In this document: piece after piece, positions 1-64,000 of the stretch
How positions within the stretch are numbered: position 1 is the first letter of the stretch
Layout: each line of letters begins with the position of its first letter
Assembly: GCA_965276685.1 (NCBI GenBank)
Contig: OZ255623.1
Coordinates: 1,935,642 to 1,999,641, forward strand
Direction of reading: 5' to 3'
Length of the DNA: 64,000 bases
DNA from: Acidocella sp.
GTDB lineage: Bacteria > Pseudomonadota > Alphaproteobacteria > Acetobacterales > Acetobacteraceae
Translations under genes and position numbers: made by a program
The notes under the pieces: generated by a model
The model's database searches: none
What the model was told of the DNA's origin: nothing
What the model saw: only the letters and a program-made list of their open reading frames with translations

Positions 1-348
1 ATTTCTCGTGACCGGGACGCCGCCCGCTCCCGGAAACGGCTGATCGCGCATAACAGCCTGATAGCTAGCGAAGATCCCGGGCGCGAATTTAGCCATTCGC
101 GCGGCGAACCGCTGGCTAGGCTCTCCATTCACTGCAGTGCCGAACGCCTTTGCACGAACGAGCGGCAACGCACCTGGTGCGCAACCATCCATTCGCGCCG
201 CGCTTACTGGCGCTCCCGATGCGTCCATGACGATGAACGTTCCCACTTGCTGCAGCGCCTCGCATTTAGCGACCGCGCGATCCAACAGAACCCGGGCGCT
301 AGCTAGTGAAAGCGTGCCGGAATCTCTATATTGCGCCCAGCTTTGCAT
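1..348 (-). CDS. GlcG/HbpS-family heme-binding protein (DUF336), 3' end runs off the window
   Basis: Manual translation, not in the ORF track: MQSWAQYRDSGTLSLASARVLLDRAVAKCEALQQVGTFIVMDASGAPVSAARMDG...AKAFGTAV...GAGGVPV, which follows the GlcG pattern. No stop before base 1. Confidence 0.7.
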   Translation of the reverse strand, partial: MQSWAQYRDSGTLSLASARVLLDRAVAKCEALQQVGTFIVMDASGAPVSAARMDGCAPGALPLVRAKAFGTAVNGEPSQRFAARMAKFAPGIFASYQAVMRDQPFPGAGGVPVTRN

Positions 349-644
349 CGGACATAACCTTTTTAGATTGCAATCGGATATAAGGTTGCTTTGCAACCAG
401 TGTCAATAGCGCCGACATCACTCGCTCTCGGCCAGAAAGGACATCCGCCAAGGCAGCGTATAATCGCGTTGTCCTCGCGGGAACGCACGTCAGCGCCATG
501 CCGAATCATGCCGAGAGCCGTCAGCGTAGACGCGATCCAAACGAGCGCGCACGAAGCTGTTGATCGGCTCGCCGGTAATGCCACCAGCCCGGCTGAAATC
601 ACGATGGGAGTTACCATCGCTCGCGCTCTTCAATGTTCTGCACG

Positions 645-1110
645 CTACGCCACAATATTGCTGAGTGTCCCGATTCGTTCGATCTCAACTTCGATCCGGT
701 CGCCGGGTCGCATGAATACGGGCGGGGTGCGCGCATATCCAACAACAGACGGCGTGCCTGTGGCAATTATCTCGCCCGGCTCAAGTGTCATCGTTTCCGA
801 CAAAATCGACCAACGTGGTTGCGTCGAAGATCATGTCGCCGGTGTTGCTATCCTGCATCACCGCGCCATTAAGCCGTGCGACAATTCTCAGCCCAGTAGC
901 GCCCGGGACAGCTCATCGGGCGTGGCAAACTCCGGACCAAAAGCACTCGCACTGTCGAAGTTCTTGCCGATCGTCCATTGGGTGGACTTACGTTGATAAT
1001 CCCGTAACGTCCCATCATTGAAGCACGCATTATCCGGCGATATAGTCCAAAGCATCTGCCGTTTTAACGCCTTTCTCGGTTTTTCCGATAACGATAGGAA
1101 GCTCGGCTCG
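645..1110 (-). pseudogene. Fumarylacetoacetate hydrolase (FAH) family gene, C-terminal part with three frameshifts
   Basis: Minus-strand pieces in different frames: ELPIVIGK...ALDYIAG / ACFNDGTLRDYQRKSTQWTIGKNFD / [24 protein letters not shown] / [45 protein letters not shown]. Confidence 0.85.
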
Positions 1111-1526
1111 ATGCATTCAAGGACGATATTTCGCGTTACATGTGGCTTGATGTCCCGCTTGACATTGAGCAGGAGCGATTCGCCGGGCCGCTCAACACGA
1201 ATTCGTTATCGAACTCGCACCTCGCCATTTTGCGGGCGTAAGCGCCGCCCTGGCGGCCGGTCGGGATATTACAATGCGCGCCGTTGGATATCAGTTTTGC
1301 GGGTCCTTGGCATGAGCGCCGATGATGCAAAGCTTGTCAGAAAGTGACGGAACCGGAACTTGTTACCCGGCGGTTTGACAAAATCCCAGCAGCGGCCAGC
1401 GAGTCTCCGATAGGCACAAGAACAACTAACGCGCCGTAGCGCTGAGCGTCAGGCCCAGCTAGACCGGGATGATTTTAGAGGACAATTTAGACATTGAGGC
1501 AGATCACTTTACGATTCGGCCTGATG

Positions 1527-2564
1527 TCATCCCGCTACTAGACTAGAAAGCCCGAAGATACGCTCGGCATTCGCATGTGAAATGAGCCGTCGCTCTTCCT
1601 CGCTCAGCGTCGCAGATTTCAAGAAAGCGACTGCCTCTGCGTCGTCCTCATAGGGAAAATCCGCCGCGAACATGATCCGCTCCGGGCCGAGCATATCGAG
1701 GGATAACCGCAGCGCTGGCATGGAAGTGACACCGGCGGTGGTGATGTAGAAATTATTGAGAAAATATTCACTCGGCAGCAGCGGAAGTTTTTCCACGGCC
1801 CCGATCTTCACTTGCAGCAAATAGCGGTTGTCGATCCGCTGTAGCCAGAAGGGGATGCCCTCGCCCATATGACCAAGAATGATCTTGAGCTTAGGGAAGC
1901 GTTCGAACGCCCCGGACATGATGAGGCGCATGGCGTGCAGGCTGGTTTCCGCCGCGAAACCCCAGCCGGCAAAATATAGCCCGTAATCGAGATACGGGCC
2001 GACCATTGCTGGGGATGGCTCGCGCGGGTGCAGATAAAGGGGGAGCTGCGCTGCTTCCAGGGCTTCCAGCAGCGGCGCGAATTTCGGCAGGTCGAGATAT
2101 TCGCCGAAGGTGTGCGAATTGATGATGACGCCGCACAATCCGAGTGATTTGAAGCGGCTGATTTCCTTGGCCGCCGCCGCTGGGTCTTGCGGCGCCACCG
2201 CGCCGAGACCCGCCAAGCGCTTAGGGAAAGCCCGGACCGCTGTGGCCAGTGCGTCGTTCGAATCCCGTGCCAGGGCGGTCGCCAGATCGGGCTTGAAAAC
2301 CTGCACGCCCGGCGATGTGAGCGACAGAATCTGCATGTCCACGCCAATGCTGTCCATGTGGTCGATCCGGCCCTGCCCGATGTCGAGCAGCCGGCTGTGC
2401 AGCGTGGCGTTGGCGGGCGTCTCGGCAAGAATGGAATTTCCCATGGCTTTGAAGCCAGGTTCGCAATCGCTGCTGTGCAGCACGGGTTTCCAGGCGGCGG
2501 CGATCTCCGCGGTCACGAAGGCTTCTTCAACGGTAATGCATCTCGTCAAGCGGCGCTCCTCCAA
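1527..2564 (-). CDS. Amidohydrolase-2 family non-oxidative aromatic decarboxylase, LigW/5-carboxyvanillate decarboxylase-like
   Basis: EEAF N-terminal motif, DMQILSLTSPGVQ, INSHT, LYLHPR, LGHMGEGIPFW, FAADFPY match the LigW pattern. True start may be the TTG about 15 nt downstream (GGAGG RBS). Confidence 0.8.
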   Translation of the reverse strand: MEERRLTRCITVEEAFVTAEIAAAWKPVLHSSDCEPGFKAMGNSILAETPANATLHSRLLDIGQGRIDHMDSIGVDMQILSLTSPGVQVFKPDLATALARDSNDALATAVRAFPKRLAGLGAVAPQDPAAAAKEISRFKSLGLCGVIINSHTFGEYLDLPKFAPLLEALEAAQLPLYLHPREPSPAMVGPYLDYGLYFAGWGFAAETSLHAMRLIMSGAFERFPKLKIILGHMGEGIPFWLQRIDNRYLLQVKIGAVEKLPLLPSEYFLNNFYITTAGVTSMPALRLSLDMLGPERIMFAADFPYEDDAEAVAFLKSATLSEEERRLISHANAERIFGLSSLVAG

Positions 2565-2594
2565 ATTTTGTCCGTCTCTTTGAACTTTCCCATA

Positions 2595-2610
2595 AAAACT
2601 GTCCAGTTTT
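2595..2610. promoter_or_regulatory. Palindromic operator candidate upstream of the LigW-like gene
   Basis: AAAACTG-TC-CAGTTTT perfect inverted repeat about 30 bp before the start. Confidence 0.4.
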
Positions 2611-2927
2611 CGGGACCATTCTTAAATCGCGGGCAGCGCAGTCGGCGCTTTCATTCCGACAAAGAACGGTGTGAGTTCATTTATTTATCGATAACGGGGC
2701 CGGGCGCAGAAAAAGCGGGAGGTCAGCGGCAAAGCCTATTGGACGGCGATATCATCTCTCAGGGCGCGGTGCGCTCCGCTAGAGCGGTTTTACGCTGAGT
2801 GTGAGTATCCGAAGTTCTGTAGATAGAGCTTTTTTCTATCTTAGTGAAGCGATTTCCAAAACGCATCTGATCTGATTCATTCACAGCCGGCTCGCTGTCT
2901 GTTCGAGCGAAGAAAGGTTTTACAGAA

Positions 2928-3323
2928 TCAGAATCCAACGCGATCCGCTCCTTTTAGGTTCAACACTGCGCGGGCCTCTTCCGGCGTGGCAATTTCATGG
3001 TCGAGCGATTCCAATACCGCGCGGACCTTGCGGACCTGCTCGGCGTTTGAAGCCGCCAGGTGATGCGAGGCAGAAAGTCCATGAACAGCTTCGGGTCTGG
3101 AGAAGGCCGGCCGTCGCGTTGATCGCGCGCATGGAGATGCAGTATTGCCGGAGCTAAGGAACAGAATGCGCATCGGTTGCGTGTTCATCGAGGTTGGGCC
3201 GAACTTGGCAATTTCGTACGCTGCTTGGAGCAGCTTGTCGCTGACGGGGTCGGGACGCCACCCGTTTTGCGACTGCGCTTCCGTGAACAGCCTCGCAAGC
3301 AACACCTTATCAGTATCAGACAT
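2928..3323 (-). pseudogene. Deletion chimera: RutE-like nitroreductase N-terminus joined to two BKACE (DUF849) fragments
   Basis: RLFTEAQSQNGW...AKFGPTSMNTQPMR (nitroreductase), then in another frame AILHLHARDQRDGRPSPDPKLFMDFLPRI, then HLAASNAEQVRKV...IATPEEARAVLNLKGADRVGF*. The last two align to the intact BKACE at 11987-12916. Confidence 0.8.
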
Positions 3324-3578
3324 GCACGACTCCAGATTAGAATGAATTAAAGCTCACGCGACGAGCGCCTCGGCGAGCTTCTTCGTTACGCCCGGTTCGA
3401 TATCGTCATAAGCTGCTCATCTGGATCACATGAACGACGCCGTGACCCTTCACCGCCCCGATGTGCAAATGATCTGCATTGAACCCAATAAACCTTATTG
3501 TGCCGTCTGTCTCATCCCCATCACCGCAGCGCCGTGGCTTGCGGGTTCAATTGCCCTTAGGACGTCAAACATGTTATA

Positions 3579-4346
3579 TCAAACCTGGCCCGCGAGTGGG
3601 ACGACGCTTGCTGGCGCGTCGGCAGAGGGCGTGTAGGTGGCTTTAACCGCGGGCCGCTCGCGCATTCGTGTCAGCCAAGCGAGCGTGCGCTGCTTGCTAT
3701 TTCCCGCGCCGAGCACGTCGGGAAAATAAAACGTCACGCGGTCCACGTAGGGCAATAGGTCGATGTCTGCCAGGGAATAGATGTCCCCCATCAACCAAGG
3801 TCCTTCGCCGATACCAGCTTCAATCTTCTCGACAATCCGCGTCGCTGCCGCTCGCGCTTTATCGTGGTCCTCCGAGGAGAAGCTGTTGTCCGACGCTTTT
3901 CTCCATTGTTCGCGCCGCTCTGCCGTGGGTACGTTGGCGATCATATGTTCAAATTCTGTCGCGCTCATCTTCGACAGGAGTGGCTGATAATAGGCCCAAG
4001 TATTCGGCACGACTGCGGCCAGCCCATAATTGTCGGCAAGCTTGGTCCATAGCCGCATGCGTGCCAGTTGGAGCGGATCGTTCGGTCGCAACGGCAGGTC
4101 CGGAAATACGGCGTCGATATACTCATTGATCAGCATCGACTCGATGATTGGTTCCCCGTCATGCACTAATGTCGGAACGACCCCGTTGGGATTGATCGCC
4201 AGATATTCCGGCCGGTGATGCTCGAACTTACGCAGGTCCAGATAGTGGCTACGGTAGTCCAGTCCCTTTTCCGCAAGGCAAAGCCTCACCTTCTTTGAAC
4301 ACGTCGTTAAACCGGCATGAAAGAGTTCTAACACGGAATGTCTCAC
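3579..4346 (-). CDS. Glutathione S-transferase family protein, resembling LigF-type beta-etherases
   Basis: CSKKVRLCLAEKG, INPNGVVPTL, ES motif, ARMRLWTK, KMS..EFEH...NVP...QWRKA insert, YSLADI. Confidence 0.8.
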   Translation of the reverse strand: MRHSVLELFHAGLTTCSKKVRLCLAEKGLDYRSHYLDLRKFEHHRPEYLAINPNGVVPTLVHDGEPIIESMLINEYIDAVFPDLPLRPNDPLQLARMRLWTKLADNYGLAAVVPNTWAYYQPLLSKMSATEFEHMIANVPTAERREQWRKASDNSFSSEDHDKARAAATRIVEKIEAGIGEGPWLMGDIYSLADIDLLPYVDRVTFYFPDVLGAGNSKQRTLAWLTRMRERPAVKATYTPSADAPASVVPLAGQV

Positions 4347-4443
4347 CTAAGTTGGTCGCCAGATACGCGGCGAGCTAGATAGCCCCTAACGGCGTATGTG
4401 CTCTTGGAGTAGCTCGGCAGCTGATCAACGGCACGATCTTAGC

Positions 4444-4842
4444 CTAGATCAGTTTGAACCGACCCGTCGCCAGGCCCAGTTCAATCGTCATTTTGCCTTC
4501 GTTCACGAGCCATGGGCGAACACGATAGGTGCGCGCGCCGCTGGTATGCATTGGATCCTTCGCCGCGATGCTCTGCGCTTCCGCGAGCGAACCCGCACGA
4601 TAGACTACCAGCCCATCGCCCTCCCAATTCTGCTCATCGTCCGTCCAGTTAGGACCTGCCGCGAACATGATACCCTCGTTCTCGAGCTTTTCCTGAAAGG
4701 TGAGGTGCGTAGCGAGATTTTCCATTACCGGTCCGATACCGTTGGTCGGCATCGTGAATACGACGAATAACTGCTTGGCTAGGTAGCCGCGATTGCGACA
4801 TTCATTCACGATGGATTGGGCACTTACGGAGTCGTCAGACAT
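4444..4842 (-). CDS. YciI/YCII-family protein
   Basis: Conserved His (THLTFQ), AAGP, GLVVYRAGSLAEA and DP motif. Confidence 0.75.
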   Translation of the reverse strand: MSDDSVSAQSIVNECRNRGYLAKQLFVVFTMPTNGIGPVMENLATHLTFQEKLENEGIMFAAGPNWTDDEQNWEGDGLVVYRAGSLAEAQSIAAKDPMHTSGARTYRVRPWLVNEGKMTIELGLATGRFKLI

Positions 4843-5102
4843 CTTTCAAACTTTCTTTAAACGGAGAGCGTTCAAGTTCGGGAGCGGACGAACTAAAGCT
4901 CACAATCTGGATTAACTGAACATGACCTAATATGATCTTGATCGATTTTTGCCGGCTCGTCAATAGTGATGCGCGACTCCCGTCGACCTTGTCGCCAAGC
5001 TTCTTCGGCGCCCTACCCCACCCGGACGACCTGGTCCTGGGAAACATGGCTAGGGTGCCGCTTTTGTGCCTTTGCCTCGAGACGAGGTAGAACGGCACGG
5101 AC

Positions 5103-5134
5103 GACAATATCTGCGCGAGACAATATCTGCGCGA
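5103..5134. repeat. 16-bp perfect tandem duplication in a degraded region
   Basis: GACAATATCTGCGCGA x2. Confidence 0.9.
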
Positions 5135-5440
5135 GTGGCTTTCTGCGGAAAGTCCCGCGATCTCGTCTGTCGCCATCTGGAAGCTGACAGCAGCAGCGGC
5201 GATCTGCGCAGCAACGTCGACCGCCAACCATGGACGCCTCGCCTACAACAGGGCATCTCGTTATGCCTACTCGTTACGCCATCCTCCGACCAACCGCGCC
5301 AGCAAAAACGGTTCAAGTCTGATTGCCAAGTAGCGTCGGTCCTTTTTAGATCACGATTGTTTTGGGACAAGGGGTTGTTTTTCGTCATCGTAGACGACAA
5401 GATTGTTAAATCGGTCGATGCGGCCACGAAAGGACAAGAA

Positions 5441-6037
5441 ATGCAGTCTGGTCTCCGGGAGCGGCGCAAAGCCGAGAAGCTTACCGCCATCACCAGGGCT
5501 GCCCGCGAGCTGTTCATGACCCATGGTTTCCATGAGACGCCGATGCGAGAGGTGGCTAGGCTGGCCGATGTCGGGTTCGGAACTGTCTCGGCTTACGCCA
5601 CGGACAAGGCCGGGCTGGCCGCAATGTTGTTCGTAGAAGATCTTGAGCGCCTAGAGCCGGTCTTCACTGTCGTCAAGCCGGACGAACCTTTGCTAAACCA
5701 AGTGATAGATTATTTCTCGTTCACTTTCAGGTTCTGGGCGAACAAGCCGGAGTTGAGCCGGATCGTCCTTCCCAAGCTCGGCAATACCGATAACCCTTAC
5801 GTGGCCACTATCCTCAAGCGTCGGGCCATGTTGCGAGCCGCTCTGATTTCCTGGCTCTTTCAGGCTAAGCAGATGCGAATGATTTCGGCCAACTGCAACA
5901 TAGAGCAAGCCGCGGAACTGCTGTTCGCTTTGTACATCGGTTCCGTGAACGAGTGGCTGCGCTCGGACCTCGATGACGTTCAGAGCGGGATCGATCGGCT
6001 GCGCTATCTCATGGAAATCCCTATAAAGGCACTTTGA
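5441..6037 (+). CDS. TetR/AcrR family transcriptional regulator
   Basis: GLRERRKAEKLTAITRAARELF...GF..TPMREVARLADVGFGTV HTH. Start moved to ATG 5441 (AAGGA RBS); the longer track ORF is an upstream extension. Confidence 0.85.
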   Translation: MQSGLRERRKAEKLTAITRAARELFMTHGFHETPMREVARLADVGFGTVSAYATDKAGLAAMLFVEDLERLEPVFTVVKPDEPLLNQVIDYFSFTFRFWANKPELSRIVLPKLGNTDNPYVATILKRRAMLRAALISWLFQAKQMRMISANCNIEQAAELLFALYIGSVNEWLRSDLDDVQSGIDRLRYLMEIPIKAL

Positions 6038-6240
6038 GCGCATACGCGCCCGTTTTGATCATCTGAAACGGACATCGACCGCTTAGTGTCGCAATGTACT
6101 TAACGATGAGACGCGAATTCAGCTAAATCAATGATTTATAAGAATGGAAACATGAGACAAACTGACGTTAATGGTGAGAAATGACTCGCTTTGCAGTATT
6201 CAACGTGAGACGTTGAATTCAGCCACGTTGCGGTCACATA

Positions 6241-6495
6241 GTATGCGTCAGCCAGTGGCCGCGCTGTCTATGCGGCCAGCTTAACTTTCTGCTGTTTCCA
6301 ATTCCACGGCAAAAGTTCGCTGAGCCGATTTATGGGATGACCTTTGGCCATACGGTCGATTACATCTGCGAGATAGGCTTCGGGATCAAGTCCGTTCAAT
6401 TTAGCTGTTTCAAGAACGGTATAAAGAACTACGGCGCGCTCCCCCCGGCTTCTGAACCGAGGAACAGAAAATTTTTCCTGGTCAGGGCGATACCT
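6241..6495 (-). mobile_element. IS66-family remnant (TnpC C-terminus and degenerate terminal IR)
   Basis: GIALTRKNFLFLGSEAGG..VLYTVLETAKLNGLDPEAYLADVIDRMAKGHPINRLSELLPWN. GTATGCGTC at 6241 resembles the GTAAGCG IS66 end. Confidence 0.85.
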
Positions 6496-6690
6496 CTTAT
6501 CAGCTCTCCTGTGGCTAACCTATGTCCACGTGGCCTAGCACCTGCGGGCGCTTTCCCACAAAGGATCGAATTTCGGGAATGCGGGTTTGCTGCTACTTAT
6601 TGTTGTGGAGTGGTATTCCGTGACGGTATAGTGGTCAGCGCTGACAAGATGAGTGCTGTGAGCAGCAGTAGGATCTGAATGGTCCTCGTC

Positions 6691-7752
6691 TTACCGCTCG
6701 GCTTGGATCGCTGCAGCTATCATCCGCCTTGCGCGCAGCGCACCCGCATCGGCCGCCGCAGAGATCTCGCCGGCTAAGCTTCGTTCGCATATGATACGTC
6801 GCTCGATTGCCTCGACGGCGACCACGTCTTCGCCGCGCACGATCTGATCCGTTTCGAGGAAATGCGCGTCGTAAGCCGTGTCGCCGACACATACGTCGCG
6901 CGAGAAGCCAGCGAAATAGTGCGTCGAGGTCGGCGTCTCGGGTGTGACGCCGTGCAGAAAGCGGATCGTTCCGAGGCGCTTGTCGGGCTCAAGATAATGG
7001 CCCGCATGCCAGCAGTCGAAGCCGCTAACGAGCAGCGCTGGACTGAGCATCGTCGTAAGCGTGTCCGTGTCCAAACGCGGATCCGGCAAAGCATCGATCA
7101 CCGCCTCGCCGAACGCCCGTCGGTCGAATGGGGTCACCGGTGAGTTGCGCAGTTCGCGTATCACGCTGATCTCAGACCCGTTTTGACGAACCTCCGGCGG
7201 CGTCTTGAACATGATCCGGCTCTTGATGGAATTGCCGTGAATGAAGTTGAGATGGGTCAGATCGAACAAGTTTTCGATCAGCAGAGGATATCGCGCGTTG
7301 AGATGTATAGGCCCTTAAGTAAGCGTATAATATTCTGGTCCAAGTGCGGCTTGCTTATAGTCGGGGAGCGGCGTTGTCTCGGCCAAGGCGTCGTCGCCAG
7401 TCCAGATCCACACAAAGGGCGGCCGCTCGACGAGCTGGAACGTCCGTGTCCGGAAGCCACTGGGAAATTTCTCCTGAGATGGGATCGAGACGCATTTCCC
7501 AGCCCCATCGAACCGAAAGCGATGATAACCGCATGCAATGGTGTCCCCAATCAGTTCACCTAGCGCGAGTGGGTAAAGCCGATGCGGGCACAAGCCCATC
7601 AAGGCAACGGGCCGTCTTGCCTCGGTGCGAAAGAAGACCACCAACTCGCCTAGGATCCGTCGCTCGAGCAACGAGCGGCCGACTTCGTCGCTCAGTGCGC
7701 CGATCCACCACTGATTGCGCGGATATTCCAGACCGTTACCAAAGGGGTACAT
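6691..7752 (-). pseudogene. Rieske non-heme iron oxygenase (VanA/TsaM-like) interrupted by an in-frame TAA at 7315-7317
   Basis: CPHR...CGYH Rieske motif and ENLFDLTHLNFIH iron motif lie in the same frame, separated by one stop codon. Confidence 0.85.
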
Positions 7753-7855
7753 CTTGGTCTCCTGCCAAGCGAAGTTCCGGCCTAGATATCCCCTTGGGGG
7801 GTACTTGACGAACTGTTAGATACACCATGCTAACGAAAATTCCGATGGATCGTCG

Positions 7856-8769
7856 ATGCGTTTCCGCAATCTCAATCTTAACACCCTGGTCGCGCTCGAC
7901 GCCCTCCTCACCGAGACAAACGTTACGCGGGCGGCTGACCGCCTCAACATGGCGCAGACGACCATGAGCGGCATACTGACACGGCTGCGGGCTCATTTCG
8001 ACGACGCGCTGTTGGTGCGGTCGGGCCGTCACCTCGTTCCTACTGCCTTTGCCGAACGTATGCGCCATCCGGTCCGCAGCCTAGTCCTGCAACTCGATAC
8101 GCTGGCGCTCGGTCGTCTCGATGTCGAGCCGGCCTTGATGAGAGGAACCTATTCGGTTCTGGCGCTCGATGCCATCCACACCATCTTTCGACCCGCGTTT
8201 GCCGGCGTCTGGCATGTGAGGCACCGAACATCGCCTTGTCGCTCGTTCAGCTCTCCAGCTTCGCCGACAATCGCCGCCTTGCGAGCAACGATATCCAACT
8301 GGTCGTCGGTCCGTCCTTTGCCATCGATCCTAACCAGCCCTCCGTGAGCCGGTTCGAGGAGGACCTGGTATGTATCGCCTCACGCGACAACCGCACGATC
8401 GGTGATACGATCACCCTCACCGATTTTTTGGCAGCGAAGCACGTGCTGCCGCGCACCTTGGCAGTCAGCGGGTTCGAAAGCAGCGAGACGACGATGCTGC
8501 GCCTGATGGGTCATCCACGTCTTACCGGGGTCTCGACGACGAGCTATTTGCTCATGCCGGAACTCGTCGCAAACAGTGATTTTATCGCAACGATGCCGCG
8601 GCGGCTGGCAATGCTGACAAATCCGGCACTGAATTTACGTGTCCTTGAACTGCCCTACGATGTGCCGCCGATTTCGATCCATCTGCAATGGGATCGCGCC
8701 TCGGAAATGGATCCTTCCATTCGCTGGCTGCGCGCGCTCTTCATCGACGTTTCTCGCGAACTTAGGTAA
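7856..8769 (+). pseudogene. LysR-family regulator (NodD/MexT-like), frameshifted near 8200-8230
   Basis: LNLNTLVALDALL..NVTRAA..L...QTTMS HTH in one frame; substrate-binding domain ending LQW...DPSIRWLR in another. Confidence 0.85.
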
Positions 8770-9389
8770 CATCGGCAATCCGGACCGCGATGTCTACAAC
8801 ATCGACCGCCTGGTCTTCCACGAACGACGAACGCCATGGGATAGCCGCGCCCGGCGAAGGGCGCTTCCCGGCATCGGCAGCCGGAAGCGCCGCTTTCAAA
8901 CCAGACGAGAGGCGGACTACGCTTTCGCTGCCCCGCCGCCGGCACCACCGCCATGTTGATGTGGGCACCCAGCTCGAAGCCCCGATGCTGGCGCGGTTTA
9001 TGGACACCGACCGCGGCTTTTGTCGTCGCAGGGGGCAGGGCGGCTAAGCCCCGCCGCCTTCAATGCCCCATGAATCTCTTGAAACGCTCACGGCCTTCCG
9101 TTTCGGTGAAAGCCTGTTGGGCGTTAGGGCACTCGTTGCCCCCTGATCGAGCCGTCCCGGCGGCCTGCGACGATCCGTCGCGCTTCGTCGGGATGTGCCG
9201 CGAAATACTGCGTTCCGCGCGCCTCCGCCGGAGGTGTCGATTTCTTTCACGGTAGAGAACCTACCGGCCCAAGCCTCGCTTCTTCACCGGTGTCTGGAAC
9301 TTAGCGTGACTGTGCAACCCTTTACCTTTTTCTTCGAGTTTTTGCCAGTATTCTGCTTGTATCTCTGATTTGCCTTTCTTTTAAGCCTT

Positions 9390-9765
9390 TTGGGAAGGTG
9401 GTTGCCGGCAGGAGACCGGGGTACGCCGAGGCGTTTGAGCCTGGAACGAAGGGTGGTTCCCTGCCGGTAATCGGGCTGTTTATCCCGAACATTCACGAGG
9501 GTCACTGCAAGAGGAACCCGAATGTGCAAGCGCGGGTTAAGGCCCCTCTCATGGCGGAGGCTGCTATGTCTGTCGGCGTTGATGTTTCCAAAGATCGATT
9601 GGACGTTCATATCCGCCCTAGCGGCGAGGCTTTTGCGGTGGCGCGCAATGGCGATGGGCTTGAGGAGCTTTGTTCAAGGCTGCAGAAATTGTCACCTAAA
9701 TTGGTGGTGCTGGAAACAACGGGTGGGTTTGAGATTACTGTGGCGGCCGCCCTCGTCGCAGCAGC
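9390..9765 (+). mobile_element. IS110-family element remnant: structured 5' non-coding end plus truncated DEDD recombinase
   Basis: ATG 9566 (GGAGG RBS): MSVGVDVSKDRLDV...VVLETTGGFE. Coding similarity stops at about 9765. Confidence 0.8.
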
Positions 9766-9829
9766 CCACGAATTTGGCAATCTTGTTGTAGCATGCGCCA
9801 ACTTGTCGAGATGATCGTGATGGAGCGCA

Positions 9830-10520
9830 ATCGCGAACGCCAGGCGCGGATGGCGACGCTGATGTCATGCGCCTCGGCATTGGTCGGTGCGCTGACCGAT
9901 AGGGTAAACCCAGGACGATCCGGATTTGCCGCCCGGCGTTGCTCCCAAAGCTTAGCGATATAGGCAACGGCTTCACGATAACCGCCCGGTGCGATCCGCA
10001 GTGTGCCGTTCACCTCCTTGCGCCGGAGCACTTCGGCCGTCTGGCCGTTGCGGAACATCAGCGCCTTCTCACGCTCCTCAGCGTCATTCTGACGTACCGA
10101 GCTTGCCAACCTCCGGCATGCTGTTTTTGCCCAGCGCCCAGCGTAGCAATTCGATGACGGACCCGGCTTCAACCGCCTGCATCTGCTTCGGATCACCAAT
10201 CATCACCAGTTGAAAGCCGGTCTTCTTCTGAACCGCCAAAATATCGTTGAGCTGCCGGGTACCCAGCAGGCCGACTTCGTCCACCACGACCACTGAATTG
10301 CGGTCGAGAGCAATTTTGTCCACCTTCACGCTACACAGGAACGAGGCAACAGCTTGCGTATTGAACGCGGAGATGCCCGCTTCGGCGAGATCATCGGACT
10401 GCCGCCAAGCCAGGGCAACGCCGAATACCATGCGGCCGTCATCCTGCCAGGCCTTGACGAGAGGCTTGAGCAGCGTGCTCTTGCCGGAACCGGCGACACC
10501 GATGGCCAGACCGATGCGCT
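9830..10520 (-). pseudogene. MobF/TrwC-type relaxase-helicase internal fragment
   Basis: Walker A GVAGSGKST, VVVVDEVGLLGT, VMIGDPKQMQAVEAG, SAPTNAEA; broken across frames. Confidence 0.8.
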
Positions 10521-10523
10521 ACT

Positions 10524-11885
10524 TCATGGAGCGGAAACCTTCGCTATCGGCAGATTCATCGATTTCTGCCTGTCGGTCTGACGCTGGAGCATTATAACCG
10601 ATCCCGCTCCGATGATCATGCTAATGCCGAGTAAGACATAAACTTCAGAAAGCTGCCAATGATGCAGCAGGGCTAGGCTGGTCAGCAAAGGCACGATTAC
10701 CTGTCCAAGCCTCCCAATGCCGCTTGCCCAGCCGAGCCCAGTTGACCGCATGGAGATGGGATAGGTAACTGCTGCCAGCGCGAGGAGGCCCGCGGCACTC
10801 AATCCACCAACGCATGTGCCGAGAAAAATCACATCGATCAACATGGCGTCCAGCGAACCTGCGAAATAGCCCACGACTGCGGTGGATAGGCCGCCGAGAA
10901 TCATGGCAGGAGCCAATATCGCAACTGCCCCAAATTTTTCCATCAAACGCCCCGCGCTCGCCGCACCGAAAATTGAACCGATGCCGCTAATACCGAGAAC
11001 AATGGAGGCCTTCGGTAAGGAAATCCCGTGTTCGTGCATCAGACTCGGAATCCAAAGCACGCCCGATGCAGTCCCGGAAAGAACAACAAACGGAATCCAA
11101 AGCAGCACGGTTCGTACCGCCTCGCCGTTTATAAAAAGATTTTTGAATGGCGCGCCCCCGGTTTGTTCGTCACTTGTGATAATCTGCTCGTTTGAATTCA
11201 GGCCCGGCACAATACGACCCGCGATGCGATGAATATCTCTCGAATTCCGGTTTTTCACGAGCAAGAAGCGGATGGATTCTGGCAGCCACAAGATGAGTGC
11301 CAGGAAAGCGAGCATTGCAAGGCCGCCGCCCACAACAAAGATCGAATGCCAACCGAAGCGTGAAAGCAGCCAGGCATTCAAAAACGCGCCTAAAATTCCG
11401 CCCGTAGGATAAGCGGCCCAGACAAAGCTCGTAACCATCGCACGGTGCGAGTTTGGTGCATATTCAGAGGCGAGCGCGATAAAGCATGGCACCGCACCGC
11501 CAAGTCCTATGCCTGCAAGAAAGCGAATTGCGATCAGGCTCTCAAATGATGCCACGAAAGCGGTGGCGATCGTAAACGCGGCGAACAGCAGCGTCGCGAT
11601 GACCAGCATGCGCTTACGGCCGAAGCGGTCGCCAAGCGAGCCGAAACTGAGCGCACCCAGCATTGCGCCAAAAATTGCCGCAGAAAAAATCGGCCCGAGA
11701 TGTGCTGGCGATAACTTCAAGGCAAGAATAATCAGCGGAGCTGTAAGGCCAATGGAAGTGGAGTCCAACCCGTCTAAAAACGCAACCGCGCCGCATAGTA
11801 CGATGATGCTGACGAGAAATGCGCTGAAGGGCGCCTCGGTAATTACACGCGTGATGTTTACGGAATCTCTCATTTCTTTTGACAT
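10524..11885 (-). CDS. MFS aromatic acid:H+ symporter (PcaK/BenK/MhpT family)
   Basis: FLDGLD, GSLGDRFGRKR, ALASEYAP, RSTGLGW..GIGRLG; multiple TM segments. Confidence 0.9.
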   Translation of the reverse strand: MSKEMRDSVNITRVITEAPFSAFLVSIIVLCGAVAFLDGLDSTSIGLTAPLIILALKLSPAHLGPIFSAAIFGAMLGALSFGSLGDRFGRKRMLVIATLLFAAFTIATAFVASFESLIAIRFLAGIGLGGAVPCFIALASEYAPNSHRAMVTSFVWAAYPTGGILGAFLNAWLLSRFGWHSIFVVGGGLAMLAFLALILWLPESIRFLLVKNRNSRDIHRIAGRIVPGLNSNEQIITSDEQTGGAPFKNLFINGEAVRTVLLWIPFVVLSGTASGVLWIPSLMHEHGISLPKASIVLGISGIGSIFGAASAGRLMEKFGAVAILAPAMILGGLSTAVVGYFAGSLDAMLIDVIFLGTCVGGLSAAGLLALAAVTYPISMRSTGLGWASGIGRLGQVIVPLLTSLALLHHWQLSEVYVLLGISMIIGAGSVIMLQRQTDRQKSMNLPIAKVSAP

Positions 11886-11986
11886 ATTTTTCCTTAAACA
11901 AAAGCGAAGACGCGACTGTTTACCATCTTGCTGATGTAAATAATTTTGTTTTCGATAAACCGGACGAGTTTCATCGAAAATCTTTA

Positions 11987-12916
11987 TCAGAAATTAGTCT
12001 GATCTGCACCTTTTAAGCGTAGTCTGTTGCGGGCTTCGTCTGGTGTGGCGATGGCGTAGCCCAGCTCGCCCAGAATACGCTTGATCTTGGCGACCTGCTC
12101 GGCATTGGAAGTGGCGAGATGGCCGCGGTCGAGATAGAGGCTGTCTTCCAGCCCGACGCGCACATTGCCGCCAAGCAGCGCATTATGCGTCGCCATCGGC
12201 ATCTGGTGCCGCCCGGCGGCGAGCACGGACCATTCTACATCGGGCCCGAACAGCCGTTGCGCGGTGCGGACCATGTGCAGCAGGTGGTCGATCTCTGCCG
12301 CGATGCCGCCCATGATGCCCATGCAGAACTGGATGAACAGCGGCGGCTCGTAGAGCTTCTGGTCCAGAAACCATGCGAGGTTGTGCAGATGCCCGACATC
12401 GTAGCATTCAAACTCAAAGCGCGAGCCGTGGCCTTCGCCCAGACGCTTCAACACCGATTCGATGTCCGCGAAAGTATTTTTGAAAAAACTGCTGCGCGTG
12501 CCTTCGAGGAACGGCTTCTCCCAGCCGTAGCGCCATTCCTTTATCTTATCCGCGACCGGGAACAGCGCCATGTTGATGGTGCCCATGTTGAGCGAGGTCA
12601 TCTCCGGGCTGGCCCATTCAGCGGCGGCGAGGCGCTCGTCGAGGCTCATGCCAGGACCGCCGCCGGTGGTGATGTTCACCACCGCGCCGGTGGCCTGTTT
12701 GATCCGTGGCAGGAACTGCTTGAATAATTCCGGCGAGAAGGCGGGGCGGCCATCCTGCGGGTCGCGCGCGTGCAGATGCAGGATGGTCGCACCCGCCTCC
12801 GCCGCCGCAATCGATTCGGACGCGATTTCATCCGGCGTGATGGGCAGATGCGGCGACATGCTGGGGACATGCAGCGAGCCGGTGATCGCGCAGCTGATGA
12901 TAACGGATTTTGCCAT
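11987..12916 (-). CDS. Beta-keto acid cleavage enzyme (BKACE / 3-keto-5-aminohexanoate cleavage family, DUF849)
   Basis: IISCAITG, LHLHARD, NITTGG, EFECYDVGH, VRVGLED, SNAEQV. Confidence 0.92.
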   Translation of the reverse strand: MAKSVIISCAITGSLHVPSMSPHLPITPDEIASESIAAAEAGATILHLHARDPQDGRPAFSPELFKQFLPRIKQATGAVVNITTGGGPGMSLDERLAAAEWASPEMTSLNMGTINMALFPVADKIKEWRYGWEKPFLEGTRSSFFKNTFADIESVLKRLGEGHGSRFEFECYDVGHLHNLAWFLDQKLYEPPLFIQFCMGIMGGIAAEIDHLLHMVRTAQRLFGPDVEWSVLAAGRHQMPMATHNALLGGNVRVGLEDSLYLDRGHLATSNAEQVAKIKRILGELGYAIATPDEARNRLRLKGADQTNF

Positions 12917-12931
12917 GTTAATTTCCCTATG

Positions 12932-13912
12932 TCAGTGCTGATGCCCGCAGCAGCTTGCGGCAAATTTGCCGAACAGGCGTGTTGCGTTGCCGGAGCGGAC
13001 CATTTTCTGTTCATCCGGCGTAAAGTCCAGCGCCTGGAAAGCGGTTTCCGCCATTCGCACCACGGCTTCCGGAGCGAACGGAAAATCCGTGCCGTAGAGA
13101 ATTTGCGATGCCGGCGCCAAAGCACGAAGTGCGGCGATTTGCTGCGGCGTGACCGCGAGCGCGGTATCGTAATGCAGCCGGGCGAACGCCGCCATCGTTT
13201 CCTGCATGGGGATAGAGCGCTCCCCTAAGGCGGGCAGGCTGCCGACCATGGCAATGCGCGGGGCGAGCATGGGCAGCGTACCGCCGGCATGGGGCAGGAT
13301 GAAATTTATACCGCGATGGCGCAACAATGCGCCGGAGAACATCAGGCTGGCAGCCGTCCTTGTGGTGTCGAACGGGAACTCGATCATCGGCGCGGGCAGT
13401 TCCAGCCCGAACGCCTCAAAACAGCAGGGCGAGGTGGGGTGGATGAACACCGTGACCTTGCGTTCGTCCAGCATTTCCAGCAGCGGCGCCAGCTTTGCAT
13501 CGCCGAGATAAACGCCTTCCGCATTGGTTGGCAGCGCCACACCATCCAGCGCCAGCTCATCCAGCCCGCGCTCCAGCTCCGCCAGACTGGCGACAATATC
13601 CGGCAGCGGCAGAATGGCATAGGCGCCGAAGCGGGTGGGGTGGCGGCGCTTGACCTCGGCGGCATAATCGTTGACCGACCGGCAAAGGGCTACGGCTTGG
13701 GCAGGCTCCAGAAAGGCCACATGCGGCGAGGAGATAGAGAGCAGCGCGCCGGTGACGCCGATCTCGTCCATGCTGGCCAGCGCGCGCTCGGGCGACCAGT
13801 CCGGGACCGGGATACCGCCATCCAGGGTTTTAAGGCCCGCGGTCTTCAGCGCCTCCAGATAAACGGGCGGCAGAAAATGCGCGTGGACATCGATCGTTTG
13901 CGGTTTTGGCAT
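12932..13912 (-). CDS. Amidohydrolase-2 family hydrolase/decarboxylase
   Basis: IDVHAH, FIHP, EFPFDTTR, LPHAGGTLP, YGTDFPF. Confidence 0.88.
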   Translation of the reverse strand: MPKPQTIDVHAHFLPPVYLEALKTAGLKTLDGGIPVPDWSPERALASMDEIGVTGALLSISSPHVAFLEPAQAVALCRSVNDYAAEVKRRHPTRFGAYAILPLPDIVASLAELERGLDELALDGVALPTNAEGVYLGDAKLAPLLEMLDERKVTVFIHPTSPCCFEAFGLELPAPMIEFPFDTTRTAASLMFSGALLRHRGINFILPHAGGTLPMLAPRIAMVGSLPALGERSIPMQETMAAFARLHYDTALAVTPQQIAALRALAPASQILYGTDFPFAPEAVVRMAETAFQALDFTPDEQKMVRSGNATRLFGKFAASCCGHQH

Positions 13913-13936
13913 GGTGTTTCCCGTTGATATTTGTAA

Positions 13937-15508
13937 TTACGCTGCCGTGTTTGGGGCTGCGCGCGGCCGCCGCAAAATTTCTTCCGCGGTCTGCGCGGCG
14001 ATCAGCAAGGCTTCGGCGGGGGCAGGCGCTGCCAGAGCTTGCGACCAGGCGGCGGCCAGATGCCCGGGCTCGCCGGTGCCGAAGACATAACGGTCTGGCC
14101 GTACCAGAACCGCCGCAACGCCGTGCGCCGCCAGCCAGGCCGTAACCTGCTCCCGGAATAAAGCCAAGCGGGCATCATCCAGGCTTATGGTAAAAACATC
14201 AGGCGCCGCGGCCGCGGGCGAAGCCGCGATAAGCCAGGCGCCATGGCCCAGCGCATCGTCCAGCCGCAGCGTCTCGCCGTCACGCTCCGAGACGGGTTGG
14301 GGAAAGAGTTCGCCTGCACCGGGTGTACCTTCCAGAATGCACGGCCCGCCCAGCGGCGGCGGCACGGCGGGCGGAATGGGGGTGATCCCGGCACGGCGGG
14401 CCGCGAGCATCTGTTCGTCCCGCTGCCGCGCCAGTTCGGGGTCTAATGTGCAGACCACCTTGCCCATGTCGATGGCAAGCTGGATATAGGCGCGGGCATT
14501 CGGCTCACGCTCGATCTGATAGCTGTCCAGCAGTGTATCGGCGGCGCCCCCGCGCAAAATCGCGGCCAGCTTCCAGGCGAGGTTGGCAGCATCCCGGATG
14601 CCCGCGCACATGCCCTGGCCCGCGAAGGGTGGAGTTTGGTGCGCGGCGTCCCCCGCGATGAGCACCGGACCGACCCGCCATTTTTCCGCGACAAGCCCGT
14701 GAAAGCGATAAACCGCCTTGCGTTCGATCGCGACATCCGTCTCCCACTTCGCCAGCAGCCCCGCGATGAAATCATCGTCCAGCACATCCGCAGGCTTCTC
14801 GCCCGGCAGCATCATGAACTCCCAGCGATGCCGGCCAGGCCCCATGGGTACGCAAGTGGTCGGCCGGGCAGGATCGCAGATTTGCAAGTTCACCTCCGGC
14901 AGCTTCGCGCCGGGGCGGGGAATCGCATCGACGACAAGCCAAGGCTCGTCGAACTGCAGATCCTCCAGCCGGCTGCCGACCGCCTCGCGCACCGGGCTCC
15001 ACGCGCCGTCGCAACCGACAACGTAACGTGCGATGATGCTGACCGGACCGTCAGGCCCGGCGGCCTCGACGTTTACGCCGTCCGCCTGGACATGAAGATT
15101 TTCAAAAGCCGCGCCGAGCAGCAGCCGGACATTTGGCAAGGCTTTGAGCTTGGCGCGCAACGCGCCCTCCAGCCCCGGCTGGTTGAACATGAAGCCCGCG
15201 GCCCAGCCGGACGGGGCGAGGGTTTTTGCCATCGCCTCGAAGCTGACCAGTACCTCGCCGCTGGCGCTGCGGAATTCATAGCCGTTGGGGACGCGCGCGT
15301 GTTGCAGAACCTCCTCCGCCACGCCCAGTTCCTGAAAAATCCGCATGATCTCATGGTCGAAATGCGCGGCCCGGGGCAGCGGGAAAATTTCCGTGGATTT
15401 GTCGATCGCGAGCACATCGATGCCAGAGTCGCCGAGCAGCCCGGCGAGCGTGGCGCCCACCGGGCCGAGGCCCACGATCAGAATTTCGCAAGAGAGCGTT
15501 TCAGTCAT
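13937..15508 (-). CDS. FAD-dependent aromatic hydroxylase, MhpA-like
   Basis: IVGLGPVG, PRAAHFDHE, VGCDGA, GDAAHQTPPFAGQGMCAGIRDA, C-terminal VLVRPDRYV. Start set at MTETLS. Confidence 0.9.
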   Translation of the reverse strand: MTETLSCEILIVGLGPVGATLAGLLGDSGIDVLAIDKSTEIFPLPRAAHFDHEIMRIFQELGVAEEVLQHARVPNGYEFRSASGEVLVSFEAMAKTLAPSGWAAGFMFNQPGLEGALRAKLKALPNVRLLLGAAFENLHVQADGVNVEAAGPDGPVSIIARYVVGCDGAWSPVREAVGSRLEDLQFDEPWLVVDAIPRPGAKLPEVNLQICDPARPTTCVPMGPGRHRWEFMMLPGEKPADVLDDDFIAGLLAKWETDVAIERKAVYRFHGLVAEKWRVGPVLIAGDAAHQTPPFAGQGMCAGIRDAANLAWKLAAILRGGAADTLLDSYQIEREPNARAYIQLAIDMGKVVCTLDPELARQRDEQMLAARRAGITPIPPAVPPPLGGPCILEGTPGAGELFPQPVSERDGETLRLDDALGHGAWLIAASPAAAAPDVFTISLDDARLALFREQVTAWLAAHGVAAVLVRPDRYVFGTGEPGHLAAAWSQALAAPAPAEALLIAAQTAEEILRRPRAAPNTAA

Positions 15509-15513
15509 CTTGT

Positions 15514-16428
15514 TCAACCCATATGCGGCGGGGCCGGGCCCCATTGTACGGCCAAAAGGTCGGAAAGCGGCGCGACGCGAGAGCCATCCGCGGCGGTGAA
15601 AAGATCGCCATCGGTCCAGTGCTCGAGCGTGTTATCCCAGGGGTCGCGCCAATAGTCGAAGATCTGGCTGCCGAGAAAATGCCGGCCGACGCCCCATTCC
15701 GGCTTATAGCCCGCCTGGGCGAGCCGGACATGGCCCGCATGCAGATCGTCCACATCCACGACCTCGAACGCCGCATGATGAAAGCCGACTCCGGCGGGGT
15801 TTTGCATGAGAAACAACGTGTGATGATCGGTAGGTATTTCACCACGGTCGCAGCGCAGGAAGGCGCCGATGGAAACCTCCGGCGAGGCGGCGATCTCGTC
15901 CGATGTGATGAAGCCGAAACGCTCCTTGTACCAGCGCTCCGAGCGCCGGAAATCCGATACGCTCAGCACGCAGTGACCAAGCCGTACAACATGCGCCGCA
16001 GCCTGGCCGGTACGCTTGGGCTTACGCAGCCGGGCCTTCTCCCGCGCGCTGTTCCAGCCGTCGCTGTCGGGCAAGGTTTGCGTCTCTACCGGCGTCTGCC
16101 CGGCCAGAACTTCCACGAGATAGCCATCAGGATCGCGCAGCGTGACCGCCATGCCGCCGCCGGGGCGCGTGACAGGCTGCGGTTCCACGCCCTCGGCATG
16201 GCCAAGCGCGATCACGTCCTCAACCGAGGCCGCGCGCAGGCCAAGACTCGCGAAACCCGGCTCGCCCTGCTCCGTAATATGCACATAAGGTGCTGGCCCC
16301 AGACCGCGCGCATAAAGACGATTGTTCTCATGCGTGACGGACAACCCGAAATCTACAAGAAAACGCTGCATCTTAGCCAAATCCGGCGCGCGGAACGCAA
16401 CGTGGGATACATCTTCGATTTTGATCAT
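15514..16428 (-). CDS. VOC-family extradiol dioxygenase, trihydroxytoluene oxygenase (DntD)-like
   Basis: Two VOC domains; RLGH, DHHT, HHAAFEV, WGVGRHFLGSQIFDYWRDP...EH. Confidence 0.8.
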   Translation of the reverse strand: MIKIEDVSHVAFRAPDLAKMQRFLVDFGLSVTHENNRLYARGLGPAPYVHITEQGEPGFASLGLRAASVEDVIALGHAEGVEPQPVTRPGGGMAVTLRDPDGYLVEVLAGQTPVETQTLPDSDGWNSAREKARLRKPKRTGQAAAHVVRLGHCVLSVSDFRRSERWYKERFGFITSDEIAASPEVSIGAFLRCDRGEIPTDHHTLFLMQNPAGVGFHHAAFEVVDVDDLHAGHVRLAQAGYKPEWGVGRHFLGSQIFDYWRDPWDNTLEHWTDGDLFTAADGSRVAPLSDLLAVQWGPAPPHMG

Positions 16429-16494
16429 GCTAACGCTTTCCCAAGAGATGGTTTGGCCCATGCCGCTTGGCAATAAAGCCCGTTCGTTACGTTT

Positions 16495-17691
16495 TTAGCC
16501 AACTACTTCGACGATCAGCTTCGCCACGCCGCGTAACGTGTTATGCGGTGTACGTTGCGATTCGATGATGCGGAACCGCTCAACCTTGCGGATGAGGATT
16601 TCCAGCAGCGTGGTAATCTCAAGTTTTGCAAGATGCATCCCGGCGCAAACATGCGTGCCATAACCAAAGCCAAGATGGTCGCGCGCCTTGCGCTCGATGT
16701 CATAGCGTTCCGGGTTTTCGAAACGGCGTTCGTCCCGGTTAGCGCAGGCATAGAGCATGAGTGCGCGTGAGCCTTCCTTCAGCGTTACGCCGCCAATCTC
16801 GAAATCCGTTGTGACATAGCGGGAGAACGCGCGAATCGGCGACTCCATGCGAATCGTCTCGTCGATCGCGCTTGAAATCAGCGCCGGATTGGCGCGCAGC
16901 TTGTGCCATTGGTCCGGGTTGTTCGCCATCAACTCGATCAATGCGGAGGTCGCGTTGATCGTCGTATCCAACGCGGGGGTAAGATAGTCTATCAGCATCG
17001 CCTTTGCGGAAGCATGGGTAATCTTGCCATCGTCGGCGGCGCGGAACAAAGCCGCACCCCAGCCGTTCTGGTCCAGCTCGCTGCGATCGAGCCGTTCGAT
17101 ATAGCCAAAGGCCTCTACCAAAATCTCAAGGCCCTCGATCGTCCGGGGGCTGCTTATCGGGCCGAAGGCGTTAAAGATGGCCGCCGCCCAGCCGAGCATT
17201 TTCTCCTTACCCTCTTCGCTGAGTCCAACCAACTCGGTCACGACCGTGAGGGGGAGAAAATGCGCGAGGTCCAGCACCGCGTCAAAGCGTTTGCGCGCCA
17301 CCAGTTCGCTAATCCGCTTCTCGGCCAGTTCGGTAAGCCGGACTTTTAACGGCGCCAGCGAACCCGGTAGCAGCGGCTTCGCGAACACCCGGCGCAGCTC
17401 TAAATGTTTTGGATCATCTGTCGTGAGCATGACGCCTTCGGCCCCCTGGTTCGCGGGCTCGTTCATCGTACAGCCCTTGGCGGAGGAGAACACCTCGGCA
17501 TTCAGCAGCCCGTCCCTCACCGTCTCAAACCGCGTCAATGCCCAGGCATTATGCCGGCTCAGCCACACGGCAGGCCCGGCGTCGCGCAGTTTCTGATAGT
17601 ACGGGTAAGGATTGAGGATGACTTCATCTGACCAAAAATCACCGTCGAATGTCGGGATCGAAGCAGCTTTCGGATAGATAGCGTCATTCAT
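16495..17691 (-). CDS. Cytochrome P450, CYP199-like aromatic acid O-demethylase candidate
   Basis: NPYPYY..LRDAGP, FNAFGP, ALDTT, ETIR (ExxR), FGYGTHVCAG heme-Cys. GAGGA RBS before MNDAIYP. Confidence 0.92.
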   Translation of the reverse strand: MNDAIYPKAASIPTFDGDFWSDEVILNPYPYYQKLRDAGPAVWLSRHNAWALTRFETVRDGLLNAEVFSSAKGCTMNEPANQGAEGVMLTTDDPKHLELRRVFAKPLLPGSLAPLKVRLTELAEKRISELVARKRFDAVLDLAHFLPLTVVTELVGLSEEGKEKMLGWAAAIFNAFGPISSPRTIEGLEILVEAFGYIERLDRSELDQNGWGAALFRAADDGKITHASAKAMLIDYLTPALDTTINATSALIELMANNPDQWHKLRANPALISSAIDETIRMESPIRAFSRYVTTDFEIGGVTLKEGSRALMLYACANRDERRFENPERYDIERKARDHLGFGYGTHVCAGMHLAKLEITTLLEILIRKVERFRIIESQRTPHNTLRGVAKLIVEVVG

Positions 17692-17785
17692 CGGGTTTTC
17701 CTCAATTGTCATATATTACAAACGGAGAACTTTGGTCGTAGCGATGACGTAGACATTCTGGATCATATCAAAACTTTTTTGTCTC

Positions 17786-17824
17786 AAAAAAAGAAAAAAC
17801 GCGCCACGATGACTTGTGGCGCGT
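17786..17824 (-). terminator. Rho-independent terminator after the DUF1329 gene
   Basis: ACGCGCCAC/GTGGCGCGT 9-bp stem followed by a T-tract on the minus strand. Confidence 0.7.
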
Positions 17825-17842
17825 GCGTAGTTTTGAACTAGG

Positions 17843-19234
17843 TTAAAATGCTCCAGATGCGGTTACGAGATGGCCCGCTGTGAAGAAAGATGCCGGCAAT
17901 TCCGGGATCACTTTCCAGTGTGGCTGTATCGCTGCGCTAGCATGATCGGTAATCGAGTAATCGCCCGCATGAAGGTCATAGATCGTAAAATTCTGTGCTA
18001 TGTTGCACGCAGGCACGTCTCCATAAATGCATGGAATCATATGAGCGAATTTCCAGAGCGAGCCGCTGCCGTCGTACACGTCGCTCAAAACAGCGCTGCC
18101 AGTGTCTTCATCGCAATACATAGTCCGTCGCGCATCAACATTGCGGGAACCTGGTTTCAATGTCATTTCAACAATACGACAACGATGCAGCTCCCACCTG
18201 ATAAGGTCCGGATTGATAAAATGTGGTTTGAATTGATCATCCGGCGACGCCTCGCTAAATTTGTTCGAATTATATGGCACGTACATTTCTTTTATGCCGA
18301 TATAATTAAAGTCATATTCATTGAGCTGCCCGTAAAACAGGGCGATCTCGTCCCAGTTCGACGTGCCGCCGGTCAGGGAGTCTGGCGTATCGTATTGTAG
18401 CTCAGGCGCCCGGCGTACCCGGCGTTGCCCAACAAGATATTCCCAAGCCTCGACCGGCTGTTTGCCTTGGTTAAGTGTTTGCAAGCTCATAATGGATCCA
18501 CCGGCCTGGTATGGCGGGGCGGTCGGCACGCCAAATGATTCGAAGGTAATTCCTATAAAGTCCTTCTCGCCGTTTTGGAAGTAGTATGGAGCTTGAAACC
18601 AGGCCTTAGCGCGGGATTCAAGTACGACTTCGCCCTCTGCCGTAATGAAATGATCGTCGGCGACGTAATAGGCGGTTGTCCCCGCCCAGGCGAGTTCGTG
18701 GTTCCAGATCACCTCATGGCCATTTTTCGGGATCGGGAAGGGGATACCACCATAAGCGCCGCTGATCGAATTCCCATCCGCCGAGAGCTGAGCGTTGGTC
18801 GCATTCTTGTAAATATTGTCATAAACCCATTGCGGCGCGATGGCAGTGCGATGCGTCGGAAAGATTTGCATCGTAAAATCCGGACGCTTCTGAAAAAGTG
18901 CTTGCAGCGCCGGAGATAATTTATCCGCATATTGCGCCATATTTTGCGACGTAATTACCATTGTCGGCTTCTCATCCGCGAACGGAATCGGTCGCGTATC
19001 GCCCTGCTGGTAATCGGCTGGCATCGGGTATCCCCCGCCCGTCCAGGCCGGAATGCTGCCATCCACGTTTGCCGCTTTCACCGCACCGAACGGGGTCAAC
19101 TGCCCTTTCAAATCTTCCGGCGTGTAAGCGGGCGGTGTAAAAACAGCCTGTGCGTTAGAGAGCTTTGGCAGAGCGGCGGCGGCAGCCGTGGTTGCCGATG
19201 CCATCAAAACAGAGCGCCGTTTCATTTTTATCAT
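17843..19234 (-). CDS. DUF1329 family periplasmic protein with twin-arginine-like signal
   Basis: KRRSVLM signal; LTPFGAVKAAN.DGSIPAWTGG, AYGGIPFPIP, GQRRVRRAPEL.YD, RWELHR. Confidence 0.88.
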   Translation of the reverse strand: MIKMKRRSVLMASATTAAAAALPKLSNAQAVFTPPAYTPEDLKGQLTPFGAVKAANVDGSIPAWTGGGYPMPADYQQGDTRPIPFADEKPTMVITSQNMAQYADKLSPALQALFQKRPDFTMQIFPTHRTAIAPQWVYDNIYKNATNAQLSADGNSISGAYGGIPFPIPKNGHEVIWNHELAWAGTTAYYVADDHFITAEGEVVLESRAKAWFQAPYYFQNGEKDFIGITFESFGVPTAPPYQAGGSIMSLQTLNQGKQPVEAWEYLVGQRRVRRAPELQYDTPDSLTGGTSNWDEIALFYGQLNEYDFNYIGIKEMYVPYNSNKFSEASPDDQFKPHFINPDLIRWELHRCRIVEMTLKPGSRNVDARRTMYCDEDTGSAVLSDVYDGSGSLWKFAHMIPCIYGDVPACNIAQNFTIYDLHAGDYSITDHASAAIQPHWKVIPELPASFFTAGHLVTASGAF

Positions 19235-19247
19235 TTTTTCGTTTCCC

Positions 19248-20933
19248 TTAAAAAGTACGTTCGACGTTGAATGCGACGAAGTCACGGTCCGCGAATGGGT
19301 CGCGCTGCGGCGGCGCAATATAACGAGTATAGCTGATCCCGCCGGTCCATTTATTCAAATAGATGCCCGAAACGCCGATCGTCAGATCGCCACCACGGTC
19401 GATGCCCGTCCCGTTGAACGCACCCGAATCCGGCGACTTGCCCATGAAATTCCAACCAAGGCCGACATTTGGACTAAGATCCAGACCGGGAATTACTTCA
19501 TAATACGTTGCTGATGCGACACCACGCAGCCCAAATGCCATATGCTGAGCTGCTGCTGTATTGAAATTTTCCTTGTTCTTGATGATCGCAAACAGGTTTT
19601 CGCCAGCAACTTCGCCCAGCACCGCTGACGAATCCCATAGGTCCGGTATTTTTGGTCCAAGATAGATTTCCGAAGCCTGATAATGCGCGACATCGCCAAT
19701 GGCATAAAGCGCATTATGTTCGTTGTTGCCGGCATTTTGGCCAGGTGCCACCTGAACCGTGCTAGTAAGATCCTCATTAGCACGCACGGAAGCTTCGCCC
19801 GCGAAATTGAAGGGCCCGACAGTTGTGCTTGCCGAGGCGCCGTAGATTTGGATGCCATTCGCGTACACCAGTTGATATGTGCCAAGGCTAAGCGCAGTGG
19901 GGGAGCCTGCCGCAGTGCCAGGCACAACCTTGGGGGCACCAGCGCTGAGTTCAACATAAGTTTCCGGCTCGGTATCATTGTATTGCAGGGCGTAAGCTCC
20001 GAAATCCCAGTTCGAACCGGGCGGATCGTAATGCACGGCAGCACCGAATTGGCCCGTATCCGAGCCGCTGATGTCATTCGCACGATATAGATACGCAGCG
20101 GCGCCTGGGCTCGACGGGCTCATATAGGGCACGATCGGCGCCAAATAAATGCGCTGACCCCCTTCGTCCAAAAGATCGGCCGGAGACAAGAAGCTTCCCG
20201 CCGGGATAAAATTGAATTTATCCCATTCAAACTGATAATACGCAGTCATCAATATCGATGGAGTAATCTGCACGGAAACGTCCACCTGCCCTACGGGCAG
20301 AAATATGTCTTTCGCCTGGGTATTTGGTACGCTCGCGCCACGCTCGGCATCGATCGGCGCATTCCCATAGGAAATTCCATTACCCGCAAAAAACAGGCTT
20401 TCTCCAAACAGATTTACAAGTCGGCCAACGCGCACCGAGACGGGAATTCCTGCAATCGTGGACGCGCCGTAGATATAAAGATTACGAAGTTCGATGTTAC
20501 GTCCGGCCTGAGTCTCCGTCGCGGTCGTAAATTTATCCGCCGGCTGTGACGCCGCGTTGTAGGTGGCGCCACTCGTATTTTGTGTCTTTTGGTTATAAAC
20601 TGTATCGTAAAAACTATCGACCGTCGCGTCGAAGCCGTAGCCTTGGTCGCTAATGTCGAACTTGCTGAGCAGATCGACACGGTTGGATACGATACCGGCG
20701 CGTAAATTGTCATCACCGTCATTCGTGTTTTGTGCCGCCCCGGTCTGCCCACCAAGATAAGAGCTGACTGGCGCGGTTCGCTCCAACACCGAATACTGTA
20801 ATGTATTGTCGAAGCGAACGTCCACGCCATTATCAAATTGGTAATCGAACGCATGAGCCGCTTGGCCCGCGCAAAGCAACGCCGCGCAGGCAACACCCGA
20901 CATCAACATAAAACGGCTGGTTCTTAGACTCAT
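19248..20933 (-). CDS. DUF1302 family outer-membrane beta-barrel protein
   Basis: Signal peptide, RFDNTLQY, NTNDGDDN, C-terminal DRDFVAFNVERTF; canonical position upstream of DUF1329. Confidence 0.88.
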   Translation of the reverse strand: MSLRTSRFMLMSGVACAALLCAGQAAHAFDYQFDNGVDVRFDNTLQYSVLERTAPVSSYLGGQTGAAQNTNDGDDNLRAGIVSNRVDLLSKFDISDQGYGFDATVDSFYDTVYNQKTQNTSGATYNAASQPADKFTTATETQAGRNIELRNLYIYGASTIAGIPVSVRVGRLVNLFGESLFFAGNGISYGNAPIDAERGASVPNTQAKDIFLPVGQVDVSVQITPSILMTAYYQFEWDKFNFIPAGSFLSPADLLDEGGQRIYLAPIVPYMSPSSPGAAAYLYRANDISGSDTGQFGAAVHYDPPGSNWDFGAYALQYNDTEPETYVELSAGAPKVVPGTAAGSPTALSLGTYQLVYANGIQIYGASASTTVGPFNFAGEASVRANEDLTSTVQVAPGQNAGNNEHNALYAIGDVAHYQASEIYLGPKIPDLWDSSAVLGEVAGENLFAIIKNKENFNTAAAQHMAFGLRGVASATYYEVIPGLDLSPNVGLGWNFMGKSPDSGAFNGTGIDRGGDLTIGVSGIYLNKWTGGISYTRYIAPPQRDPFADRDFVAFNVERTF

Positions 20934-21131
20934 TTCCACTGTTTCCTCCCTAGTTTTTTAATGCAAATCTCATAACGGCCCTATTTCGGCGTTTCACCCA
21001 AAACCGACCATTTCGATGCAATAATTCTACCTTGAACCACTCCCTGTTGGATCGATTCCAGGAGCATCATCATATTGCTCCTGAAATACGAAATTTTTGC
21101 TCGGCAAAACCTGACCCGACAGTCCGAGATC

Positions 21132-22358
21132 TCAGGATGCCGGTTTACTCGATGCCGGGCTATAGAAGGTTCCCGACGGTACGCGGATCACTTCCCTGCC
21201 CGGCTCGAATCCGAGATTGATGGGATCCTCGCCATTCATGACCTTCTTTATCTCGCGGCGCAGCACGCGGCGCTGTAGGCCAATACCCTTATCGGTCGTT
21301 ACCAGATGCTCCTGCGAATGGCTGGGGAAGCCGTTGGGGCCCTGTGTTGCCTGCGCTTCGTAGTCGTTAGGCGCGTCCTGATGCTCCTCGAAGGTCATTT
21401 CGGTCCAAGGTTTCATCTCGGCGAGCCCGGTGCCTTCAAACGGCCGTTTATAGTCGGGACCTACCCGCGAAAGATTGATGGCGCGCACGTGATTATCATC
21501 GACCGGAACGAAGATGGAGATATGTCCGTTGCTGCCCTCGACCACGCCGGGATTTACCGTAATGTTCGGCGCCACCCAGGTTAAAATACGCAGCATGTCC
21601 CGTCCGTCCGGCAAGGATCTGTGCGCTTTGTAGATAACTCCCACATCGACTTCCTCCCAATCCACCTTCGGCAAAATAGCCGCAGTGGTGGTGAAGTGCG
21701 TCGTCCCAAAATTTGAATGCAGGTAATACGCATGGAACGGGTCCATGTTATTGTCATTTATGTTCAGCCAGGAATAGGGCGCAACATCCGGGCCATTGAG
21801 ATCGGCGTGAGCCGAAAAGCTGTTGTCGAGCACGTTGTAACGCTCGTCCGGGGCGAGTTCTTCCATGTGCTCGAACACTGGGAGCAGCGGCATCTTGTCC
21901 GGCGGTCCCATGTAGGTCCAGACAGCGCCATACCGCTCGCGAACTGGATACCAGGGCTGCCGGGCGGACGCGCGGTTCATTCCGCCTTTTGGCTCGCAGG
22001 GCTGATCAAGGCAGTTACCTTCGACATCGAATTTCCAGCCATGGTAACAGCATCGAATCCCGTCATTCTCTACATGGCCGTAGATCAGAGAGGTGCCGCG
22101 GTGCATGCAATGTGGATATAGGAGACCAGGTCGGCCTTCCTTGTCGCGAAAGAGGATGAGATCTTCGCCCAAAATTCGAATTTGTTGCGGCCGCTCCGTG
22201 ACATTGTGCGAGGCGCGGACCGGTTGCCAGTATCGCCGCATAAACTCTCCGCAAGGCGTGCCAGGCCCGACTTCGATAAGCAAGTTCTCCCAGGTGGACT
22301 GAGGACGACCATAGGCTGTTCCCTCTAGCGGCCGCGCAGCGTAAGTCGTGTCGTTCAT
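21132..22358 (-). CDS. Rieske oxygenase alpha subunit, phthalate 4,5-dioxygenase/LigXa family
   Basis: GPGTPCGEFMRRYWQPV, CMHRG...CCYHGWKFD, DNNMDPFHAYYLH, EHLVTTDKGI. Confidence 0.88.
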   Translation of the reverse strand: MNDTTYAARPLEGTAYGRPQSTWENLLIEVGPGTPCGEFMRRYWQPVRASHNVTERPQQIRILGEDLILFRDKEGRPGLLYPHCMHRGTSLIYGHVENDGIRCCYHGWKFDVEGNCLDQPCEPKGGMNRASARQPWYPVRERYGAVWTYMGPPDKMPLLPVFEHMEELAPDERYNVLDNSFSAHADLNGPDVAPYSWLNINDNNMDPFHAYYLHSNFGTTHFTTTAAILPKVDWEEVDVGVIYKAHRSLPDGRDMLRILTWVAPNITVNPGVVEGSNGHISIFVPVDDNHVRAINLSRVGPDYKRPFEGTGLAEMKPWTEMTFEEHQDAPNDYEAQATQGPNGFPSHSQEHLVTTDKGIGLQRRVLRREIKKVMNGEDPINLGFEPGREVIRVPSGTFYSPASSKPAS

Positions 22359-22409
22359 AATAACTGCCTTTCAAGTATGTATCCACGTTATTAACGTCGT
22401 CGTTTACAA

Positions 22410-22460
22410 GCCGCTAATGCCTTTATTGCTGATCTAATGCAGGAACCTTATAGGTTGGGC
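22410..22460. promoter_or_regulatory. Regulatory cassette, copy 1 (upstream of the 21132-22358 oxygenase)
   Basis: GCCGCTAATGCCTTTATTGCTGATCTAATGCAGGAACCTTATAGGTTGG, near-identical to 23618-23669. Confidence 0.75.
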
Positions 22461-22488
22461 TGCAGCGCTTGCGTTAAGCTGGAATGAG

Positions 22489-23526
22489 CTATTCGACGGA
22501 ATCAGCCGTGGCGTCTTTCGTAATTAGCTTAGTGAGCACGCGCCTGGCGAGGACGCCGGCCGTGTCGCTTTGAAGGAGAATAGGTTTCAAACTCCAGAAA
22601 TCCGTATCTCCCATCATCGCCTGCTGGGCCTCGATCATTGGCTTGTCTTCGTTTCCGAACGCCCTCTCAACAACGCTCAGCAGCCGCTTGTCGAGCGCGG
22701 GTTCGTCAATCCTGAATGACCGAGTGCCTGCCCAGAAGTAGTGCGTTGACCGGTCGGTTTCGGGTGTCATGAAGTGAAGCGTGCGAATTTCGCGTGCTTT
22801 TTCGCGGGGCGTTCCCACTGGGGTCAACCCGAAGATATGGATCATCAGCCCTGGAGGATCCCAAATTACGTCGCTCCAGCCGTCGACAGGTTCGTTAATT
22901 TCGAAAAGCTCGCTAAACATTGGGCTGGGACGCTCCTGGCGCCACGAACGCTCATAGTAAACGCGCGTATCCTCCTGGCGAGCGCGCGGTTTGATTGCGG
23001 CGCTTGCCTCGTCGGCAGCGAACGTCGCGCGATGGACAAAAGCGACATGGGAAAGATCGAGAATATTGTCCGACATCAGCTCATAATTGGCTTGCACATG
23101 CACGTATGAAGCCATGTGGGCATATCCTGATTCCGGCCGGAGGAAGAACAGGTCGGGCAGCGTCGAGGCGTCGGCTAAGGCTGGATCACCCATCCAGACC
23201 CAAAGGCCGCCGTAAATCTCGATCAGTGGATATTTTTTCAGCCTGGCAGCGGGCGGAGTCGCACCGTCTGCCTGCGGATTAAACACGCATTTCCCTTGCC
23301 CGTCGAATTGGAGCCCGTGGTAGGGGCATTGAATATTATCTTCCCGCACCTCGCCCAAATGCAGTGGCGCAAACCGGTGAGGACAGCGATCGGATAACGC
23401 GACGGCGGTTCCATCGCTTGTCCTATATATCAGGACCTGCTCGTTCAGGATGATGCGCGCGAATGGGGTGGCCTTGATCTCGTCTGACCAAGCCGCCAGG
23501 TACCAGCAGTTTTTAAGGAAGGCCAT
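22489..23526 (-). CDS. Rieske O-/N-demethylase-type oxygenase (VanA/DdmC/TsaM-like)
   Basis: MAFLKNCWY, CPHRFAPL, CPYHGLQFD, DNILDLSHVAFVH, HFMTPET..STHYF, EDKPMIEAQQ. Confidence 0.9.
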   Translation of the reverse strand: MAFLKNCWYLAAWSDEIKATPFARIILNEQVLIYRTSDGTAVALSDRCPHRFAPLHLGEVREDNIQCPYHGLQFDGQGKCVFNPQADGATPPAARLKKYPLIEIYGGLWVWMGDPALADASTLPDLFFLRPESGYAHMASYVHVQANYELMSDNILDLSHVAFVHRATFAADEASAAIKPRARQEDTRVYYERSWRQERPSPMFSELFEINEPVDGWSDVIWDPPGLMIHIFGLTPVGTPREKAREIRTLHFMTPETDRSTHYFWAGTRSFRIDEPALDKRLLSVVERAFGNEDKPMIEAQQAMMGDTDFWSLKPILLQSDTAGVLARRVLTKLITKDATADSVE

Positions 23527-23617
23527 AAGTAACTCCGTCATGTGCCAAGTCAATTCTTGAGCGATTCGTCCCGGTTCTCGCTGTGTCCAAGTCACGCGTT
23601 AACGCCGCAGTCCTCAG

Positions 23618-23669
23618 GCCGCTAATGCCCTTATTGCCGATCTAATGCAGAAAGCTTATAAGCTTGGAC
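23618..23669. promoter_or_regulatory. Regulatory cassette, copy 2 (between VanA-like gene and divergent LysR)
   Basis: Two CTAATGC direct repeats 20 bp apart plus perfect palindrome AAGCTTATAAGCTT (23652-23665). Confidence 0.75.
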
Positions 23670-23672
23670 GTT

Positions 23673-24605
23673 ATGAAGCTGAGCCAAATCAGAAGTTTCT
23701 TGGCTGTCGCTGAACGGGGGAGCGTGCAGGGCGCGGCGCGTCAGCTGGGCATCACCCAGCCGGCGGTCACTCGGAGCATCCACGACCTGGAACGGGCATT
23801 AGGCGCACCGCTTTTCCAACGCTCCGGCACCGGTATGACGTTGACCAGCATCGGAAAAGCGGTTCTTCGGCGGGCTGGCGGTGTCCAGGCAGAACTCGAC
23901 CGAATTCAGGACGAAGTCGCGCAATTGGCAGGCCGCCAATCCGGCACGGTGGCCGTCGGCCTGTCCTTTGTGGCGCATGCGGGTTTGCTCCCGAAGGTCA
24001 TAGGCCCTTTTCGGCGGCAGGCTCCGGAGGTTCAGCTGGAAATCAGAGAAGCGTTGTTTAGCCAGGTTGAAGCCGATATTCATGCAGGCAGCATTGATTT
24101 TTACGTAGGCCCTATGCTGCCGGAACAGAGCTTCCACGGCGTCCTGTCGATAGAGCCGTTGTTTAAAAACTGGCGTCAGATATACTGTCGCCGGGGCCAC
24201 CCCTTGGCGAATGCGGGCTCGCTTTCGGATTTGGAAGGTGCAGATTGGATTACGACTTCCAGTGCATCAAACTCCACCAATGAGTTAGCGCTTTTGTTCA
24301 AGCACTACGGTCTTCCGCCACCCCACGTCGCAGTGAAGGCGCAATCGATGTTGAGCATGACGTTTATCGTGGGATCGTCGGATTTGCTGGCTGCCATACC
24401 GCGGCAATTTCAACAATTGCTTAGTATCAGAAGCACATTGGCACGCATACCAGTATCAGAACAGCTTTATTCTACGACGATCTGCATCGTTAAGCGAGCC
24501 TCTGTGCCCCTCACCCCGGCAGCAGAAAAGTTGAGTGATATGTTCCGAAGGGCCGCGATTGCGCATGCAGGCACTTTACCTGACACACCATCACTCACCC
24601 GATAG
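23673..24605 (+). CDS. LysR-family regulator (TsaR/AbgR-like)
   Basis: MKLSQIRSFLAVAERGSVQGAARQLGITQPAVT HTH; PLTPAAE tail. Confidence 0.92.
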   Translation: MKLSQIRSFLAVAERGSVQGAARQLGITQPAVTRSIHDLERALGAPLFQRSGTGMTLTSIGKAVLRRAGGVQAELDRIQDEVAQLAGRQSGTVAVGLSFVAHAGLLPKVIGPFRRQAPEVQLEIREALFSQVEADIHAGSIDFYVGPMLPEQSFHGVLSIEPLFKNWRQIYCRRGHPLANAGSLSDLEGADWITTSSASNSTNELALLFKHYGLPPPHVAVKAQSMLSMTFIVGSSDLLAAIPRQFQQLLSIRSTLARIPVSEQLYSTTICIVKRASVPLTPAAEKLSDMFRRAAIAHAGTLPDTPSLTR

Positions 24606-24844
24606 TTATGCGGGGCCTGGATTTGGGGCAGCATAGACCCCGAGCGAAAAATCGGTGTGCTGAAATCAGGCGCACAGAACCCGCAAAGCCAAACCGATGA
24701 CGTCAATGATCTCGCCCCTTGGCATAGAACCGTGGCGTCGCTTAGATGCGCGCATCGCAGCATGCTGCGCGAACGTGGCAGATGTTCTCCTCAATTTTAA
24801 TGTTTTTACGAAAATTGAGATTTTTTACCGACATCGTTTGTCTA

Positions 24845-25230
24845 GGCTCAGGACCCATTAATATCTTGTGTCGGCGCGGCGAGGTGTGATTCTGGGATGG
24901 CAAAAGGGAGTTTCGCCATGTCTGATTTATTCTTGCTGAATGAGCGTCTATTGGCTCGCATTGCACCGCATTTCCCGCTGTCGCATGGCGTGAAGCGGGT
25001 TGATGACCGGCGTGTGATCAGCGGGATCATCTACGTGATCCGAGACGGGCTGCAATGGAAAGACGCGCCAAAAGCCTATGGCCCGCACAAGACCTTATAC
25101 AATCGCTTCGTCCGTTGGAGTCTGCTTGGTGTGTTCGACCGCATCTTCACGGCCCTAGCCAAACGGGGCGGGAAGCCTGAGCAGACCATGATCAACGCGA
25201 CGCATCTGAAGGCACACCGCACGGCAGCCA
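24845..25230 (+). mobile_element. IS5-family (IS427-group) element, left end and truncated transposase
   Basis: CTAG followed by GGCTCAGGACCCATTAAT end motif; RVDDRRVISGIIYVIR.GLQWKDAP..YGPHKTLYNRFVRWS. Similarity ends at HRTAAS. Confidence 0.85.
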
Positions 25231-25355
25231 GTTACCGTCAAAACAATCTGGTTGCCACCGATAGCTACCGATAGAAACCGCGAGTTTTCACTTTTTGTTT
25301 CAATTGTTTAAGGGGTAATTTCGATAGTCCAAGATACCCTTCGAAAGACGTTATT

Positions 25356-26906
25356 TCATTCCCACTCGATCGTTGCCGGGGGCTTGCTCGTAATGTCATA
25401 GGTCACGCGGTTTATCCCCCGCACCTCGTTCACAATCCTGTTGGAAACTCGGCTGAGAAATACCATGTCGAACGGATACACATCCGCCGTCATGCCGTCC
25501 GTGCTCGTCACCGCACGCAGCGCGCAAACCTGGTCATAAGTCCGCCCATCACCCATCACGCCGACGGATTTCACCGGCAGTAGCACGGCGAATGCCTGCC
25601 AGATTGCATCGTACAATCCCGCAGCGCGGATCTCCTCCAGATAAATCGCATCCGCCTTCTGCAAAATCTCCACCGCCTCGCGCGTCACCGCGCCCAGAAT
25701 GCGGATGGCCAACCCCGGCCCGGGGAAAGGATGGCGGCCTACAATCGTCTCCGGCAGGCCAAGCTCGCGGCCCAGTTCGCGCACCTCGTCTTTGAAAAGT
25801 TCCCGCAACGGCTCTACAAGCTTTAGCTTCATAAACTCCGGCAATCCGCCGACATTATGGTGCGACTTGATCGTGACACTTGGGCCGCCCAGCGCACTTA
25901 CCGATTCAATCACATCCGGGTATAGCGTGCCCTGCGCGAGAAAATCCGCACCGCCAAGCTTGGTTGCTTCCTCGTCGAACACCTCGATAAACAGCCGCCC
26001 GATAATTTTGCGCTTCTGCTCCGGGTCCGTCACCCCCGCCAACTCGCCCAGAAACAAATCCGACGCATTGCGATGGATGAGTTTGATGTTGAACTGGTCA
26101 CGGAACACCCGCACGACCTCTTCCGCCTCGCCGCCGCGCAGCACCCCATGGTCCACGAAAATACACGTTAGCTGGTCGCCGATCGCCTCATGGATCAACG
26201 CCGCCGCAACGGAAGAGTCCACCCCGCCCGAAAGCCCGCAAATAACTTTGCCGGAACCAACCTGGGCACGGATTTTAGCAATCTCCGCCTGGCGAAACCC
26301 GGCCATCGTCCAATCGCCCGATAACCCGCAAACCTTATGCGTGAAGTTTCGCAGCAACTGCGCGCCATGCGGCGTATGCACCACCTCCGGGTGGAACATC
26401 GCACCGTAAAACCGCCGCGCGTCGTCGGCAATCAGCGCGAATGGCGCGCCTTCGCTAACCGCAACGGTGCGAAACCCCGGCGGCGGCGCTGAAATGCGGT
26501 CGCCATGGCTCATCCACACCTGCTCGCGCGCGCCCACACTCCAAATGCCATCGAACAGCGCGCAATCTTCCACCACTTGCACATAGGCACGGCCAAACTC
26601 CCGTATGTCCGCGCCCGCGACATCACCGCCGAGCTGCGCGCACATCACCATCTGGCCGTAGCATATGCCAAGCACCGGCACCCCGGCCTGGAACACATAT
26701 TCCGGCGCGCGGGGGGAACCCGCATCCGCCACGCTGGCGGGGCCGCCCGAGAGGATAATCCCCATGGCGCCAAACCCGGCAATCCGCTCCGGCGCAGCAT
26801 TGTAGGGCAATATCTCGCAGTAAACGCCGCATTCCCGCACCCTTCGGGCGATAAGCTGCGTTACCTGGCTGCCAAAATCGAGGATCAGTATCTTTTCTTC
26901 ATGCAT
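25356..26906 (-). CDS. guaA: GMP synthase (glutamine-hydrolyzing)
   Basis: [40 protein letters not shown]. Confidence 0.98.
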
Positions 26907-26922
26907 AAGCGGGACTAGCCCA

Positions 26923-27452
26923 TCAGGCGTCCACATCCAACAGCGTTTCTATGGGGTCCCACGCATAAGCGGTCTGCGGAATGCTCTCCCCGCCCACATG
27001 CGTCATGCCAGTGGCAATCTGCTTGCCGCCCAGCCGCTTATAGAAAAATCCAGCGGGATTGGCGCGCAGCACCCAGGCATAGGCGGAGCGGCAGCCAAGC
27101 CCTGCGAGATGCTTGGCTGATGCCCGTAGCAACATCTCGCCCAGCCCCCGGTTTTGCCAATCGTCCAGCACGTAAAGCGTTTCCACCTCGCCGTCGCCCA
27201 GGCTCTCGCCCCGGTTGCGCCGTGCGGTCGAAAACCCCAAAATCGGCGGCCCGGGCGGCTGGCCTGAATTCGCCGCCACAAAAACCCCAGCCCCAGCGCG
27301 GATCGCGCGGTCGTATTGCGCGGTCAGCCGCGCGCTGGAAAGCTTGGCCAAAACATCGTCCGGCAGTACGCCGGGGTACGCGCTCCGCCAGGTCGCCACA
27401 TGCACGGCGGCGATACCAGAGGCATCCCCCGCCCGCGCGCGGCGAATCGCGA

Positions 27453-27456
<4 letters not shown>
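26923..27456 (-). CDS. GNAT family N-acetyltransferase
   Basis: [38 protein letters not shown]. Confidence 0.88.
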
Positions 27457-30262
<2,806 letters not shown>

Positions 30263-30296
30263 CTAACTGCCGCAACGCCACGGCGCAAGACCAACT

Positions 30297-30968
30297 CTAT
30301 TCCGGCCGGAATCCCGCCGCCACCACATACATCTCTTTGGAATCCTTGCGGCTCGCGGGCGGCTTCGCGTGCTTCACGGATTTAAACCGCAACTTCAAAA
30401 GGTTGAGCATGTCCCGCTCGGCACCGCCCTGGAACAGCTTGGCGACAAACACCCCGCCGGGGTTGAGTATCTCTATCGCAAACGCCAGCGCCGTCTCCGC
30501 CAGCGCCATAATCCGTATATGGTCCGTCGCCACATGCCCGGTCGTATTCGGCGCCATGTCGGAGAGCACGATATCGGCCTTGCCCCCGAGCATTTCCATC
30601 AGCCGCGTATCCATGCCCTCGGCCAGAAAATCGCCCTCGATAAACTCTGCACCCGCTACAGGGATGATCGGCAATAGATCGATCCCCACGACCTTCGAAG
30701 CCCCCCGCTGCAACGCCACCTGCGCCCACCCACCGGGTGCCGCGCCCAGATCCACAACCCGTGCTTCCTTGCCGATGAGGCCGTATTTCTCATCCAGCTC
30801 GATCAGCTTGAACGCGGCACGGGAGCGATACCCTTGCGCCTTCGCTGCCTGCACATAAGGGTCGTTCAGCTGGCGGGCGAGCCAAGCCTGGCTGGATGTG
30901 CTGTGCTTGCGCGCGTTTTTCAGCCGCACGGCTTCGCGGCGCGGCGGCACAGACGGGTTTTCGGTCAT
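30297..30968 (-). CDS. rlmE: 23S rRNA Um2552 methyltransferase RlmE/FtsJ
   Basis: YRSRAAFKL, DLGAAPGGW, LSDMAPN, KPPASRKDSKE. Confidence 0.95.
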   Translation of the reverse strand: MTENPSVPPRREAVRLKNARKHSTSSQAWLARQLNDPYVQAAKAQGYRSRAAFKLIELDEKYGLIGKEARVVDLGAAPGGWAQVALQRGASKVVGIDLLPIIPVAGAEFIEGDFLAEGMDTRLMEMLGGKADIVLSDMAPNTTGHVATDHIRIMALAETALAFAIEILNPGGVFVAKLFQGGAERDMLNLLKLRFKSVKHAKPPASRKDSKEMYVVAAGFRPE

Positions 30969-31003
30969 TCCGGGAGTTTAGGGCCGCACCAAGAGAAAAT
31001 AAA

Positions 31004-32038
31004 CTACCGCGTCCCGCGCATCAGCCGCATCAACATCCCCTCGCGCAGGCCCCGGTCCGCCACCAGCAGCTCCGGCACCTGCCATAGCTCGTGGATCGCC
31101 GCGTAAATCGCGCAGCCAGGCAGCACGAAGTCCACACGGTCAGCGCCGATGCATGGGTGGCGGCTCAAGCCCTCCCGCCCCAGCGCGCGGGCTTCCGCCA
31201 ACGCGGCATCCACGGCGGGGCGGTCCAGGGAAAGCCCATCCACCAGCCCGCGCCGGTATCGGTCCAGCTTCAGCGAGACGCCCGCCAGCGTCGTCACCGT
31301 CCCGCTGGTGCCGATCATCAACACCCCGCCTTGGCGGATCTCCTGCCCAATCCGGTGCACCGCCTCGAATGGCCGCAGCATCGCCGCGATATCCGCCACC
31401 ACATCCGCGAACCCATCCTCGGTATAGCAGGCCTCAGCGCAACGCTCCGAGAGCGTGACCACGCCCACAGGCAGCGACAGATACCCGATCAGCTCCGGCG
31501 CCGAACCATCGCAATTTACCCGGACCCAGGCAATCTCGGTCGAGCCGCCGCCAATATCGAACAGCAGCGCCCGCCGCCCCGCCTTGCAAATCAGCGAGGC
31601 GCAGCTCTCCACCGCCAGCTCCGCCTCCTCGCGCGGGTTGATGATCTCCAGCGGCAGACCTGTTTTTTCCCGCGCTAGAGTGACAAACTCCGCGCCGTTT
31701 TCCGCCTGGCGGCAGGCTTCCGTCGCAATCGCCCGCAGCCGCAACGGGCCGGTGCCGGTGTCCGCGGCCCAGCGCCGTGCCCGGTCAGCGCAAACGCTTA
31801 AGGAGGCAATCGCCCGCTCCATCGCCACCGCCGAGAGCCGCCCCGTCTCATAAAGCCCCTCCCCCAGCCGCACGACGCGCGAGTAGCTATCCAGCACATG
31901 AAAACCCCGGGCCGACGGCGTACCGACCAGCATCCGGCAGTTGTTCGTGCCAAGATCGATCCCGCCAAACACCGGACGCCGCGCGCCTCGACGCATTGTG
32001 GCGCCGTATCGGGGCTGAAAATAGGTCTGGCTGGCCAT
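31004..32038 (-). CDS. Ppx/GppA phosphatase family protein
   Basis: IDLGTNNCR, IATEACR, EEAEL, DIGGGSTE, DRGLREG. Confidence 0.92.
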   Translation of the reverse strand: MASQTYFQPRYGATMRRGARRPVFGGIDLGTNNCRMLVGTPSARGFHVLDSYSRVVRLGEGLYETGRLSAVAMERAIASLSVCADRARRWAADTGTGPLRLRAIATEACRQAENGAEFVTLAREKTGLPLEIINPREEAELAVESCASLICKAGRRALLFDIGGGSTEIAWVRVNCDGSAPELIGYLSLPVGVVTLSERCAEACYTEDGFADVVADIAAMLRPFEAVHRIGQEIRQGGVLMIGTSGTVTTLAGVSLKLDRYRRGLVDGLSLDRPAVDAALAEARALGREGLSRHPCIGADRVDFVLPGCAIYAAIHELWQVPELLVADRGLREGMLMRLMRGTR

Positions 32039-32188
32039 GGATTTGTACTGTCGCGCTTTAATGCCCCGTTCGGCAAGCCGGAAACTACCTCAGCCCCCTG
32101 CCCGCGGGTTAAATTTGTGACGGTGCGATGGCAATCGCGATATTGCAGCCGCGCCCTCGCGGTGCTAACGGTGCTGCGCTGTTACCGT

Positions 32189-32259
32189 TGGGGGATAGTT
32201 TAGCGGTAGAACTCCTGGCTCTGACCCGGGCAGCCTTGGTTCGAATCCAGGTCCCCCAG
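32189..32259 (+). tRNA. tRNA-Gln (anticodon CTG); CCA not encoded
   Basis: TGGGGGA/TCCCCCA acceptor stem, D-arm, CTCTGAC anticodon loop, GGTTCGAATCC T-loop. Confidence 0.93.
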
Positions 32260-32277
32260 AATCCTTTTGCAATCCTC

Positions 32278-32340
32278 CTAGAGCGCGATGACATCAAACT
32301 AGAGCGCGATGACATCAAACTAGAGCGCGATGACATCAAA
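32278..32340. repeat. Three perfect tandem 21-bp repeats directly after tRNA-Gln
   Basis: CTAGAGCGCGATGACATCAAA x3; partial inverted copy TTTGATGTC at 32361-32369. Confidence 0.95.
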
Positions 32341-32555
32341 TCGACCCATTTATGGTTCGCTTTGATGTCTGAATCGCCCTCTGTACATATGTAGACCCGG
32401 ATGACTCACCCTTCTTTCAGGCTGCGCCACCCGCAACCGCTACGGCTATCATAACACCTTCACCTGCTCCCGTTACATTCGCTCCCCCGCCAAGCCCAGC
32501 TCATTCCCGGGTCGTCGTTTCCAATGGCGGCAGTGTTTTAACAGTATCGGGCATA

Positions 32556-32882
32556 TTGGCCGGTGTCTCCGGTAACCCGATCAAAGTCGGCTTCTTTCAG
32601 GATCCACAAAACCCTGACTGCACTCAAACCGGGGAGCATACCGTCTTCCGGCTCACATCCAACCCGCAACACGGAACGGTGCACATTCTCCACGAAGAAA
32701 ATTTTCCGAAGCACAACGAAAAAAGCATCGACTACAAACGCGATACGATGCGAACCCCCGGCGTTGATGTAACCTACAGCCCGGCGCCTGATTATGCCGG
32801 ACCGGACGCAATCTCCTTCGATATCTTTGTTCCGGATGGTCGTGAAATGGTGGTCAATGCCTCGATTAACATCTCGCCTTGA
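32556..32882 (+). CDS. Hypothetical Ig-like (Big_9-like) domain protein, probably 5'-truncated
   Basis: HGTV...YSPAPDYAGPDAISF motif. Frame is open back to about 32373 through a Pro/Ala-rich stretch with no ATG. Confidence 0.45.
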   Translation: MAGVSGNPIKVGFFQDPQNPDCTQTGEHTVFRLTSNPQHGTVHILHEENFPKHNEKSIDYKRDTMRTPGVDVTYSPAPDYAGPDAISFDIFVPDGREMVVNASINISP

Positions 32883-32899
32883 GCGGAAGCTAACGGGAC

Positions 32900-34246
32900 T
32901 TAAAGCACGCTAACTTCCCCGGTTCTAGCGGAAGTCCTCCGCAGTTCCAAAAGCAGAACGGAGGTTGCCGCCAGCAAGGGCGCAACTCCCAACAGCTGGA
33001 AGATTGCATCCGGCCCCCAGCCAAGGCTCATCAAAAAACTCACGAGCAGTTGCAGCAGCACCTGGCCCAATCCGCCCATTCCCATCGCCCAGCCGATCCC
33101 CGTGGATCGCATGGCCGTGGGATACCGGATCGCCGCGAGCGCAAGCCCGCCGGAAACACCGATGCCGCCGACGCAAAACGAAATAACCGCCAGATCAGCC
33201 GCCATCCACAAAAGCGAATACGACGCATAGCCCACCGCAGCCGTCCCCGCCCCTCCGATGATGAGTGCGGGAACCATCGTTGCGATAGCGCCGAATTTTT
33301 CCTTGAGCCATCCAGCGTTTGCAGCGCCAAACAACATCCCCATGCCGCCGCAGCCCAGCACAACAGCGGCGCGCGGCAGCGGAATACCATGGTTATGCAT
33401 CAAGGTTGGCGCCCAGAAAAAAATTGTCGTTCCCAGCCCCACGGTCACAAAAAACAAAACCCAGAGCAACAGCGATTCAACAGTCTTGCCATCGGAAAAC
33501 AGATTGCTCACCGGCGAGCCTTTAAGAACAATCTCGTCGTTTACGAGCTGAACATCCGGCTGCACGCCCGGCGCGATTCGCGAGACGATGCGCCGCATCT
33601 GAGCGGAATCACGCTTCTTGGTCAGCAGAAACCGGATCGATTCCGGCAGCCAGACCATAAGGATGAGCACGGCAACGATCGGAAACGCGCCGCCGATCAG
33701 GAAGACCGAATGCCAGCCGAGCCGCGCGAGGATGATGGCGTCCATGATCGCCCCGGCATTTGCGCCAATCGGCCAAGCCGCCCACACCAGGCTCGTCACC
33801 ACCGCGCGATGCTTAACCGGCGCGTATTCCGAGGCGAGCGCGATAAAGCAAGGCGTTGCACCGCCCAGGCCGACACCACCAATAAAGCGGATGATGAGCA
33901 AGGCGCTGAACGTGTTCGCAAATGCCGTCGCGATGGTAAAAACACCGAAGATAAGCGTCGAGAGAACCAATATGCGCTTGCGCCCAAAACGATCAGCGAG
34001 CGATCCCATCACCGGCGTCCCGATCACAGCGCCAAAAAGCCCGGCGGAGAATACCGGCCCCAGATGCGCCTGCGTCAACCGCAAACTATCGGCGATGAGC
34101 GGCGCGGAAATACCGATCGACGATGTGTCCAATCCATTGAGGAAAGCGACCATCGCGCATAAGGCGGCGACCTGGACCAGCAACGAGCCAACCGGGCGTT
34201 CGTCGATCGCCTTCGCAACATGAAAAATCTTGGCCGATGCGTCCAT
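32900..34246 (-). CDS. MFS aromatic acid:H+ symporter, paralog of 10524-11885
   Basis: FLNGLD, LADRFGRKR, FIALASEYAP, RSTGIGW. Confidence 0.9.
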   Translation of the reverse strand: MDASAKIFHVAKAIDERPVGSLLVQVAALCAMVAFLNGLDTSSIGISAPLIADSLRLTQAHLGPVFSAGLFGAVIGTPVMGSLADRFGRKRILVLSTLIFGVFTIATAFANTFSALLIIRFIGGVGLGGATPCFIALASEYAPVKHRAVVTSLVWAAWPIGANAGAIMDAIILARLGWHSVFLIGGAFPIVAVLILMVWLPESIRFLLTKKRDSAQMRRIVSRIAPGVQPDVQLVNDEIVLKGSPVSNLFSDGKTVESLLLWVLFFVTVGLGTTIFFWAPTLMHNHGIPLPRAAVVLGCGGMGMLFGAANAGWLKEKFGAIATMVPALIIGGAGTAAVGYASYSLLWMAADLAVISFCVGGIGVSGGLALAAIRYPTAMRSTGIGWAMGMGGLGQVLLQLLVSFLMSLGWGPDAIFQLLGVAPLLAATSVLLLELRRTSARTGEVSVL

Positions 34247-34262
34247 CGTTTTCTCCCTTACG

Positions 34263-35144
34263 TTACGCTGCCGGTTCCCAAACCGCGTGTGCATCCCCGC
34301 GTTTCAGGCGGCCCAGGTTTGGCCACGGAAAATGCGGGGTGAAACTCTGCCAGCCCGGCTCCAGAAGCATTGCGATAAGCTTGTGCCGTGTTTCTACGGC
34401 CAGGTCAGGGTCCATGTCCATCGGGTTGTAAACATGCGGCGTCTGGATCGACACCGCCGAATCGGCGATGGCATCGGCCGTGAACAGTAGTTTTTCATTG
34501 CCGCTTGAGAGAATGTAGCCCATTTGGCCGGGTGCATGGCCAGGCAGCAAAATCGTGCCGATACCCGGCAGCACCTCCTCCCCGGCGCGAAAGGTTTTCA
34601 GCGTATCGCCTGCAAAGCCCAGCATCCGCTTCGCATGTTCCGCCATCTGAATTTTAATCGGCGGCGGCGATGCGGTCCATTGCAGGTCGAGCGGCTCCTG
34701 GCTCCAGAAAGCCAGCTCCTCAGCGCCGACGTAATAGGTCGCGTTCGGATAAAGCTTCGCGCCGTCGCTGCCGTACATGCCGCCCACATGGTCGGGGTGG
34801 ATATGCGAGATGAGCACGGCGTTGATCTCAGCCGGAGAAATGCCCGCAGCTTTGAGTGACGCGGGAACGCGCCCCACGGTGCGTAACGGCTGGCCATGGC
34901 TCATCGGATTCAATCCGAAGCCAGTGTCCATCAACACCAGTCCGGTACCGGGCAGCCGAACCAGCAGGCACGAGAGCGGCAGCAACACAAGGTCTTGGCC
35001 CGGCACCGGCGGCCTGGGAATGCCGCCATCGCTAAGCGCGATACATTCGATCTCGCCAAATTGAAAGCGATGAAAGCGCGGCTGCGCGCCGGGCAATGCA
35101 ACAAAATCGTCCATTGCGCCGGTTTCGGAAGTCTTAGCGTTCAA
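34263..35144 (-). CDS. MBL-fold metallo-hydrolase (methyl-parathion hydrolase/lactonase-like)
   Basis: ALSDG, LMDTGFG, HIHPDH, PGHAPG, AD, HFPWP. Confidence 0.88.
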   Translation of the reverse strand: MNAKTSETGAMDDFVALPGAQPRFHRFQFGEIECIALSDGGIPRPPVPGQDLVLLPLSCLLVRLPGTGLVLMDTGFGLNPMSHGQPLRTVGRVPASLKAAGISPAEINAVLISHIHPDHVGGMYGSDGAKLYPNATYYVGAEELAFWSQEPLDLQWTASPPPIKIQMAEHAKRMLGFAGDTLKTFRAGEEVLPGIGTILLPGHAPGQMGYILSSGNEKLLFTADAIADSAVSIQTPHVYNPMDMDPDLAVETRHKLIAMLLEPGWQSFTPHFPWPNLGRLKRGDAHAVWEPAA

Positions 35145-35223
35145 GTGATATCCTTACTTTCAAGTGGCCTGCTCGCAAGCTCGCAGCGAGCAGGCGTTTA
35201 TTCCAGAACGCGTGGGACCAGAA

Positions 35224-36612
35224 TTAAAACCCTCCGGCTTTCGCGGCCAGTTCCTGCGCTGAGAAGAAAGAATCCGGCAGCTGCGCGATGATCTGATAAG
35301 ATGGCCGGCTTGAAGAATTGGTCGCAGAGGTAATCGAACAAACATTGGAGTGCAGATCATAGGTTATGAAGAAAGAGCCAGCGACATGGCAGGGAATGTC
35401 CGGCATGAGCGCCGGGACCATATGCTGGAATTTCCACAAGCCGTTTTGGGCGTCATAAATTTCACCCAGCAGTGCAGCACCCCCGTCTTCATCGGTATAG
35501 ACCATACGCCGCGCATCGACATTTCGTGCGCTGGACTTCACTGTCATCTCGACGACCCTCACACGGTGAAGTTCCCACCTCACGATATCCGGATTAACGA
35601 AATGTGCTGAAAACTGCGTTCCCGGCTCCGCATTCCATGCCTTATTGGAATTATACGGAACAAACATCTCCTTTACGCCGAGATAATTGCAGTCGTATTC
35701 ATCGAGCTTGCCGGAAAAGATATTAAATTCGTCCCAGTTCACCGCTCCGCCGGTAAGCGAGTTTGGTGTATCGTATTGCAACTCCGGCGCGCTACGCACC
35801 CGACGCTCGCCTTGGAGATATTCATAACCCTGAACCGGCGTGAGATAAGCATTCAGCGGCGTCCGCGTAACTATAAAGCCGCCGGCTTCATAGGGCGGCG
35901 CAATGGGGTCGAGAAATGCTTCGAGGTAAAGGCCGCCCCAGCTGTTCTGTCCATTTTCGAAATAATAAGGATATTGGACCCACGAACGGTTCACACCTTC
36001 GAGAACAACTTCCCCAGAGGCGGTAATCGTATAACTAAACGTTTCGTTCTTGAACGTTGTTCCAGCCCAGGCAAGCAGATGATTCCACATAACCTGATGG
36101 CCATTTGCCGGAATCGGGAAGGGGATGCCGCCATAGGCGTTGGCAACCGCGTTACCATCATTCGTCAACTGCGCGCTTGATGCGTTTTTATAGATGGAGT
36201 CATAAATCCATTGCGGCGCGCCGGAGGTACGATGTGTCGGGAATACCTCCATTTTATAGTCCGGAAATTTCTGGAACATCGCCAACTGCCCTGGCGATAG
36301 CTTGTCCTTGTACTGCTCCGCGTTGGAGGCTGTAATGGTGAACAGCGCTGCGTCATTCAAAATTGGCGGAATGGGCCGCACCTCTCCCGATGTATAATCA
36401 GGCGGCACAGTGGTGTAGCCGCCGGTCCATGCCGGGATCGTGCCGTCTGCATTTCCGGCCCGCACTGCCCCAAACGGCGTCAGCGCACCTTTCAAATCAT
36501 TAGCGGTATACTGCGCCGTTTGCGCGCGGGACAGCTTCGGCGCAGCCGCAACCGCAACCGCAACCGTCGCGGCGGAAGCCATAAGAATAGAACGTCGATT
36601 CATTTTTACCAT
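35224..36612 (-). CDS. DUF1329 family protein, second copy
   Basis: NRRSILM signal; LTPFGAVRAGNADGTIPAWTGG, ERRVRSAPEL.YD; collinear with 17843-19234. Confidence 0.88.
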   Translation of the reverse strand: MVKMNRRSILMASAATVAVAVAAAPKLSRAQTAQYTANDLKGALTPFGAVRAGNADGTIPAWTGGYTTVPPDYTSGEVRPIPPILNDAALFTITASNAEQYKDKLSPGQLAMFQKFPDYKMEVFPTHRTSGAPQWIYDSIYKNASSAQLTNDGNAVANAYGGIPFPIPANGHQVMWNHLLAWAGTTFKNETFSYTITASGEVVLEGVNRSWVQYPYYFENGQNSWGGLYLEAFLDPIAPPYEAGGFIVTRTPLNAYLTPVQGYEYLQGERRVRSAPELQYDTPNSLTGGAVNWDEFNIFSGKLDEYDCNYLGVKEMFVPYNSNKAWNAEPGTQFSAHFVNPDIVRWELHRVRVVEMTVKSSARNVDARRMVYTDEDGGAALLGEIYDAQNGLWKFQHMVPALMPDIPCHVAGSFFITYDLHSNVCSITSATNSSSRPSYQIIAQLPDSFFSAQELAAKAGGF

Positions 36613-36637
36613 TTTTGCTTTCCTCCTTGGAATATTC

Positions 36638-38314
36638 TCAGAACGTCCGCTCGACGTTAAACGAAACGAAATCGCGGTCGGCTGCCGGGTCGCGAGCAGG
36701 CGGCGCGATGTAGCGCGTGTAGCTGAATCCGCCCGTCCATTTGTTCAGATAAATACCAGATACTCCGATCGTCAGATCGCCGCCGCGATCGATGCCGGTA
36801 CTGTTAAACACAATCGTATCTGGCGCGCGGCCAGAGAAATTCCAGCCCAGGCCAATGCTTGGCGTGACTTCCAAACCCGGCAGAACCTCAAAATAGGTAA
36901 CCGAACCAATTGTGCGCAGACCCTCAGCCATGTGCCCGGATTCGGCCCGGTCATAATTCTCTTCATTCTTCGTGATCGAGAGCAGACTATCAGCCGCGGC
37001 CTCGCCAATCACCGACGAACTATCCCAGAACGACGTTTTCGGCCCCAGGTAGATTTCCGAAACCTGGTAATGCAGCGTATTGCCAATCGCGTAAAGCGCA
37101 TGATTTGAGTTGTTGGCTTGCTCCCCTGGCGCCACGCTCACCGAGCTATTGAGGTTTTCGTTCGTCCGGATGGAAACCTCGCCCGCAAAATTTACCGGGC
37201 CATACGTCGCGCTCGATGACGCACCAAATATCTGAATACCATCGGCATAAACCACTCTATAAGTCCCGAGCGCAAGCGCAGCCGGTGAACCTGCCGCAGT
37301 ACCAGCGACGGGTTTCGGTCCGGTCGGGTTGACATAGGTATAAATGGTCGGCGCGGTGTTATTGAATTGCAGGCCATAGAGGCCAAAATCCGCCGTTGTA
37401 TTATTTGGGTTCCAGTGCAATGAACCGCCGAACTGCCCGGTATTGGATCCGCTCATATCCTTCGCGCGATAGAAATAAAGCGCCGAGCCGGGCTTCGCCG
37501 CGCTGATATAAGGCGAAGCACTAGCGGCATAAATGCGTTGAGCACCTGCGCCGAGGACATCGGTGAAGGAGAAGTAGCTACCAACCGGCGCCAGCAGTTC
37601 GCTTTCCCATTCAAATTGATAGTACGCGCTGACTGCGATCGTCGGAGTAAGCTGCACGCTTAGCGATGCTTGACCGACCGGCAAAAACAGGTTTTTAGCC
37701 TGCGTGTTCGGCACGCTGCTCGCGCGCTCGATGTCGATCGGCGACTGGCCAGCGGCAATGCCGTTCGCGGCAAACAGCAGACTTTCGCCGAACTGATTTA
37801 CGAAGCGTCCAACGCGCAAAGTGACCGGCACCGGGCCTAGATTACCGGAACCATAAACAAACAGGTTTCGCAGTTCGATGTTGCGGCCCGCCTGTGTCAC
37901 CGTCTCGCTGGTGAATTTACTGGCAGGCGTCGAAGCCGGATTATAGGTCGAACCGTTGGTGCTTTGCGTCTTCTGGTTATAAACCGTGTCGTAGAAACTA
38001 TCGATCGTGGTGTCGAAACCAAATCCATTATCGCTGATATCGAACTTGGAAAGCAGATCGACGCGATTAGAGACGATGCCCGAGCGCAGGCTGTCATCGC
38101 CGTCGTTAGTGTTTCCAGCGTTAACCTTAGGGCCGCCAACTTCAGGGTTAAACGGGGCGACGCGCTCAACTACGGAATACTGCAAAGTATTGTCAAAGCG
38201 CACATCCACGCCATTGTCGAACTGATAATCGAACGCGTGCGCGGGATGCCCCAAGGCGAGCAAAGCCACGGAGGCAACGCCTGAAAGCAATAGATTTTTC
38301 TTTTTCATCGACAT
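36638..38314 (-). CDS. DUF1302 family outer-membrane protein, second copy
   Basis: FDYQFDNGVDVRFDNTLQY, C-terminal DRDFVSFNVERTF; collinear with 19248-20933. Confidence 0.88.
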   Translation of the reverse strand: MSMKKKNLLLSGVASVALLALGHPAHAFDYQFDNGVDVRFDNTLQYSVVERVAPFNPEVGGPKVNAGNTNDGDDSLRSGIVSNRVDLLSKFDISDNGFGFDTTIDSFYDTVYNQKTQSTNGSTYNPASTPASKFTSETVTQAGRNIELRNLFVYGSGNLGPVPVTLRVGRFVNQFGESLLFAANGIAAGQSPIDIERASSVPNTQAKNLFLPVGQASLSVQLTPTIAVSAYYQFEWESELLAPVGSYFSFTDVLGAGAQRIYAASASPYISAAKPGSALYFYRAKDMSGSNTGQFGGSLHWNPNNTTADFGLYGLQFNNTAPTIYTYVNPTGPKPVAGTAAGSPAALALGTYRVVYADGIQIFGASSSATYGPVNFAGEVSIRTNENLNSSVSVAPGEQANNSNHALYAIGNTLHYQVSEIYLGPKTSFWDSSSVIGEAAADSLLSITKNEENYDRAESGHMAEGLRTIGSVTYFEVLPGLEVTPSIGLGWNFSGRAPDTIVFNSTGIDRGGDLTIGVSGIYLNKWTGGFSYTRYIAPPARDPAADRDFVSFNVERTF

Positions 38315-38518
38315 ATCTCCCATTATTTTTGTCCTCGTTAAGTCCGGCTAACCTGAATCTCTCGCAAAAACGTAAACGCGATACGAGAATGAGTTTGCGG
38401 AAAATCCCGGATGTTGTTTCCTCAATTTCGCTTCGTCATTATTCGTTAAAAATTTCCTACCCCCACCGCCCGATATGTGTAAAATAGATATTTGCATCAT
38501 GGCCTATAGGAAATCTCA

Positions 38519-39496
38519 ATGTCCAAGCCTCCTGAGCCTTCCGCCGCGCCTGAGCTTTCGTTGCGCGCCGTCAACCTCAACCTGATCCCTATTCTGCACG
38601 GGCTGCTGCGGGAATGCGGCGTATCCCGCGCTGCAAAAACACTCAACCTTGCACAACCAACGGTGAGCGCGGCACTCGCACGCCTGCGGGAAATGTTCGA
38701 CGACCCCCTACTGATGCCAGACGGGCGCGGCATGGCGTTATCGCCGCGCGCCAAAGCCTTGCTTCCACATGTGGAAGAAGCCTGTGCAGCCCTCAAGCTC
38801 ATCTGGGCGCCGGAAGTGTTCGAGCCCGCCAAGGCCAGGCAGAATTTCACGATCGTGGCCCTGGATTACGGGCCGCTTGTTGTCGGTCCGCAACTCATCA
38901 ACGCTCTGGCGGAACACGCGCCCGGCATCTCCGTGCAATTCATCAATCCATCGGAGGAGGCGTTTGAAAAAGTCCGCAACGGAACGCTGGATTTTCAGCT
39001 CATTCCCAGCAGAATCCTCAACCGGCCGGAACTCTCCGTTTTGCACAACGCGCGGCTCCTGCCGGATAATTACGTCGCCGTCGTCGGGCCGCGCCATCCG
39101 CTCTGGTCCCAGGAGAGTGTCTCGGACTCGGAAATTTCCAGCCACCGGCATATTTCCTTCTCGCCGTTTTACACCTCGCTGCTAGACCCGGTTTTTGCCC
39201 CGGCGCTCGGCACGCCATTGCCCAGCTCTCTAAGCCCCTTGCAGGAACGCACGGTGGTCGCCAGGGTAGAGCAGCTTACGGTATTGCCGATGCTCGCGGT
39301 GTTGACCGACTCGGTCGTTTTCGTTCCCCGGCGCCTGGCGATGCAATTCCAGCCTTATCTGAATCTGAAAATCATCGGAACCCCACGCCCGAGCGGCGAC
39401 ATCATGCTGGTTTGGAGCGAACTGAAACAATCCGACCCCGCGCATCGCTGGTTCCGCGAATTCGCCGTTCAGGTCGTCAAGGACGACCCAGCTTAA
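38519..39496 (+). CDS. LysR-family regulator (NodD/SyrM-like)
   Basis: LRAVNLNLIPIL..LL....VSRAA..L.LAQPTVSAALARLR; SDPAHRWFR tail. Confidence 0.9.
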   Translation: MSKPPEPSAAPELSLRAVNLNLIPILHGLLRECGVSRAAKTLNLAQPTVSAALARLREMFDDPLLMPDGRGMALSPRAKALLPHVEEACAALKLIWAPEVFEPAKARQNFTIVALDYGPLVVGPQLINALAEHAPGISVQFINPSEEAFEKVRNGTLDFQLIPSRILNRPELSVLHNARLLPDNYVAVVGPRHPLWSQESVSDSEISSHRHISFSPFYTSLLDPVFAPALGTPLPSSLSPLQERTVVARVEQLTVLPMLAVLTDSVVFVPRRLAMQFQPYLNLKIIGTPRPSGDIMLVWSELKQSDPAHRWFREFAVQVVKDDPA

Positions 39497-40086
39497 GCTT
39501 CTATTTTCATCCCGGCCCACGCAAACGCGGCGCGGTACAACGCATTTACCGCGTCGGGCCTGTCATCGCCGAAGAGATCGTCCTTTATCGTTACGCCCAT
39601 CGTGTGCAGGTGGTAGCCAACAAAACGGTAGCTCGGGCGAATGCGCGCAATAACCGCGGTATCAACCCGCAACTGCACTCCCGGAATCGTTGGCGCCATC
39701 GTATCGCGTTCATAGATCGCATCCAGGCTGGCAATCTTCCACACGCCGCCGCGTTGCTCCACGCGGTAAAGCAGCCTGGAATACGCCGTCAGGTCGATTT
39801 CGGTGTCATGAATCATCGTCCGCGCTTCCGCACAGCACGGCAGCTCAACAACCGCCCGGCTTTCTCGAGCATGGATGACCGGCGGCGAGAGCCGGTGCAG
39901 CACCTTGTTGCCCCGCTCGCTCATCTTCTGCGACCCCGCCGTAAAGTCATAGCCGTTGCCGTCAAACCAGCTCAACCGGACCGTCGAATCCTCATGAAAG
40001 CAGCCGCGCATCTGCGCCCACCAGGCGCGGTCCCGCCCCTGCCGTTCCTGCAAAACCAATTGGGTTATCTGGTCAATATCGCTCAT
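39493..40086 (-). CDS. SnoaL-like/NTF2-family protein
   Basis: ERQGRDRAWW..MR.CFH.DS.VRLSWF, HRL, YSRLLYRVE..GG.WKI. Confidence 0.75.
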   Translation of the reverse strand: MSDIDQITQLVLQERQGRDRAWWAQMRGCFHEDSTVRLSWFDGNGYDFTAGSQKMSERGNKVLHRLSPPVIHARESRAVVELPCCAEARTMIHDTEIDLTAYSRLLYRVEQRGGVWKIASLDAIYERDTMAPTIPGVQLRVDTAVIARIRPSYRFVGYHLHTMGVTIKDDLFGDDRPDAVNALYRAAFAWAGMKIEA

Positions 40087-40452
40087 TTGTTCCCCCTGTT
40101 ATCTTCGTTTGCCGGATGCTTCTTGCTGAAATCCGGCAATGTGAGGGTGTTTTAAGTTATTTGTAAAATAGATAATGCTATTATCCCATATAGAAACAGT
40201 CTATATAGCGCTCTCCTCATCAATGAACAGTAAATTAAACTTGGTGCGTGTACCGCCGCCGTGCTGCTAAACGTACGGTTGTCTGGCTATATTTGCTTTT
40301 CCCTTCCCGTCAAAAAGGTGCACAACCGCATTCAAACCTCGCATTGTTTCTGTTCCAATGGTAAGGTATCGTCCATGATCGTAATATTTCTTAAGGTTTC
40401 CAGCCGTTCCGCAACCTGTGCCTAAGCGCGCGGAGATCATTTAGAGCTTGAT

Positions 40453-42630
40453 ATGACCCGAATGCAGGCGCCCACCATCCTTATCGTCGATGATAGCGTC
40501 ACCAACAGGCGTATCTATTCAAGGCTGGCACACAGGTTGAACGCCGAGGTCAACGTGCTTGCGTTCGGCCACCCGCAAGAGGCGGTGGACTGGCTCGCCC
40601 ATAGCTCCGCGGACCTCATCATCACGGACTATAAAATGCCGGGCATAACCGGCGATGAGCTCGTGCGCCGGGTCCGCTCGGGCCATCGCGACCCGGACAT
40701 GCCGATCATCGTCGTTACCGCCTATGACGACCGGCAGTTCCGCGTCATGTCGCTGGAGGCCGGGGCGACCGATTTCCTGCTAAGCCCCGTCGATCATACC
40801 GAGTTCGTGACCAGGGCGCGCAACCTTCTCAAGCTCAGGATGCAGCAGCAAATGCTGGTCCAGCGTGCCGATCTGCTGGAACAGCGGCTGGAGATCAGCC
40901 TCACCGCGCAGGAGCAGCTGTTGCGGGAAAGCCGGGAAGCCTTGGCGCAGGTGATCGACACCGTACCGGCGCTCATCAGCGCCGCGGACCGGGACGGCAA
41001 ATGCGTTTTCGTCAACGCCTCTCAGGCCGCCGCCGCCGGCGCATCGCCTGCCGAGCTCGCCGGCAGGCCGGTGGATCTCATTTTCGGGGCAGATCGCGCG
41101 GCATCCAGCCGGCGGCTGGACAGCCTGGTGATCGAAAGCGGCCAGCCGGCCCCGATGCGGGAGGAGGAAGTTCCCGGCGGCGCGGGGGAAATGCGCGTCT
41201 ATCTTACAAGCAAGGTGCCGCTGCGCGACAGCAAGGGGGTCACCACCAGCGTCCTCACAACCTCAGTCGATATCACGGAGCGCCGGGCTGCCGAGCGGCG
41301 TTTGCAGCACATGGTTAACCACGACTCATTGACCAGCCTGCCCAACCGCACCATGCTGCGGGACCGGCTGCGGCGGGAGCTGGCCAGGGGGCGCCGCGGC
41401 GACAAACAATTTGCCCTGCATTTCATCGATCTCGATCGTTTCAAGGCGATCAACGACGGGCACGGCCATGAAGGCGGCGACAAGCTGCTCTGCCGCGTCG
41501 CCGAGGCGCTCTCCAACATCGTGGGCGAGAACGACACGGTCGCGCGTATCGGCGGGGATGAATTCGCCATTCTCCAGCCCGGCATAACCGGCCCGGAAGG
41601 CGCGGTGACGATGGCCGGCAAAATCATCGCGGCGCTCAACCAGCCGGCCGACAAGCCCAATGCGCTCTCGGTCGGCGCCAGCATCGGCATCACCCTCTCG
41701 CCGCAGGACGGCAACGAGCCGGACGCGCTGCTCAAAAATTCAGATCAGGCGATGTATTCGGCGAAAAAAATCGGCGGCAATACCTGGCGTTTTTTCGCGG
41801 CCGAAATGCGTCCGAAGGCGAGCCAGGGCGCACAGCTGGAGGCCGACCTACGCGGCGCGCTCGCGCGGCAGGAGTTTGTGCTGCATTATCAGCCGCAGGT
41901 CGATCTGCGGCGCCGGGCGATTGTCGGCGCGGAGGCATTGCTTCGCTGGGAGCGCCCTGGCCACGGGCTGCTGCGGCCGGAAAGTTTTCTCGGCCTGGCG
42001 GAGGAAACCGGCCTCATCGTGCCGATCAATGAGTGGGTGTTGAAGACCGCCTGCGCGCAAGCCGCGGCCTGGGAGGCGGCGGGCATCTCCGGGCTTCGCA
42101 TGTCGGTCAACCTCTCGCCTATCCAGTTCCGCCGCCGCAGCGCCTGTAGCGCCGTCGCGGTGGCGATCGCCGATACGGGCGTGACGCCATCCCTGCTGGA
42201 CCTCGAACTCACCGAGAGCATCCTGCTGGGAGACGCGGAGGACGTCGTCGCGCAGCTGCATGGCTTGCGGGCGCTCGGCGTTACCCTCTCGCTGGATGAT
42301 TTCGGTACAGGCTATTCCTCCTTCAGCTACGTCCGCAACTTCCCCATCGACCGGCTAAAGATTGACCGGTCTTTCGTGCAAGGCCTGGGCAGCAATGAGA
42401 GCGATCTCGCCATCGTGCGGACGATCATCGACCTTGGCCATATCATGCGCCTGCGCGTGGTGGCGGAGGGTGTGGAAACCGCCGCGCAATCCGCGCTTTT
42501 GCTGGCGGAGGGCTGTGACGAGGTCCAGGGCTTCTATTTCAGCGAGGCCGTGCCGCCTGAAATTTTCCTGAAACGGCTGCTGGCGCGGCAAATCGGCATC
42601 CATGCCCTTTCCGCGGCGGCGGCTGGGTGA
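40453..42630 (+). CDS. Response regulator REC-PAS-GGDEF-EAL with RpfG-like receiver
   Basis: ILIVDD, ITDYKMP, NLLKLR..QRADLLEQRL linker, PAS, DLDRFK..ND, GGDEF, YQPQ, EAL, ELTE, DDFGTGYSS, KIDRSF, AEGVE. Confidence 0.92.
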   Translation: MTRMQAPTILIVDDSVTNRRIYSRLAHRLNAEVNVLAFGHPQEAVDWLAHSSADLIITDYKMPGITGDELVRRVRSGHRDPDMPIIVVTAYDDRQFRVMSLEAGATDFLLSPVDHTEFVTRARNLLKLRMQQQMLVQRADLLEQRLEISLTAQEQLLRESREALAQVIDTVPALISAADRDGKCVFVNASQAAAAGASPAELAGRPVDLIFGADRAASSRRLDSLVIESGQPAPMREEEVPGGAGEMRVYLTSKVPLRDSKGVTTSVLTTSVDITERRAAERRLQHMVNHDSLTSLPNRTMLRDRLRRELARGRRGDKQFALHFIDLDRFKAINDGHGHEGGDKLLCRVAEALSNIVGENDTVARIGGDEFAILQPGITGPEGAVTMAGKIIAALNQPADKPNALSVGASIGITLSPQDGNEPDALLKNSDQAMYSAKKIGGNTWRFFAAEMRPKASQGAQLEADLRGALARQEFVLHYQPQVDLRRRAIVGAEALLRWERPGHGLLRPESFLGLAEETGLIVPINEWVLKTACAQAAAWEAAGISGLRMSVNLSPIQFRRRSACSAVAVAIADTGVTPSLLDLELTESILLGDAEDVVAQLHGLRALGVTLSLDDFGTGYSSFSYVRNFPIDRLKIDRSFVQGLGSNESDLAIVRTIIDLGHIMRLRVVAEGVETAAQSALLLAEGCDEVQGFYFSEAVPPEIFLKRLLARQIGIHALSAAAAG

Positions 42631-44753
42631 GAATGCTTAAGCAGATCGCGCTGCCTTTACACTGGGCCGCAAGCCGGCTGCGCGGGCGGCCGGATAGCGA
42701 GCACGAGATGAGCCTGAACCGGCTCGTCGTCGCCATCGTCATCGTTTTCGTGCTGCTGGCAAGCTCGAACATCCACGGAACCTCCGGCGCGCTCATCGGC
42801 ATGGCGGTCTATATCGCCCTCGCGCTTGCCGTGCTCGGCCATATTTTGCTCTACCCGAACATCTCTCAGGCCCGGCGGCTCTTCGCCTTGCTGCTCGACT
42901 GTAGCTTTCTCTCCCTGGAGCTGCATCTTGGCGGCGGCGTCGCGGCGCTGTTCTTCCTCATCTATCTCTGGATTGTTCTCGGCAACGGCTTTCGCTTCGG
43001 CCTTGGCTTTCTCGCCGTTTCGGCGCCTGTCGCGGCATTCAGCTTCGGTGTGGTCGTGGCCACAACCCCGTTCTGGTACCGGCAGATGCATCTGTCGGAA
43101 GGCCTGCTCATCGGCCTCATCGTCCTGCCCGCCTATGCCGGAACCCTCATCCGCAAGCTTTCCCTGGCCACCCGCGCCGCTGAGGAAGCCAGCAAGGCAA
43201 AAAGCCTCTTCCTCGCCAGCGTCAGCCACGAACTTCGCACGCCGCTCACCGCCATAGTCGGCATGACCGGCCTTCTGAAATCCGCCCGGCTCGATGCGGC
43301 GCAAAAAGAGATGGTCGAGACAATCGGCGTCGCAACCCGCTCGCTGCAATCGCTCATCAATGGCCTGCTAGATCTTTCTCGGATCGAGGCCGGGCGTATG
43401 CCGAGCGCGGCGGAGGAGTTCGACCTTCCGGCCTTGCTGGACGATGTCCGCCGGATGTTCGAGACCCAGCTGCAAAGCAAAAAGCTAAGTCTGGACATCC
43501 AGATATCGCCGCGCACCCCGTCTCACCTGCTGGCAAGCCGCCAGCATCTGCTCGACATCCTTCTCAATTTAACAGCCAACGCCGTCAAATTCACCGCAAC
43601 GGGCGGAATCACCATCACGGTCGATGCCGAGCGGGGCGAACCAGAGAACCATATCCTGTTGAAGATCGCGGTTTCCGATACCGGCATCGGCATCGCGGCT
43701 AAGGACCAGGCGCATATCTTCGAGAATTTCACCCAGGCGAATGAGACGATCCTGAACCGCTTTGGCGGCACAGGCCTTGGGCTGGCCATCTCACAGCAGC
43801 TTGCCGGGCTCATGGGCGGGGCTATCACGGTCGAAAGCGAACTCGGCAAAGGCAGCGTCTTTCGCTTTGCCATCAAGGCCCAGGCAATCGCATCGGCGGA
43901 AACCCAACCGGTCCTTGCGCCCGTCTCTGAGTCCATCGCAACCGCATCACCGCAACGCCGCCGCGTGCTGCTGGTCGATGACAACCGGATCAACCAGCGC
44001 GTCTTCTCCCGCATTCTGGAGTCTGCCGGGCACGACGTTCTCGTCGCGGAAAACGGTGAGCTCGCCCTCGACATCCTCGAGGAAGAAGCCAAACACCTCG
44101 ATATCGTGCTCATGGACTTCAACATGCCGGAGCTGGACGGGCTGGAAGCTACCAAGCTGTTCCGCGCCATGTCCATCGGCGACAACCGGCTGCCCATCAT
44201 CGGTCTCACGGCGGATGCGGCGGCATTGTCCGATGGCCGCTGGCGCGAAGCGGGAATGGACGGCTGCCTGATCAAACCTGTCGATCCGGCGGCTTTTCTG
44301 GCCACGGTCGAAACCATGGCACGCGCCGCCGTCTATCAGCCCGCCAGTCCGGTAATGGCGCTGCACGAGCACCCCCGCTTCCGCCCGGCAAGCGTTCCGG
44401 CACTGGACGAAATGATTCTTGGCAATTTGCGGCAGCTGGGAGACGATGCGTTTATCGACGAGTTGATGTCGGACTTCCTTTCGGATGCAGCCGATCTCAT
44501 CGATACGCTGGTGCAGGCGGCACGCCGGGGAGACAGCCCAGCCTTCCGCAACCATGCCCATGCGCTCCGGAGCAGCGCCGCCAATGTCGGCGCCACGGCG
44601 CTTGGCGAATTATGCGCGCCCTTCGCCGGCCAGCGCGGCGGCGAGCTTCAGGCGCGGGCGGCTGACTTTGCCAGCCGCGCGCAGGCGGAACTCTGGAGGA
44701 CGCGGGAAGCGATTGCCTCCCTTGATTCCTCCCGCCGGGCCTCTAATCAATAA
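42627..44753 (+). CDS. rpfC: Hybrid sensor histidine kinase, RpfC-like (TM sensor-HisKA-HATPase-REC-HPt)
   Basis: RLRGRPDSEH N-terminus, about five TM helices, WIVLGNGFRFG, SHELRTPL, REC, HAHALRSSAANVGA HPt; 4-bp overlap with the upstream regulator. Confidence 0.82.
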   Translation: MRMLKQIALPLHWAASRLRGRPDSEHEMSLNRLVVAIVIVFVLLASSNIHGTSGALIGMAVYIALALAVLGHILLYPNISQARRLFALLLDCSFLSLELHLGGGVAALFFLIYLWIVLGNGFRFGLGFLAVSAPVAAFSFGVVVATTPFWYRQMHLSEGLLIGLIVLPAYAGTLIRKLSLATRAAEEASKAKSLFLASVSHELRTPLTAIVGMTGLLKSARLDAAQKEMVETIGVATRSLQSLINGLLDLSRIEAGRMPSAAEEFDLPALLDDVRRMFETQLQSKKLSLDIQISPRTPSHLLASRQHLLDILLNLTANAVKFTATGGITITVDAERGEPENHILLKIAVSDTGIGIAAKDQAHIFENFTQANETILNRFGGTGLGLAISQQLAGLMGGAITVESELGKGSVFRFAIKAQAIASAETQPVLAPVSESIATASPQRRRVLLVDDNRINQRVFSRILESAGHDVLVAENGELALDILEEEAKHLDIVLMDFNMPELDGLEATKLFRAMSIGDNRLPIIGLTADAAALSDGRWREAGMDGCLIKPVDPAAFLATVETMARAAVYQPASPVMALHEHPRFRPASVPALDEMILGNLRQLGDDAFIDELMSDFLSDAADLIDTLVQAARRGDSPAFRNHAHALRSSAANVGATALGELCAPFAGQRGGELQARAADFASRAQAELWRTREAIASLDSSRRASNQ

Positions 44754-44779
44754 TAGCCGACCTGACCCGGCTATATTTT

Positions 44780-45751
44780 TCATTCCGCCGCCATCATCAC
44801 CGGCAGCGCAGGGTGCGTGGCCGCCAGGCGACGGTCCTGCGCCGCGCGCAGCCGGTCCATTTTGCGTAAATCCGCTTCCGTCAGGTTCAGCGCCGCTTCC
44901 GCCCAAATATCCACGACATCGCGCAGCTCATCCAGCGTTACCGGGTTTACCCGGCGGCGGGCCTGGTAAGTCGCCCGGTGTGCGTTGAACTTGCGATTAT
45001 GCCGGGCGATATAATCCTGCACCGCCTCCGGGCCCTGGCCATCCTCCGCCAGAACATCCACCACGCCCATCTCATGCAGTTCCTCAGCGGTATAAATCCG
45101 CCCTGAGAGGATCATCGCCTCCGCCCGCGCACGGTCCATTCGGCGGGAAAGGAAGCTGTAAGCGCCCATGCCGGGAAACAGATTGAACAGAATCTCCGGC
45201 AGGCCCATCTTCGCGCTCCGCTCGGCCACGATCATATCGAACGACAAGGCATGTTCAAACCCGCCGCCGAGCGCGTCGCCCTGCACCAGCGCCATGGTCA
45301 CAACCGGCACGTCGAAAGCGACCGTATTGCGATGGATAGCCTCGACCGCGACATGGCCGTAGCGGCGCAACGCCCCCAGGTCGCCCTGGCGAATGCGCTG
45401 GGCGAAATGCCCTAGGTCGCCGCCCAGGTTGTAAATTCCCGGCACGGCGGAGGCCATGACAAACCAGGAGAACGGGCGCGGCGCGCCGGTTGGCACGGTA
45501 GCGAAGGCGCTGCCGATCGCGTGCTGCATCTCGCTTACGTCATTCATCAACTCATGCGTATAGGTCGGCAGCCCCTGGGGCCGCATGAAGCACCAACAGG
45601 TCTCGGCCTGGGTATCGATTTCAAGTTCAAGGTTGTCGTAACGTCGTTGCGCCATCTCCTGCGCTGGGTTCCACTGGGCATCGCTGCTCTGCTGGGCAAA
45701 GCTCGTTTTGCCAAGGGCCGTAAGGTTGGTTGCTGTTCGTACAAAAGTCAT
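44780..45751 (-). CDS. rpfF: DSF synthase (crotonase family), RpfF-like
   Basis: YNLGGDL, LVQGDALGGGFE, MGLPEILFNLFPGMGAYSFL, ILSGRIYTAEEL; convergent with rpfC. Confidence 0.88.
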   Translation of the reverse strand: MTFVRTATNLTALGKTSFAQQSSDAQWNPAQEMAQRRYDNLELEIDTQAETCWCFMRPQGLPTYTHELMNDVSEMQHAIGSAFATVPTGAPRPFSWFVMASAVPGIYNLGGDLGHFAQRIRQGDLGALRRYGHVAVEAIHRNTVAFDVPVVTMALVQGDALGGGFEHALSFDMIVAERSAKMGLPEILFNLFPGMGAYSFLSRRMDRARAEAMILSGRIYTAEELHEMGVVDVLAEDGQGPEAVQDYIARHNRKFNAHRATYQARRRVNPVTLDELRDVVDIWAEAALNLTEADLRKMDRLRAAQDRRLAATHPALPVMMAAE

Positions 45752-45922
45752 CCCGGTTCTCCATGTTTGCGCGCTAACTTCACGGAGCCGGACCATCCTC
45801 GCCCGCCCTTGTTAGCTGCGGGTTAACTTAGTGCGCGAAACAATGTTTGGAGAAGGAAATATTTATTACCTCTATTAAATAGTACGCCGCAGCTCCGTAA
45901 GCTCGAAAAGCGTTTCATATTA

Positions 45923-47002
45923 ATGAAAGACCTTAACCTGATGAACTTGCGTGATTTGAACGAAATCGAGGAAGTTTCAGTCTCGCGGGAAGGCGTGCTG
46001 GGGCGCATCCGCCTCAACCGCCCGAAAGCGCTGAACAGCCTCACCCTTCCCATGATCCGCGCGATAGCCTCAGCCTTGGCGGCATTCGAGCAGGACTCCG
46101 CCATCGCGGTAGTGCTGATCGACGGTATCGGCGAGCGGGCATTCTGCGCCGGCGGGGACATCCGCGCGCTGTATGAGAGCGGCAAGCGTGGCGACGCCGC
46201 CGCGGCGGCATTCTGGGCGGAGGAATACGCGCTCAACGCCGCCATCGCGCGCTTTCCCAAACCCTATGTCGCGTTCATGGATGGCATCACCATGGGCGGC
46301 GGCGTCGGCCTCTCCGCGCACGGCAAGCACCGCCTTGTTACGGAACGAATCCGCCTCGCCATGCCGGAAACCGGCATCGGATTCTTCCCGGACATCGGCG
46401 CCACCTGGCTGCTCCCGCGCGCGCCGAGCGAAACCGGCATGTATCTCGGGCTAACCGGCACAACCATCAACGGCGCGGATGCGATCTACGCGCGCCTGGC
46501 GGATATCGAAGTTGCCTCGGCCGCGCTACCGGAAATCGTAAAGGCCTTGTCGCTCTTGGCCCCCGGCGCGCCAGACGTCACCGCCTGCCTGGCACAATTT
46601 GCCGGCCCTGAGTTATTAAAAGGGGCGCCAGCATCGCATCTCGCGGAAAACCGCAGCGCAATCGACCATTTCTTCGCAGCCCCCAGCCTACCGGCGCTGT
46701 TCGCAAACCTCGAGCGGGACGGCTCGCCGTTCGCACAAACAACATTGCAAACCTTGCAGCAAAAATCCCCAACTTCGCTCATCCTCACGCATCGCCTGCT
46801 CCGGCTCGGGGGCCAGGCAACATCCCTCCAGCAATGTCTGGACCGCGAATGCACCGCCGCGGCGCGGATCATGCGCGGCGTTGATTTCTACGAGGGTGTC
46901 CGCGCCGCGATCATCGACAAGGACCGCAACCCCCATTGGTGCCCGGCAAGCATTGCCGAGGTGGACGAAGCCGCTCTCATGGCGGAGTATATTCCCGGCT
47001 AA
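45923..47002 (+). CDS. 3-hydroxyisobutyryl-CoA hydrolase-like enoyl-CoA hydratase/isomerase
   Basis: LNRPKALNSL, AFCAGGDI, MDGITMGGGVG, AMPETGIGFFPD, DFYEGVRA.IIDKDRNP.W. Confidence 0.88.
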   Translation: MKDLNLMNLRDLNEIEEVSVSREGVLGRIRLNRPKALNSLTLPMIRAIASALAAFEQDSAIAVVLIDGIGERAFCAGGDIRALYESGKRGDAAAAAFWAEEYALNAAIARFPKPYVAFMDGITMGGGVGLSAHGKHRLVTERIRLAMPETGIGFFPDIGATWLLPRAPSETGMYLGLTGTTINGADAIYARLADIEVASAALPEIVKALSLLAPGAPDVTACLAQFAGPELLKGAPASHLAENRSAIDHFFAAPSLPALFANLERDGSPFAQTTLQTLQQKSPTSLILTHRLLRLGGQATSLQQCLDRECTAAARIMRGVDFYEGVRAAIIDKDRNPHWCPASIAEVDEAALMAEYIPG

Positions 47003-47014
47003 CTCGCTGCAAAG

Positions 47015-47977
47015 CTAAAACAGCTCCATCTCGCCCCCGGCCTGCTTCGCGCGCGCGATGCTGCCGTCTTCCACCAGCAACTCATAGCACTGCACCTGGT
47101 TGCGCCCCCTGTGCTTAGCGACATACAGCGCCTCGTCGGCCCGGCCAAAGGCGCAAGCCCCCGTGTCCCCCGGCAATATCATGCTAAAGCCAATGCTCAC
47201 CGTCACCTGCCCCACCTGCGGAAACACCGCCTCCTGCACGGCGGCACGGAAACAATCCAGCGCCACCAGGGCCTCCTCCTGGCTGGCATCGCTCAGCATC
47301 ACGACAAATTCCTCCCCGCCGAAGCGGAACAGCCCATCGCGCCCCGGAAAACTCTCCGCGATCAGGCGGGAGAGCAGAATCAGCACCTCATCGCCGTAAG
47401 GGTGGCCGAACTGATCGTTAATGCGCTTGAAGAAGTCGATATCCGCCACGGCAATCGCCGTCTGTATTCCGCTCCCGGCGCCATTCTGCTTGAAGAATGC
47501 GTTGAACGTCCGGCGGTTCAGCAGCCCGGTCAGCTCGTCCCGCGCGCCATAGTCCAGCAGGCCGAGATGGTTGCGATAGACCCGCACCAGCCCATCCACC
47601 AGATGCTCCTGCAACTTCTGCAACGGCGAGGGTCGCAGCACCTCCAGCAGCCCCGTCACCTCGCGGTCGTTGCATAGCGGAAACACATGGCGCGTCATCG
47701 CTGCCGCCGCCGGGCCCCATATATAGCGTTGCGCCGCATAGCACTCGCGCCATTCCGGCGGCGCATGGGCCAGGAGTATTTCTTCGCCCGGCTTATGCCC
47801 CCGCGGCAGTGTCAAGCGCTCGCGCAGCCACCGGCCTTCTCCGCCGCCCATCGCCCGCCACACCGAAAGCCTGGCCGCCCCCGCCAGTTCAAAAATCGCA
47901 CGGGCGAGCGACGCCTCCAGCGCGTCATGGTCACGTAGATGCGTCAGCTCCGCCACGGTGTCGATAAGTTCTGTCAT
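47015..47977 (-). CDS. Diguanylate cyclase (GGEEF) with N-terminal GAF-like region
   Basis: DELTGLLNRR, DIDFFKRIND, RFGGEEF, ADEALY.AK..GRN. Confidence 0.9.
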   Translation of the reverse strand: MTELIDTVAELTHLRDHDALEASLARAIFELAGAARLSVWRAMGGGEGRWLRERLTLPRGHKPGEEILLAHAPPEWRECYAAQRYIWGPAAAAMTRHVFPLCNDREVTGLLEVLRPSPLQKLQEHLVDGLVRVYRNHLGLLDYGARDELTGLLNRRTFNAFFKQNGAGSGIQTAIAVADIDFFKRINDQFGHPYGDEVLILLSRLIAESFPGRDGLFRFGGEEFVVMLSDASQEEALVALDCFRAAVQEAVFPQVGQVTVSIGFSMILPGDTGACAFGRADEALYVAKHRGRNQVQCYELLVEDGSIARAKQAGGEMELF

Positions 47978-47992
47978 CTCACTGCCACAACC

Positions 47993-49174
47993 CTAGCGCG
48001 AAATGATTAAAGACCTGCCAACGAACACAACCAGCCCCACCGACCCCAGCATCGCCGCCACGCCAATCCCAAACAGCAGCAAATAACTTCCGCTCACATG
48101 AAAAATGCTGGAAAATCCAGCCGCCGCCAGCGCCTGCACCACGGCATAGGCCATGGTGGCCAAGCCCCATTCCGCCGCCAGCCGGTCTGGCCGCACCATG
48201 CCGGCCAGCGCGCCCGCCACCAGCATTACCGCCCCCAGCGCCACCGCGCCCACCCCAATGGCTGAGGCAACCAGCGCCGCCGCGCTGTCATCTATCAGCG
48301 GCGCCGCAACGCAGAGTGTCATCACCACATAGCCCGCCGTCAGCGTCGCGAGGAAGCCGAACCGGTCCGCCACCCGGCCCAGCACCACCGGCCCCACCGC
48401 CGCCGCCACGCCGAACCAGGCTGAAACCTCCGCCCCCGCCACAATGCCCCGATGCAGCCCAATCGCCACGAAACTCGCCAGGAAAAGCATATGCGGCACA
48501 AACCCCAGCGCCGAGAGCGAATACGCCCCCACCAGCAGCAACACCGGGCGGCTCATCTTTTCCCTTGCCGCCTGCTCCGCCCGCACCGGCACGGTGGAGC
48601 GCGGCATCAACCCCCATGCCGCCGCCGTCGCCGCCACCCCGGCAAGCCCCAGCGCCTCCCAGGTGAACACCAACCCATGCCCCAGCAGCAGCGGGATCAG
48701 CAGCGAGCTCGCGGCGAAACCGGCGCCCATGCCGGAAAACGTGATCCCGCTAACCTTTCCCCGCGCTTGCGCCGGGGCGCGGCCGACGACGGCGGCGGCC
48801 ATCAGCACCATCAGCATCCCGCCCGTTACGCCCGAGGTCAGCCGCCACAGACCGAACCAGACCATCCCCCAGCCCAGCCCGGAGGCCAGCAACGAGACCG
48901 CGGTGGCCGCCATCAACCCCAGCACCAGCGGGCGGGCGGGCAGGCTCCCGCGCCAGGCCCGCATTCCCGCCGCGCCGATGAAATAGCCCAGCAAATTCAC
49001 CGCCCCCAGCCAGAACGCCTGCGCCGCCGTGAACCAATGCGCCGCGACGAGCGCAGGCACCAGCGGCGCGTAGCCGAACCGCGCCACGCCGATGCCTAAA
49101 AACATCGCCAGCAGCCCGGCAAACGCCGCGCGATAGATCGGGAACTTGGGGCTATCTTCCATTCCCTCAGCCAT
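47993..49174 (-). CDS. YbfB/YjiJ family MFS transporter
   Basis: GIGVARFGYAPLVP, GAVNLLGYFIGA, FSGMGAG; about 12 TM. Confidence 0.82.
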   Translation of the reverse strand: MAEGMEDSPKFPIYRAAFAGLLAMFLGIGVARFGYAPLVPALVAAHWFTAAQAFWLGAVNLLGYFIGAAGMRAWRGSLPARPLVLGLMAATAVSLLASGLGWGMVWFGLWRLTSGVTGGMLMVLMAAAVVGRAPAQARGKVSGITFSGMGAGFAASSLLIPLLLGHGLVFTWEALGLAGVAATAAAWGLMPRSTVPVRAEQAAREKMSRPVLLLVGAYSLSALGFVPHMLFLASFVAIGLHRGIVAGAEVSAWFGVAAAVGPVVLGRVADRFGFLATLTAGYVVMTLCVAAPLIDDSAAALVASAIGVGAVALGAVMLVAGALAGMVRPDRLAAEWGLATMAYAVVQALAAAGFSSIFHVSGSYLLLFGIGVAAMLGSVGLVVFVGRSLIISR

Positions 49175-49253
49175 AGCCTTGCGCGCCGTTGGTTGGTATA
49201 GACCCGCCCGAGGGGTCTGATCGCGCCCTGGTAATCTGAAGGACTATTCATCC

Positions 49254-50018
49254 ATGGCCCGCCGCCGGCAGCTCTATGAAGGCAAAGCAAAAATCCTGTT
49301 CGAAGGCCCGGAACCCGGCACCCTCGTGCAATATTTTAAGGACGACGCCACCGCGTTCAACGCCCAAAAAAAGGGCACCATCACCGGCAAGGGCGTGCTG
49401 AACAACCGCATCAGCGAATTCCTCATGACCAAGCTGGCGGAAATCAACATCCCCACGCATTTCATCCGCCGCCTCAACATGCGCGAGCAGCTTATCAAGG
49501 AAGTCGAGATCATCCCCATTGAGGTCGTTGTCCGCAACGTCGCCGCGGGCAGCATCTCGCAGCGCCTCGGCATACCGGAGGGCACCCGTCTGCCCCGCTC
49601 CATCGTCGAATACTATTACAAAAACGACGCGCTCAACGACCCGATGGTGGCGGAGGAGCACATCACCGCCTTCGGCTGGGCCACCCCGCCGGATATGGAC
49701 GACATCGTCCACCTCACGCTTCGCATCAACGACTTCCTCTCCGGCCTGTTTCTCGGCGTCGGCATCACGCTGGTCGATTTCAAGGTCGAATTCGGCCGGC
49801 TGTACGAGAACGAGGATATGCGTGTTGTCCTCGCCGACGAGATCAGCCCGGACAACTGCCGCCTGTGGGACGCAAAGACCAACGAGAAAATGGACAAGGA
49901 CCGTTTCCGCCGCGACCTAGGCAAGATCGAGGAAGCCTATCAGGAAGTCGCCCGCCGCCTCGGCATCCTCCCTGAAGCCGGCACCCGGGACATGAAAGGC
50001 CCGGAGACGATGCAATAG
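49254..50018 (+). CDS. purC: SAICAR synthetase
   Basis: [43 protein letters not shown]. Confidence 0.98.
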
Positions 50019-50027
50019 GCCCCAACA

Positions 50028-50062
50028 CCGTCATGCCGGCGAACGCCGGCATCCACGACTTC
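50028..50062. repeat. Small palindromic intergenic repeat (RPE-like)
   Basis: GTCATGCCGGC-GAAC-GCCGGCATCC hairpin, typical alphaproteobacterial repeat. Confidence 0.7.
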
Positions 50063-50080
50063 CTACTCTGGGAACCAAAA

Positions 50081-50323
50081 ATGAAAGCCATTGTCACCGT
50101 AATGCTTAAGGACGGCGTGCTGGACCCGCAGGGAAAGGCCATCGGTCACGCGCTCAACAACCTGGGCTTCCCCCAGGTGGGCGATGTCCGCGCCGGCAAA
50201 ATCATCGAACTGGACCTTAATGAAACCGACGCGCAGGCCGCTAAATCCGCCGCCGAGGATATGGCGAAAAAACTCCTCGCCAACACGGTCATTGAAAGCT
50301 TCCGGGTCGAGATCGCCGGTTGA
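50081..50323 (+). CDS. purS: FGAM synthase subunit PurS
   Basis: V.VMLKDGVLDPQGKAI, LLANTVIE. Confidence 0.96.
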   Translation: MKAIVTVMLKDGVLDPQGKAIGHALNNLGFPQVGDVRAGKIIELDLNETDAQAAKSAAEDMAKKLLANTVIESFRVEIAG

Positions 50324-51540
50324 GGCTCCCCCGCCTCACTTCTTTAAAGCTGCTCGGCAACCGCATTTATTCGCGCGGGCGTCTCGACCTCTGGTTCCCG
50401 CAACTCCCCTTCGCACTCGCCGTCGGCATCGCCGGCACGCTGGCCCTCCTGCCCACCATCCGCCGCTACGCGCAGGAATATTTCCACCTCCAGCTCTCCG
50501 GCCTGTTCAACGCGCTGCACCCGCTCTCCACCGGCGTGCCTCAGCTCATCCTGCGCGGCGTTCCCACCGCCATCGTCGGCTCCCTACAAATCTTCATCGC
50601 CATCGGCCTGCTCTCCAGCTCCCGCCTTGCCTGGATCTCAGCACTCCTCATCACCTTGGCACAACTCGCCCTGGCAATCGGCTTCAGCCACGAGGCCTGG
50701 GATTCCGGCGCCGTCATTTACATCTTCGCGCTGTTCATCGCGCTGGCGCTCTCGGGCGATTCGTTCAAAAAATCCTCCCTCGCCGCCGGCACGCTTTTCG
50801 CGCTCGCAGCCAGCATCCTGCTGCTGGTCTATGGCGTGCTGGGCTCCATCATCCTGGGCGCCGGTTTCGCGCCGCCCATCGTCTCCCTGCCGCAGGCGAT
50901 CTATTTCACCGTCGTTACCATGTCCACGGTCGGCTATGGCGACATCATACCTAAAAGCGACAACGCCCGGCTGTTCGTCATCTCGCTCATCGTCGTCGGC
51001 ATCACCGTCTTCCTCACCTCGCTCACCGCCGTCGTCGGGCCTCTGGTCCAGGGGCGCCTCAGCCGCATCATCGAACCGAAGAGAAAACGCATGAAACGCG
51101 TCAACCATTACATCATCACCGGCGGCGGTCCGCTCGCGCACAACACCGCGCGGGAGCTTCTCGTCCGCGGCAAGGCGGTCGTCGTTATTACGGATACCGA
51201 TGACACCGGCTTCGGCGATGCCGAAATGGTGCATGGCGACGCCACGGACCTTGAAATCCTGCGCCGCGCCGGGGCCGAGAACGCCTACGCCGTGCTCGCA
51301 CTCTCAGGCGACGACGCGGAAAATGCCTTTGTGATCCTCGCACTTCGCGAGCTTACTACCGAGGCCAAAAAGGTCGCCGCCGTCAGCGCCCGCAAAAACC
51401 TGGACCGCGTCCGCCGCGTGCAGCCGGACATGATACTCGCCCCCAATGTCTTTGGCGGCGAGGTTCTGGCCATGGCGCTTACGGAAGAGAAGATCGACGG
51501 CGAAAGTCTTTTAGAAAAATTCCTGGACGTAAAACCGTAG
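50320..51540 (+). CDS. kch: Voltage-gated-type potassium channel with RCK/TrkA_N domain
   Basis: TMSTVGYGD selectivity filter, SSLAAGTLFA, RCK domain with GDATD and DAENAF; collinear with E. coli Kch as recalled. Confidence 0.85.
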   Translation: MRLPRLTSLKLLGNRIYSRGRLDLWFPQLPFALAVGIAGTLALLPTIRRYAQEYFHLQLSGLFNALHPLSTGVPQLILRGVPTAIVGSLQIFIAIGLLSSSRLAWISALLITLAQLALAIGFSHEAWDSGAVIYIFALFIALALSGDSFKKSSLAAGTLFALAASILLLVYGVLGSIILGAGFAPPIVSLPQAIYFTVVTMSTVGYGDIIPKSDNARLFVISLIVVGITVFLTSLTAVVGPLVQGRLSRIIEPKRKRMKRVNHYIITGGGPLAHNTARELLVRGKAVVVITDTDDTGFGDAEMVHGDATDLEILRRAGAENAYAVLALSGDDAENAFVILALRELTTEAKKVAAVSARKNLDRVRRVQPDMILAPNVFGGEVLAMALTEEKIDGESLLEKFLDVKP

Positions 51541-51567
51541 GGCGGGTTAGCGAAGCGTAACCCGCCA
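51537..51567. repeat. GTAG-type REP element overlapping the kch stop codon
   Basis: GTAG-GGCGGGTTA-GCGAAGCG-TAACCCGCC. Confidence 0.8.
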
Positions 51568-51576
51568 CCCTACCCC

Positions 51577-52443
51577 TCAAAACTTATAAACCGCCGAGAC
51601 CACGCCCACCGTATCGTATTTCGTCTGCGTGATCGGGCTATCCGCGGCGCTGTTCAGCAGCCTTTCCACCGCGCCATCCACATTCACAATGAAATGCTGG
51701 GTGACGAAATAATCCGCAGACACGCCAAGCCCGGCGGATTTAAACCCGGCCTGCGCGTGATAACGATGGTAGTGCGTACTCGCCGCCTGCGTCCGGCTAA
51801 CCCCAAAATACGCATTCATGTAGCGCGCATCGGCCACCGTCACGGTCGGCCCAACAAACCAGGCGAATTTCTGCGAGCTTCCCGGCATCGGCAAATACGC
51901 GCCGACATCGCCAACATAGCCATTGGTAGCGCCAATCTGCTTGCGCGCATCAACCCGTATGGTTAGCGGAAAGCTTTTGGAAACGACGGTCGTCGCGAAT
52001 ATCTTAGCCTCCGGCGCCGCGTGGATTGTCCCAAGCCCGGTCAGAATCTTCCCATCGACATGCGGCGAGCGGCCCAGGTCATAGGTAATGGCAGCCCCCA
52101 CGCTTATGTGGCGGAAGCTGAACAGGTTAACGCCGATCCCCTCCCCGGATGAAGCAAAGGCGATGTCTTTATAACGTATGTCGATCACCGGGCCTGGCTG
52201 CACCTCGTAGCGGCTAAGGCCATAAAACCCTGGGGTTAACTGCGCGCCAAGCCCAAGCTCCACCTGCCAGGTCGGCACGGTAGGCTCGAACAGCCTTTGC
52301 AGCTGGATACCCGAGGAATATTGCCACTCCGCCAGCGGGGATGGCGTTTGCGCCTGCACCGGGCGCAGGCTCAGCAAAATTGCCGTCGCGCCTAATAAAA
52401 AGCACCAGGCCCTGGCCCGGCCCGAGATCGAAATTTTACCCAT
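51577..52443 (-). CDS. MipA/OmpV family outer-membrane protein
   Basis: Signal peptide from MGKISIS; RYMNAYFGV, C-terminal YKF. The track's longer N-terminus runs through a repeat element. Confidence 0.8.
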   Translation of the reverse strand: MGKISISGRARAWCFLLGATAILLSLRPVQAQTPSPLAEWQYSSGIQLQRLFEPTVPTWQVELGLGAQLTPGFYGLSRYEVQPGPVIDIRYKDIAFASSGEGIGVNLFSFRHISVGAAITYDLGRSPHVDGKILTGLGTIHAAPEAKIFATTVVSKSFPLTIRVDARKQIGATNGYVGDVGAYLPMPGSSQKFAWFVGPTVTVADARYMNAYFGVSRTQAASTHYHRYHAQAGFKSAGLGVSADYFVTQHFIVNVDGAVERLLNSAADSPITQTKYDTVGVVSAVYKF

Positions 52444-52523
52444 TGCCTGTTTTACCCTGTTGATCGTGGGCATGAGGATAGGCGCAAGATTCACCATCCG
52501 CAACGGCTCGCCATTGCCCACCC

Positions 52524-52560
52524 CGTCATTGCGAGCGCGACGCGCGAAGCAATCCATCTT
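52524..52560. repeat. RPE-like palindromic repeat; a degenerate second copy lies at about 52890-52925
   Basis: GTCATTGCGAGCG...GCGAAGCAATCCATC. Confidence 0.7.
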
Positions 52561-52658
52561 CTCTTGAACCACCTCCAGCCGCGCCCTCACGCACCAGCGG
52601 CACGCAAAATCCATCATCTCCGTCGGGCGCAAAATCCGGATGCAGCGCCACCAGTTTT

Positions 52659-52830
52659 TCATTCGATGTGGTGATACGTGACCCGTTCGCAATCTTCTTG
52701 GATTATGCTGAAACCATTCACCAGCGACGCCGCCGTGAACAATAACCCGTCCTGATACACCGCATGTTCGGGCGAGAGCCGCAAATCGCGCTCCGGCGCG
52801 AAAATGGCGCCGCGATTGGTAACGGTGCCG
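52659..52830 (-). pseudogene. Hint_2 domain fragment
   Basis: DLRLSPEHAVYQDGLLF.A.SLVNG.SI.Q...VTYHHIE, homologous to the domain at 62418-63584 but lacking its N-terminus. Confidence 0.75.
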
Positions 52831-53026
52831 CCGCTGACATCAGCCGCGTTTCCGCTGGCGCCTTCGATCGTGCCTTGGTCATGCGCACGCCACTTCGAGG
52901 CGAAGCCGAAACAATCCATCTTTTTCCTTGCACACCCCCTACGCAAGTATTGTTATTTTCTCGCAACGAAACCCTGTGAATTACAGGCATAACTTTTTCA
53001 AACCTATCTTTATCAATGCCTTGGCC

Positions 53027-53035
53027 TGTGGATAA
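53027..53035 (-). promoter_or_regulatory. DnaA box (perfect TTATCCACA)
   Basis: TGTGGATAA on the + strand. Confidence 0.55.
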
Positions 53036-53043
53036 CAGGGGGG

Positions 53044-53059
53044 TGTTTCACGTGGAACA
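53044..53059. other. parS centromere-like site (ParB binding)
   Basis: TGTTTCACGTGGAACA, one mismatch from the palindromic consensus TGTTTCACGTGAAACA. Confidence 0.75.
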
Positions 53060-53148
53060 GTCCTCACTTTATGTTAAATATACAAACAAAATCTATCCCG
53101 CGCGCCGCCCTTTACATCCCGCCCGGCCCAAGGCAGGAGAGCCGGGAT

Positions 53149-53808
53149 ATGAAAGCAGGCATCCTCCTCCTCCCCGGCATCAACCGCGAGCGCGACATGG
53201 CCATCGCCGTCCGCCAGAGTTTCGGCCACGAGCCCCGGATCGTCTGGCACAAGGAGACCGACCTCACCGGCCTCGACCTCGTCATCATCCCCGGCGGCTT
53301 CTCATTCGGCGACTATCTGCGCTGCGGCGCCATGGCCGCCCAAAGCCCGGTGATCCAGGCGGTCAAAACCCACGCCGCCCGGGGCGGCTACGTGCTAGGT
53401 GTCTGCAACGGCTTCCAAATCCTCACCGAATCCGGCCTGCTTCCCGGCGCGCTGCTCCGTAATGCGTCCTTACGCTTCCTCTCGATGGACACGCTCTTGA
53501 AGGTCGAGCGCAACGACACGGTCTTCACCTCGAAATTTCAAAAAAACGAGACCTTCCGCGCCCCAATGGCGCATGGCGACGGCAACTACACCGCCGACCC
53601 CGCCACGCTGGACCGCCTGGAAGGCGAAAACCTCGTCGCCTTCCGCTACGCAGATGAAAACCGTAACGGCTCCGCCCGCGCCATCGCGGGCATCTTTTCG
53701 CCCAATCACCGCATCCTCGGCCTCATGCCGCACCCGGAGGATCTCGTCGATCCTTTGATGGGCGGCACCGATGGCAAACCTCTGTTCGACTCCCTGGCGG
53801 CCGCATGA
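53149..53808 (+). CDS. purQ: FGAM synthase glutaminase subunit PurQ
   Basis: [32 protein letters not shown]. Confidence 0.97.
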
Positions 53809-55973
53809 AACAAGTCGATGAAGCCCTGGCCAAATCCTTCGGCCTGAACACGGAGGAATACGCCAAGGTCCTCTCCATCATGGGCCGCACGCCAAGCTTC
53901 ACCGAGCTTGGCATTTTCTCGGTCATGTGGTCGGAGCATTGCTCCTACAAATCCTCCCGAATCTGGCTGAAAGAGCTGCCCACCAAAGCCCCCTGGGTCA
54001 TCCACGGCCCCGGCGAGAATGCGGGCGTCATCGACATCGGCGAGGGCCTGGCCGCGATCTTCAAAATGGAATCGCATAACCACCCGAGCTTCATCGAGCC
54101 CTACCAGGGCGCGGCCACTGGCGTCGGCGGCATTTTGCGGGACGTATTTACCATGGGTGCCCGTCCCATCGCCAATCTCAACGCGCTGCGCTTCGGCGAC
54201 CCCAAGCTGCCCGTGACCAAGCGCGTGGTCGATGGCGTGGTGCGCGGCATCGGCGGCTACGGCAACTGCGTCGGCGTTCCCACCGTGGGGGGCGAGGTGA
54301 ATTTTCACCCCGCCTATAACGGCAACCCGCTGGTCAACGCGATGACCGTCGGCATCGCGGCACAGGATAAAATCTTCCTCTCCGCCGCTGCCGGCATCGG
54401 CAATCCGGTGGTTTATGTCGGCTCCAAAACCGGGCGGGACGGCATTCACGGCGCAACCATGGCAAGCACCGAGTTCGACGCCAATTCGGCGGAAAAACGC
54501 CCTACTGTGCAGGTCGGCGACCCGTTCACCGAAAAGCTCCTCATCGAAGCCTGCCTGGAACTCATGCAGACCGACGCCATCGTCGCAATTCAGGATATGG
54601 GCGCGGCGGGCCTCACCTCCTCCTCAGTCGAAATGGCCGGCAAGGGCGGTGTCGGCATCGAACTGACCCTCGATAACGTTCCGCAGCGCGAAACCGGCAT
54701 GACGGCCTATGAGATGATGCTCTCGGAAAGCCAGGAGCGGATGCTTCTGGTATTAAAGCCCGAGCGTGCCGAAATGGCCCGCGCCATCATCGAGAAATGG
54801 GATCTGGACTACGCCATCATCGGCAAAATCACCGATACCGGGCGCATCGTCATCACCCATAACGGCCAGACAGAAGCAAACATTCCCCTGGCACCGTTGT
54901 CCGACGCAGCACCTTTATATCGCCGCCCTTACACCGAGGCCGCCAAGCCCGACCCCATCGGCCCAGTCACCTCTCCCATCGGGCTGGATAAAGCCCTGCT
55001 CAAGCTCATCGCCTGCCCCGACCTCTGCTCCCGCCGCTGGATCTTCGACCAGTACGATTCCACCGTCGGCGGACAGACGGTCAAGCGCCCGGCGCAGGCG
55101 GATGCCGCCATCGTCCGGCTGGAGGGCACGAACCGCGCACTGGCGATCACCACAGATTGCACTCCGCGCTATTGCGTGGCGGACCCTGAGCAAGGCGGCG
55201 CGCAGGCGGTTGCCGAAGCCTGGCGCAACATCACCGCCACCGGCGCGCTGCCCCTTGCCGTTACGGACAATATGAATTTCGGCAACCCGGAAAAACCCGA
55301 GATCATGGGGCAGTTCGTCGGCGCCATCAAAGGCATGGCGGCGGCCTGCATCGCGCTGGATTTCCCGGTCGTCTCCGGCAATGTCTCGCTGTATAACGAG
55401 ACCGAGGGGCGCGGCATCCTTCCCACCCCCGCCATCGGCGCGGTGGGCGTACTCGAGGACGCGGCCAAAGCCACCGGCATCGGCATCGGCATCGGCCAAA
55501 GCCTCATCCTCATTGGCGAGACAAGGGGCGAGCTGGGCCGCTCGCTCTGGTTGAGGGAAATTCTAGGCCAGGAGACCGGCGCGCCGCCGCATGTCAATCT
55601 CACCGCCGAGCGCCACAACGGCGATTTCGTGCGCGCGCAAATTCTCTCGGGCGGGGTTGCCGCCTGCCACGACGTCTCGGACGGCGGCATCCTCATCGCC
55701 GTCACGGAAATGGCGCTGGCAGGCGACACGGGCGCAGCGCTCACGCTGGATGGGGGGCACGCCTTCTGGTTCGGCGAGGACCAGGCCCGCTACATCCTTG
55801 CCGTGCATCATGGCGACAACTTGCTCGCCGCCGCCGCTGCTGCCGGTATCCCCGCGCGGTATATCGGCTCTGCCGGAGGTGAGAAGTGTTTGACACTGCC
55901 CGGCGGCATTGCCATATCGCTGCCACAGTTGCGCGATGCCCATGAGGGTTTCTTCCCCGCCTGGTTCGCCTGA
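53805..55973 (+). CDS. purL: FGAM synthase subunit PurL
   Basis: [47 protein letters not shown]. Confidence 0.98.
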
Positions 55974-55986
55974 AGGACTTTTTGCA

Positions 55987-56220
55987 ATGGCTATGCCAGC
56001 CGGTGAAATCGAAGCTCTGATCAAATCCGCCTTTCCGGATGCGCAGGTCACGATCGAGGATTTAGCCGGGGATAACGACCATTTCGCCGCTACGGTCATC
56101 TCCGAGGCGTTTCGCGGCATCTCCCGGGTCCGCCAGCATCAGATGGTTTATAACGCACTTCAGGGCCGCATGGGCGGCGCACTTCACGCCTTGGCGCTGC
56201 AAACCGCAGCCCCCGAATAG
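55987..56220 (+). CDS. BolA family protein
   Basis: DLAGDNDHF, RVRQHQMVY.AL, LHAL. Confidence 0.92.
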   Translation: MAMPAGEIEALIKSAFPDAQVTIEDLAGDNDHFAATVISEAFRGISRVRQHQMVYNALQGRMGGALHALALQTAAPE

Positions 56221-56229
56221 GAAAATATC

Positions 56230-56571
56230 ATGGAAAACAATCCCGTTTTCGCCGAAATCCAGTCGCAGATCGACGCTTCGCCCGTGCTGCTCTTCATGAA
56301 AGGCACGCCGATGTTCCCCCAATGCGGCTTTTCCGCCCGCGTCGTCCAAATACTCAAGCACGCGGGCATCCCGTTCAAAACCGTGAACGTGCTGGAAGAC
56401 CCGGAAATCCGCGACGGCATTAAAGCTTTCTCCAACTGGCCAACCATTCCGCAGCTCTACGTTAAGGGCGAGTTCGTTGGCGGTTGCGATATCATCAGCG
56501 AGATGTATCAGGCCGGCGAACTGCAAACTCTGCTGGCGGATAAGGGCATCACACAGGACCACGCCGCGTAA
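56230..56571 (+). CDS. grxD: Monothiol glutaredoxin Grx4
   Basis: [24 protein letters not shown]. Confidence 0.96.
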
Positions 56572-56603
56572 TCGCCAAGCGCTACGTCTTCGTCACCGAT
56601 GAA

Positions 56604-57761
56604 TTGCCCCGGCCAGGCGTGGCCGGGCATTTGGCGCTCAACGCTGCCATCATCGAGTTTCTGCTCGGGCTTGGGGCCAGCGTCACGGTGCTGCTTGTAG
56701 GTTCACGCATTACTGCGCCCATTTTGCGTTACGGCCTCGCCTCAGTTGCCGGGCCAAACATAACCTCAATAAGCGGCATCATTTTCGCCAAAAGTCCCGC
56801 CGGAATAGCGCAAATAGCCGCCAAAGCAGCGATAAAGCGTCTCCCTCCCCGCCTCGCCACCCGCCTGCGCGCCACCCGCCATGGCGCGGATGCGGTGCTG
56901 GGCAGCTTCCCATCCCAGCCTGACCTCGACTGGTGCGCGCAACACATCGCCCGCGCCAAACCCGATGCGGTGCTGATCGACACGATATTCCGCGCCCCTT
57001 TGCTGGCCGATCCCAGAGTTGCCGGCGTCAACAGCGTCATCATCGCGCATGACGTGTTCTACCGCCGCCATGCGGCTTTGATGAGCGCAGGCTATTCGGT
57101 GAAGCCAGAAAAACTTACCCGAGAAGACGAGGCGGCAATGCTTTCGAAAGCCCGGCATATCGCCGCGATCCAGCCGGAGGAAGCCGCGCGCATCGCCAGC
57201 ATGTGCCCGGCTGCGAATGTGTTCACAGCCCCCATGCCCGCCACCCCCTGCCCGCTAACATCCCCCGCCATTCCCGGCAGGCTGGTGTTCGCGGGTAGCG
57301 CTACGCTACCGAATCTCGATGGGCTTCGCTGGTTCCTCGCCCATGTCTGGCCGCTGCTTGCACGCCGCGGCGTCACGCTGGACCTCGCGGGTGATTGCGG
57401 CGCGGCAATGGGCACACTTCCGCCGGGCGTCACAGCCCTTGGCCGCTTACAGCACCTTGCCCCGGTTTTACACCGCGCCATGCTTGCCATTGCACCGCTC
57501 CGGATAGGTTCGGGCTTGAAGATCAAACTGCTGGATTACGCGCGCCATGGGCTGTTCACCGTCGCTACCCCGCAAAGCCTGGATGGTTTTGCCTCAGACC
57601 CTGCCGCGCCCTATATCGCCGCTGAAACCCCCCAGGAATTTGCCAGCGCGATTCTGCGCCAACTCGAATCGCCCGGCGCGCCCAGCCAGGCACATGGCTA
57701 CGTCACCCGCCATTATGGAACCGAGATATGTTTCGCTGGACTGAAGCAGGCGATCGGATAA
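56604..57761 (+). CDS. Glycosyltransferase family 4-like protein
   Basis: NLDGLRWF, IAPLRIGSGLKIKLLDY; start codon uncertain. Confidence 0.75.
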   Translation: MPRPGVAGHLALNAAIIEFLLGLGASVTVLLVGSRITAPILRYGLASVAGPNITSISGIIFAKSPAGIAQIAAKAAIKRLPPRLATRLRATRHGADAVLGSFPSQPDLDWCAQHIARAKPDAVLIDTIFRAPLLADPRVAGVNSVIIAHDVFYRRHAALMSAGYSVKPEKLTREDEAAMLSKARHIAAIQPEEAARIASMCPAANVFTAPMPATPCPLTSPAIPGRLVFAGSATLPNLDGLRWFLAHVWPLLARRGVTLDLAGDCGAAMGTLPPGVTALGRLQHLAPVLHRAMLAIAPLRIGSGLKIKLLDYARHGLFTVATPQSLDGFASDPAAPYIAAETPQEFASAILRQLESPGAPSQAHGYVTRHYGTEICFAGLKQAIG

Positions 57762-57850
57762 CCCTATCGAAACCTCCCCCAAATCCTTGCCTAAATATAT
57801 AAAAATAAGTTTTCCCTCCCGTTAAGCATCTGGGCCGCAGTTTCGCGGCC

Positions 57851-58693
57851 ATGTTCGATCCACCTTCCCCACTTCGCGACGAAGGCTCCGTCCGAGAACT
57901 TCGCCAGCGCAATGCCCGGCGCGAAACCACAGAGCGCCGCCGCGTCACCCAGCATCTGCGTCATGCTCTGGCCGATGACGGGTTCGTGCTACAGTACCAG
58001 CCGTTGGTCTGCTTAAGCTCCGGCCTCATCCGCGGCGCGGAATCGCTCCTCCGGCTCAGGCATCACCGCCGTGGCCTTGTCTCCGCCAGCCATTTCATGC
58101 CCATCACCGAGCATTCCGATGTCATCACCGGCATCGGCGGCTGGATACTGCAAAACACCTGCCGGGACGCAGCCAGCTGGCCGGATTGCGTCTCGGTCGC
58201 CGCCTCTCTTTCCCTCCGGCATTTGCGGAGCGGGCAGCTTGTCCGCCAGTTGCTCGAAGCCGTCGGCGCCTCCGGCCTCGCGCCGCACCGGCTGGAATTG
58301 CAACTGACGGAAGCCATGCTGATCGACGACAACGAGGATGCGATCTTCAGCTTGCGAGCTTTGCATGGCATCGGTGTCCGGCTGGCGCTGAATAATTTCG
58401 GCCTGGGCTATGCGAGCCTTAGCGCGGTCAAGCGCCTGCCGCTCAGCACATTGCGGCTGGACCGCTCATTGATCCAGAGCCTCGGCGAAATGCCGGACAA
58501 TACCGGCATCATCCGCGCCGCGATCGAGGCCGGGCACGCGCTCGGCTGCACCGTGCTGGCAGATGGCGTGGAAAACGAGGTGCAGTTCCAGCAGCTCGGG
58601 CGGCTTGGCTGCGACGAAGGCCAGGGGCCGTATTTCGGCCCGGCGGTCTCAGCGGGCGAGATCAGCGCCATGCTCGGCGCGCCACACGAATAA
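57851..58693 (+). CDS. Stand-alone EAL-domain protein with degenerate catalytic motifs
   Basis: YQP, ESL, QLTE, NNFGLGYASL, RLDRSL, ADGVE, QG.YF. Confidence 0.85.
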   Translation: MFDPPSPLRDEGSVRELRQRNARRETTERRRVTQHLRHALADDGFVLQYQPLVCLSSGLIRGAESLLRLRHHRRGLVSASHFMPITEHSDVITGIGGWILQNTCRDAASWPDCVSVAASLSLRHLRSGQLVRQLLEAVGASGLAPHRLELQLTEAMLIDDNEDAIFSLRALHGIGVRLALNNFGLGYASLSAVKRLPLSTLRLDRSLIQSLGEMPDNTGIIRAAIEAGHALGCTVLADGVENEVQFQQLGRLGCDEGQGPYFGPAVSAGEISAMLGAPHE

Positions 58694-59856
58694 CAAGGCC
58701 ACCAGCAGCGCGCAGAGCACCGCGCCGCAAAGCCAGGCAAACCCGCCGCGCAGCAAATCCCGCCCAAAATCCCGCCCGCCGTGGCGCCCAGTGCGGTCGT
58801 GGCGTTAAGCAGGCCCACACTTTCCGCCCGGTGCGCAGGCGAGAGCGTGACTGCCAGCGTGTTGCTGGCGACCGAGAGCAACGGCCAGCCAAGCTGCATC
58901 AAGCCAAAGCAGACCATGATCGGCAGCACGGCAGCGCCGCTGTGCAGCGCGGCAAAGCCGGTCATCACCGCCACCAGCAGCGCGCGGATGCCCAGCCCCC
59001 AGCCCAGCACATGCCAGGGGCCGTAGCGCGAGTCCCATCCGCCGACCAGACGATACAGAAACAGGCCGCAGCCGACGCCGATGGCATAGGCGGCGGTGGG
59101 ATATGTCGCCGGCAGATGAAATTCCCGCACCATGGCGACCGCGAACATCACCGAGAGGCCGTTGGTCGCCATGTAGGAGACCAGCCAGGCGGCGGTGAAC
59201 GTGCTGAGCGCATTGTGGCGCAACGCCAATATCGCGCGCCAGCTCACTCCGTGGAGGGAGCGCTGCAAGCCCATCGGCACCGCATCGCCGCCCTTGGCCG
59301 GGCGTGGCGCCAGGCTCGGGCGCGCCACCTTCACGAACTCCCTGGGCGCGAAAGCCAGCCCCAGCGGCACGCCGAGCAGCAGCAACCCGCCGCTTAAGCG
59401 AAACGCGGCATCCACGTGCCGCAGCCCCAAAAATCCCGCCACCAGCAGCCCAACGAGTTGCCCGCCGCCGATGCAGGCTTGCAGCGCGCTGGTGCGATTG
59501 TCCCAGAATGCCTGCGGCTCAGCCTCGACGATGAACATCATGCCGACCGTGCTGGCGCTGGACACACCGAGCCCGATGAGTGCTGCGAGGAGCATATGCT
59601 GCGCGATGCTGCCCGGCAGGGTGTTCGCCAGCAACGCAATGCCCGCGAGAGCCAGCCCGCACACCAGCGTCAACCGGTGCATCTGGCGCCTGTCGCTCCA
59701 CGCGCCGATGAAAGGCGCTGCCATGCCTGTGGCGGCGAAGGCAGCGTAGGTCAGGCCCGACGCCGGACCCGGCTGTGCGGCCAGCGGCAAAATGACCGGC
59801 ACCATGCCGTTCTGCACCAGCCCAAGCAACATGTAGCAGAACATCCAGCGCGGCAT
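58649..59856 (-). pseudogene. MFS transporter with a frameshift near the C-terminus
   Basis: TM-rich frame from MPRWMF. At about 58760, inside GGCGGGATTTTG-GGCGGGATTTG, the final hydrophobic helix LLRGGFAWLCGAVLCALLVALLFVW continues in another frame. Confidence 0.65.
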
Positions 59857-59929
59857 CCCACCAGGATGTAACGCAACGGCGCGGGCGGACAAGCTTTCGC
59901 TCCGGCGCGGCTTTGGGCATAAGGCGCAC

Positions 59930-60190
59930 ATGAGTTCCGACCCCGCCGAAGACGCGATAATGTCCCTGCTCGCCACGCGCGGCGAAAAGTCGATCTGCCC
60001 GACCGAGGCGGCGCGGGTACTCGCCGGCAACCCGGCGGATAACAGCTGGCGCGCCAAGCTCTCACCGGTCCGGCTGGCGGCGCAGCGCCTCGCGAAAGCC
60101 GGGCGGATCGAGATTCTGCACAAGGGCAAGCCGGTTTCGCCCGAGAACGCGCGCGGCGTGCTGCGCCTGCGCTTAAGCCGGCCTGAATAA
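59930..60190 (+). CDS. DUF3253 domain protein
   Basis: I..LLA.RG.KSICPTEAAR, VR.AA..L...G.IEI..KGK.V, RLR. Confidence 0.82.
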   Translation: MSSDPAEDAIMSLLATRGEKSICPTEAARVLAGNPADNSWRAKLSPVRLAAQRLAKAGRIEILHKGKPVSPENARGVLRLRLSRPE

Positions 60191-60657
60191 TGCGCCTTTG
60201 GCCGTGGATTTTGAGCCTCGTATTTCCGCTTTGTGCGACGCAAGGAAGCCAAGGCGTCGCCGTACCGGGGGTGGTGAATTTCTCGCATCTTTCCCGCGCG
60301 CGGCTTTCCTCCGCGTTGATCGCGCCGCCGGGCTTGGCGCCCAATCCGGATTTCATCGCACCTGTGTTCAACGAGAGTGCGGAAAAGCTTTTCGCGGATA
60401 TGCAGGCGGTATCACTCACACAACCGCGCACCACGCCGCTCGGCATCCAGCCACTGCATCTGCAAATCTCTTTTGTTGTGCGCTCGGCGGCCGCGAATTT
60501 TCCGGATGTGATCGAACTCGCGGCGCTCCCCGTAGGAACTAACCAAAGCACCTATGTGTTTTATTCGCATTCGGTTTATGGCGGTTACGCCTGGGGCGTG
60601 AACTTGGACCGCGCGAAATACTGGGCCGCCGCCTTGCAGCAAAGGGTAGGAAAATAA
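60190..60657 (+). CDS. DUF1499 domain protein
   Basis: FVVRS...FPDVI, YSHSVYG...WGVN..R..W; translationally coupled on both sides. Confidence 0.72.
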   Translation: MRLWPWILSLVFPLCATQGSQGVAVPGVVNFSHLSRARLSSALIAPPGLAPNPDFIAPVFNESAEKLFADMQAVSLTQPRTTPLGIQPLHLQISFVVRSAAANFPDVIELAALPVGTNQSTYVFYSHSVYGGYAWGVNLDRAKYWAAALQQRVGK

Positions 60658-62447
60658 TGCGCGGAATTGCCAATTTCATCGCGGGCGCTCGGCAGGCCTG
60701 GGGGCTTTCCCGGCCTTATTTCTCGTCCGAGGAACGCTGGGGAGCGCGCGGGCTGCTGGCGGCGATCATCGCGCTCAACCTGCTGATGGTGTTCATCAAC
60801 CTCATCTTGAATTATTGGAACCGCGATTTTTTCAACTTTCTCCAGCAATACAACGAGAAAGCGCTTATCGCCCTCCTGTTCAGCTGGCAGCCGATGCCGG
60901 GAATGTTCGGCTTCATGCCGGGCTTCGTCGAGATCGTCACGGTCTATGTGTTTGTCGCAGTCTATTCCACCTATCTCACGCAGATGCTCTCCATCCGGTG
61001 GCGGCGCTGGATGACAACAAAATATGTCGATAACTGGCTCTCCGACCGCGCCTATTACAATGTTAGTTTACACAACACCCACGCGGTGGGGATGGACAAT
61101 CCGGATCAGCGTATCTCCGATGACCTCCGGTTTTTTACGCAGAACATGCTGAACATCGGCATCAGCTTCCTCAGCAATCTCGTCACCTTTTGCAGCTTCG
61201 TCGCCGTGCTGTTCGCCATCTCCGGCTCCATCAGGCTGTTCGGCGTCACCATCCCCGGCTACATGCTCTGGGTTGCCGTGCTCTACGCGATGTTCGGCAC
61301 GGGCCTTACGCATCTCATCGGGCGGCGGTTGATCCCGCTCTCGTTCTTGCAGCAAAAGCTGGAAGCGAATTTCCGTTATAATCTGGTGCGGGTGCGCGAC
61401 AATCCGGAGGCGATCGCGCTCTACGCTGGCGAGAATGACGAGAAACTGGGCTTGGGCGAGCGATTCGAGGCCGTGGTCACAAATTTCTGGGCGATCATGC
61501 GGCGCACCAAGGCGCTGAATTTTTTTACCGCCAGCTTCGGCCAGGTGGCGATCATCTTCCCGCTCGTCGTGGCGCTCCCACGGTTTCTCTCCCACGCCAT
61601 CGGGCTTGGCGGCCTCACGCAGATTCAGGACGCCTTCGCGCAGGTGCAAGGCTCGCTCTCCTGGTTCGTCAGCGTGTATTCGGATTCCGCGACAAACCAG
61701 GACCTCGTAAATTTGCGCGCGACCATCGTGCGTTTGCATGGCTTCAAGGAGGCTGTGGCGGCTGGGCGTGCCGCTTCCGGCGCCGGGCCGCAAGTGCAGG
61801 GACAAGGCAGCGCGCTCAACATCGAGAACCTCACGCTGAGCCTGCCCGATGGCCGAAAACTATTGCAGAACGCTAGCCTCTCGCTGCCGCCGGGCGAGCC
61901 GGTGGTCCTCACCGGCGCTTCCGGCTCGGGCAAATCGACATTGTTTCGCGCCATCGCCGGCATCTGGCCATTCGGCGAAGGTCATGTCTCACGCCCCACA
62001 GGCTCCGCGATGTTCCTGCCGCAGAAGCCGTATTTTCCGCTGGGCTCGCTCAGGCGGGCGATTACCTACCCCGGTGCGGAGACTGGCGCGTCGGAGCCGG
62101 AGATTACGGCAGCACTTGCCGATGTTGGGCTGGAGCATCTTACCCCCCGGCTGGATGAGACGGAGAACTGGAGCCAGATACTTTCGGGCGGCGAACAGCA
62201 GCGGCTCGCTCTCACCCGCGCGCTATTGGCCCGGCCGGACTGGCTGTTTCTGGACGAGGCGACCTCCGCGTTGGACGGCCCGATGGACCGGCAAATTCAA
62301 GCTGTGTTGAAGAACAGACTGCCCGGCACCACCGTTGTCGCGATCACACATCGGGAAGGCCTCGCCCCTGCACAGCGGCATATCACGCTGGCTGGCGGGG
62401 TATTGAGCACGAGCGAACTAGCCGAGACGGATGCCAATCTGGCGTGA
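60657..62447 (+). CDS. ABC transporter fused permease/ATPase (YddA/BacA-like)
   Basis: DNPDQRISDD, EANFRY.LVRVR, GASGSGKST, LSGGEQQR, LDEATSALD. Confidence 0.92.
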   Translation: MRGIANFIAGARQAWGLSRPYFSSEERWGARGLLAAIIALNLLMVFINLILNYWNRDFFNFLQQYNEKALIALLFSWQPMPGMFGFMPGFVEIVTVYVFVAVYSTYLTQMLSIRWRRWMTTKYVDNWLSDRAYYNVSLHNTHAVGMDNPDQRISDDLRFFTQNMLNIGISFLSNLVTFCSFVAVLFAISGSIRLFGVTIPGYMLWVAVLYAMFGTGLTHLIGRRLIPLSFLQQKLEANFRYNLVRVRDNPEAIALYAGENDEKLGLGERFEAVVTNFWAIMRRTKALNFFTASFGQVAIIFPLVVALPRFLSHAIGLGGLTQIQDAFAQVQGSLSWFVSVYSDSATNQDLVNLRATIVRLHGFKEAVAAGRAASGAGPQVQGQGSALNIENLTLSLPDGRKLLQNASLSLPPGEPVVLTGASGSGKSTLFRAIAGIWPFGEGHVSRPTGSAMFLPQKPYFPLGSLRRAITYPGAETGASEPEITAALADVGLEHLTPRLDETENWSQILSGGEQQRLALTRALLARPDWLFLDEATSALDGPMDRQIQAVLKNRLPGTTVVAITHREGLAPAQRHITLAGGVLSTSELAETDANLA

Positions 62448-63584
62448 GGCGATGCGGCTACGGATGGCGGCGAGGGCCGGGCCGCCGAGGCAGAGCGGCG
62501 CGCAGCTCTCCGCCTCCCGCCGCTGCTGCATGAGTACCGGGTGCGCGATGACGGCGCTCTCGGCATTGTCGAAAATGCTGCGATGGCCGGTGTCGAGGTA
62601 GCTCTCAGCGGGCGCGCCATCGGCGAAGATGACGCCGTGGGATTCAAGTTCGACATGATAGTAGATGACATGCAAAGCGGCGGTGTCCTGGCGGATGCTC
62701 GTCCAGTTCAGCAGCTCCTTGGCAGGCACGAGAACGCCATCAATGTACAGCGCATGGTCCGGCGAGATTACCAGGCGGCGATATGGCACGCCATCGGCCA
62801 GGGCATCGGCTTCGATGAATATCGGGCGAACGGTGCCGGGCTGGCGATGGCGGATAATATCGATTTTGCGCTGACCAATCCAGACGACCGGCGCTTCGTC
62901 CCCCGAATGGGTGATAAGGATATCGCCCGGTTGCAAATCTTCGACCGCGACCTCGCCGAGAGTGGTCAGGATGCGTGTACCTTTGGCAAAGCAGGGGTTG
63001 ATCGCGACATCCGTGGTGATCATCATGTCGATGATCTTGTTATCGCTGTTGGGGTTCTGGCGCTCGTTGAAAGCAAAATCCAATGTGGCGCCTGCCGCCG
63101 CCGCAGCGGTGCCGAACAGTGCCGCGCCGGTTTCCTGGATCACCAGATCCTGCGCGGCGTCGAGCGTGAAATTATCGCTGGTCGGAACAAAGACCGTGCC
63201 GCTTGGCTCGATGAAAATATGTCCGCCGCTCTGCCCGGCGGCGGTAATGTCGTTGACCAGGCCAATGTAATCCGGGTTTGCCGTGCCGCCGGGCATAAGC
63301 TCGGCAAAAAGATCCTTCACCGCCTGGATGGTGATCTGGTCGCCGCCGATCCCGTAGGACGGCGGCTGGAAGTTCGAGATGGTCCCGCCAATATAGGCGA
63401 AATAGCTGGTGGAGCTGGCGTGAGTGCCGGTATTGAAGGCGCTGCCAAGGGGCGCGTCGGTCAGGATCAGGACGCCGCTGTCGGTACCACCGTCGTTCGA
63501 GAAAGTAATATTCTGGCCGTTGGTAAAGGTTGAAAGCGTATAGCTGCTCGTGGTCCCGCTTGAGGTGATGGTGATGTCCGACAT
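62418..63584 (-). CDS. Hint_2 domain-containing protein
   Basis: CFAKGT.I.T..GEVAVEDL, SPDHAL, YYHVEL..H..IFADGAPAESYLDTG. Confidence 0.9.
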   Translation of the reverse strand: MSDITITSSGTTSSYTLSTFTNGQNITFSNDGGTDSGVLILTDAPLGSAFNTGTHASSTSYFAYIGGTISNFQPPSYGIGGDQITIQAVKDLFAELMPGGTANPDYIGLVNDITAAGQSGGHIFIEPSGTVFVPTSDNFTLDAAQDLVIQETGAALFGTAAAAAGATLDFAFNERQNPNSDNKIIDMMITTDVAINPCFAKGTRILTTLGEVAVEDLQPGDILITHSGDEAPVVWIGQRKIDIIRHRQPGTVRPIFIEADALADGVPYRRLVISPDHALYIDGVLVPAKELLNWTSIRQDTAALHVIYYHVELESHGVIFADGAPAESYLDTGHRSIFDNAESAVIAHPVLMQQRREAESCAPLCLGGPALAAIRSRIASRQIGIRLG

Positions 63585-63644
63585 TCAAATTCCCGCCATT
63601 TCGGTGCATTATCGGCGAAGCTGAGACGGCATACAATATGAAGT

Positions 63645-63659
63645 TTAAATTCTTGTTAA
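63645..63659. promoter_or_regulatory. CtrA-like binding site upstream of the Hint protein gene
   Basis: TTAA-ATTCTTG-TTAA (TTAA-N7-TTAA) 60 bp upstream of the start. Confidence 0.55.
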
Positions 63660-63667
63660 TGCCGCAA

Positions 63668-64000
63668 TCACACGATGTAGCCGCCGCCCAGTATGCGCGA
63701 GCCGTCGTAGAAAACCGCCGCCTGGCCCGGTGCCGCGAGCGCGGGTTCATCCAGCGTCATAAAGCCATCGGCCGTGACCGAGGCGGCGTGGAGCGAATCC
63801 CGCGCGCGCAATTTGGCGTGGGTCCGTAGCACCGAAGTTGGCGCACCGCAGAGCCAGTTCATGTCCCGCAGCCGGACTTCCCTGCTGGCGTCCGTGCGCG
63901 GGCCGATGACGATGCGCCGCGTGGCGGGGTCGATTCGCTTCACCACTTGTGGCTGGCCGGCGATTTGCGCGGCGTTGCCGAGGCGCCTGGCCTGGCCGAC
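63668..64000 (-). CDS. mnmA: tRNA-specific 2-thiouridylase MnmA, 3' part (5' end outside the window)
   Basis: RIVIGPR, AKLR, AAPGQAAVFYDG.RILGGG.I C-terminal motif. Confidence 0.85.
   Translation of the reverse strand, partial: VGQARRLGNAAQIAGQPQVVKRIDPATRRIVIGPRTDASREVRLRDMNWLCGAPTSVLRTHAKLRARDSLHAASVTADGFMTLDEPALAAPGQAAVFYDGSRILGGGYIV

Follow-up and report, generated by a model that had tools for sequence, protein, structure and literature searches.

The lower 2,4-dinitrotoluene pathway, reportedly described by Johnson, Jain and Spain in 2002, comprises DntB, DntD, DntG and DntE. In Burkholderia sp. DNT and B. cepacia R34, DntB is a FAD monooxygenase and DntD is a trihydroxytoluene oxygenase. 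DntG is an isomerase/hydrolase of the FAH family and DntE is a CoA-acylating semialdehyde dehydrogenase. Pathways for orcinol and resorcinol in Pseudomonas putida ORC are said to have been worked out by Chapman and Ribbons in 1976. The gamma-resorcylate pathways (gra of Rhizobium and tsd of Rhodococcus) use an intradiol hydroxyquinol 1,2-dioxygenase and a maleylacetate reductase. The MhqA/MhqB methylhydroquinone route runs via trihydroxytoluene to 2,4,6-trioxoheptanoate (PMC8571283), and the reductive phloroglucinol pathway is PGR-DPGC-TfD-TAL (Zhou et al. 2023, PMC10470551). BKACE genes are found in the pca (beta-ketoadipate) clusters of Methylobacterium (PMC8963497). The physiological role of BKACE15 is stated as unknown; it accepted neutral substrates in vitro, those tested being beta-ketopentanoate, beta-ketohexanoate, 3,5-dioxohexanoate and malonate semialdehyde (PMC11961710).

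We analyzed a 64,000-nucleotide stretch of an Acidocella sp. genome (the window), in which six co-oriented genes occupy the minus strand from 17691 to 10524. In order, they encode a cytochrome P450, a VOC dioxygenase, a FAD-dependent hydroxylase, an amidohydrolase, a BKACE and an MFS transporter. All six open reading frames are present and full length, and the successive gaps are +66, -31 (an overlap), +24, +15 and +101 nt. An intrinsic terminator (17799..17824, minus strand; hairpin ACGCGCCAC...GTGGCGCGT, then TTTTTTCTTTTTTT) ends a DUF1302/DUF1329 unit and lies between that pair and the P450 gene. Its stem is 9-11 bp and G+C-rich, and a run of T follows the hairpin. Because this strong terminator is upstream of the P450 gene, the six genes are plausibly one transcription unit of their own, with the boundaries given in an earlier note on this DNA. 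Reading frames, gaps and terminator confirmed that note's description of six tightly packed genes, and its statement that the usual hydratase/aldolase and CoA-transferase/thiolase genes are missing also held: none was found in or adjoining the cluster. The operon looks like a new version of the hydroxyquinol meta-cleavage pathways.

The DUF1302/DUF1329 outer-membrane pair (17843..20939, minus strand; PF06980, 368 bits; PF07044, 375 bits) is a neighboring unit, possibly an uptake system. There are at least six such pairs in the genome. One of them, at 74% nucleotide identity and in the opposite orientation, flanks a second locus (L016) that contains VOC, FAD hydroxylase, TetR and BKACE genes.

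We found that part of the operon recurs elsewhere. A module of VOC dioxygenase, FAD hydroxylase, TetR, BKACE and FAH-family hydrolase genes was represented in ~10 other loci, and VOC, FAD hydroxylase and BKACE were together in most of those examined. Judged by this recurrence, the association of the three exceeds chance. In L106 the order is VOC>FAD>TetR>BKACE>FAH in a single direction. In L098/L099, L101, L109 and L019, TetR-VOC-FAD is divergent from BKACE-FAH, and the L109 module is followed by genes for 3-oxoacid CoA-transferase A/B and thiolase. L125 contains VOC-FAD-TetR-amidohydrolase-alpha/beta-hydrolase, with the amidohydrolase where other loci have the BKACE. Identity between loci is 70-86% for BKACE and FAH and 48-74% for VOC and FAD hydroxylase.

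All six genes were together in none of the ~10 other loci examined. Two contained a P450 gene and four a close homologue of the amidohydrolase; the MFS gene of the window was beside the module in none. By this distribution, the module core has been supplemented with the P450, the amidohydrolase (of decarboxylase type) and the MFS transporter. The result is a mosaic: a recurrent catabolic module in rearranged form, not a conserved six-gene set. Of the six-gene synteny that the earlier note had proposed to look for, the VOC/FAD-hydroxylase/BKACE part is co-conserved and the full set is not.

The VOC protein (15514..16428, minus strand; 304 aa from an ATG; PF00903, 71 bits) is a putative two-domain, type I extradiol-like ring-cleavage dioxygenase; a TTG at 16473 is probably not the real start. 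Its metal triad (H152, H218 and E269) was invariant in 10 homologues, as were H203, H250 and Y259. It is 78% identical to the VOC of L125, 73% to that of L106, and 48-55% to those of further module loci. Since it has no close characterized relative (the best PDB matches score only 47 and 28 bits), its regiochemistry and preference for hydroxyquinols are predicted from its association with FAH. The next gene encodes a Group-A FAD-dependent aromatic hydroxylase (13937..15544, minus strand; 535 aa; PF01494, 211 bits) that scores 536 bits against NCBIfam subfamily NF004829 (cut-off 390). It had been called MhpA-like; a distant family resemblance holds, but every MhpA equivalog model scores it far below its cut-off.

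Remnants of two more genes are present in the operon. A 59-nt segment fused in frame to the hydroxylase gene (13961..14019, minus strand) matches the end of a TetR gene (L016 11567-11625) at 95% identity. The translations of the two align, and the hydroxylase's C-terminal tail, EALLIAAQTAEEILRRPR, corresponds to the C-terminus of TetR in the second locus. By this match, the last ~25 residues of the hydroxylase derive from a deleted TetR repressor gene, whose final ~20 codons are retained. The other remnant is a decayed 5' stub of a FAH-family hydrolase gene (11894..11974, minus strand; 26 codons, 36% G+C) that reads MKLVRFIENKIIYISKMVNSRVFAFV and then a stop. A 32-nt stretch of it matches the full FAH gene of the same genome (whose product begins MKLVRFTENN) at 91%, and it is located after the BKACE gene, as is the full FAH gene in relatives. 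Because relatives have FAH directly after BKACE and the window keeps this stub, the absence of the hydrolase from the operon is, on this comparison, secondary, a FAH gene having once been present here. "Intact," as the operon was described earlier, applies to the six reading frames and not to these two genes.

A full FAH gene is found in trans, about 790 kb away (G000:C1:2737782-2738633), among unrelated neighbors (SDR, Usp, ADH and LDH-like). Its product is 72-78% identical to the FAHs of module loci. For all of these, the best NCBIfam model was that of 2,4-didehydro-3-deoxy-L-rhamnonate hydrolase, an acylpyruvate-type C-C hydrolase, at scores (208-233 bits) under its cut-off. In the second locus, a 2363 bp VOC-FAD segment is 99.6% identical to the window (as is the VOC gene, also 99.6% at the nucleotide level), and the BKACE is 96% identical in nucleotides and 99% in amino acids. 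Because of this second copy, knockout of a single BKACE gene would be a poor test of the earlier reading.

The loss of repressor and hydrolase, of which only remnants are left, might indicate that the operon is an evolutionary leftover, with intact genes joined by rearrangements near mobile-element debris and no working pathway, or that the BKACE only backs up the triacetate lyase of the phloroglucinol-reductase pathway. Fragments of a relaxase-like AAA_30 gene and of IS110 lie immediately downstream of the operon, as does a split LysR gene. G+C is uneven across the operon (54 to 66%), and the VOC was missing from all 15 same-genus genomes searched; across the order, only 7 of 301 genomes had it, its own included. 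These observations also fit a leftover. However, the six reading frames are full length with intact catalytic motifs, their spacing is tight or overlapping, and the VOC-FAD segment is nearly identical in the two loci. In addition, the BKACE occurs with VOC, FAD hydroxylase and TetR in most of the independent loci examined, and a FAH of the same type is kept in trans. We consider a leftover or a spare lyase unlikely.

The BKACE (11987..12916, minus strand; 309 aa; PF05853, 340 bits) belongs to the triacetate-lyase/3,5-dioxohexanoate family, scoring 481 bits against NCBIfam equivalog NF053538 (cut-off 430). Its PDB matches include 3E02 (415 bits) and 8RIO (BKACE15; 341 bits). In a tree, it groups in a clade of its own, the "aromatic-context" clade (SH-aLRT 97), whose sister group is the lyases of PGR/cyclase (reductive phloroglucinol) clusters. 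Residues S19, P22, P88, F169 and H214 agree with BKACE15 and not with the phloroglucinol-cluster lyases. This placement among neutral beta-keto/3,5-dioxo-acid enzymes is consistent with the terminal step that the earlier note had assigned to the BKACE.

The sister relationship to bona fide phloroglucinol-pathway lyases would also suit an O2-dependent route from 2,4,6-trihydroxybenzoate through phloroglucinol and 1,2,3,5-tetrahydroxybenzene to 2,4-dioxoadipate, a 3,5-dioxo acid that would be split by the BKACE or FAH. The decarboxylase would act first, then the hydroxylase, and the VOC would open the ring; the BKACE would be derived from a triacetate lyase. By our reasoning, 2,4-dioxoadipate is triacetate with a carboxylate in place of the methyl, and in fungi a central pathway through tetrahydroxybenzene involves a monooxygenase and a FAH-like enzyme (PMC10832562). 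However, the BKACE would then have to form an oxaloacetyl-type CoA ester, an unusual product, and FAH by itself would yield pyruvate and malonate, with nothing left for the BKACE to do. The genome also already has one reductive phloroglucinol (PGR-type) cluster elsewhere. The pocket, which resembles those of neutral-substrate enzymes and shows no evident basic residue that could pair with a distal carboxylate, argues weakly in the same direction. This route is very unlikely.

We favor, with about an even chance of its being right, a route from a resorcinol-type phenol through hydroxyquinol, extradiol cleavage and FAH in trans to pyruvate and a beta-keto acid for the BKACE. An aromatic acid would be imported by the MFS transporter and trimmed by the P450 and the ACMSD-type decarboxylase to the phenol. 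The FAD hydroxylase would produce a hydroxyquinol-type triol, which the VOC would cut beside the diol to give a 2,4-dihydroxy-6-oxo-dienoate, that is, a 2,4,6-trioxo acid. The extradiol product of a hydroxyquinol is such an alpha-keto acid, which by chemical reasoning the BKACE could not use until a C-C hydrolase had acted on it. The acylpyruvase-type FAH would release pyruvate and the beta-keto acid R-CO-CH2-COO-, from which the BKACE and acetyl-CoA would form R-CO-CoA and acetoacetate without ATP. Acetoacetate would be handled by a CoA-transferase and a thiolase, both present in the genome. The predicted R is a small, neutral group (H, alkyl or oxo-alkyl). Resorcinol- or orcinol-type substrates, considered plausible from the start, remain the most economical guess.

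Some observations weigh against the favored route. FAH is absent in cis from both VOC-FAD BKACE loci of the genome, the window keeping the stub only, and the FAH in trans may serve another pathway. The BKACE seems superfluous for the simplest substrates: orcinol would give acetoacetate directly, and for resorcinol the acid would be malonate semialdehyde, from which formyl-CoA, an odd product, would follow. That BKACE and FAH are better conserved than VOC and hydroxylase is more easily explained by a single BKACE substrate common to the loci than by an R that varies. Ring cleavage could instead precede the action of the amidohydrolase, which L125 has at the place of the BKACE.

The amidohydrolase (12932..13912, minus strand; 326 aa; PF04909, 120 bits) is an Amidohydro_2 protein of the ACMSD/LigW/gamma-resorcylate-decarboxylase type with the metal motif HxH...H...D. 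Its PDB relatives are 2F6K, IDCase, LigW, ACMSD and gamma-resorcylate decarboxylase, and some homologues (59-73% identity) carry the JGI label "6-methylsalicylate decarboxylase." Homologues with 74-78% identity adjoin VOC/FAH or VOC-FAD-TetR sets. If the carboxyl group were kept through hydroxylation and ring cleavage, the enzyme might instead hydrolyze or decarboxylate the ring-fission product to a poly-beta-keto acid (e.g., triacetate) for the BKACE, without FAH, much as the earlier note had proposed. Its gene lies between those of the hydroxylase and the BKACE, and the L125 homologue (74-75% identity) has a "lower pathway" position after VOC-FAD-TetR, beside the alpha/beta-hydrolase. L123 and L124 pair a homologue with VOC and FAH, with no hydroxylase in the adjoining VOC-FAH unit. 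The presence of ACMSD among the relatives and the match of the BKACE to the 3,5-dioxohexanoate equivalog also agree with action after cleavage. Yet an extradiol product is a 2-hydroxy/2-oxo acid and not a 3-oxo acid, and by chemical reasoning decarboxylation alone makes no BKACE substrate. Moreover, the second locus has VOC-FAD-TetR-BKACE without an amidohydrolase, the canonical module has FAH and not Amidohydro_2 after BKACE, and the stub indicates that FAH was formerly in the window too. This use of the enzyme is improbable; from its relatives, it is more likely a funneling decarboxylase than a maker of poly-beta-keto acids.

The P450 (16495..17691, minus strand; 398 aa; PF00067, 84 bits) starts at an ATG at 17691 preceded by a GAGGAA ribosome-binding site, with an alternative ATG upstream at 17712, and its heme Cys motif (FGYGTHVCAG) is present. 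Its best PDB matches are CYP199 enzymes (245-260 bits), yet at 35-38% identity. Three residues are deleted in it, and G, G, I and D take the places of R92, S95, R243 and S244, which bind the benzoate carboxylate in CYP199A4. The related P450s of module loci L101 and L018 (40-47% identity) have the same substitutions. The label "CYP199-like" survives as a distant family resemblance, and because these residues are absent and identity is low, methoxybenzoate O-demethylation is unsupported. The MFS transporter (10524..11885, minus strand; 453 aa, 54% G+C; PF07690, 155 bits) does resemble aromatic-acid/H+ symporters, as had been suggested, but scores 303 bits against TIGR00895 (cut-off 419) and is likewise under the cut-offs of the PcaK and MhpT models. 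Of the route first proposed, the logic of phenol hydroxylase, extradiol-type VOC and BKACE stands; the roles given to the P450 and amidohydrolase, the conservation of all six genes and the apparent lack of a hydrolase are unsupported or need revision.

Compared with known systems, the predicted route shares with gamma-resorcylate pathways an Amidohydro_2 decarboxylase, a resorcinol hydroxylase, an aromatic-acid transporter and the conversion of dihydroxybenzoate to hydroxyquinol; those pathways have no VOC enzyme, FAH or BKACE. The Methylobacterium pca BKACE and the Cupriavidus 3-oxoadipate BKACE (NF053568) are a predicted precedent for a BKACE in place of CoA-transferase and thiolase as the last step after aromatic ring cleavage. 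In contrast, they form another BKACE group that acts on a dicarboxylate after intradiol cleavage, and the window BKACE scores 165 bits against that group's 350-bit cut-off. BKACE15 of Paracoccus denitrificans (8RIO/8RIP/9HNF; PMC11961710) aligns over its full length and shares several clade-discriminating residues, but its own locus has a 3-hydroxyacyl-CoA-dehydrogenase-like neighbor and lacks VOC, FAD hydroxylase and FAH. The PGR-DPGC-TfD-TAL pathway ends in an enzyme of the same BKACE subfamily (NF053538), with acetyl-CoA-dependent cleavage of a 3,5-dioxo/3-oxo acid to acetoacetate and acyl-CoA. There, however, an SDR and a cyclase-family hydrolase open the ring by reduction and hydrolysis, without any oxygenase; the window BKACE is in a separate sister clade, and the genome's own PGR-type cluster lies elsewhere.

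The dinitrotoluene pathway likewise has a flavin monooxygenase, a VOC-type enzyme that cleaves a hydroxyquinol-type triol in extradiol fashion, and a FAH that yields pyruvate and a 3-oxo acid. The window route would differ in using a BKACE (giving acyl-CoA and acetoacetate) where that pathway has an NAD/CoA-dependent dehydrogenase; its FAH is a stub in the window, and its VOC would resemble DntD in the predicted reaction. The orcinol/resorcinol and MhqA/MhqB routes also proceed from a resorcinol-type phenol and a FAD hydroxylase through trihydroxytoluene or hydroxyquinol and a dioxygenase to a 2,4,6-trioxo acid and C-C hydrolysis, but end in hydrolases that give acetate, acetylpyruvate and pyruvate, with no BKACE. 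The L125-type variant looks closer to these routes than the BKACE module does.

We found that the operon on the minus strand of the window (17691 to 10524) consists of six intact ORFs. The first gene encodes a P450 (16495-17691), with its ATG at 17691 and a GAGGAA ribosome-binding site. It is followed by genes for a two-domain VOC dioxygenase (15514-16428), a group-A FAD hydroxylase (13937-15544), an Amidohydro_2 protein (12932-13912), a BKACE (11987-12916) and an MFS transporter (10524-11885), with intergenic spacings of +66, -31, +24, +15 and +101 nt. A strong hairpin with a T-run on the same strand (17824-17799) ends the DUF1302/DUF1329 unit upstream, and because of this boundary the six genes would fit a single transcription unit with the limits proposed in the earlier note. 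That note had also reported that hydratase/aldolase, CoA-transferase and thiolase genes are missing, and family searches confirmed that there are none in or beside the cluster. The Acidocella genome (G000 in the coordinates below) is a single contig of 3.2 Mb with 59.9% G+C.

Just downstream of the MFS gene (window 7856-10431) is debris of mobile elements and decay: a LysR gene split into an HTH ORF and a substrate-domain ORF (7856-8769), a weak match to the N-terminal part of an IS110-type transposase (9398-9814), and a fragment of an AAA_30 relaxase/helicase (10084-10431). Just upstream of the DUF1302/DUF1329 unit are two tandem Rieske oxygenase genes, one of the VanA type with a VanA_C domain, and a divergent LysR gene (21132-24605). 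VanA-like genes also flank the gene set described below in two other loci (L101 and L020).

We found that the BKACE is a full-length member of its family. It matched PF05853 (DUF849) at 339.6 bits (cut-off 24.8) over profile positions 2-274 of 274 and carries the HxH and Glu/Asp motifs that bind Zn; in LHLHARD and VGLEDS it lines up with PDB 3E02, 3E49 and 8RIO. Full-length alignments scored 415 bits with 3E02 and 341 bits with BKACE15 of Paracoccus denitrificans (8RIO). The NCBIfam equivalog NF053538 (3,5-dioxohexanoate:acetyl-CoA transferase / triacetate acetoacetate-lyase) was matched at 481 bits against a cut-off of 430, and at 479.5 bits by a second BKACE copy in the genome. By this equivalog, the operon BKACE is predicted to be a triacetate-lyase-type enzyme.

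The operon BKACE belongs to a lineage with a genomic context of its own. Alphaproteobacteria commonly have BKACE relatives of 60-67% identity: an even sample gave matches at E<=1e-100 in 78 of 401 genomes (own genome included), and none in the class sample of 400 genomes was more than 67% identical. In many of the loci retrieved for these relatives, the BKACE gene has near it an SDR gene, a gene for a cyclase-family protein and a 3-hydroxyacyl-CoA-dehydrogenase-like (3HCDH) gene, the set of the phloroglucinol reductase pathway characterized by Zhou et al. 2023 (PMC10470551). In a tree, the operon BKACE fell in a separate clade (SH-aLRT 97), sister to the 72-row clade of these cluster lyases. 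The recurrent context of its clade is unlike that of the cluster lyases, and no SDR, cyclase or 3HCDH gene was found beside the operon BKACE; these accompany a different paralogue instead (G000:C1:2455-2459 kb). The latter locus (L104, G000:C1:2455316-2459272) is a canonical reductive phloroglucinol cluster, its DPGC-like cyclase-family protein, SDR and 3HCDH-like dehydrogenase being 80%, 76% and 59% identical to those of other BKACE loci. In addition to fragments, the genome has four full-length BKACE paralogues and a fifth that is more distant. Two short BKACE-like fragments on the minus strand at window 2955-3148 (PF05853 positions 237-274 and 41-71), near a GST/LigW-like cluster, look like the remnant of a pseudogene.

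At five clade-discriminating residues (S19, P22, P88, F169, H214) the operon BKACE agrees with BKACE15, which accepts beta-ketopentanoate, beta-ketohexanoate, 3,5-dioxohexanoate and malonate semialdehyde (PMC11961710). By analogy, these residues and substrates would fit a small neutral R in a substrate R-CO-CH2-COO-. No VOC, FAD hydroxylase or FAH gene was found near BKACE15 in the Paracoccus locus, and its in vitro data therefore transfer by sequence similarity only.

The recurrent unit in other genomes was a different set of genes from the six of the operon. The six were together in none of the loci examined for module context, nor in any locus when all window proteins were compared by tblastn with 80 BKACE loci from species genomes, and the conserved synteny that the earlier note looked to was not borne out. 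Only 2 of the 80 BKACE loci shared the FAD hydroxylase, one of them with the VOC as well. The remaining BKACE loci analyzed for context, in which ORFs were clustered with a GC3 filter against antisense shadow ORFs in high-G+C DNA, had mainly SDR, cyclase and 3HCDH genes, as in phloroglucinol-type clusters. What recurs is a module of five genes. In one metagenome contig (L106) the order is VOC, FAD hydroxylase, TetR, BKACE, FAH, all co-directional. TetR-VOC-FAD is divergent from BKACE-FAH in two metagenome loci (L098, L099), in genome GCA_965283965.1 (L101; 4.6 Mb), where a P450 gene is added, in Novosphingobium naphthalenivorans (L109), where genes for 3-oxoacid CoA-transferase A/B and a thiolase follow, and in Sphingomonas sp. 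RB3P16 (L019). The module is complete in L106, L098, L101, L109 and L019; L107, L018 and L020, from a metagenome and MAGs, are partial variants. Its distribution is sporadic: 7 genomes out of 301 in the order have the VOC, this genome being one of them, and none of 15 from the same genus does. Two BKACE/hydroxylase loci (L018 2452-4260, L107 3367-5256) have genes for CocE/NonD-type esterases (Peptidase_S15 and PepX_C) within or next to them, a hint that ester-linked phenolics, e.g., depsides, are the starting compounds for some versions of the module.

We also found a variant of the module that has neither BKACE nor FAH (L125 4907-9942, ENA contig_22596). Its order is VOC-FAD-TetR-amidohydrolase, followed by an alpha/beta-hydrolase. 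The VOC of this locus is the closest relative of the operon VOC (78% identity); its hydroxylase and amidohydrolase are 74% and 74-75% identical to those of the operon. Possibly the variant processes the same ring-fission product through a different lower branch.

The operon carries scars of the missing module genes. VOC, FAD hydroxylase and BKACE are intact, and a 59-nt tail of TetR and an 81-nt stub of FAH remain. The sequence directly 3' of the BKACE stop (11974-11894) reads MKLVRFIENKIIYISKMVNSRVFAFV* and is the decayed 5' end of an FAH gene, with 36% G+C. An intact FAH gene elsewhere in the genome (2737782-2738633) starts MKLVRFTENN, and its product is 72-78% identical to FAHs of module loci. 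Its neighbors (DUF2125, SDR, Usp, ADH, LDH-like) are unrelated, which led us to reject the idea that this is a third locus for aromatics. The last ~25 residues of the operon hydroxylase (EALLIAAQTAEEILRRPR...) are the C-terminus of the module TetR, fused in frame; the remainder of the repressor gene is deleted.

A second VOC-FAD-TetR-BKACE locus is present in the same genome (G000:C1:3042480-3046626, 3042-3047 kb; L016 8430-12629). The VOC start codon is the exact starting point of a 2363-bp stretch that shares 99.6% identity with window 16429-14067. The BKACE genes of the two loci (at 1.948 and 3.046 Mb) are 96% identical (99% in protein), and the flanking DUF1302/DUF1329 pair is 74% identical in nucleotides to that of the window, in opposite orientation. 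This pattern (99.6%, 96%, 74%) suggests that the paralogous loci are older and that gene conversion between them was recent. There are at least six DUF1302/DUF1329 outer-membrane pairs across the genome (e.g., at 1929-1931, 2401-2403, 2817-2831, 3017-3021, 3039-3042 and 3188-3192 kb), with protein identities of 60-81%; both inspected pairs flank the two VOC-FAD loci, and possibly the pairs form one family of paralogous uptake systems.

Because of the FAH stub, the TetR tail, the second locus and the gene order of the variant without BKACE, we view the operon as a hybrid of two module types. It has lost the repressor and the in-cis hydrolase and gained the P450 and MFS genes, and the window holds a rearranged copy of the module, not its archetype. 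Such a mosaic could be non-functional; the intact state of every ORF and motif and the near identity of the two loci argue against this. The window gives a clear snapshot of operon evolution, with paralogous loci 99.6% identical over 2.4 kb, a repressor reduced to an in-frame tail, and a transporter in place of a hydrolase gene. The paralogous locus and the gene losses bear on the design of knockout experiments.

The VOC protein (PF00903 match at residues 164-284) has the two VOC modules, the 2-His-1-carboxylate triad and the C-terminal catalytic His/Tyr of type I extradiol dioxygenases; H152, H218, E269, H250 and Y259 do not vary across 10 homologues. No close characterized relative was found in the PDB or NCBIfam, the best hits to characterized enzymes being remote ones, the HpaD model (74 bits) and BphC (28 bits). 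A PcpA/LinE-type hydroquinone dioxygenase was rejected, as the PDB gave no PcpA match at E<1e-5. Only the recurrent pairing with FAH hydrolases, which VOC homologues elsewhere likewise have, suggests a hydroxyquinol-type substrate. The hydroxylase had been called MhpA-like, and it scored below the cut-off of every MhpA equivalog model (NF004831, 356 versus 546; NF004828, 259 versus 853; NF004827, 228 versus 966), passing only the broad subfamily model NF004829 (536 versus 390).

The P450 had been described as CYP199-like. CYP199 enzymes are its best solved relatives, at 35% (CYP199A4, 4DNZ) and 38% (9G9Q) identity. Assignment to a P450 family calls for at least 40% identity to its members, a level that the operon P450 does not reach. 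The carboxylate of benzoate is bound in CYP199A4, a 4-methoxybenzoate O-demethylase, by R92, S95, R243 and S244. The aligned residues in the operon P450 are G, G, I and D, all four replaced, and three residues are deleted ahead of the first pair. The same substitutions are common to a paralogue in the genome and to the P450s of two related loci, and the operon P450 represents a distinct lineage. The paralogue (89% protein identity; G000:C1:2027668-2028867, L017 7682-8887) was rejected as a functional clue: it sits alone among the housekeeping genes thyX, ispDF, recO and parC, with no catabolic neighbors and no obvious redox partner at that locus.

The transporter resembles aromatic-acid MFS proteins at the level of the family and falls short of the curated cut-offs (TIGR00895, 302.8 versus 418.55; PcaK, 257 versus 770; MhpT, 231 versus 410). 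The amidohydrolase is of the ACMSD type, with the PF04909 fold (119.6 bits, profile positions 1-288 of 289) and HxH, His and Asp metal ligands in the motifs VHAH, IHPT, PHAGG and GTDFPF. Its nearest solved relatives are non-oxidative decarboxylases, and some homologues at 59-73% identity are named '6-methylsalicylate decarboxylase' by JGI. The enzyme might act after ring cleavage, as ACMSD does, and its position in the variant module without BKACE favors this; its absence from the second locus and from the canonical module argues against its being essential.

The product of extradiol cleavage is a 2-hydroxy (alpha-keto) acid and as such no substrate for a BKACE. FAH, the constant partner of BKACE in related loci, resolves this problem, and a scheme with FAH is therefore the most economical. 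The best model for these FAHs was 2,4-didehydro-3-deoxy-L-rhamnonate hydrolase, an acylpyruvate-type C-C hydrolase, at 208-233 bits; these scores are below the cut-off and are therefore a resemblance, not an orthologue call. In the scheme, the FAD enzyme would hydroxylate a resorcinol-type phenol to a hydroxyquinol-type triol, and the VOC would cleave the triol to a 2,4-dihydroxy-6-oxo-dienoate, that is, a 2,4,6-trioxo acid. FAH would cut this acid to pyruvate and R-CO-CH2-COO-, and BKACE with acetyl-CoA would convert the latter to R-CO-CoA and acetoacetate. Acetoacetate would then pass to a CoA-transferase and a thiolase, genes for which were found in the genome. In the window operon, the entry compound would be a substituted hydroxybenzoate, fed to the core enzymes by the MFS protein, the decarboxylase and the P450. 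We infer every step beyond the identity of the genes, and consider the scheme as a whole about evenly balanced between right and wrong. Somewhat less likely than not is a wider reading, in which the module is an aerobic lower pathway: an acylpyruvase would cut the 2,4,6-trioxo acid of a hydroxyquinol-type ring to pyruvate and a beta-keto acid, and a BKACE recruited from phloroglucinol triacetate lyases would then, with no ATP spent, yield an acyl-CoA and acetoacetate.

Several substrates fit the scheme poorly. Homogentisate-type cleavage and 3,5-dihydroxybenzoate, which gives oxaloacetate, were demoted since they leave BKACE without a role. Orcinol would make BKACE superfluous, and resorcinol would have it form formyl-CoA. 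Chemistry would allow an oxygenolytic phloroglucinol route via tetrahydroxybenzene, and a fungal tetrahydroxybenzene pathway exists (PMC10832562), but the BKACE product would be an awkward one. Cleavage of phloroglucinol/tetrahydroxybenzene to malonate would again leave BKACE without a role; we demoted this substrate too. Across loci, sequence conservation is higher in BKACE and FAH than in VOC and FAD hydroxylase, which hints at one constant BKACE substrate.

In pca clusters of Methylobacterium, a BKACE has been predicted to end an aromatic pathway, that for beta-ketoadipate (PMC8963497). Two papers remark on 'aromatic' contexts of some BKACEs and do not elucidate them (PMC11961710; NetSyn preprint), and the former states plainly that BKACE15 has no known physiological role. 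A full-text literature search found no description of the VOC/FAD/TetR/BKACE/FAH module, nor did the papers searched describe bacterial catabolic genes for alkylresorcinols or orsellinate-type acids. Resorcinolic lipids and orsellinate-type acids are abundant in soil and cereals. If the lower-pathway reading is true, the module would be the dedicated route for such resorcinolic compounds (alkylresorcinols, orsellinate-type lichen and fungal acids), and it could point to the bacterial genes for their breakdown. A BKACE clade with BKACE15 as its nearest characterized relative would also acquire a physiological role.

Textbook lower pathways process ring-fission products by hydratase and aldolase, by beta-ketoadipate CoA-transferase and thiolase, or by FAH or maleylpyruvate hydrolases. 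A module ending in BKACE would extend this list: an unstable beta-keto acid would be captured as a CoA thioester with no ATP spent. The scheme mirrors the lower 2,4-dinitrotoluene pathway, with BKACE here in place of a semialdehyde dehydrogenase. The module would belong with the hydroxyquinol-type meta-cleavage pathways, as a variant of which we found no description.

Follow-up and report, generated by a model that had tools for sequence, protein, structure and literature searches.

Two DUF1302–DUF1329 gene pairs are present in the window, the whole 64,000-nt stretch of Acidocella DNA that was analyzed here (table 1). As the initial annotation had it, the two genes occur twice in the same order and orientation, all four lie on the minus strand, and all were confirmed by Pfam at scores above the gathering thresholds (23.2 bits for PF06980, matched over profile positions 4–541 in both DUF1302 copies, and 23.1 bits for PF07044). 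The open reading frame of DUF1329 copy 1 spans 17843–19318, with the true start probably at 19234 (at MIKMKRRS) based on a reading of the N-terminus. The claimed collinear paralogy was borne out by pairwise BLASTP, which aligned the copies end to end with 65% identity for DUF1302 and 56% identity for DUF1329; the two MFS transporters also form a full-length collinear alignment (51% identity).

Table 1. Genes and other features of the two modules in the window.
Feature	Position	Strand	Basis
AAHS-like MFS transporter 1 (MFS-1)	10524..11885	-	TIGR00895 302.8 bits, then PcaK, MhpT
BKACE beta-keto acid cleavage enzyme	11987..12916	-	NF053538 481 bits, cut-off 430
Amidohydrolase_2, LigW/IDCase/ACMSD type (decarboxylase or hydrolase)	12932..13912	-	Pfam and PDB matches
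MhpA-like FAD aromatic hydroxylase	13937..15544	-	NF004829 535.9 bits, cut-off 390
Extradiol (VOC-type) ring-cleavage dioxygenase	15514..16473	-	Pfam Glyoxalase; HpaD and catechol 2,3-dioxygenase matches weak
CYP199-like cytochrome P450	16495..17712	-	Pfam p450; top PDB match CYP199, 260 bits
Intrinsic terminator, directly 3′ of DUF1329 copy 1	17799..17824	-	9-bp stem and U-run
DUF1329 copy 1, LolA-like periplasmic, RR signal	17843..19234	-	PF07044 374.6 bits
DUF1302 copy 1, predicted outer-membrane beta-barrel	19248..20939	-	PF06980 367.6 bits
Second Rieske oxygenase	21132..22358	-	Pfam Rieske
VanA/DdmC-like Rieske aryl O-demethylase oxygenase	22489..23595	-	Pfam Rieske and VanA_C
LysR-type regulator, divergent from module 1 operon	23664..24605	+	Pfam HTH_1, LysR_substrate
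AAHS-like MFS transporter 2 (MFS-2)	32900..34294	-	TIGR00895 293.8 bits
Cytoplasmic MBL-fold hydrolase, lactonase-like	34263..35144	-	Pfam Lactamase_B
DUF1329 copy 2, LolA-like, RR signal	35224..36612	-	PF07044 352.1 bits
DUF1302 copy 2	36638..38323	-	PF06980 346.8 bits
LysR-type regulator, divergent from module 2 operon	38519..39496	+	Pfam

Catabolic genes and an AAHS-like MFS gene lie downstream of each pair, as had been described, with the correction that MFS-1 (10524–11885) falls outside the interval first assigned to the modules, 6 kb and five genes downstream of pair 1. In module 1, the terminator is placed between DUF1329-1 and the enzyme and MFS genes; it is strong (GC-rich stem, ΔG −17.5 kcal/mol, z −4.2), and similar hairpins are found 3′ of three paralogous DUF1329 genes. 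The top PDB match of the VanA/DdmC-like oxygenase is the dicamba O-demethylase DdmC (265 bits). In module 2, the 79-nt gap 3′ of DUF1329-2 holds a hairpin that lacks a U-tract, and the gene order is consistent with a single DUF1302–DUF1329–MBL–MFS operon. The MBL-fold hydrolase carries no signal peptide and has an AidB-like match of 120 bits, which is under the cut-off. TIGR00895 (AAHS) is the top family for both transporters, followed by PcaK and MhpT, which are likewise found in aromatic operons, but the scores lie under the curated subfamily (418.55 bits) and equivalog cut-offs. The enzyme sets of the two modules differ: DdmC-like and CYP199-like O-demethylases, the MhpA-like hydroxylase, and the extradiol dioxygenase belong to module 1, and the lactonase-like MBL-fold hydrolase to module 2. 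Different substrates are therefore plausible. Divergent LysR-type regulators flank both modules, an arrangement that counts in favor of substrate acquisition.

Copy number, phylogeny, and genomic setting

The genome is small, 99.4% complete, and that of an Acidocella, its GuaB being 88–92% identical to that of Acidocella species. A profile search of the whole genome identified 15 DUF1302 and 16 DUF1329 genes, whereas the pair is absent or present in few copies in most genomes of this genus and its family. Twelve pairs fall within one clade, and the DUF1302 and DUF1329 trees are congruent. Window copy 1 is the sister of a locus at 3040 kb (100/100 support) and window copy 2 forms a lone long branch. 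The framing as two modules was therefore abandoned: the window pairs are 2 out of 15 and are not mutual nearest paralogues. An en-bloc duplication of a three-gene module was rejected, since the copies are not sisters and the closest paralogue of MFS-1 (68% identity) adjoins the 3019-kb locus, which belongs to a different pair lineage. One segmental duplication stops exactly at the DUF1302 stop codon, and only one of its copies has an MFS gene. DUF1302 is better conserved than DUF1329 in every paralogue comparison (55 out of 55, mean identity 75.8% vs. 61.5%).

Nearly all 15 pairs are located in aromatic-degradation clusters. The 10% of the genome that lies within 10 kb of a DUF gene contains 6 out of 7 extradiol dioxygenases, 6 out of 7 Rieske oxygenases, 7 out of 19 VanA-like oxygenases, 9 out of 22 amidohydrolase_2 genes, and 2 out of 3 P450s, counts that are not independent of each other because the loci arose by duplication. 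Homologues on other metagenomic contigs were surrounded by aromatic genes in five of the six contexts read. FadL/TodX (PF03349) and OprD/Occ (PF03573) channels gave no match in the 99.4% complete genome, and only two TonB-dependent receptors are encoded. Candidate small aromatic acids might also pass general porins, which counts against dedicated acquisition modules.

In other degraders, outer-membrane barrels of the FadL family (TodX/TbuX) and the OprD/Occ family (OpdK/BenF) are encoded in aromatic operons, which often also include the gene of an AAHS MFS (e.g., PcaK or BenK). DUF1302 resembles these channels in position and putative function only and does not belong to their sequence families; it is larger than the TodX/OpdK-type channels and always accompanied by a LolA-like partner. 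In Sphingobium sp. SYK-6, a lignin-derived biphenyl acid is imported in two steps by the TonB-dependent receptor DdvT and the MFS transporter DdvK, whose genes accompany O-demethylase and decarboxylase genes of the Lig type. The outer-membrane step of DdvT is energized by TonB, whereas the window pairs encode no energizer alongside.

Predicted folds and export signals

DUF1329-2 is confidently predicted to adopt the fold of a LolA-like carrier. The AF2 model (pLDDT 92.3, pTM 0.90) is an unclosed LolA-like beta-barrel, and a Foldseek search returned LolA3 (9tp6, E = 5.5e-14, TM 0.81 on the target), the DUF1329 structure 4z48, 3bk5, and 3buu. For DUF1302, a model with ~18 long strands was obtained at low confidence (pLDDT 44.6) from a 14-sequence alignment; it matches porins, Occ channels, and AlgE at TM 0.35–0.53, and a profile search of PDB sequences gave zero matches. 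Published models (PMC13499233, PMC10866462) agree with a porin-like DUF1302, and copy 1 starts with a Sec signal ending in AHA|F and ends in ERTF, with a C-terminal Phe. Proteins of both families have been detected in outer-membrane vesicles (PMC3110197). An esterase function of DUF1302/DUF1329 (Thompson et al. preprint) was considered and rejected for the window locus, as DUF1329-2 is LolA-like with no hydrolase match and DUF1302 is predicted to be a porin-type barrel.

The twin-arginine-like signals noticed on both DUF1329 proteins (MKRRSVLM and MNRRSILM) were recovered, with Pfam TAT_signal scores of only 17.1 and 9.4 bits (cut-off 22.7). The RR motif is present in 16 out of 16 DUF1329 paralogues, one of which reaches 27.2 bits against the same cut-off, and TatC is encoded in the genome. 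The signals of gammaproteobacterial homologues are of the Sec type.

Partner genes and the role of the pairs

In Castellaniella defragrans the two families form part of AmeABCD (DUF1302 AmeA, DUF1329 AmeB, COG4447 AmeC, and HAE3-RND AmeD), which was interpreted as an exporter (PMC6394551). The two systems share both families in the same order and a location within a catabolic island, that of AmeABCD being for hydrophobic substrates. In contrast to AmeABCD, no AmeC- or AmeD-type genes accompany the window pairs; the genes that come after them encode enzymes and an MFS, and the pairs are 2 out of 15 copies. The observation that RND and YCF48-like genes are missing near both pairs was upheld: a search found no BNR (COG4447) or HAE3 RND (COG1033) gene of the AmeABCD type anywhere in the window. 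The full four-gene form is present at four loci elsewhere in the genome, with PF14870 (BNR, Ycf48-like) matches at about 901, 2517, 2967, and 3017 kb and PF03176 (HAE3-RND) matches beside DUF pairs at about 903, 2515, 2964, and 3014 kb, leaving 11 pairs without these canonical partners. The four sets might act in trans for the orphan pairs, which counts against acquisition modules, so RND independence of the window pairs cannot be claimed. A comparable orphan pair lies beside catabolic genes in Pseudomonas putida KT2440 (PP_0765/PP_0766), with the BNR and RND genes unlinked at PP_2018/PP_2019 (10.1101/2020.07.04.188060; PMC10866462). The P. putida pair occurs as a single copy under LuxR regulation and is linked to the use of fatty esters, whereas the window pairs are LysR-flanked, aromatic-linked, multiplied, and equipped with RR signals. 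PP_0765/PP_0766 are required on Tween 20, and co-folding models predict a complex of barrel and carrier (10.1101/2020.07.04.188060; PMC10866462). Growth defects are also described for an ameB Tn5 insertion on monoterpenes (PMC6394551) and for a Delftia DUF1329 deletion on phenanthrene, the latter as given in a preprint that cites Shetty et al. (10.1101/2024.12.15.628547).

The initial annotation proposed a three-part aromatic import system of DUF1302, DUF1329, and the AAHS-like MFS, diversified for two substrates. In its strict form this would be a duplicated, dedicated chain in which the carrier hands over directly to the MFS. The predicted barrel and carrier folds fit this proposal, module 2 resembles one operon, all four close MFS paralogues (>45% identity) have a DUF pair no more than 10 kb away, and on one metagenomic contig an MFS gene lies immediately ahead of a lone DUF1329 gene. 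The link to the MFS, however, is weak. MFS genes are found within 10 kb of only 5 out of 15 pairs, pair 1 is split from its MFS operon by the terminator, the segmental duplication ends at the DUF1302 stop with the MFS in one copy only, and the closest paralogue of MFS-1 sits beside another pair lineage. In two Acidocella relatives the nearest MFS orthologues are at least 27 kb from any DUF1302 gene, and the nearest DUF1329-2 orthologue (76% identity) has no MBL or MFS gene downstream. MFS and RND partners occur together at several loci and so are not alternatives. A dedicated three-part chain is considered improbable.

The orphan pairs may instead be exchangeable outer-membrane and periplasmic adaptors of the four BNR/HAE3-RND sets, which would expel or buffer toxic aromatic substrates and intermediates in the manner of AmeABCD, as a safety valve and not an importer. 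Deletion of AmeABCD lowers monoterpene tolerance and increases the accumulation of Nile Red, the sole direct transport data for the family, and these data point to efflux (PMC6394551). Pseudomonas DUF pairs are cofit with unlinked BNR/RND genes (10.1101/072470; 10.1101/2020.07.04.188060), and the four sets have been kept in Acidocella, one of them (about 3014–3021 kb) falling in the 12-member clade to which the window copies also belong. Canonical four-gene clusters were also found at 12 to 15 of 25 related loci across taxa, a small sample, and in three of the six contexts read for closer homologues. Against this stand the presence of 15 pairs with only four engines, the position of the pairs within putatively substrate-inducible catabolic operons, frequently as the first genes, and a genome that is rich in aromatic catabolism yet has no other obvious uptake channel family; such an adaptor role is judged rather unlikely. 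The pairs could also move a lipid or another envelope component, with their multiplication near catabolic genes reflecting membrane remodeling under solvent or acid stress and not substrate traffic. Acyl chains are the usual cargo of LolA-like proteins, and pleiotropic phenotypes in cofitness data led to the proposal of an "export of cell wall component" (10.1101/072470), while HpnN, an HAE3 relative, transports hopanoids (PMC6394551). Fifteen diverging copies, each with a local LysR regulator and differing oxygenase sets, are hard to fit to a housekeeping lipid role, as are the none or few copies in most genomes of the genus and family, which makes envelope maintenance a very doubtful explanation.

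We lean toward the view that the pairs serve as substrate-linked modules for the acquisition of lignin-type aromatic acids at the outer membrane and that the MFS transporters independently provide the inner-membrane step. Each pair would consist of an outer-membrane barrel and a LolA-like periplasmic carrier, exported by the Tat or Sec route, that were recruited to an aromatic-catabolic operon. The direction of transport, the cargo, and the specificity that we infer are that the pair would admit a hydrophobic or protonated aromatic substrate and chaperone it across the outer membrane and periplasm, and that the faster divergence of the carrier relative to the barrel may have produced substrate-specific entry modules. 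The pairs would occupy the operon position that is held in other degraders by todX/fadL, oprD/benF, or TonB-receptor genes. Module 1 would then serve a pathway for methoxylated aromatic acids, and the substrate of module 2 would be of the lactone or ester type. The AAHS-like MFS transporters would be ordinary members of catabolic operons that act separately at the inner membrane, without being obligate partners of the pairs.

A more far-reaching version of the acquisition-module reading is put forward as a tentative possibility. The pair may have lost its tie to the RND/BNR engine and expanded into passive, substrate-specific entry modules that replace FadL-, OprD-, and TonB-type channels, each fast-diverging, Tat-exported carrier binding one class of protonated aromatic acids in the acidic periplasm and delivering it to inner-membrane transporters. 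If true, this RND-free version would be the first assignment of a cargo and a direction to the DUF1302/DUF1329 family, an unsolved envelope gene pair that ranks among the most widespread in the Proteobacteria. Each of the 15 diverging pairs adjoins a local regulator and an aromatic pathway that differs from pair to pair and can be interpreted in part, and no competing uptake channel family was found. The pairs therefore constitute a built-in specificity panel. The Acidocella genome is a natural test bed for the pair, for import versus export and for RND dependence versus independence, and the pairs may shed light on how acidophiles cope with weak aromatic acids, which at low pH permeate membranes and are toxic.

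Copy number and gene organization of the DUF1302-DUF1329 pairs

The genome (a 3.2-Mb single contig, 99.4% complete) encodes 15 DUF1302 and 16 DUF1329 genes, arranged as 15 adjacent pairs of a predicted outer-membrane barrel (DUF1302) and a LolA-like periplasmic protein (DUF1329) and one lone DUF1329 gene beside a VanA-like oxygenase (~2486.5-2487.8 kb). A third pair, with Rieske and VanA-like oxygenase genes as its neighbors, is located 3-6 kb before window base 1 (C1:1929393-1932533), giving three pairs inside ~45 kb. Canonical DUF1302-DUF1329-BNR-RND(HAE3) clusters are found at ~898-904, 2514-2521, 2964-2971 and 3014-3021 kb, none of the four being inside the window, and the order is reversed (DUF1329 then DUF1302) at ~2817-2820, 2828-2831 and 3188-3192 kb. 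The closest DUF1302 relatives are found in Acidocella MAGs, and GuaB shares 88-92% identity with Acidocella species, in keeping with assignment of the genome to Acidocella (Acetobacteraceae). Far fewer copies occur elsewhere: DUF1302 is present in 9 out of 24 sampled genomes of the genus (at most eight copies each) and in 11 out of 150 near-complete genomes of the family (at most five copies each). All 31 DUF1302 and DUF1329 genes are low in GC (0.52-0.53) and GC3 (0.56-0.58) relative to the genome gene mean (0.61 and 0.70); these values place them in approximately the lowest 5-12% of genes, with adjacent catabolic genes near average. Foreign origin or an expression- or export-related codon bias are possible explanations.

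Gene order in the two window modules, based on an ORF listing and Pfam scans
Module	Feature	Window position	Strand
1	LysR gene, divergent	23664-24605	
1	VanA-like Rieske oxygenase	22489-23595	-
1	Rieske oxygenase	21132-22358	-
1	DUF1302 copy 1	19248-20939	-
1	DUF1329 copy 1 (ORF)	17843-19318	-
1	P450	16495-17712	-
1	VOC extradiol dioxygenase	15514-16473	-
1	FAD hydroxylase	13937-15544	-
1	Amidohydrolase_2	12932-13912	-
1	BKACE	11987-12916	-
1	MFS-1	10524-11885	-
2	LysR gene, divergent	38519-39496	
2	DUF1302 copy 2	36638-38323	
2	DUF1329 copy 2	35224-36612	
2	MBL-fold hydrolase	34263-35144	
2	MFS-2	32900-34294	

The two modules are separated by housekeeping genes (guaA, a GNAT gene, rsmB, guaB, ftsJ and ppx). 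BLASTP alignments between copies 1 and 2 are full-length and collinear (65% identity for DUF1302, 56% for DUF1329, 51% for the MFS), and the initial annotation of paralogous DUF1302-DUF1329-MFS sets is therefore correct except for the position of MFS-1, which lies outside the interval 17843-38314 assigned to them. The module 2 LysR gene and a SnoaL-like gene have as neighbors two genes (window 40453-44753, +) that encode a REC-PAS-GGDEF-EAL protein and an Hpt-containing hybrid histidine kinase. A VanA-like Rieske oxygenase gene (window 6691-7797, -) contains an in-frame TAG/TGA-type stop after ..EYYTLT and adjoins a LysR gene broken across two frames (window 7835-8769, +); the two genes appear to be remnants of a catabolic module copy in decay.

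Duplication, transcription units and export signals

The maximum-likelihood trees of DUF1302 and DUF1329 are congruent and contain three deep lineages; one clade unites 12 pairs, among them the two window pairs and the pair at 3019 kb that is linked to RND. Copy 1 groups with the pair at 3040 kb as its sister (support 100/100) and copy 2 forms a long lone branch, which indicates that the window modules did not arise as a simple duplicate pair. In 55 out of 55 paralogue comparisons, conservation is higher for DUF1302 than for DUF1329 (mean identity 75.8% vs 61.5%), a pattern that fits a conserved channel and a diversifying binder. One recent segmental duplication spans 13 kb or more (genome 2827940-2841138 vs 3188631-3203277, 97-99.9% DNA identity) and carries identical DUF proteins in both copies; its boundary falls exactly on the DUF1302 stop codon, and an MFS gene lies downstream of one copy and an amidohydrolase gene downstream of the other.

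A canonical intrinsic terminator (GCGCCAC..GTGGCGC plus U-run, dG -17.5 kcal/mol, z -4.2) is located 3' of the DUF1329-1 stop at window 17799-17824, so that pair 1 and the two upstream Rieske genes probably form a unit separate or attenuated from the P450-to-MFS genes. Related hairpins, with a conserved GC-rich stem (GCGCCACGA..TCGTGGCGC) and a T-run behind it, are found after DUF1329 genes at ~1929, 3017 and 3039 kb, making four in total, and are read as a common terminator or attenuator that was duplicated together with the pair. Module 2 contains a 79-nt gap with a hairpin without a U-tract and is consistent with one operon.

The most plausible DUF1329-1 start (MIKMKRRSVLMAS) is at ~19234, 13 nt past the DUF1302 stop; DUF1329-2 starts with MVKMNRRSILMAS. 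All 16 DUF1329 paralogues share an RR motif, an h-region rich in Ala/Ser/Thr and, ahead of the AxA site, a basic residue; the genome encodes TatC. The twin-arginine-like signals initially assigned to both window copies are present as motifs, but the two copies score below the Pfam TAT_signal cut-off of 22.7 bits (17.1 and 9.4; one paralogue reaches 27.2). Homologues from Marinobacterium, Endozoicomonas and Rhizomicrobium carry Sec-type signals without RR, indicating that the Tat-like leader is a trait of the lineage and not of the family. The DUF1302 proteins have a Sec-type signal ending AHA|F and the C-terminus ..ERTF, and the module 2 MBL hydrolase has no signal peptide.

Catabolic setting and predicted folds

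The sequence within 10 kb of the DUF genes represents 10% of the genome and contains extradiol dioxygenase homologues (6/7), Rieske oxygenases (6/7), VanA-like oxygenases (7/19), amidohydrolase_2 genes (9/22), P450s (2/3) and BKACE genes (3/6), counts that are descriptive and carry no test because the loci are related by duplication. Module 1 enzymes resemble the dicamba O-demethylase DdmC (265 bits) and CYP199 4-methoxybenzoate demethylases (260 bits), the hydroxylase is MhpA-type (536 bits, above cut-off) and the amidohydrolase is of the LigW/IDCase/ACMSD type; in combination with a triacetate-type BKACE these resemblances point to methoxylated, lignin-type aromatic acids as substrates. The BKACE scores 481 bits, which exceeds the equivalog threshold of 3,5-dioxohexanoate:acetyl-CoA acetone transferase, an assignment that hints at a polyketo-acid ring-fission product; this triacetate-type enzyme sits in an aerobic aromatic cluster. 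In module 2 the sole enzyme, a cytoplasmic MBL hydrolase resembling AidB (120 bits, under the cut-off), suggests that the substrate is a lactone or an ester.

The DUF1329-2 model (83-sequence alignment, pLDDT 92.3) matches LolA3 (9tp6), the DUF1329 crystal structure 4z48, 3bk5 and 3buu over its C-terminal ~290 residues, followed by LolA, RseB and MucB. The DUF1302-1 model, with 14 paralogues in the alignment, is poor (pLDDT 44.6) but shows 18 long strands and matches porins, Occ channels and AlgE, in line with the 18-strand barrel of published models, which co-folds with DUF1329 (ipTM 0.84; PMC13499233; PMC10866462).

Partner genes and possible functions of the pairs

FadL/TodX, OprD/Occ and TonB-dependent receptors provide the outer-membrane step for aromatic and hydrophobic substrates in other degraders. 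No FadL/TodX (PF03349) or OprD/Occ (PF03573) genes were found in this genome and only two TonB-dependent receptors are present; the usual gene position of such channels is taken here by DUF1302 barrels. We lean toward the pairs being substrate-linked acquisition modules, in which DUF1302 and DUF1329 would bring the substrate across the outer membrane and periplasm and the MFS would perform a step of its own, independent of the pair. The physically coupled three-part DUF1302-DUF1329-MFS import system proposed initially is improbable. Each of the four AAHS-like MFS paralogues that are closely related is located near a pair, but an MFS gene is found within 10 kb of only 5 of the 15 pairs. In two Acidocella relatives, the distance between the closest MFS orthologue (48-50% identity) and any DUF1302 is 27 kb or hundreds of kb, and the closest DUF1329-2 orthologue (76% identity) is followed downstream by no MBL or MFS gene; the MFS-pair linkage is not conserved.

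The main rival to acquisition modules, that the pairs work in trans together with the four BNR/RND engines and may serve efflux, appears unlikely but deserves more weight than coupling to the MFS. Efflux is reported for AmeABCD (PMC6394551), a four-gene set of this type; BNR/RND genes accompany 4 out of 15 pairs. In a set of 25 DUF1302 loci taken from other genomes, between 12 and 15 have the canonical RND cluster and two have an AAHS-like MFS; six Pfam-annotated contexts of closer homologues include BNR/RND in three, MFS in three and both in two, with an aromatic setting in five. In the present genome both partners occur at the 3019-kb locus. RND and MFS are therefore not alternatives to each other, and the MFS has the look of an ordinary component of aromatic operons. 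An envelope-lipid role (10.1101/072470) has an equally small chance as the coupled system. Published genetics supports a role in hydrophobic-substrate use but gives no transport direction (PMC6394551; 10.1101/2020.07.04.188060; 10.1101/2024.12.15.628547), and localization in outer-membrane vesicles is described in Delftia (PMC3110197).

The initial observation is real but under-described: the pair is of an already known kind that is biochemically unsolved, and the unusually expanded, pathway-linked set of pairs in this genome makes the function of the family testable.

What the first reader, a model, noticed from the sequence alone, without database searches (positions are those of the whole stretch)
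40453..45751. Hybrid DSF quorum-sensing locus: RpfF and RpfC with an RpfG-type receiver fused to PAS-GGDEF-EAL
Seen: the layout is regulator -> rpfC <- rpfF as in Xanthomonas. The regulator's REC and following linker (NLLKLR...QRADLLEQRL) resemble RpfG, but the output is PAS-GGDEF-EAL with intact GGDEF and EAL motifs rather than HD-GYP. Established: DSF is sensed either by RpfC/RpfG (HD-GYP) or by RpfR (PAS-GGDEF-EAL, PAS binds the fatty acid). Inference: this protein merges the two architectures and may integrate phosphorelay input with direct ligand sensing and switch between c-di-GMP synthesis and degradation. I do not know of a characterised DSF system in Acetobacteraceae-like bacteria, but cannot exclude prior description.
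Basis: partly seen in the sequence, partly recalled or inferred. Interest (0 to 1): 0.78.

Follow-up and report, generated by a model that had tools for sequence, protein, structure and literature searches.

The report
Alphaproteobacterial DSF locus with GGDEF-EAL regulator
This Acidocella/Acidiphilium-like bacterium carries a fatty-acid (DSF-type) cell-to-cell signalling locus in which the usual output enzyme RpfG has kept its receiver domain but swapped its HD-GYP domain for PAS-GGDEF-EAL, a conserved alphaproteobacterial variant that I could not find described in the paper library I searched.

Summary
The window holds three intact genes:
- 40453-42630 (+): a REC-PAS_4-GGDEF-EAL response regulator.
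- 42627-44753 (+): an RpfC-type hybrid kinase. It has a 5-TM input domain followed by HisKA, HATPase, REC and HPt.
- 44780-45751 (-): an RpfF-clade crotonase.

The layout matches a Xanthomonas-type rpfG-(rpfH)-rpfC <- rpfF locus that I fetched for comparison.

The regulator's receiver is orthologous to the RpfG receiver. It falls in a clade with 100/97 support, it is a reciprocal best hit, and it is the only receiver of this type in the genome. The genome has no HD-GYP domain.

GGDEF and all EAL catalytic motifs are conserved in 60-61 of 61 family members. The canonical receiver Lys is replaced by Ser.

RpfC keeps four of the five residues shown to dock DSF in Xanthomonas. RpfF keeps both catalytic Glu and the oxyanion Gly.

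About 60 genomes share the triad, but none of its flanking genes.

The PAS-GGDEF-EAL part shows no specific kinship to RpfR, and direct fatty-acid binding by the PAS is unsupported.

Most likely mechanism: signal made by RpfF, then RpfC phosphorelay, then the regulator, then c-di-GMP turnover.

Verdict: a new variant of a known kind, found several times before by this scan, with no paper found in the library searched.

The parts
40087..40452 (+). AT-rich 366-bp intergenic region upstream of the regulator gene. It is the presumed promoter/control region of the regulator-rpfC operon (inferred, no consensus promoter found).
   Evidence: Sequence read. The promoter scan found no convincing sigma-70 site on the + strand.
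40453..42630 (+). Response regulator, 725 aa: RpfG-type REC, long helical linker, PAS_4, GGDEF, EAL.
   Evidence: Pfam; translation. The family alignment shows D13, D14, D59, T89, GGDEF and the EAL motifs conserved. Full-length AF2 model: mean pLDDT 84, helices 115-147 and 149-170 between REC and PAS.
40477..40818 (+). Receiver (REC) domain, residues 9-122. The phospho-acceptor is Asp59. The canonical Lys is replaced by Ser111 (FLLSPVD).
   Evidence: Ser is found in 56/61 family members. In the own genome 20 of 22 RECs have Lys. Orthology to the RpfG REC.
40957..41289 (+). PAS_4 domain, residues 169-279; ligand unknown.
   Evidence: Pfam. AF2 model pLDDT 92.9. Foldseek top hits are VqmA, TodS PAS1, LOV and BvgS PAS. 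Conservation pattern.
41317..41781 (+). GGDEF domain, residues 289-443. The RIGGDEF motif is intact and there is no RxxD I-site (GEND instead).
41842..42546 (+). EAL domain, residues 464-698, with all catalytic motifs present.
   Evidence: Best PDB match is the MorA GGDEF-EAL structure 4rnh, E 5.5e-119.
42627..44753 (+). RpfC-type hybrid sensor kinase, 708 aa from the GTG or 706 aa from the ATG at 42633. Its start overlaps or abuts the regulator's stop codon (GGGTGAGAATG).
42627..43166 (+). RpfC/RpfH-type membrane input domain, residues 1-180, with the sensor motif RPDSEHEM just before the first TM helix and the LWIVLGNGFRFG motif.
   Evidence: tblastn to the Xanthomonas-type rpfH (32%, E 4e-21) and to the rpfC N-terminus (30%, E 4e-18). 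Alignment; motif census. The essential residues R15, D17, S18, E19 and Q22 of Xcc RpfC are taken from PMC5391125.
43197..44672 (+). Transmitter and phosphorelay modules of RpfC: HisKA (43197-43394), HATPase (43542-43880), REC (43965-44309) and HPt (44460-44672).
   Evidence: Pfam. The H-box SHELRTPL, the REC Asp in VLMDFNMP and the HPt HALRSSAANVG are seen.
44753..44774 (.). Inverted repeat (ATAGCCG-N8-CGGCTAT) in the 26-bp gap between the convergent rpfC and rpfF. It looks like a shared bidirectional terminator; the + strand reading is followed by TTTTT.
44780..45751 (-). RpfF-clade crotonase, the putative DSF-family synthase, 323 aa from Met16 of the longest ORF. The catalytic Glu are E181 and E201 in longest-ORF numbering.
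   Evidence: NCBIfam PRK08788 scores 379 bits (cut-off 177). PDB 3m6m, Xcc RpfF, matches at E 7e-52 with both Glu aligned. Alignment; start codon.

Best explanation
This is a three-gene cell-to-cell signalling module of the DSF (cis-2-unsaturated fatty acid) family.

Proposed mechanism, step by step:
1. RpfF (44780-45751, -) makes a diffusible fatty-acid signal from an acyl-ACP intermediate. This is inferred from clade membership and catalytic residues.
2. The signal is sensed at the N-terminal, membrane-adjacent sensor segment of the RpfC-type kinase (42627-44753). This is inferred from homology of the input domain and from 4 of 5 docking residues being conserved.
3. RpfC autophosphorylates and relays the phosphoryl group His -> Asp -> His(HPt) to Asp59 of the co-transcribed regulator (40453-42630). 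This is inferred from three facts: the genes are translationally coupled, the REC is orthologous to the RpfG REC, and it is the only such REC in the genome.
4. The regulator changes cellular c-di-GMP through its GGDEF-EAL output, rather than through the HD-GYP domain of RpfG.

In both known DSF systems the signal activates c-di-GMP hydrolysis. By analogy, I think phosphorylation most likely turns on the EAL phosphodiesterase. The intact GGDEF domain, which lacks an I-site, would then act either as a cyclase in the unphosphorylated state or as a GTP-sensing regulatory domain. The direction of the switch is a guess.

The PAS and its flanking long helices most likely serve as the dimeric transmission module between REC and output.

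In evolutionary terms this is an output-domain swap on an RpfG-derived receiver. Sister alphaproteobacterial loci carry REC-PAS-histidine kinase instead.
For: RpfF:
- PRK08788 scores 379 bits against a cut-off of 177. The same model also covers the canonical Xanthomonas-type RpfF and the Leptospirillum RpfF.
- PDB Xcc RpfF 3m6m matches at E 7e-52 and Burkholderia RpfF 5fus at 1e-46, whereas ordinary crotonases reach only about 1e-15.
- E141, E161 and the G86 and G138 equivalents are conserved (roles taken from PMC9040811).

RpfC:
- The domain order is identical to RpfC.
- The input domain hits the Xanthomonas-type RpfH and RpfC at E 4e-21 and 4e-18.
- The RPD(S/T)EHEM motif keeps R15, D17, S/T18 and E19 of the DSF-docking residues.

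Regulator:
- In the REC tree the RpfG-type clade has 100/97 support and excludes the 21 other RECs of the genome. The GGDEF-EAL RECs are monophyletic (99/95) and nested in an HD-GYP grade.
- Best hits are reciprocal.
- The genome has no HD-GYP domain.
- GGDEF and the EAL catalytic motifs are conserved in 60-61 of 61 members.

Coupling of the three genes:
- The regulator's stop codon overlaps or abuts the rpfC start.
- The triad is conserved in about 60 loci while no flanking gene is.
- The distance matrices of the three proteins correlate with r 0.87-0.95.
- rpfF and the RpfC-type input domain are both single-copy in the genome.

Precedent:
- A Leptospirillum rpfFCG cluster of similar divergence is associated with detected DSF-family compounds (PMC8357829).
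Against:
- P0003 fails the narrow NCBIfam RpfF equivalog cut-off (207.6 against 550) and is only about 41% identical to a Xanthomonas-type RpfF. The product could therefore differ.
- Gln22 of the RpfC docking motif is Met throughout the alphaproteobacterial clade.
- The receiver lacks the canonical Lys (Ser111), which normally contacts the phosphoryl group, so its phosphorylation behaviour may be atypical.
- There is no rpfB next to rpfF.
- Nothing in the sequence shows which of the two c-di-GMP activities is switched on.
- The correlated distance matrices could partly reflect shared species history.
Confidence: 0.72

Rival explanations
1. Dual-input regulator. The PAS_4 domain binds the fatty-acid signal directly in the cytoplasm, as the PAS domains of RpfR and RpfS do. 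The regulator would then integrate phosphorelay from RpfC with direct ligand binding and toggle between c-di-GMP synthesis and hydrolysis.
For: - Both known cytoplasmic DSF sensors use PAS domains, and that of RpfS is a PAS_4 (PMC4504480).
- The PAS of P0001 is also a PAS_4.
- It is a conserved partner of this REC across GGDEF-EAL, GGDEF-only and kinase outputs.
- Its modelled fold is closest to PAS domains that bind small hydrophobic or autoinducer ligands, namely VqmA and TodS PAS1.
Against: - There is no specific sequence similarity to any solved PAS (best E 2e-4) or to any PAS in two Xanthomonas-type genomes (best E 1e-5).
- RpfR is not among the top 50 fold matches, and the scores of all the PAS hits are similar.
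- The helical middle of the PAS is the least conserved part and carries deletions and insertions in L002, L050 and L054. The N-cap, the beta-sheet and the flanking helices are the conserved parts, which fits a transmission/dimerisation role.
Confidence: 0.13
2. The module is not quorum sensing by a DSF-type signal. The crotonase would make or process a different acyl compound, or RpfC would sense an environmental fatty acid or membrane cue. The locus would then report lipid or nutrient status rather than cell density.
For: - The narrow RpfF equivalog cut-off is not met.
- The Q22M change in the sensor motif is clade-wide.
- The alphaproteobacterial RpfF has an N-terminal extension of about 35 aa and a conserved C-terminal AAE tail, both absent from canonical RpfF.
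- There is no rpfB partner.
- The window is rich in fatty-acid and aromatic catabolism genes: an ECH_2 hydrolase lies next door, and aromatic-catabolism operons are mentioned in earlier first-reader notes on this genome.
Against: - The whole catalytic signature of RpfF is kept.
- Synthase and sensor are inherited together as a unit in about 60 genomes without any conserved metabolic neighbour. That is the pattern of a signal/receptor pair, not of a catabolic enzyme.
Confidence: 0.1
3. The regulator's receiver is not phosphorylated in the usual way because it lacks the conserved Lys. On this reading the protein is controlled by protein-protein contact with RpfC or RpfF, or it acts mainly as a c-di-GMP-sensing trigger enzyme or scaffold, as RpfR does with GtrR, rather than as a net producer or degrader.
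For: - Ser replaces the canonical Lys in 56/61 members (Thr in 4, Ala in 1), while 20 of 22 RECs in this genome keep Lys.
- RpfC is known to signal also by receiver-domain protein interaction (He et al. 2006, cited in PMC13711827).
- RpfR doubles as a c-di-GMP sensor (PMC12838280).
Against: - D13, D14, D59 and T89 are invariant in 61/61 members, which argues that the phospho-acceptor pocket is under selection.
- RpfG homologues from other Gammaproteobacteria also lack Lys (they have Arg) yet sit in canonical rpfGC loci.
- All catalytic residues of both output domains are conserved.
Confidence: 0.05

Closest known systems
Xanthomonas campestris RpfF / RpfC / RpfG (rpfGHC operon convergent with rpfF)
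   Same: - Same gene order and orientation.
- RpfF-clade synthase with the same catalytic residues: about 41% identity to a Xanthomonas-type RpfF whose sequence is 83% identical to PDB 3m6m.
- RpfC with the same five-module architecture and a homologous input domain (30-32% identity), including R15, D17, S18 and E19 of the DSF-docking segment.
- A regulator receiver and alpha5-linker orthologous to those of RpfG (39% identity).
- Output acts on c-di-GMP.

   Different: - The output is PAS_4-GGDEF-EAL instead of HD-GYP.
- The receiver Lys is replaced by Ser.
- Gln22 of the sensor is replaced by Met.
- There is no rpfH and no adjacent rpfB.
- RpfF has an N-terminal extension and a C-terminal AAE tail.
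- The host is an alphaproteobacterium with no HD-GYP domain at all.

Burkholderia cenocepacia / Cronobacter turicensis RpfF-RpfR
   Same: - A DSF-family synthase lies next to a PAS-GGDEF-EAL protein whose c-di-GMP phosphodiesterase is the signalling output.
- P0003 matches RpfF structures 5fus and 6dgn at E about 1e-46.
   Different: - RpfR is a stand-alone cytoplasmic receptor with an N-terminal FI (RpfF-interaction) region and no receiver, and it works without RpfC.
- Here the N-terminus is an RpfG-type receiver and an RpfC kinase is present.
- The PAS-GGDEF-EAL part shows no specific kinship to RpfR or PdeR: PRK10060 scores 392 bits against a cut-off of 782, and DibA and MorA score higher.
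Alphaproteobacterial rpfF-rpfC loci with a REC-PAS-histidine kinase in the rpfG slot
   Same: - Same RpfF and RpfC types.
- Same RpfG-derived Lys-less receiver plus PAS module: 44-57% REC identity.
- Same gene order.

   Different: - The output is a HisKA/HATPase or HWE kinase instead of GGDEF-EAL.
- In an even sample of Alphaproteobacteria this kinase variant is the commoner one: about 21 loci against 3 with GGDEF-EAL.
Leptospirillum rpfFCG cluster (DSF-family compounds detected in cultures)
   Same: - RpfF of similar divergence: a Leptospirillum MAG RpfF is 46% identical to P0003 and scores the same on PRK08788.
- RpfC-type kinase.
- Acidophilic habitat shared with Acidocella and Acidiphilium.

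   Different: - The regulator is a canonical REC-HD-GYP RpfG.
- The operon is unidirectional (PMC8357829).

Membership tests
RpfF (DSF synthase, crotonase superfamily) | Crotonase (ECH) fold and membership of the RpfF-containing family, not merely of generic enoyl-CoA hydratases | tested here: met
   - Pfam ECH_1/ECH_2 match.
- NCBIfam PRK08788 scores 379 bits against a cut-off of 177. The same model scores a canonical Xanthomonas-type RpfF at 412 bits and a Leptospirillum RpfF at 380 bits.
- PDB RpfF entries match at E 1e-46 to 7e-52, whereas generic crotonases reach 5e-15 or worse.
RpfF (DSF synthase, crotonase superfamily) | Score above the curated NCBIfam equivalog model for RpfF (NF053515) | tested here: not met
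   The score is 207.6 bits against a cut-off of 550. Only the Xanthomonas-type protein passes (579.7). The gammaproteobacterial, Leptospirillum and Inquilinus forms also fail at 223-254 bits, so the model is narrow.
RpfF (DSF synthase, crotonase superfamily) | Catalytic Glu141 and Glu161 and oxyanion Gly86 and Gly138 (Xcc numbering) | tested here: met
   GGFEHAL and GLPEIL align with GGFEAAL and GLPEVL of 3m6m. NLGGDL and ALGGGFE are conserved. The residue roles are as stated in PMC9040811.
RpfF (DSF synthase, crotonase superfamily) | Produces a cis-2-unsaturated fatty acid | not testable with these tools
   This needs LC-MS of an expression strain or a deletion mutant.
RpfC (DSF sensor hybrid kinase) | Domain order: multi-TM input, HisKA, HATPase, REC, HPt | tested here: met
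   Pfam. The H-box, the REC Asp and the HPt His are present.
RpfC (DSF sensor hybrid kinase) | Input domain homologous to that of Xanthomonas RpfC/RpfH | tested here: met
   Residues 1-180 match rpfH at 32% identity (E 4e-21) and the rpfC N-terminus at 30% (E 4e-18) in the Xanthomonas-type locus L089. The alignment runs through all the TM segments. The domain is single-copy in the genome.
RpfC (DSF sensor hybrid kinase) | DSF-docking residues Arg15, Asp17, Ser18, Glu19 and Gln22 next to TM1 (PMC5391125) | tested here: inconclusive
   The window has RPDSEHEM: R, D, S and E are kept and Gln22 is replaced by Met. The family motif is RPD(S/T)EHEM in most members, and the related gammaproteobacterial loci keep Q. 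The mapping of residue numbers onto this protein is my alignment-based inference.
RpfG (REC-HD-GYP response regulator) | RpfG-type receiver domain and alpha5-linker | tested here: met
   Clade support is 100/97 together with HD-GYP RpfGs from Xanthomonas-type and other Gammaproteobacteria, excluding the 21 other RECs of this genome. Best hits are reciprocal. The linker aligns.
RpfG (REC-HD-GYP response regulator) | HD-GYP phosphodiesterase output domain | tested here: not met
   P0001 has no HD or HD_5 match. The whole genome has no HD_5 match and no tblastn hit to an RpfG HD-GYP domain. The protein is therefore not an RpfG, although it sits in RpfG's place.
RpfR (FI-PAS-GGDEF-EAL DSF receptor) | PAS-GGDEF-EAL architecture next to rpfF | tested here: met
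   Pfam. Here rpfC lies between the regulator gene and rpfF.
RpfR (FI-PAS-GGDEF-EAL DSF receptor) | N-terminal FI (RpfF-interaction) region; no receiver domain; works without RpfC (PMC12838280) | tested here: not met
   Residues 1-150 are a receiver plus linker helix, and an RpfC kinase is encoded in the same operon.
RpfR (FI-PAS-GGDEF-EAL DSF receptor) | PAS domain specifically related to the fatty-acid-binding PAS of RpfR | tested here: inconclusive
   No RpfR chain appears among the PDB sequence hits up to E = 1 or among the top 50 Foldseek matches. I could not confirm that an RpfR PAS chain is in the PDB copy. Ligand binding cannot be tested here.
Bifunctional GGDEF-EAL c-di-GMP enzymes | Intact GG(D/E)EF active site with its metal and GTP-binding residues, and intact EAL catalytic motifs | tested here: met
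   RIGGDEF, DLDRFKxIND, EAL, N553, E585, E588, D615, D616, K636, E672, E675 and Q692 are conserved in 60-61 of 61 family members. The best solved relative is the MorA GGDEF-EAL structure 4rnh, E 5.5e-119.
Bifunctional GGDEF-EAL c-di-GMP enzymes | RxxD inhibitory I-site five residues before GGDEF | tested here: not met
   The window has GEND, and the position is not conserved in the family.

The most novel reading that the evidence does not exclude
Alphaproteobacteria are usually thought of as acyl-homoserine-lactone users. On this reading they possess a widespread, uncharacterised DSF-family fatty-acid signalling system: RpfF-like genes occur in about 8% of evenly sampled species.

The core of the system would be a new kind of adaptor, an RpfG-derived, Lys-less receiver fused to a PAS_4 domain. 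This adaptor would take two inputs at once: phosphoryl transfer from RpfC, which reports the extracellular signal, and direct binding of the internalised fatty acid at the PAS. It would pass the result to interchangeable outputs (GGDEF-EAL, GGDEF alone, histidine kinase, hydrolase).

In this window the output would be a true bidirectional c-di-GMP switch. The clade-wide Q22M change in the RpfC sensor would mark a signal chemically distinct from the known DSFs.
Probability: 0.12. Interest if true: 0.8.

Novelty: new variant of a known kind. Interest (0 to 1): 0.58.

Why it matters
- **Taxonomic reach.** DSF signalling is still described as a gammaproteobacterial (and Burkholderiales) trait with three operon architectures (mSphere 2026, PMC13711827). 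This locus and its roughly 60 relatives add a fourth, alphaproteobacterial architecture. It occurs in acidophiles (Acidocella), soil and water bacteria (Kaistia, Ancylobacter, Xanthobacter, Roseomonas) and the cystic-fibrosis-associated genus Inquilinus.
- **Evolution of the circuit.** The RpfC-to-receiver connection was kept while the c-di-GMP output was swapped from a hydrolase only (HD-GYP) to a potential maker and breaker (GGDEF-EAL), or to a second kinase. This is a natural experiment in rewiring a quorum-sensing circuit.
- **Survey bias.** Surveys that require an RpfG orthologue miss these systems. One example is the acidophile survey that included Acidiphilium (PMC9040811).
- **Testability.** The idea is directly testable in non-pathogenic, cultivable strains.

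Tried and rejected
- **Conserved neighbours.** I looked for rpfB, efflux genes or regulators. None of the seven flanking genes of the window recurs beside the triad in relatives.
- **An NCBIfam model for RpfG or RpfR.** None appeared among the matches, so I used trees and reciprocal searches instead.
- **Specific PAS kinship to RpfR or RpfS.** I tried PDB sequence search, search of two Xanthomonas-type genomes and Foldseek. All gave only generic PAS similarity.
- **Rfam scan of the window.** I looked for a c-di-GMP riboswitch or other RNA near the locus and found only a tRNA at 32189-32259.
- **Promoter scan upstream of the regulator.** It gave no convincing sigma-70 site.
- **The idea that GGDEF-EAL is the dominant alphaproteobacterial output.** I rejected it after even sampling, which showed REC-PAS-kinase to be commoner. 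The 80 loci are biased towards close relatives of P0003.
- **The longest-ORF start of rpfF (45796).** I rejected it in favour of 45751.
- **Literature.** Seven full-text searches and six papers read gave no description of this architecture. The library lacks most subscription-journal papers, so prior description cannot be excluded.

Full report
**1. What is in the sequence**

Three long ORFs fill 40453-45796.

- **P0001 (40453-42630, +, 725 aa)** has four Pfam domains: Response_reg (residues 9-122, E 5e-22), PAS_4 (169-279, 2.5e-16), GGDEF (289-443, 2.6e-43) and EAL (464-698, 1.8e-70).
- **P0002 (42627-44753, +, 708 aa)** has about 180 hydrophobic N-terminal residues with no Pfam or NCBIfam match. 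These are followed by HisKA, HATPase_c, Response_reg and Hpt.
- **P0003 (44780-45796, -)** is a crotonase (ECH_1/ECH_2).

Gene junctions:
- The regulator's TGA overlaps a GTG and lies 2 nt before an ATG of the kinase gene (GGGTGAGAATG), so the two genes are translationally coupled.
- The kinase gene and the crotonase gene converge on a 26-bp gap. The gap holds an inverted repeat, ATAGCCG-N8-CGGCTAT, followed by T5.
- The real start of the crotonase gene is Met16 at 45751. A GGAGAA site lies 5 nt upstream and relatives start at the conserved MTFVR.

**2. The synthase**

- P0003 passes the NCBIfam family PRK08788 (379 bits, cut-off 177) but not the RpfF equivalog NF053515 (207.6 against 550).
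- I checked what these two models mean. A Xanthomonas-type RpfF passes both (580 and 412 bits). RpfF homologues from Thiohalobacter, a Chromatiaceae MAG, a Leptospirillum MAG and Inquilinus behave like P0003 (about 370-380 on PRK08788 and 223-254 on the equivalog).
- PRK08788 is therefore the broad RpfF family, and the equivalog model is specific to xanthomonads.
- Among solved structures the four best matches are RpfF proteins: Xcc 3m6m (E 7e-52), 7zq7, and Cronobacter/Burkholderia 6dgn and 5fus (about 1e-46). Next comes a gap down to ordinary crotonases (5e-15 and worse). Pseudomonas DspI (5wyb) reaches 1.5e-11.
- Both catalytic Glu (GGFEHAL, GLPEIL) and the Gly of NLGGDL and ALGGGFE are conserved. 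Their roles are as summarised in PMC9040811.
- The alphaproteobacterial forms carry an N-terminal extension of about 35 residues and a conserved C-terminal ...AAE tail that canonical RpfF lacks.

**3. The kinase**

- Public sources (JGI, some NCBI records) name many homologues 'RpfC'. I tested this directly.
- Using the printed 3m6m sequence, I located a genome (G385) whose RpfF is 83% identical to that of Xcc and fetched its locus, L089.
- L089 reads rpfG (REC-HD-GYP), rpfH, rpfC, then a convergent rpfF of 289 aa.
- Residues 1-180 of P0002 match rpfH at 32% identity (E 4e-21) and the rpfC N-terminus at 30% (E 4e-18). The cytoplasmic part matches at 34% over 516 residues.
- The alignment runs through all membrane segments and shares the LW..GNG.R.G motif.
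- Cai et al. 2017 (PMC5391125) showed that DSF binds the 22-residue N-terminal sensor of Xcc RpfC, and that Arg15, Asp17, Ser18 (Thr tolerated), Glu19 and Gln22 are essential.
- L089 has REDSEHAQ at this place and the window has RPDSEHEM. Across the family the motif is RPD(S/T)EHEM in most members, while related gammaproteobacterial loci keep Q at the last position.
- Four of the five docking residues are thus conserved, and Gln22 is Met throughout the alphaproteobacterial clade.
- The RpfC-type input domain and the RpfF-type crotonase are both single-copy in the genome.

**4. The regulator's receiver is an RpfG receiver**

- In gammaproteobacterial relatives of the locus (Thiohalobacter L078, Chromatiaceae L073), the gene in the same position is REC-HD_5/HD, that is, RpfG.
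- Their REC plus linker finds P0001 as the clear best hit in the window's genome: 113 and 108 bits, against 63.5 and 74.7 for the next hit.
- In the reverse direction, P0001's REC finds the rpf-locus RpfG as the best hit in two genomes and as a co-best hit in Thiohalobacter. The next receivers score about 60 bits.
- An HMM of the family REC scores P0001 at 185 bits and the other 21 receivers of the genome at 63 or less.
- In a maximum-likelihood tree all RpfG-type receivers form a clade with 100/97 support that excludes those 21. The clade contains the Xanthomonas-type and other HD-GYP forms, the PAS-kinase forms and the GGDEF-EAL forms.
- Within that clade the 61 GGDEF-EAL receivers are monophyletic (99/95) and nested within an HD-GYP grade, with the PAS-kinase forms just outside them.
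- The alpha5-linker also aligns: TRARNLLKLRMQQQMLVQRADLLEQRL against LRARCYNLLQLRQQTENVKQRALSLEQRL.
- The genome has no HD-GYP domain at all. It has 13 GGDEF and 11 EAL domains.

**5. Unusual receiver and intact outputs**

- In 61 full-length family members, D13, D14, D59 and T89 are invariant. The canonical Lys before the cis-Pro is Ser in 56 members, Thr in 4 and Ala in 1.
- Xanthomonas-type RpfG keeps Lys (DFLVKPI). The Thiohalobacter and Chromatiaceae RpfGs have Arg.
- In the window's genome 20 of 22 receivers have Lys.
- GGDEF is conserved in 61/61 members, and every EAL catalytic motif in 60-61/61. The RxxD I-site is not conserved (the window has GEND).
- The GGDEF-EAL part is 46% identical to two paralogues in the same genome. 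Its best solved relative is the MorA GGDEF-EAL structure (4rnh, E 5.5e-119). Its best NCBIfam scores are DibA (451 bits) and PRK10060 (392 bits), both far below their cut-offs.
- The output therefore looks like ordinary GGDEF-EAL stock, not a piece of RpfR.

**6. The PAS domain**

- Sequence searches gave only generic similarity: the best PDB hit is a PAS/HD-GYP protein (9rc0) at E 2e-4, and the best hit in two Xanthomonas-type genomes has E 1e-5.
- An AlphaFold2 model built from a 54-sequence alignment is confident (pLDDT 92.9).
- Its Foldseek neighbours are VqmA, TodS PAS1, short LOV proteins and BvgS PAS, all with similar scores. No RpfR chain is in the top 50.
- Within the family the N-cap helix, the first strands and the last three strands are strongly conserved. 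The helical middle varies and carries deletions (L002, L050) or an insertion (L054).
- The full-length model (mean pLDDT 84, pTM 0.43) shows REC alpha5 continuing into helices 115-147 and 149-170 before the PAS, and a helix 275-289 leading into GGDEF.
- I read the PAS mainly as a dimeric transmission module. Ligand binding is not excluded.

**7. Distribution and evolution**

- Of 80 genome loci that encode relatives of P0003, about 60 carry the full triad with the same gene content.
- The carriers are Acidocella, Kaistia, Ancylobacter, Xanthobacter, Chelatococcus, Roseomonas/Pseudoroseomonas, Caldovatus, Inquilinus, Sabulicella, Roseococcus, Rubritepida, Acidisoma, Pseudovibrio, Breoghania and Beijerinckiaceae.
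- No flanking gene of the window is shared with them.
- Pairwise distance matrices of the three proteins over 52 loci correlate with r 0.87-0.95 (Mantel p 0.001). This fits inheritance as a unit, although shared species history contributes to the correlation.
- The Acidocella-type receivers group with those of Ancylobacter and Kaistia (order Hyphomicrobiales), to the exclusion of Roseomonas-type receivers (98/85). This suggests some lateral transfer.
- In an even sample of 401 alphaproteobacterial species, 32 genomes in 26 of 308 genera have an RpfF-like gene at E <= 1e-50. The three other sampled genera of the window's own family have none.
- I fetched the 31 foreign loci. About 21 have REC-PAS-histidine kinase in the rpfG slot, 3 have REC-PAS-GGDEF-EAL and none has HD-GYP. 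The rest are truncated contigs or solo rpfF genes.
- A search of 1.84 billion representative proteins with the REC-PAS module gave the following for 50 N-terminal REC-PAS proteins: GGDEF in 30 (with EAL in 19), HisKA/HATPase in 16, HWE kinase in 1 and an alpha/beta hydrolase in 1.
- The window's variant is thus one of several outputs attached to the same RpfG-derived receiver-PAS adaptor.
- For comparison, RpfF homologues at E <= 1e-40 occur in 63 of 400 sampled Gammaproteobacteria.

**8. Literature**

- No paper in the library combines RpfF or RpfC with this architecture or with these genera.
- A 2026 survey states that rpfF is known in three operon architectures, and it sampled only Gammaproteobacteria (PMC13711827).
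- A 2015 review lists RpfCG and RpfR as the two core perception routes, with RpfS as an accessory PAS_4 kinase (PMC4504480).
- A survey of 83 acidophile genomes that included Acidiphilium reported complete DSF systems only in Leptospirillum and Acidithiobacillus (PMC9040811). Its annotation table lists an RpfG orthologue (K13815) among the DSF components.
- Leptospirillum cultures contain DSF-family compounds (PMC8357829).
- Earlier notes of this scan had already reported the same triad in other genomes and reached the same reading. I re-derived each point independently here.

**9. Verdict**

- The locus is best explained as a DSF-family signalling module whose RpfG-type receiver drives a GGDEF-EAL output.
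- Shown by sequence: the orthology of all three components to the Rpf system, the intactness and conservation of the catalytic motifs, the absence of HD-GYP, and the modular inheritance.
- Inferred: the nature of the signal, phosphotransfer from RpfC to Asp59, and c-di-GMP as the output.
- Guessed: that phosphorylation favours hydrolysis.
- It is a new variant of a known kind. It is of solid interest to people who work on DSF and c-di-GMP, but it is neither a new principle nor a first sighting within this scan.

Noticed in passing
L037:11749-12654 (-) and L037:12911-13741 (-); similar copies in L040, L042, L044 and L048: Inquilinus loci carry one or two extra short genes (276-301 aa) between rpfC and the regulator gene. 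Each consists of an RpfC-type input domain plus a HisKA domain, with no ATPase. This recalls rpfH of Xanthomonas, but with a phospho-acceptor helix added.
   Followed up: partly
RpfC relatives, e.g. L001, L005, L009, L037, L073, L078 (alignment); window 43880-43965 is the short version: Most alphaproteobacterial and non-xanthomonad gammaproteobacterial RpfC homologues (about 830-850 aa) have an insert of about 130-150 residues between HATPase and REC. The insert is missing in the window's RpfC, in its closest Acidiphilium-like relatives, in a Beijerinckiaceae MAG and in the Xanthomonas-type RpfC. No Pfam domain was found in it.
   Followed up: partly
L089:6588-9320 (+): In the Xanthomonas-type comparison genome G385, the rpfH-like and rpfC parts lie in one uninterrupted 910-codon frame, with no stop codon between them.
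   Followed up: no
window 47015-47977 (-) and about 57950-58642 (+): The window holds two further c-di-GMP genes: a 320-aa GGDEF protein 1.2 kb beyond rpfF and a 294-aa EAL-only protein. Neither is conserved next to the triad in relatives.
   Followed up: partly
window 44780-45751 (-); alignment: RpfF of the alphaproteobacterial clade has a weakly conserved N-terminal extension of about 35 residues (MTFVR...) and a conserved C-terminal tail ending in (M/V)(M/V)AAE. Both are absent from the Xanthomonas-type, gammaproteobacterial and Leptospirillum RpfF. Their function is unknown.
   Followed up: no
L025 and L065 (one 'Roseococcus sp.' MAG); L051 ('Janthinobacterium lividum' MAG); L015 ('Mesorhizobium sp. 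BR1-1-16'): One Roseococcus MAG holds two triads on different contigs, one Kaistia-like and one Roseococcus-like. A Janthinobacterium MAG holds an Acetobacteraceae-like triad. A 'Mesorhizobium' record is nearly identical to Kaistia. These are either mis-binned or mis-named contigs, or cases of lateral transfer.
   Followed up: no
G001:C1:2549481-2549903 (-) (Thiohalobacter genome): A second RpfG-type receiver (43% identity to the P0001 REC, 111 bits) lies in a 265-codon frame far from the rpf locus of that genome.
   Followed up: no
window 35224-38323 (-): A DUF1329/DUF1302 gene pair lies upstream of a LysR regulator and a SnoaL-like gene. It is not linked to the triad in other genomes.
   Followed up: no
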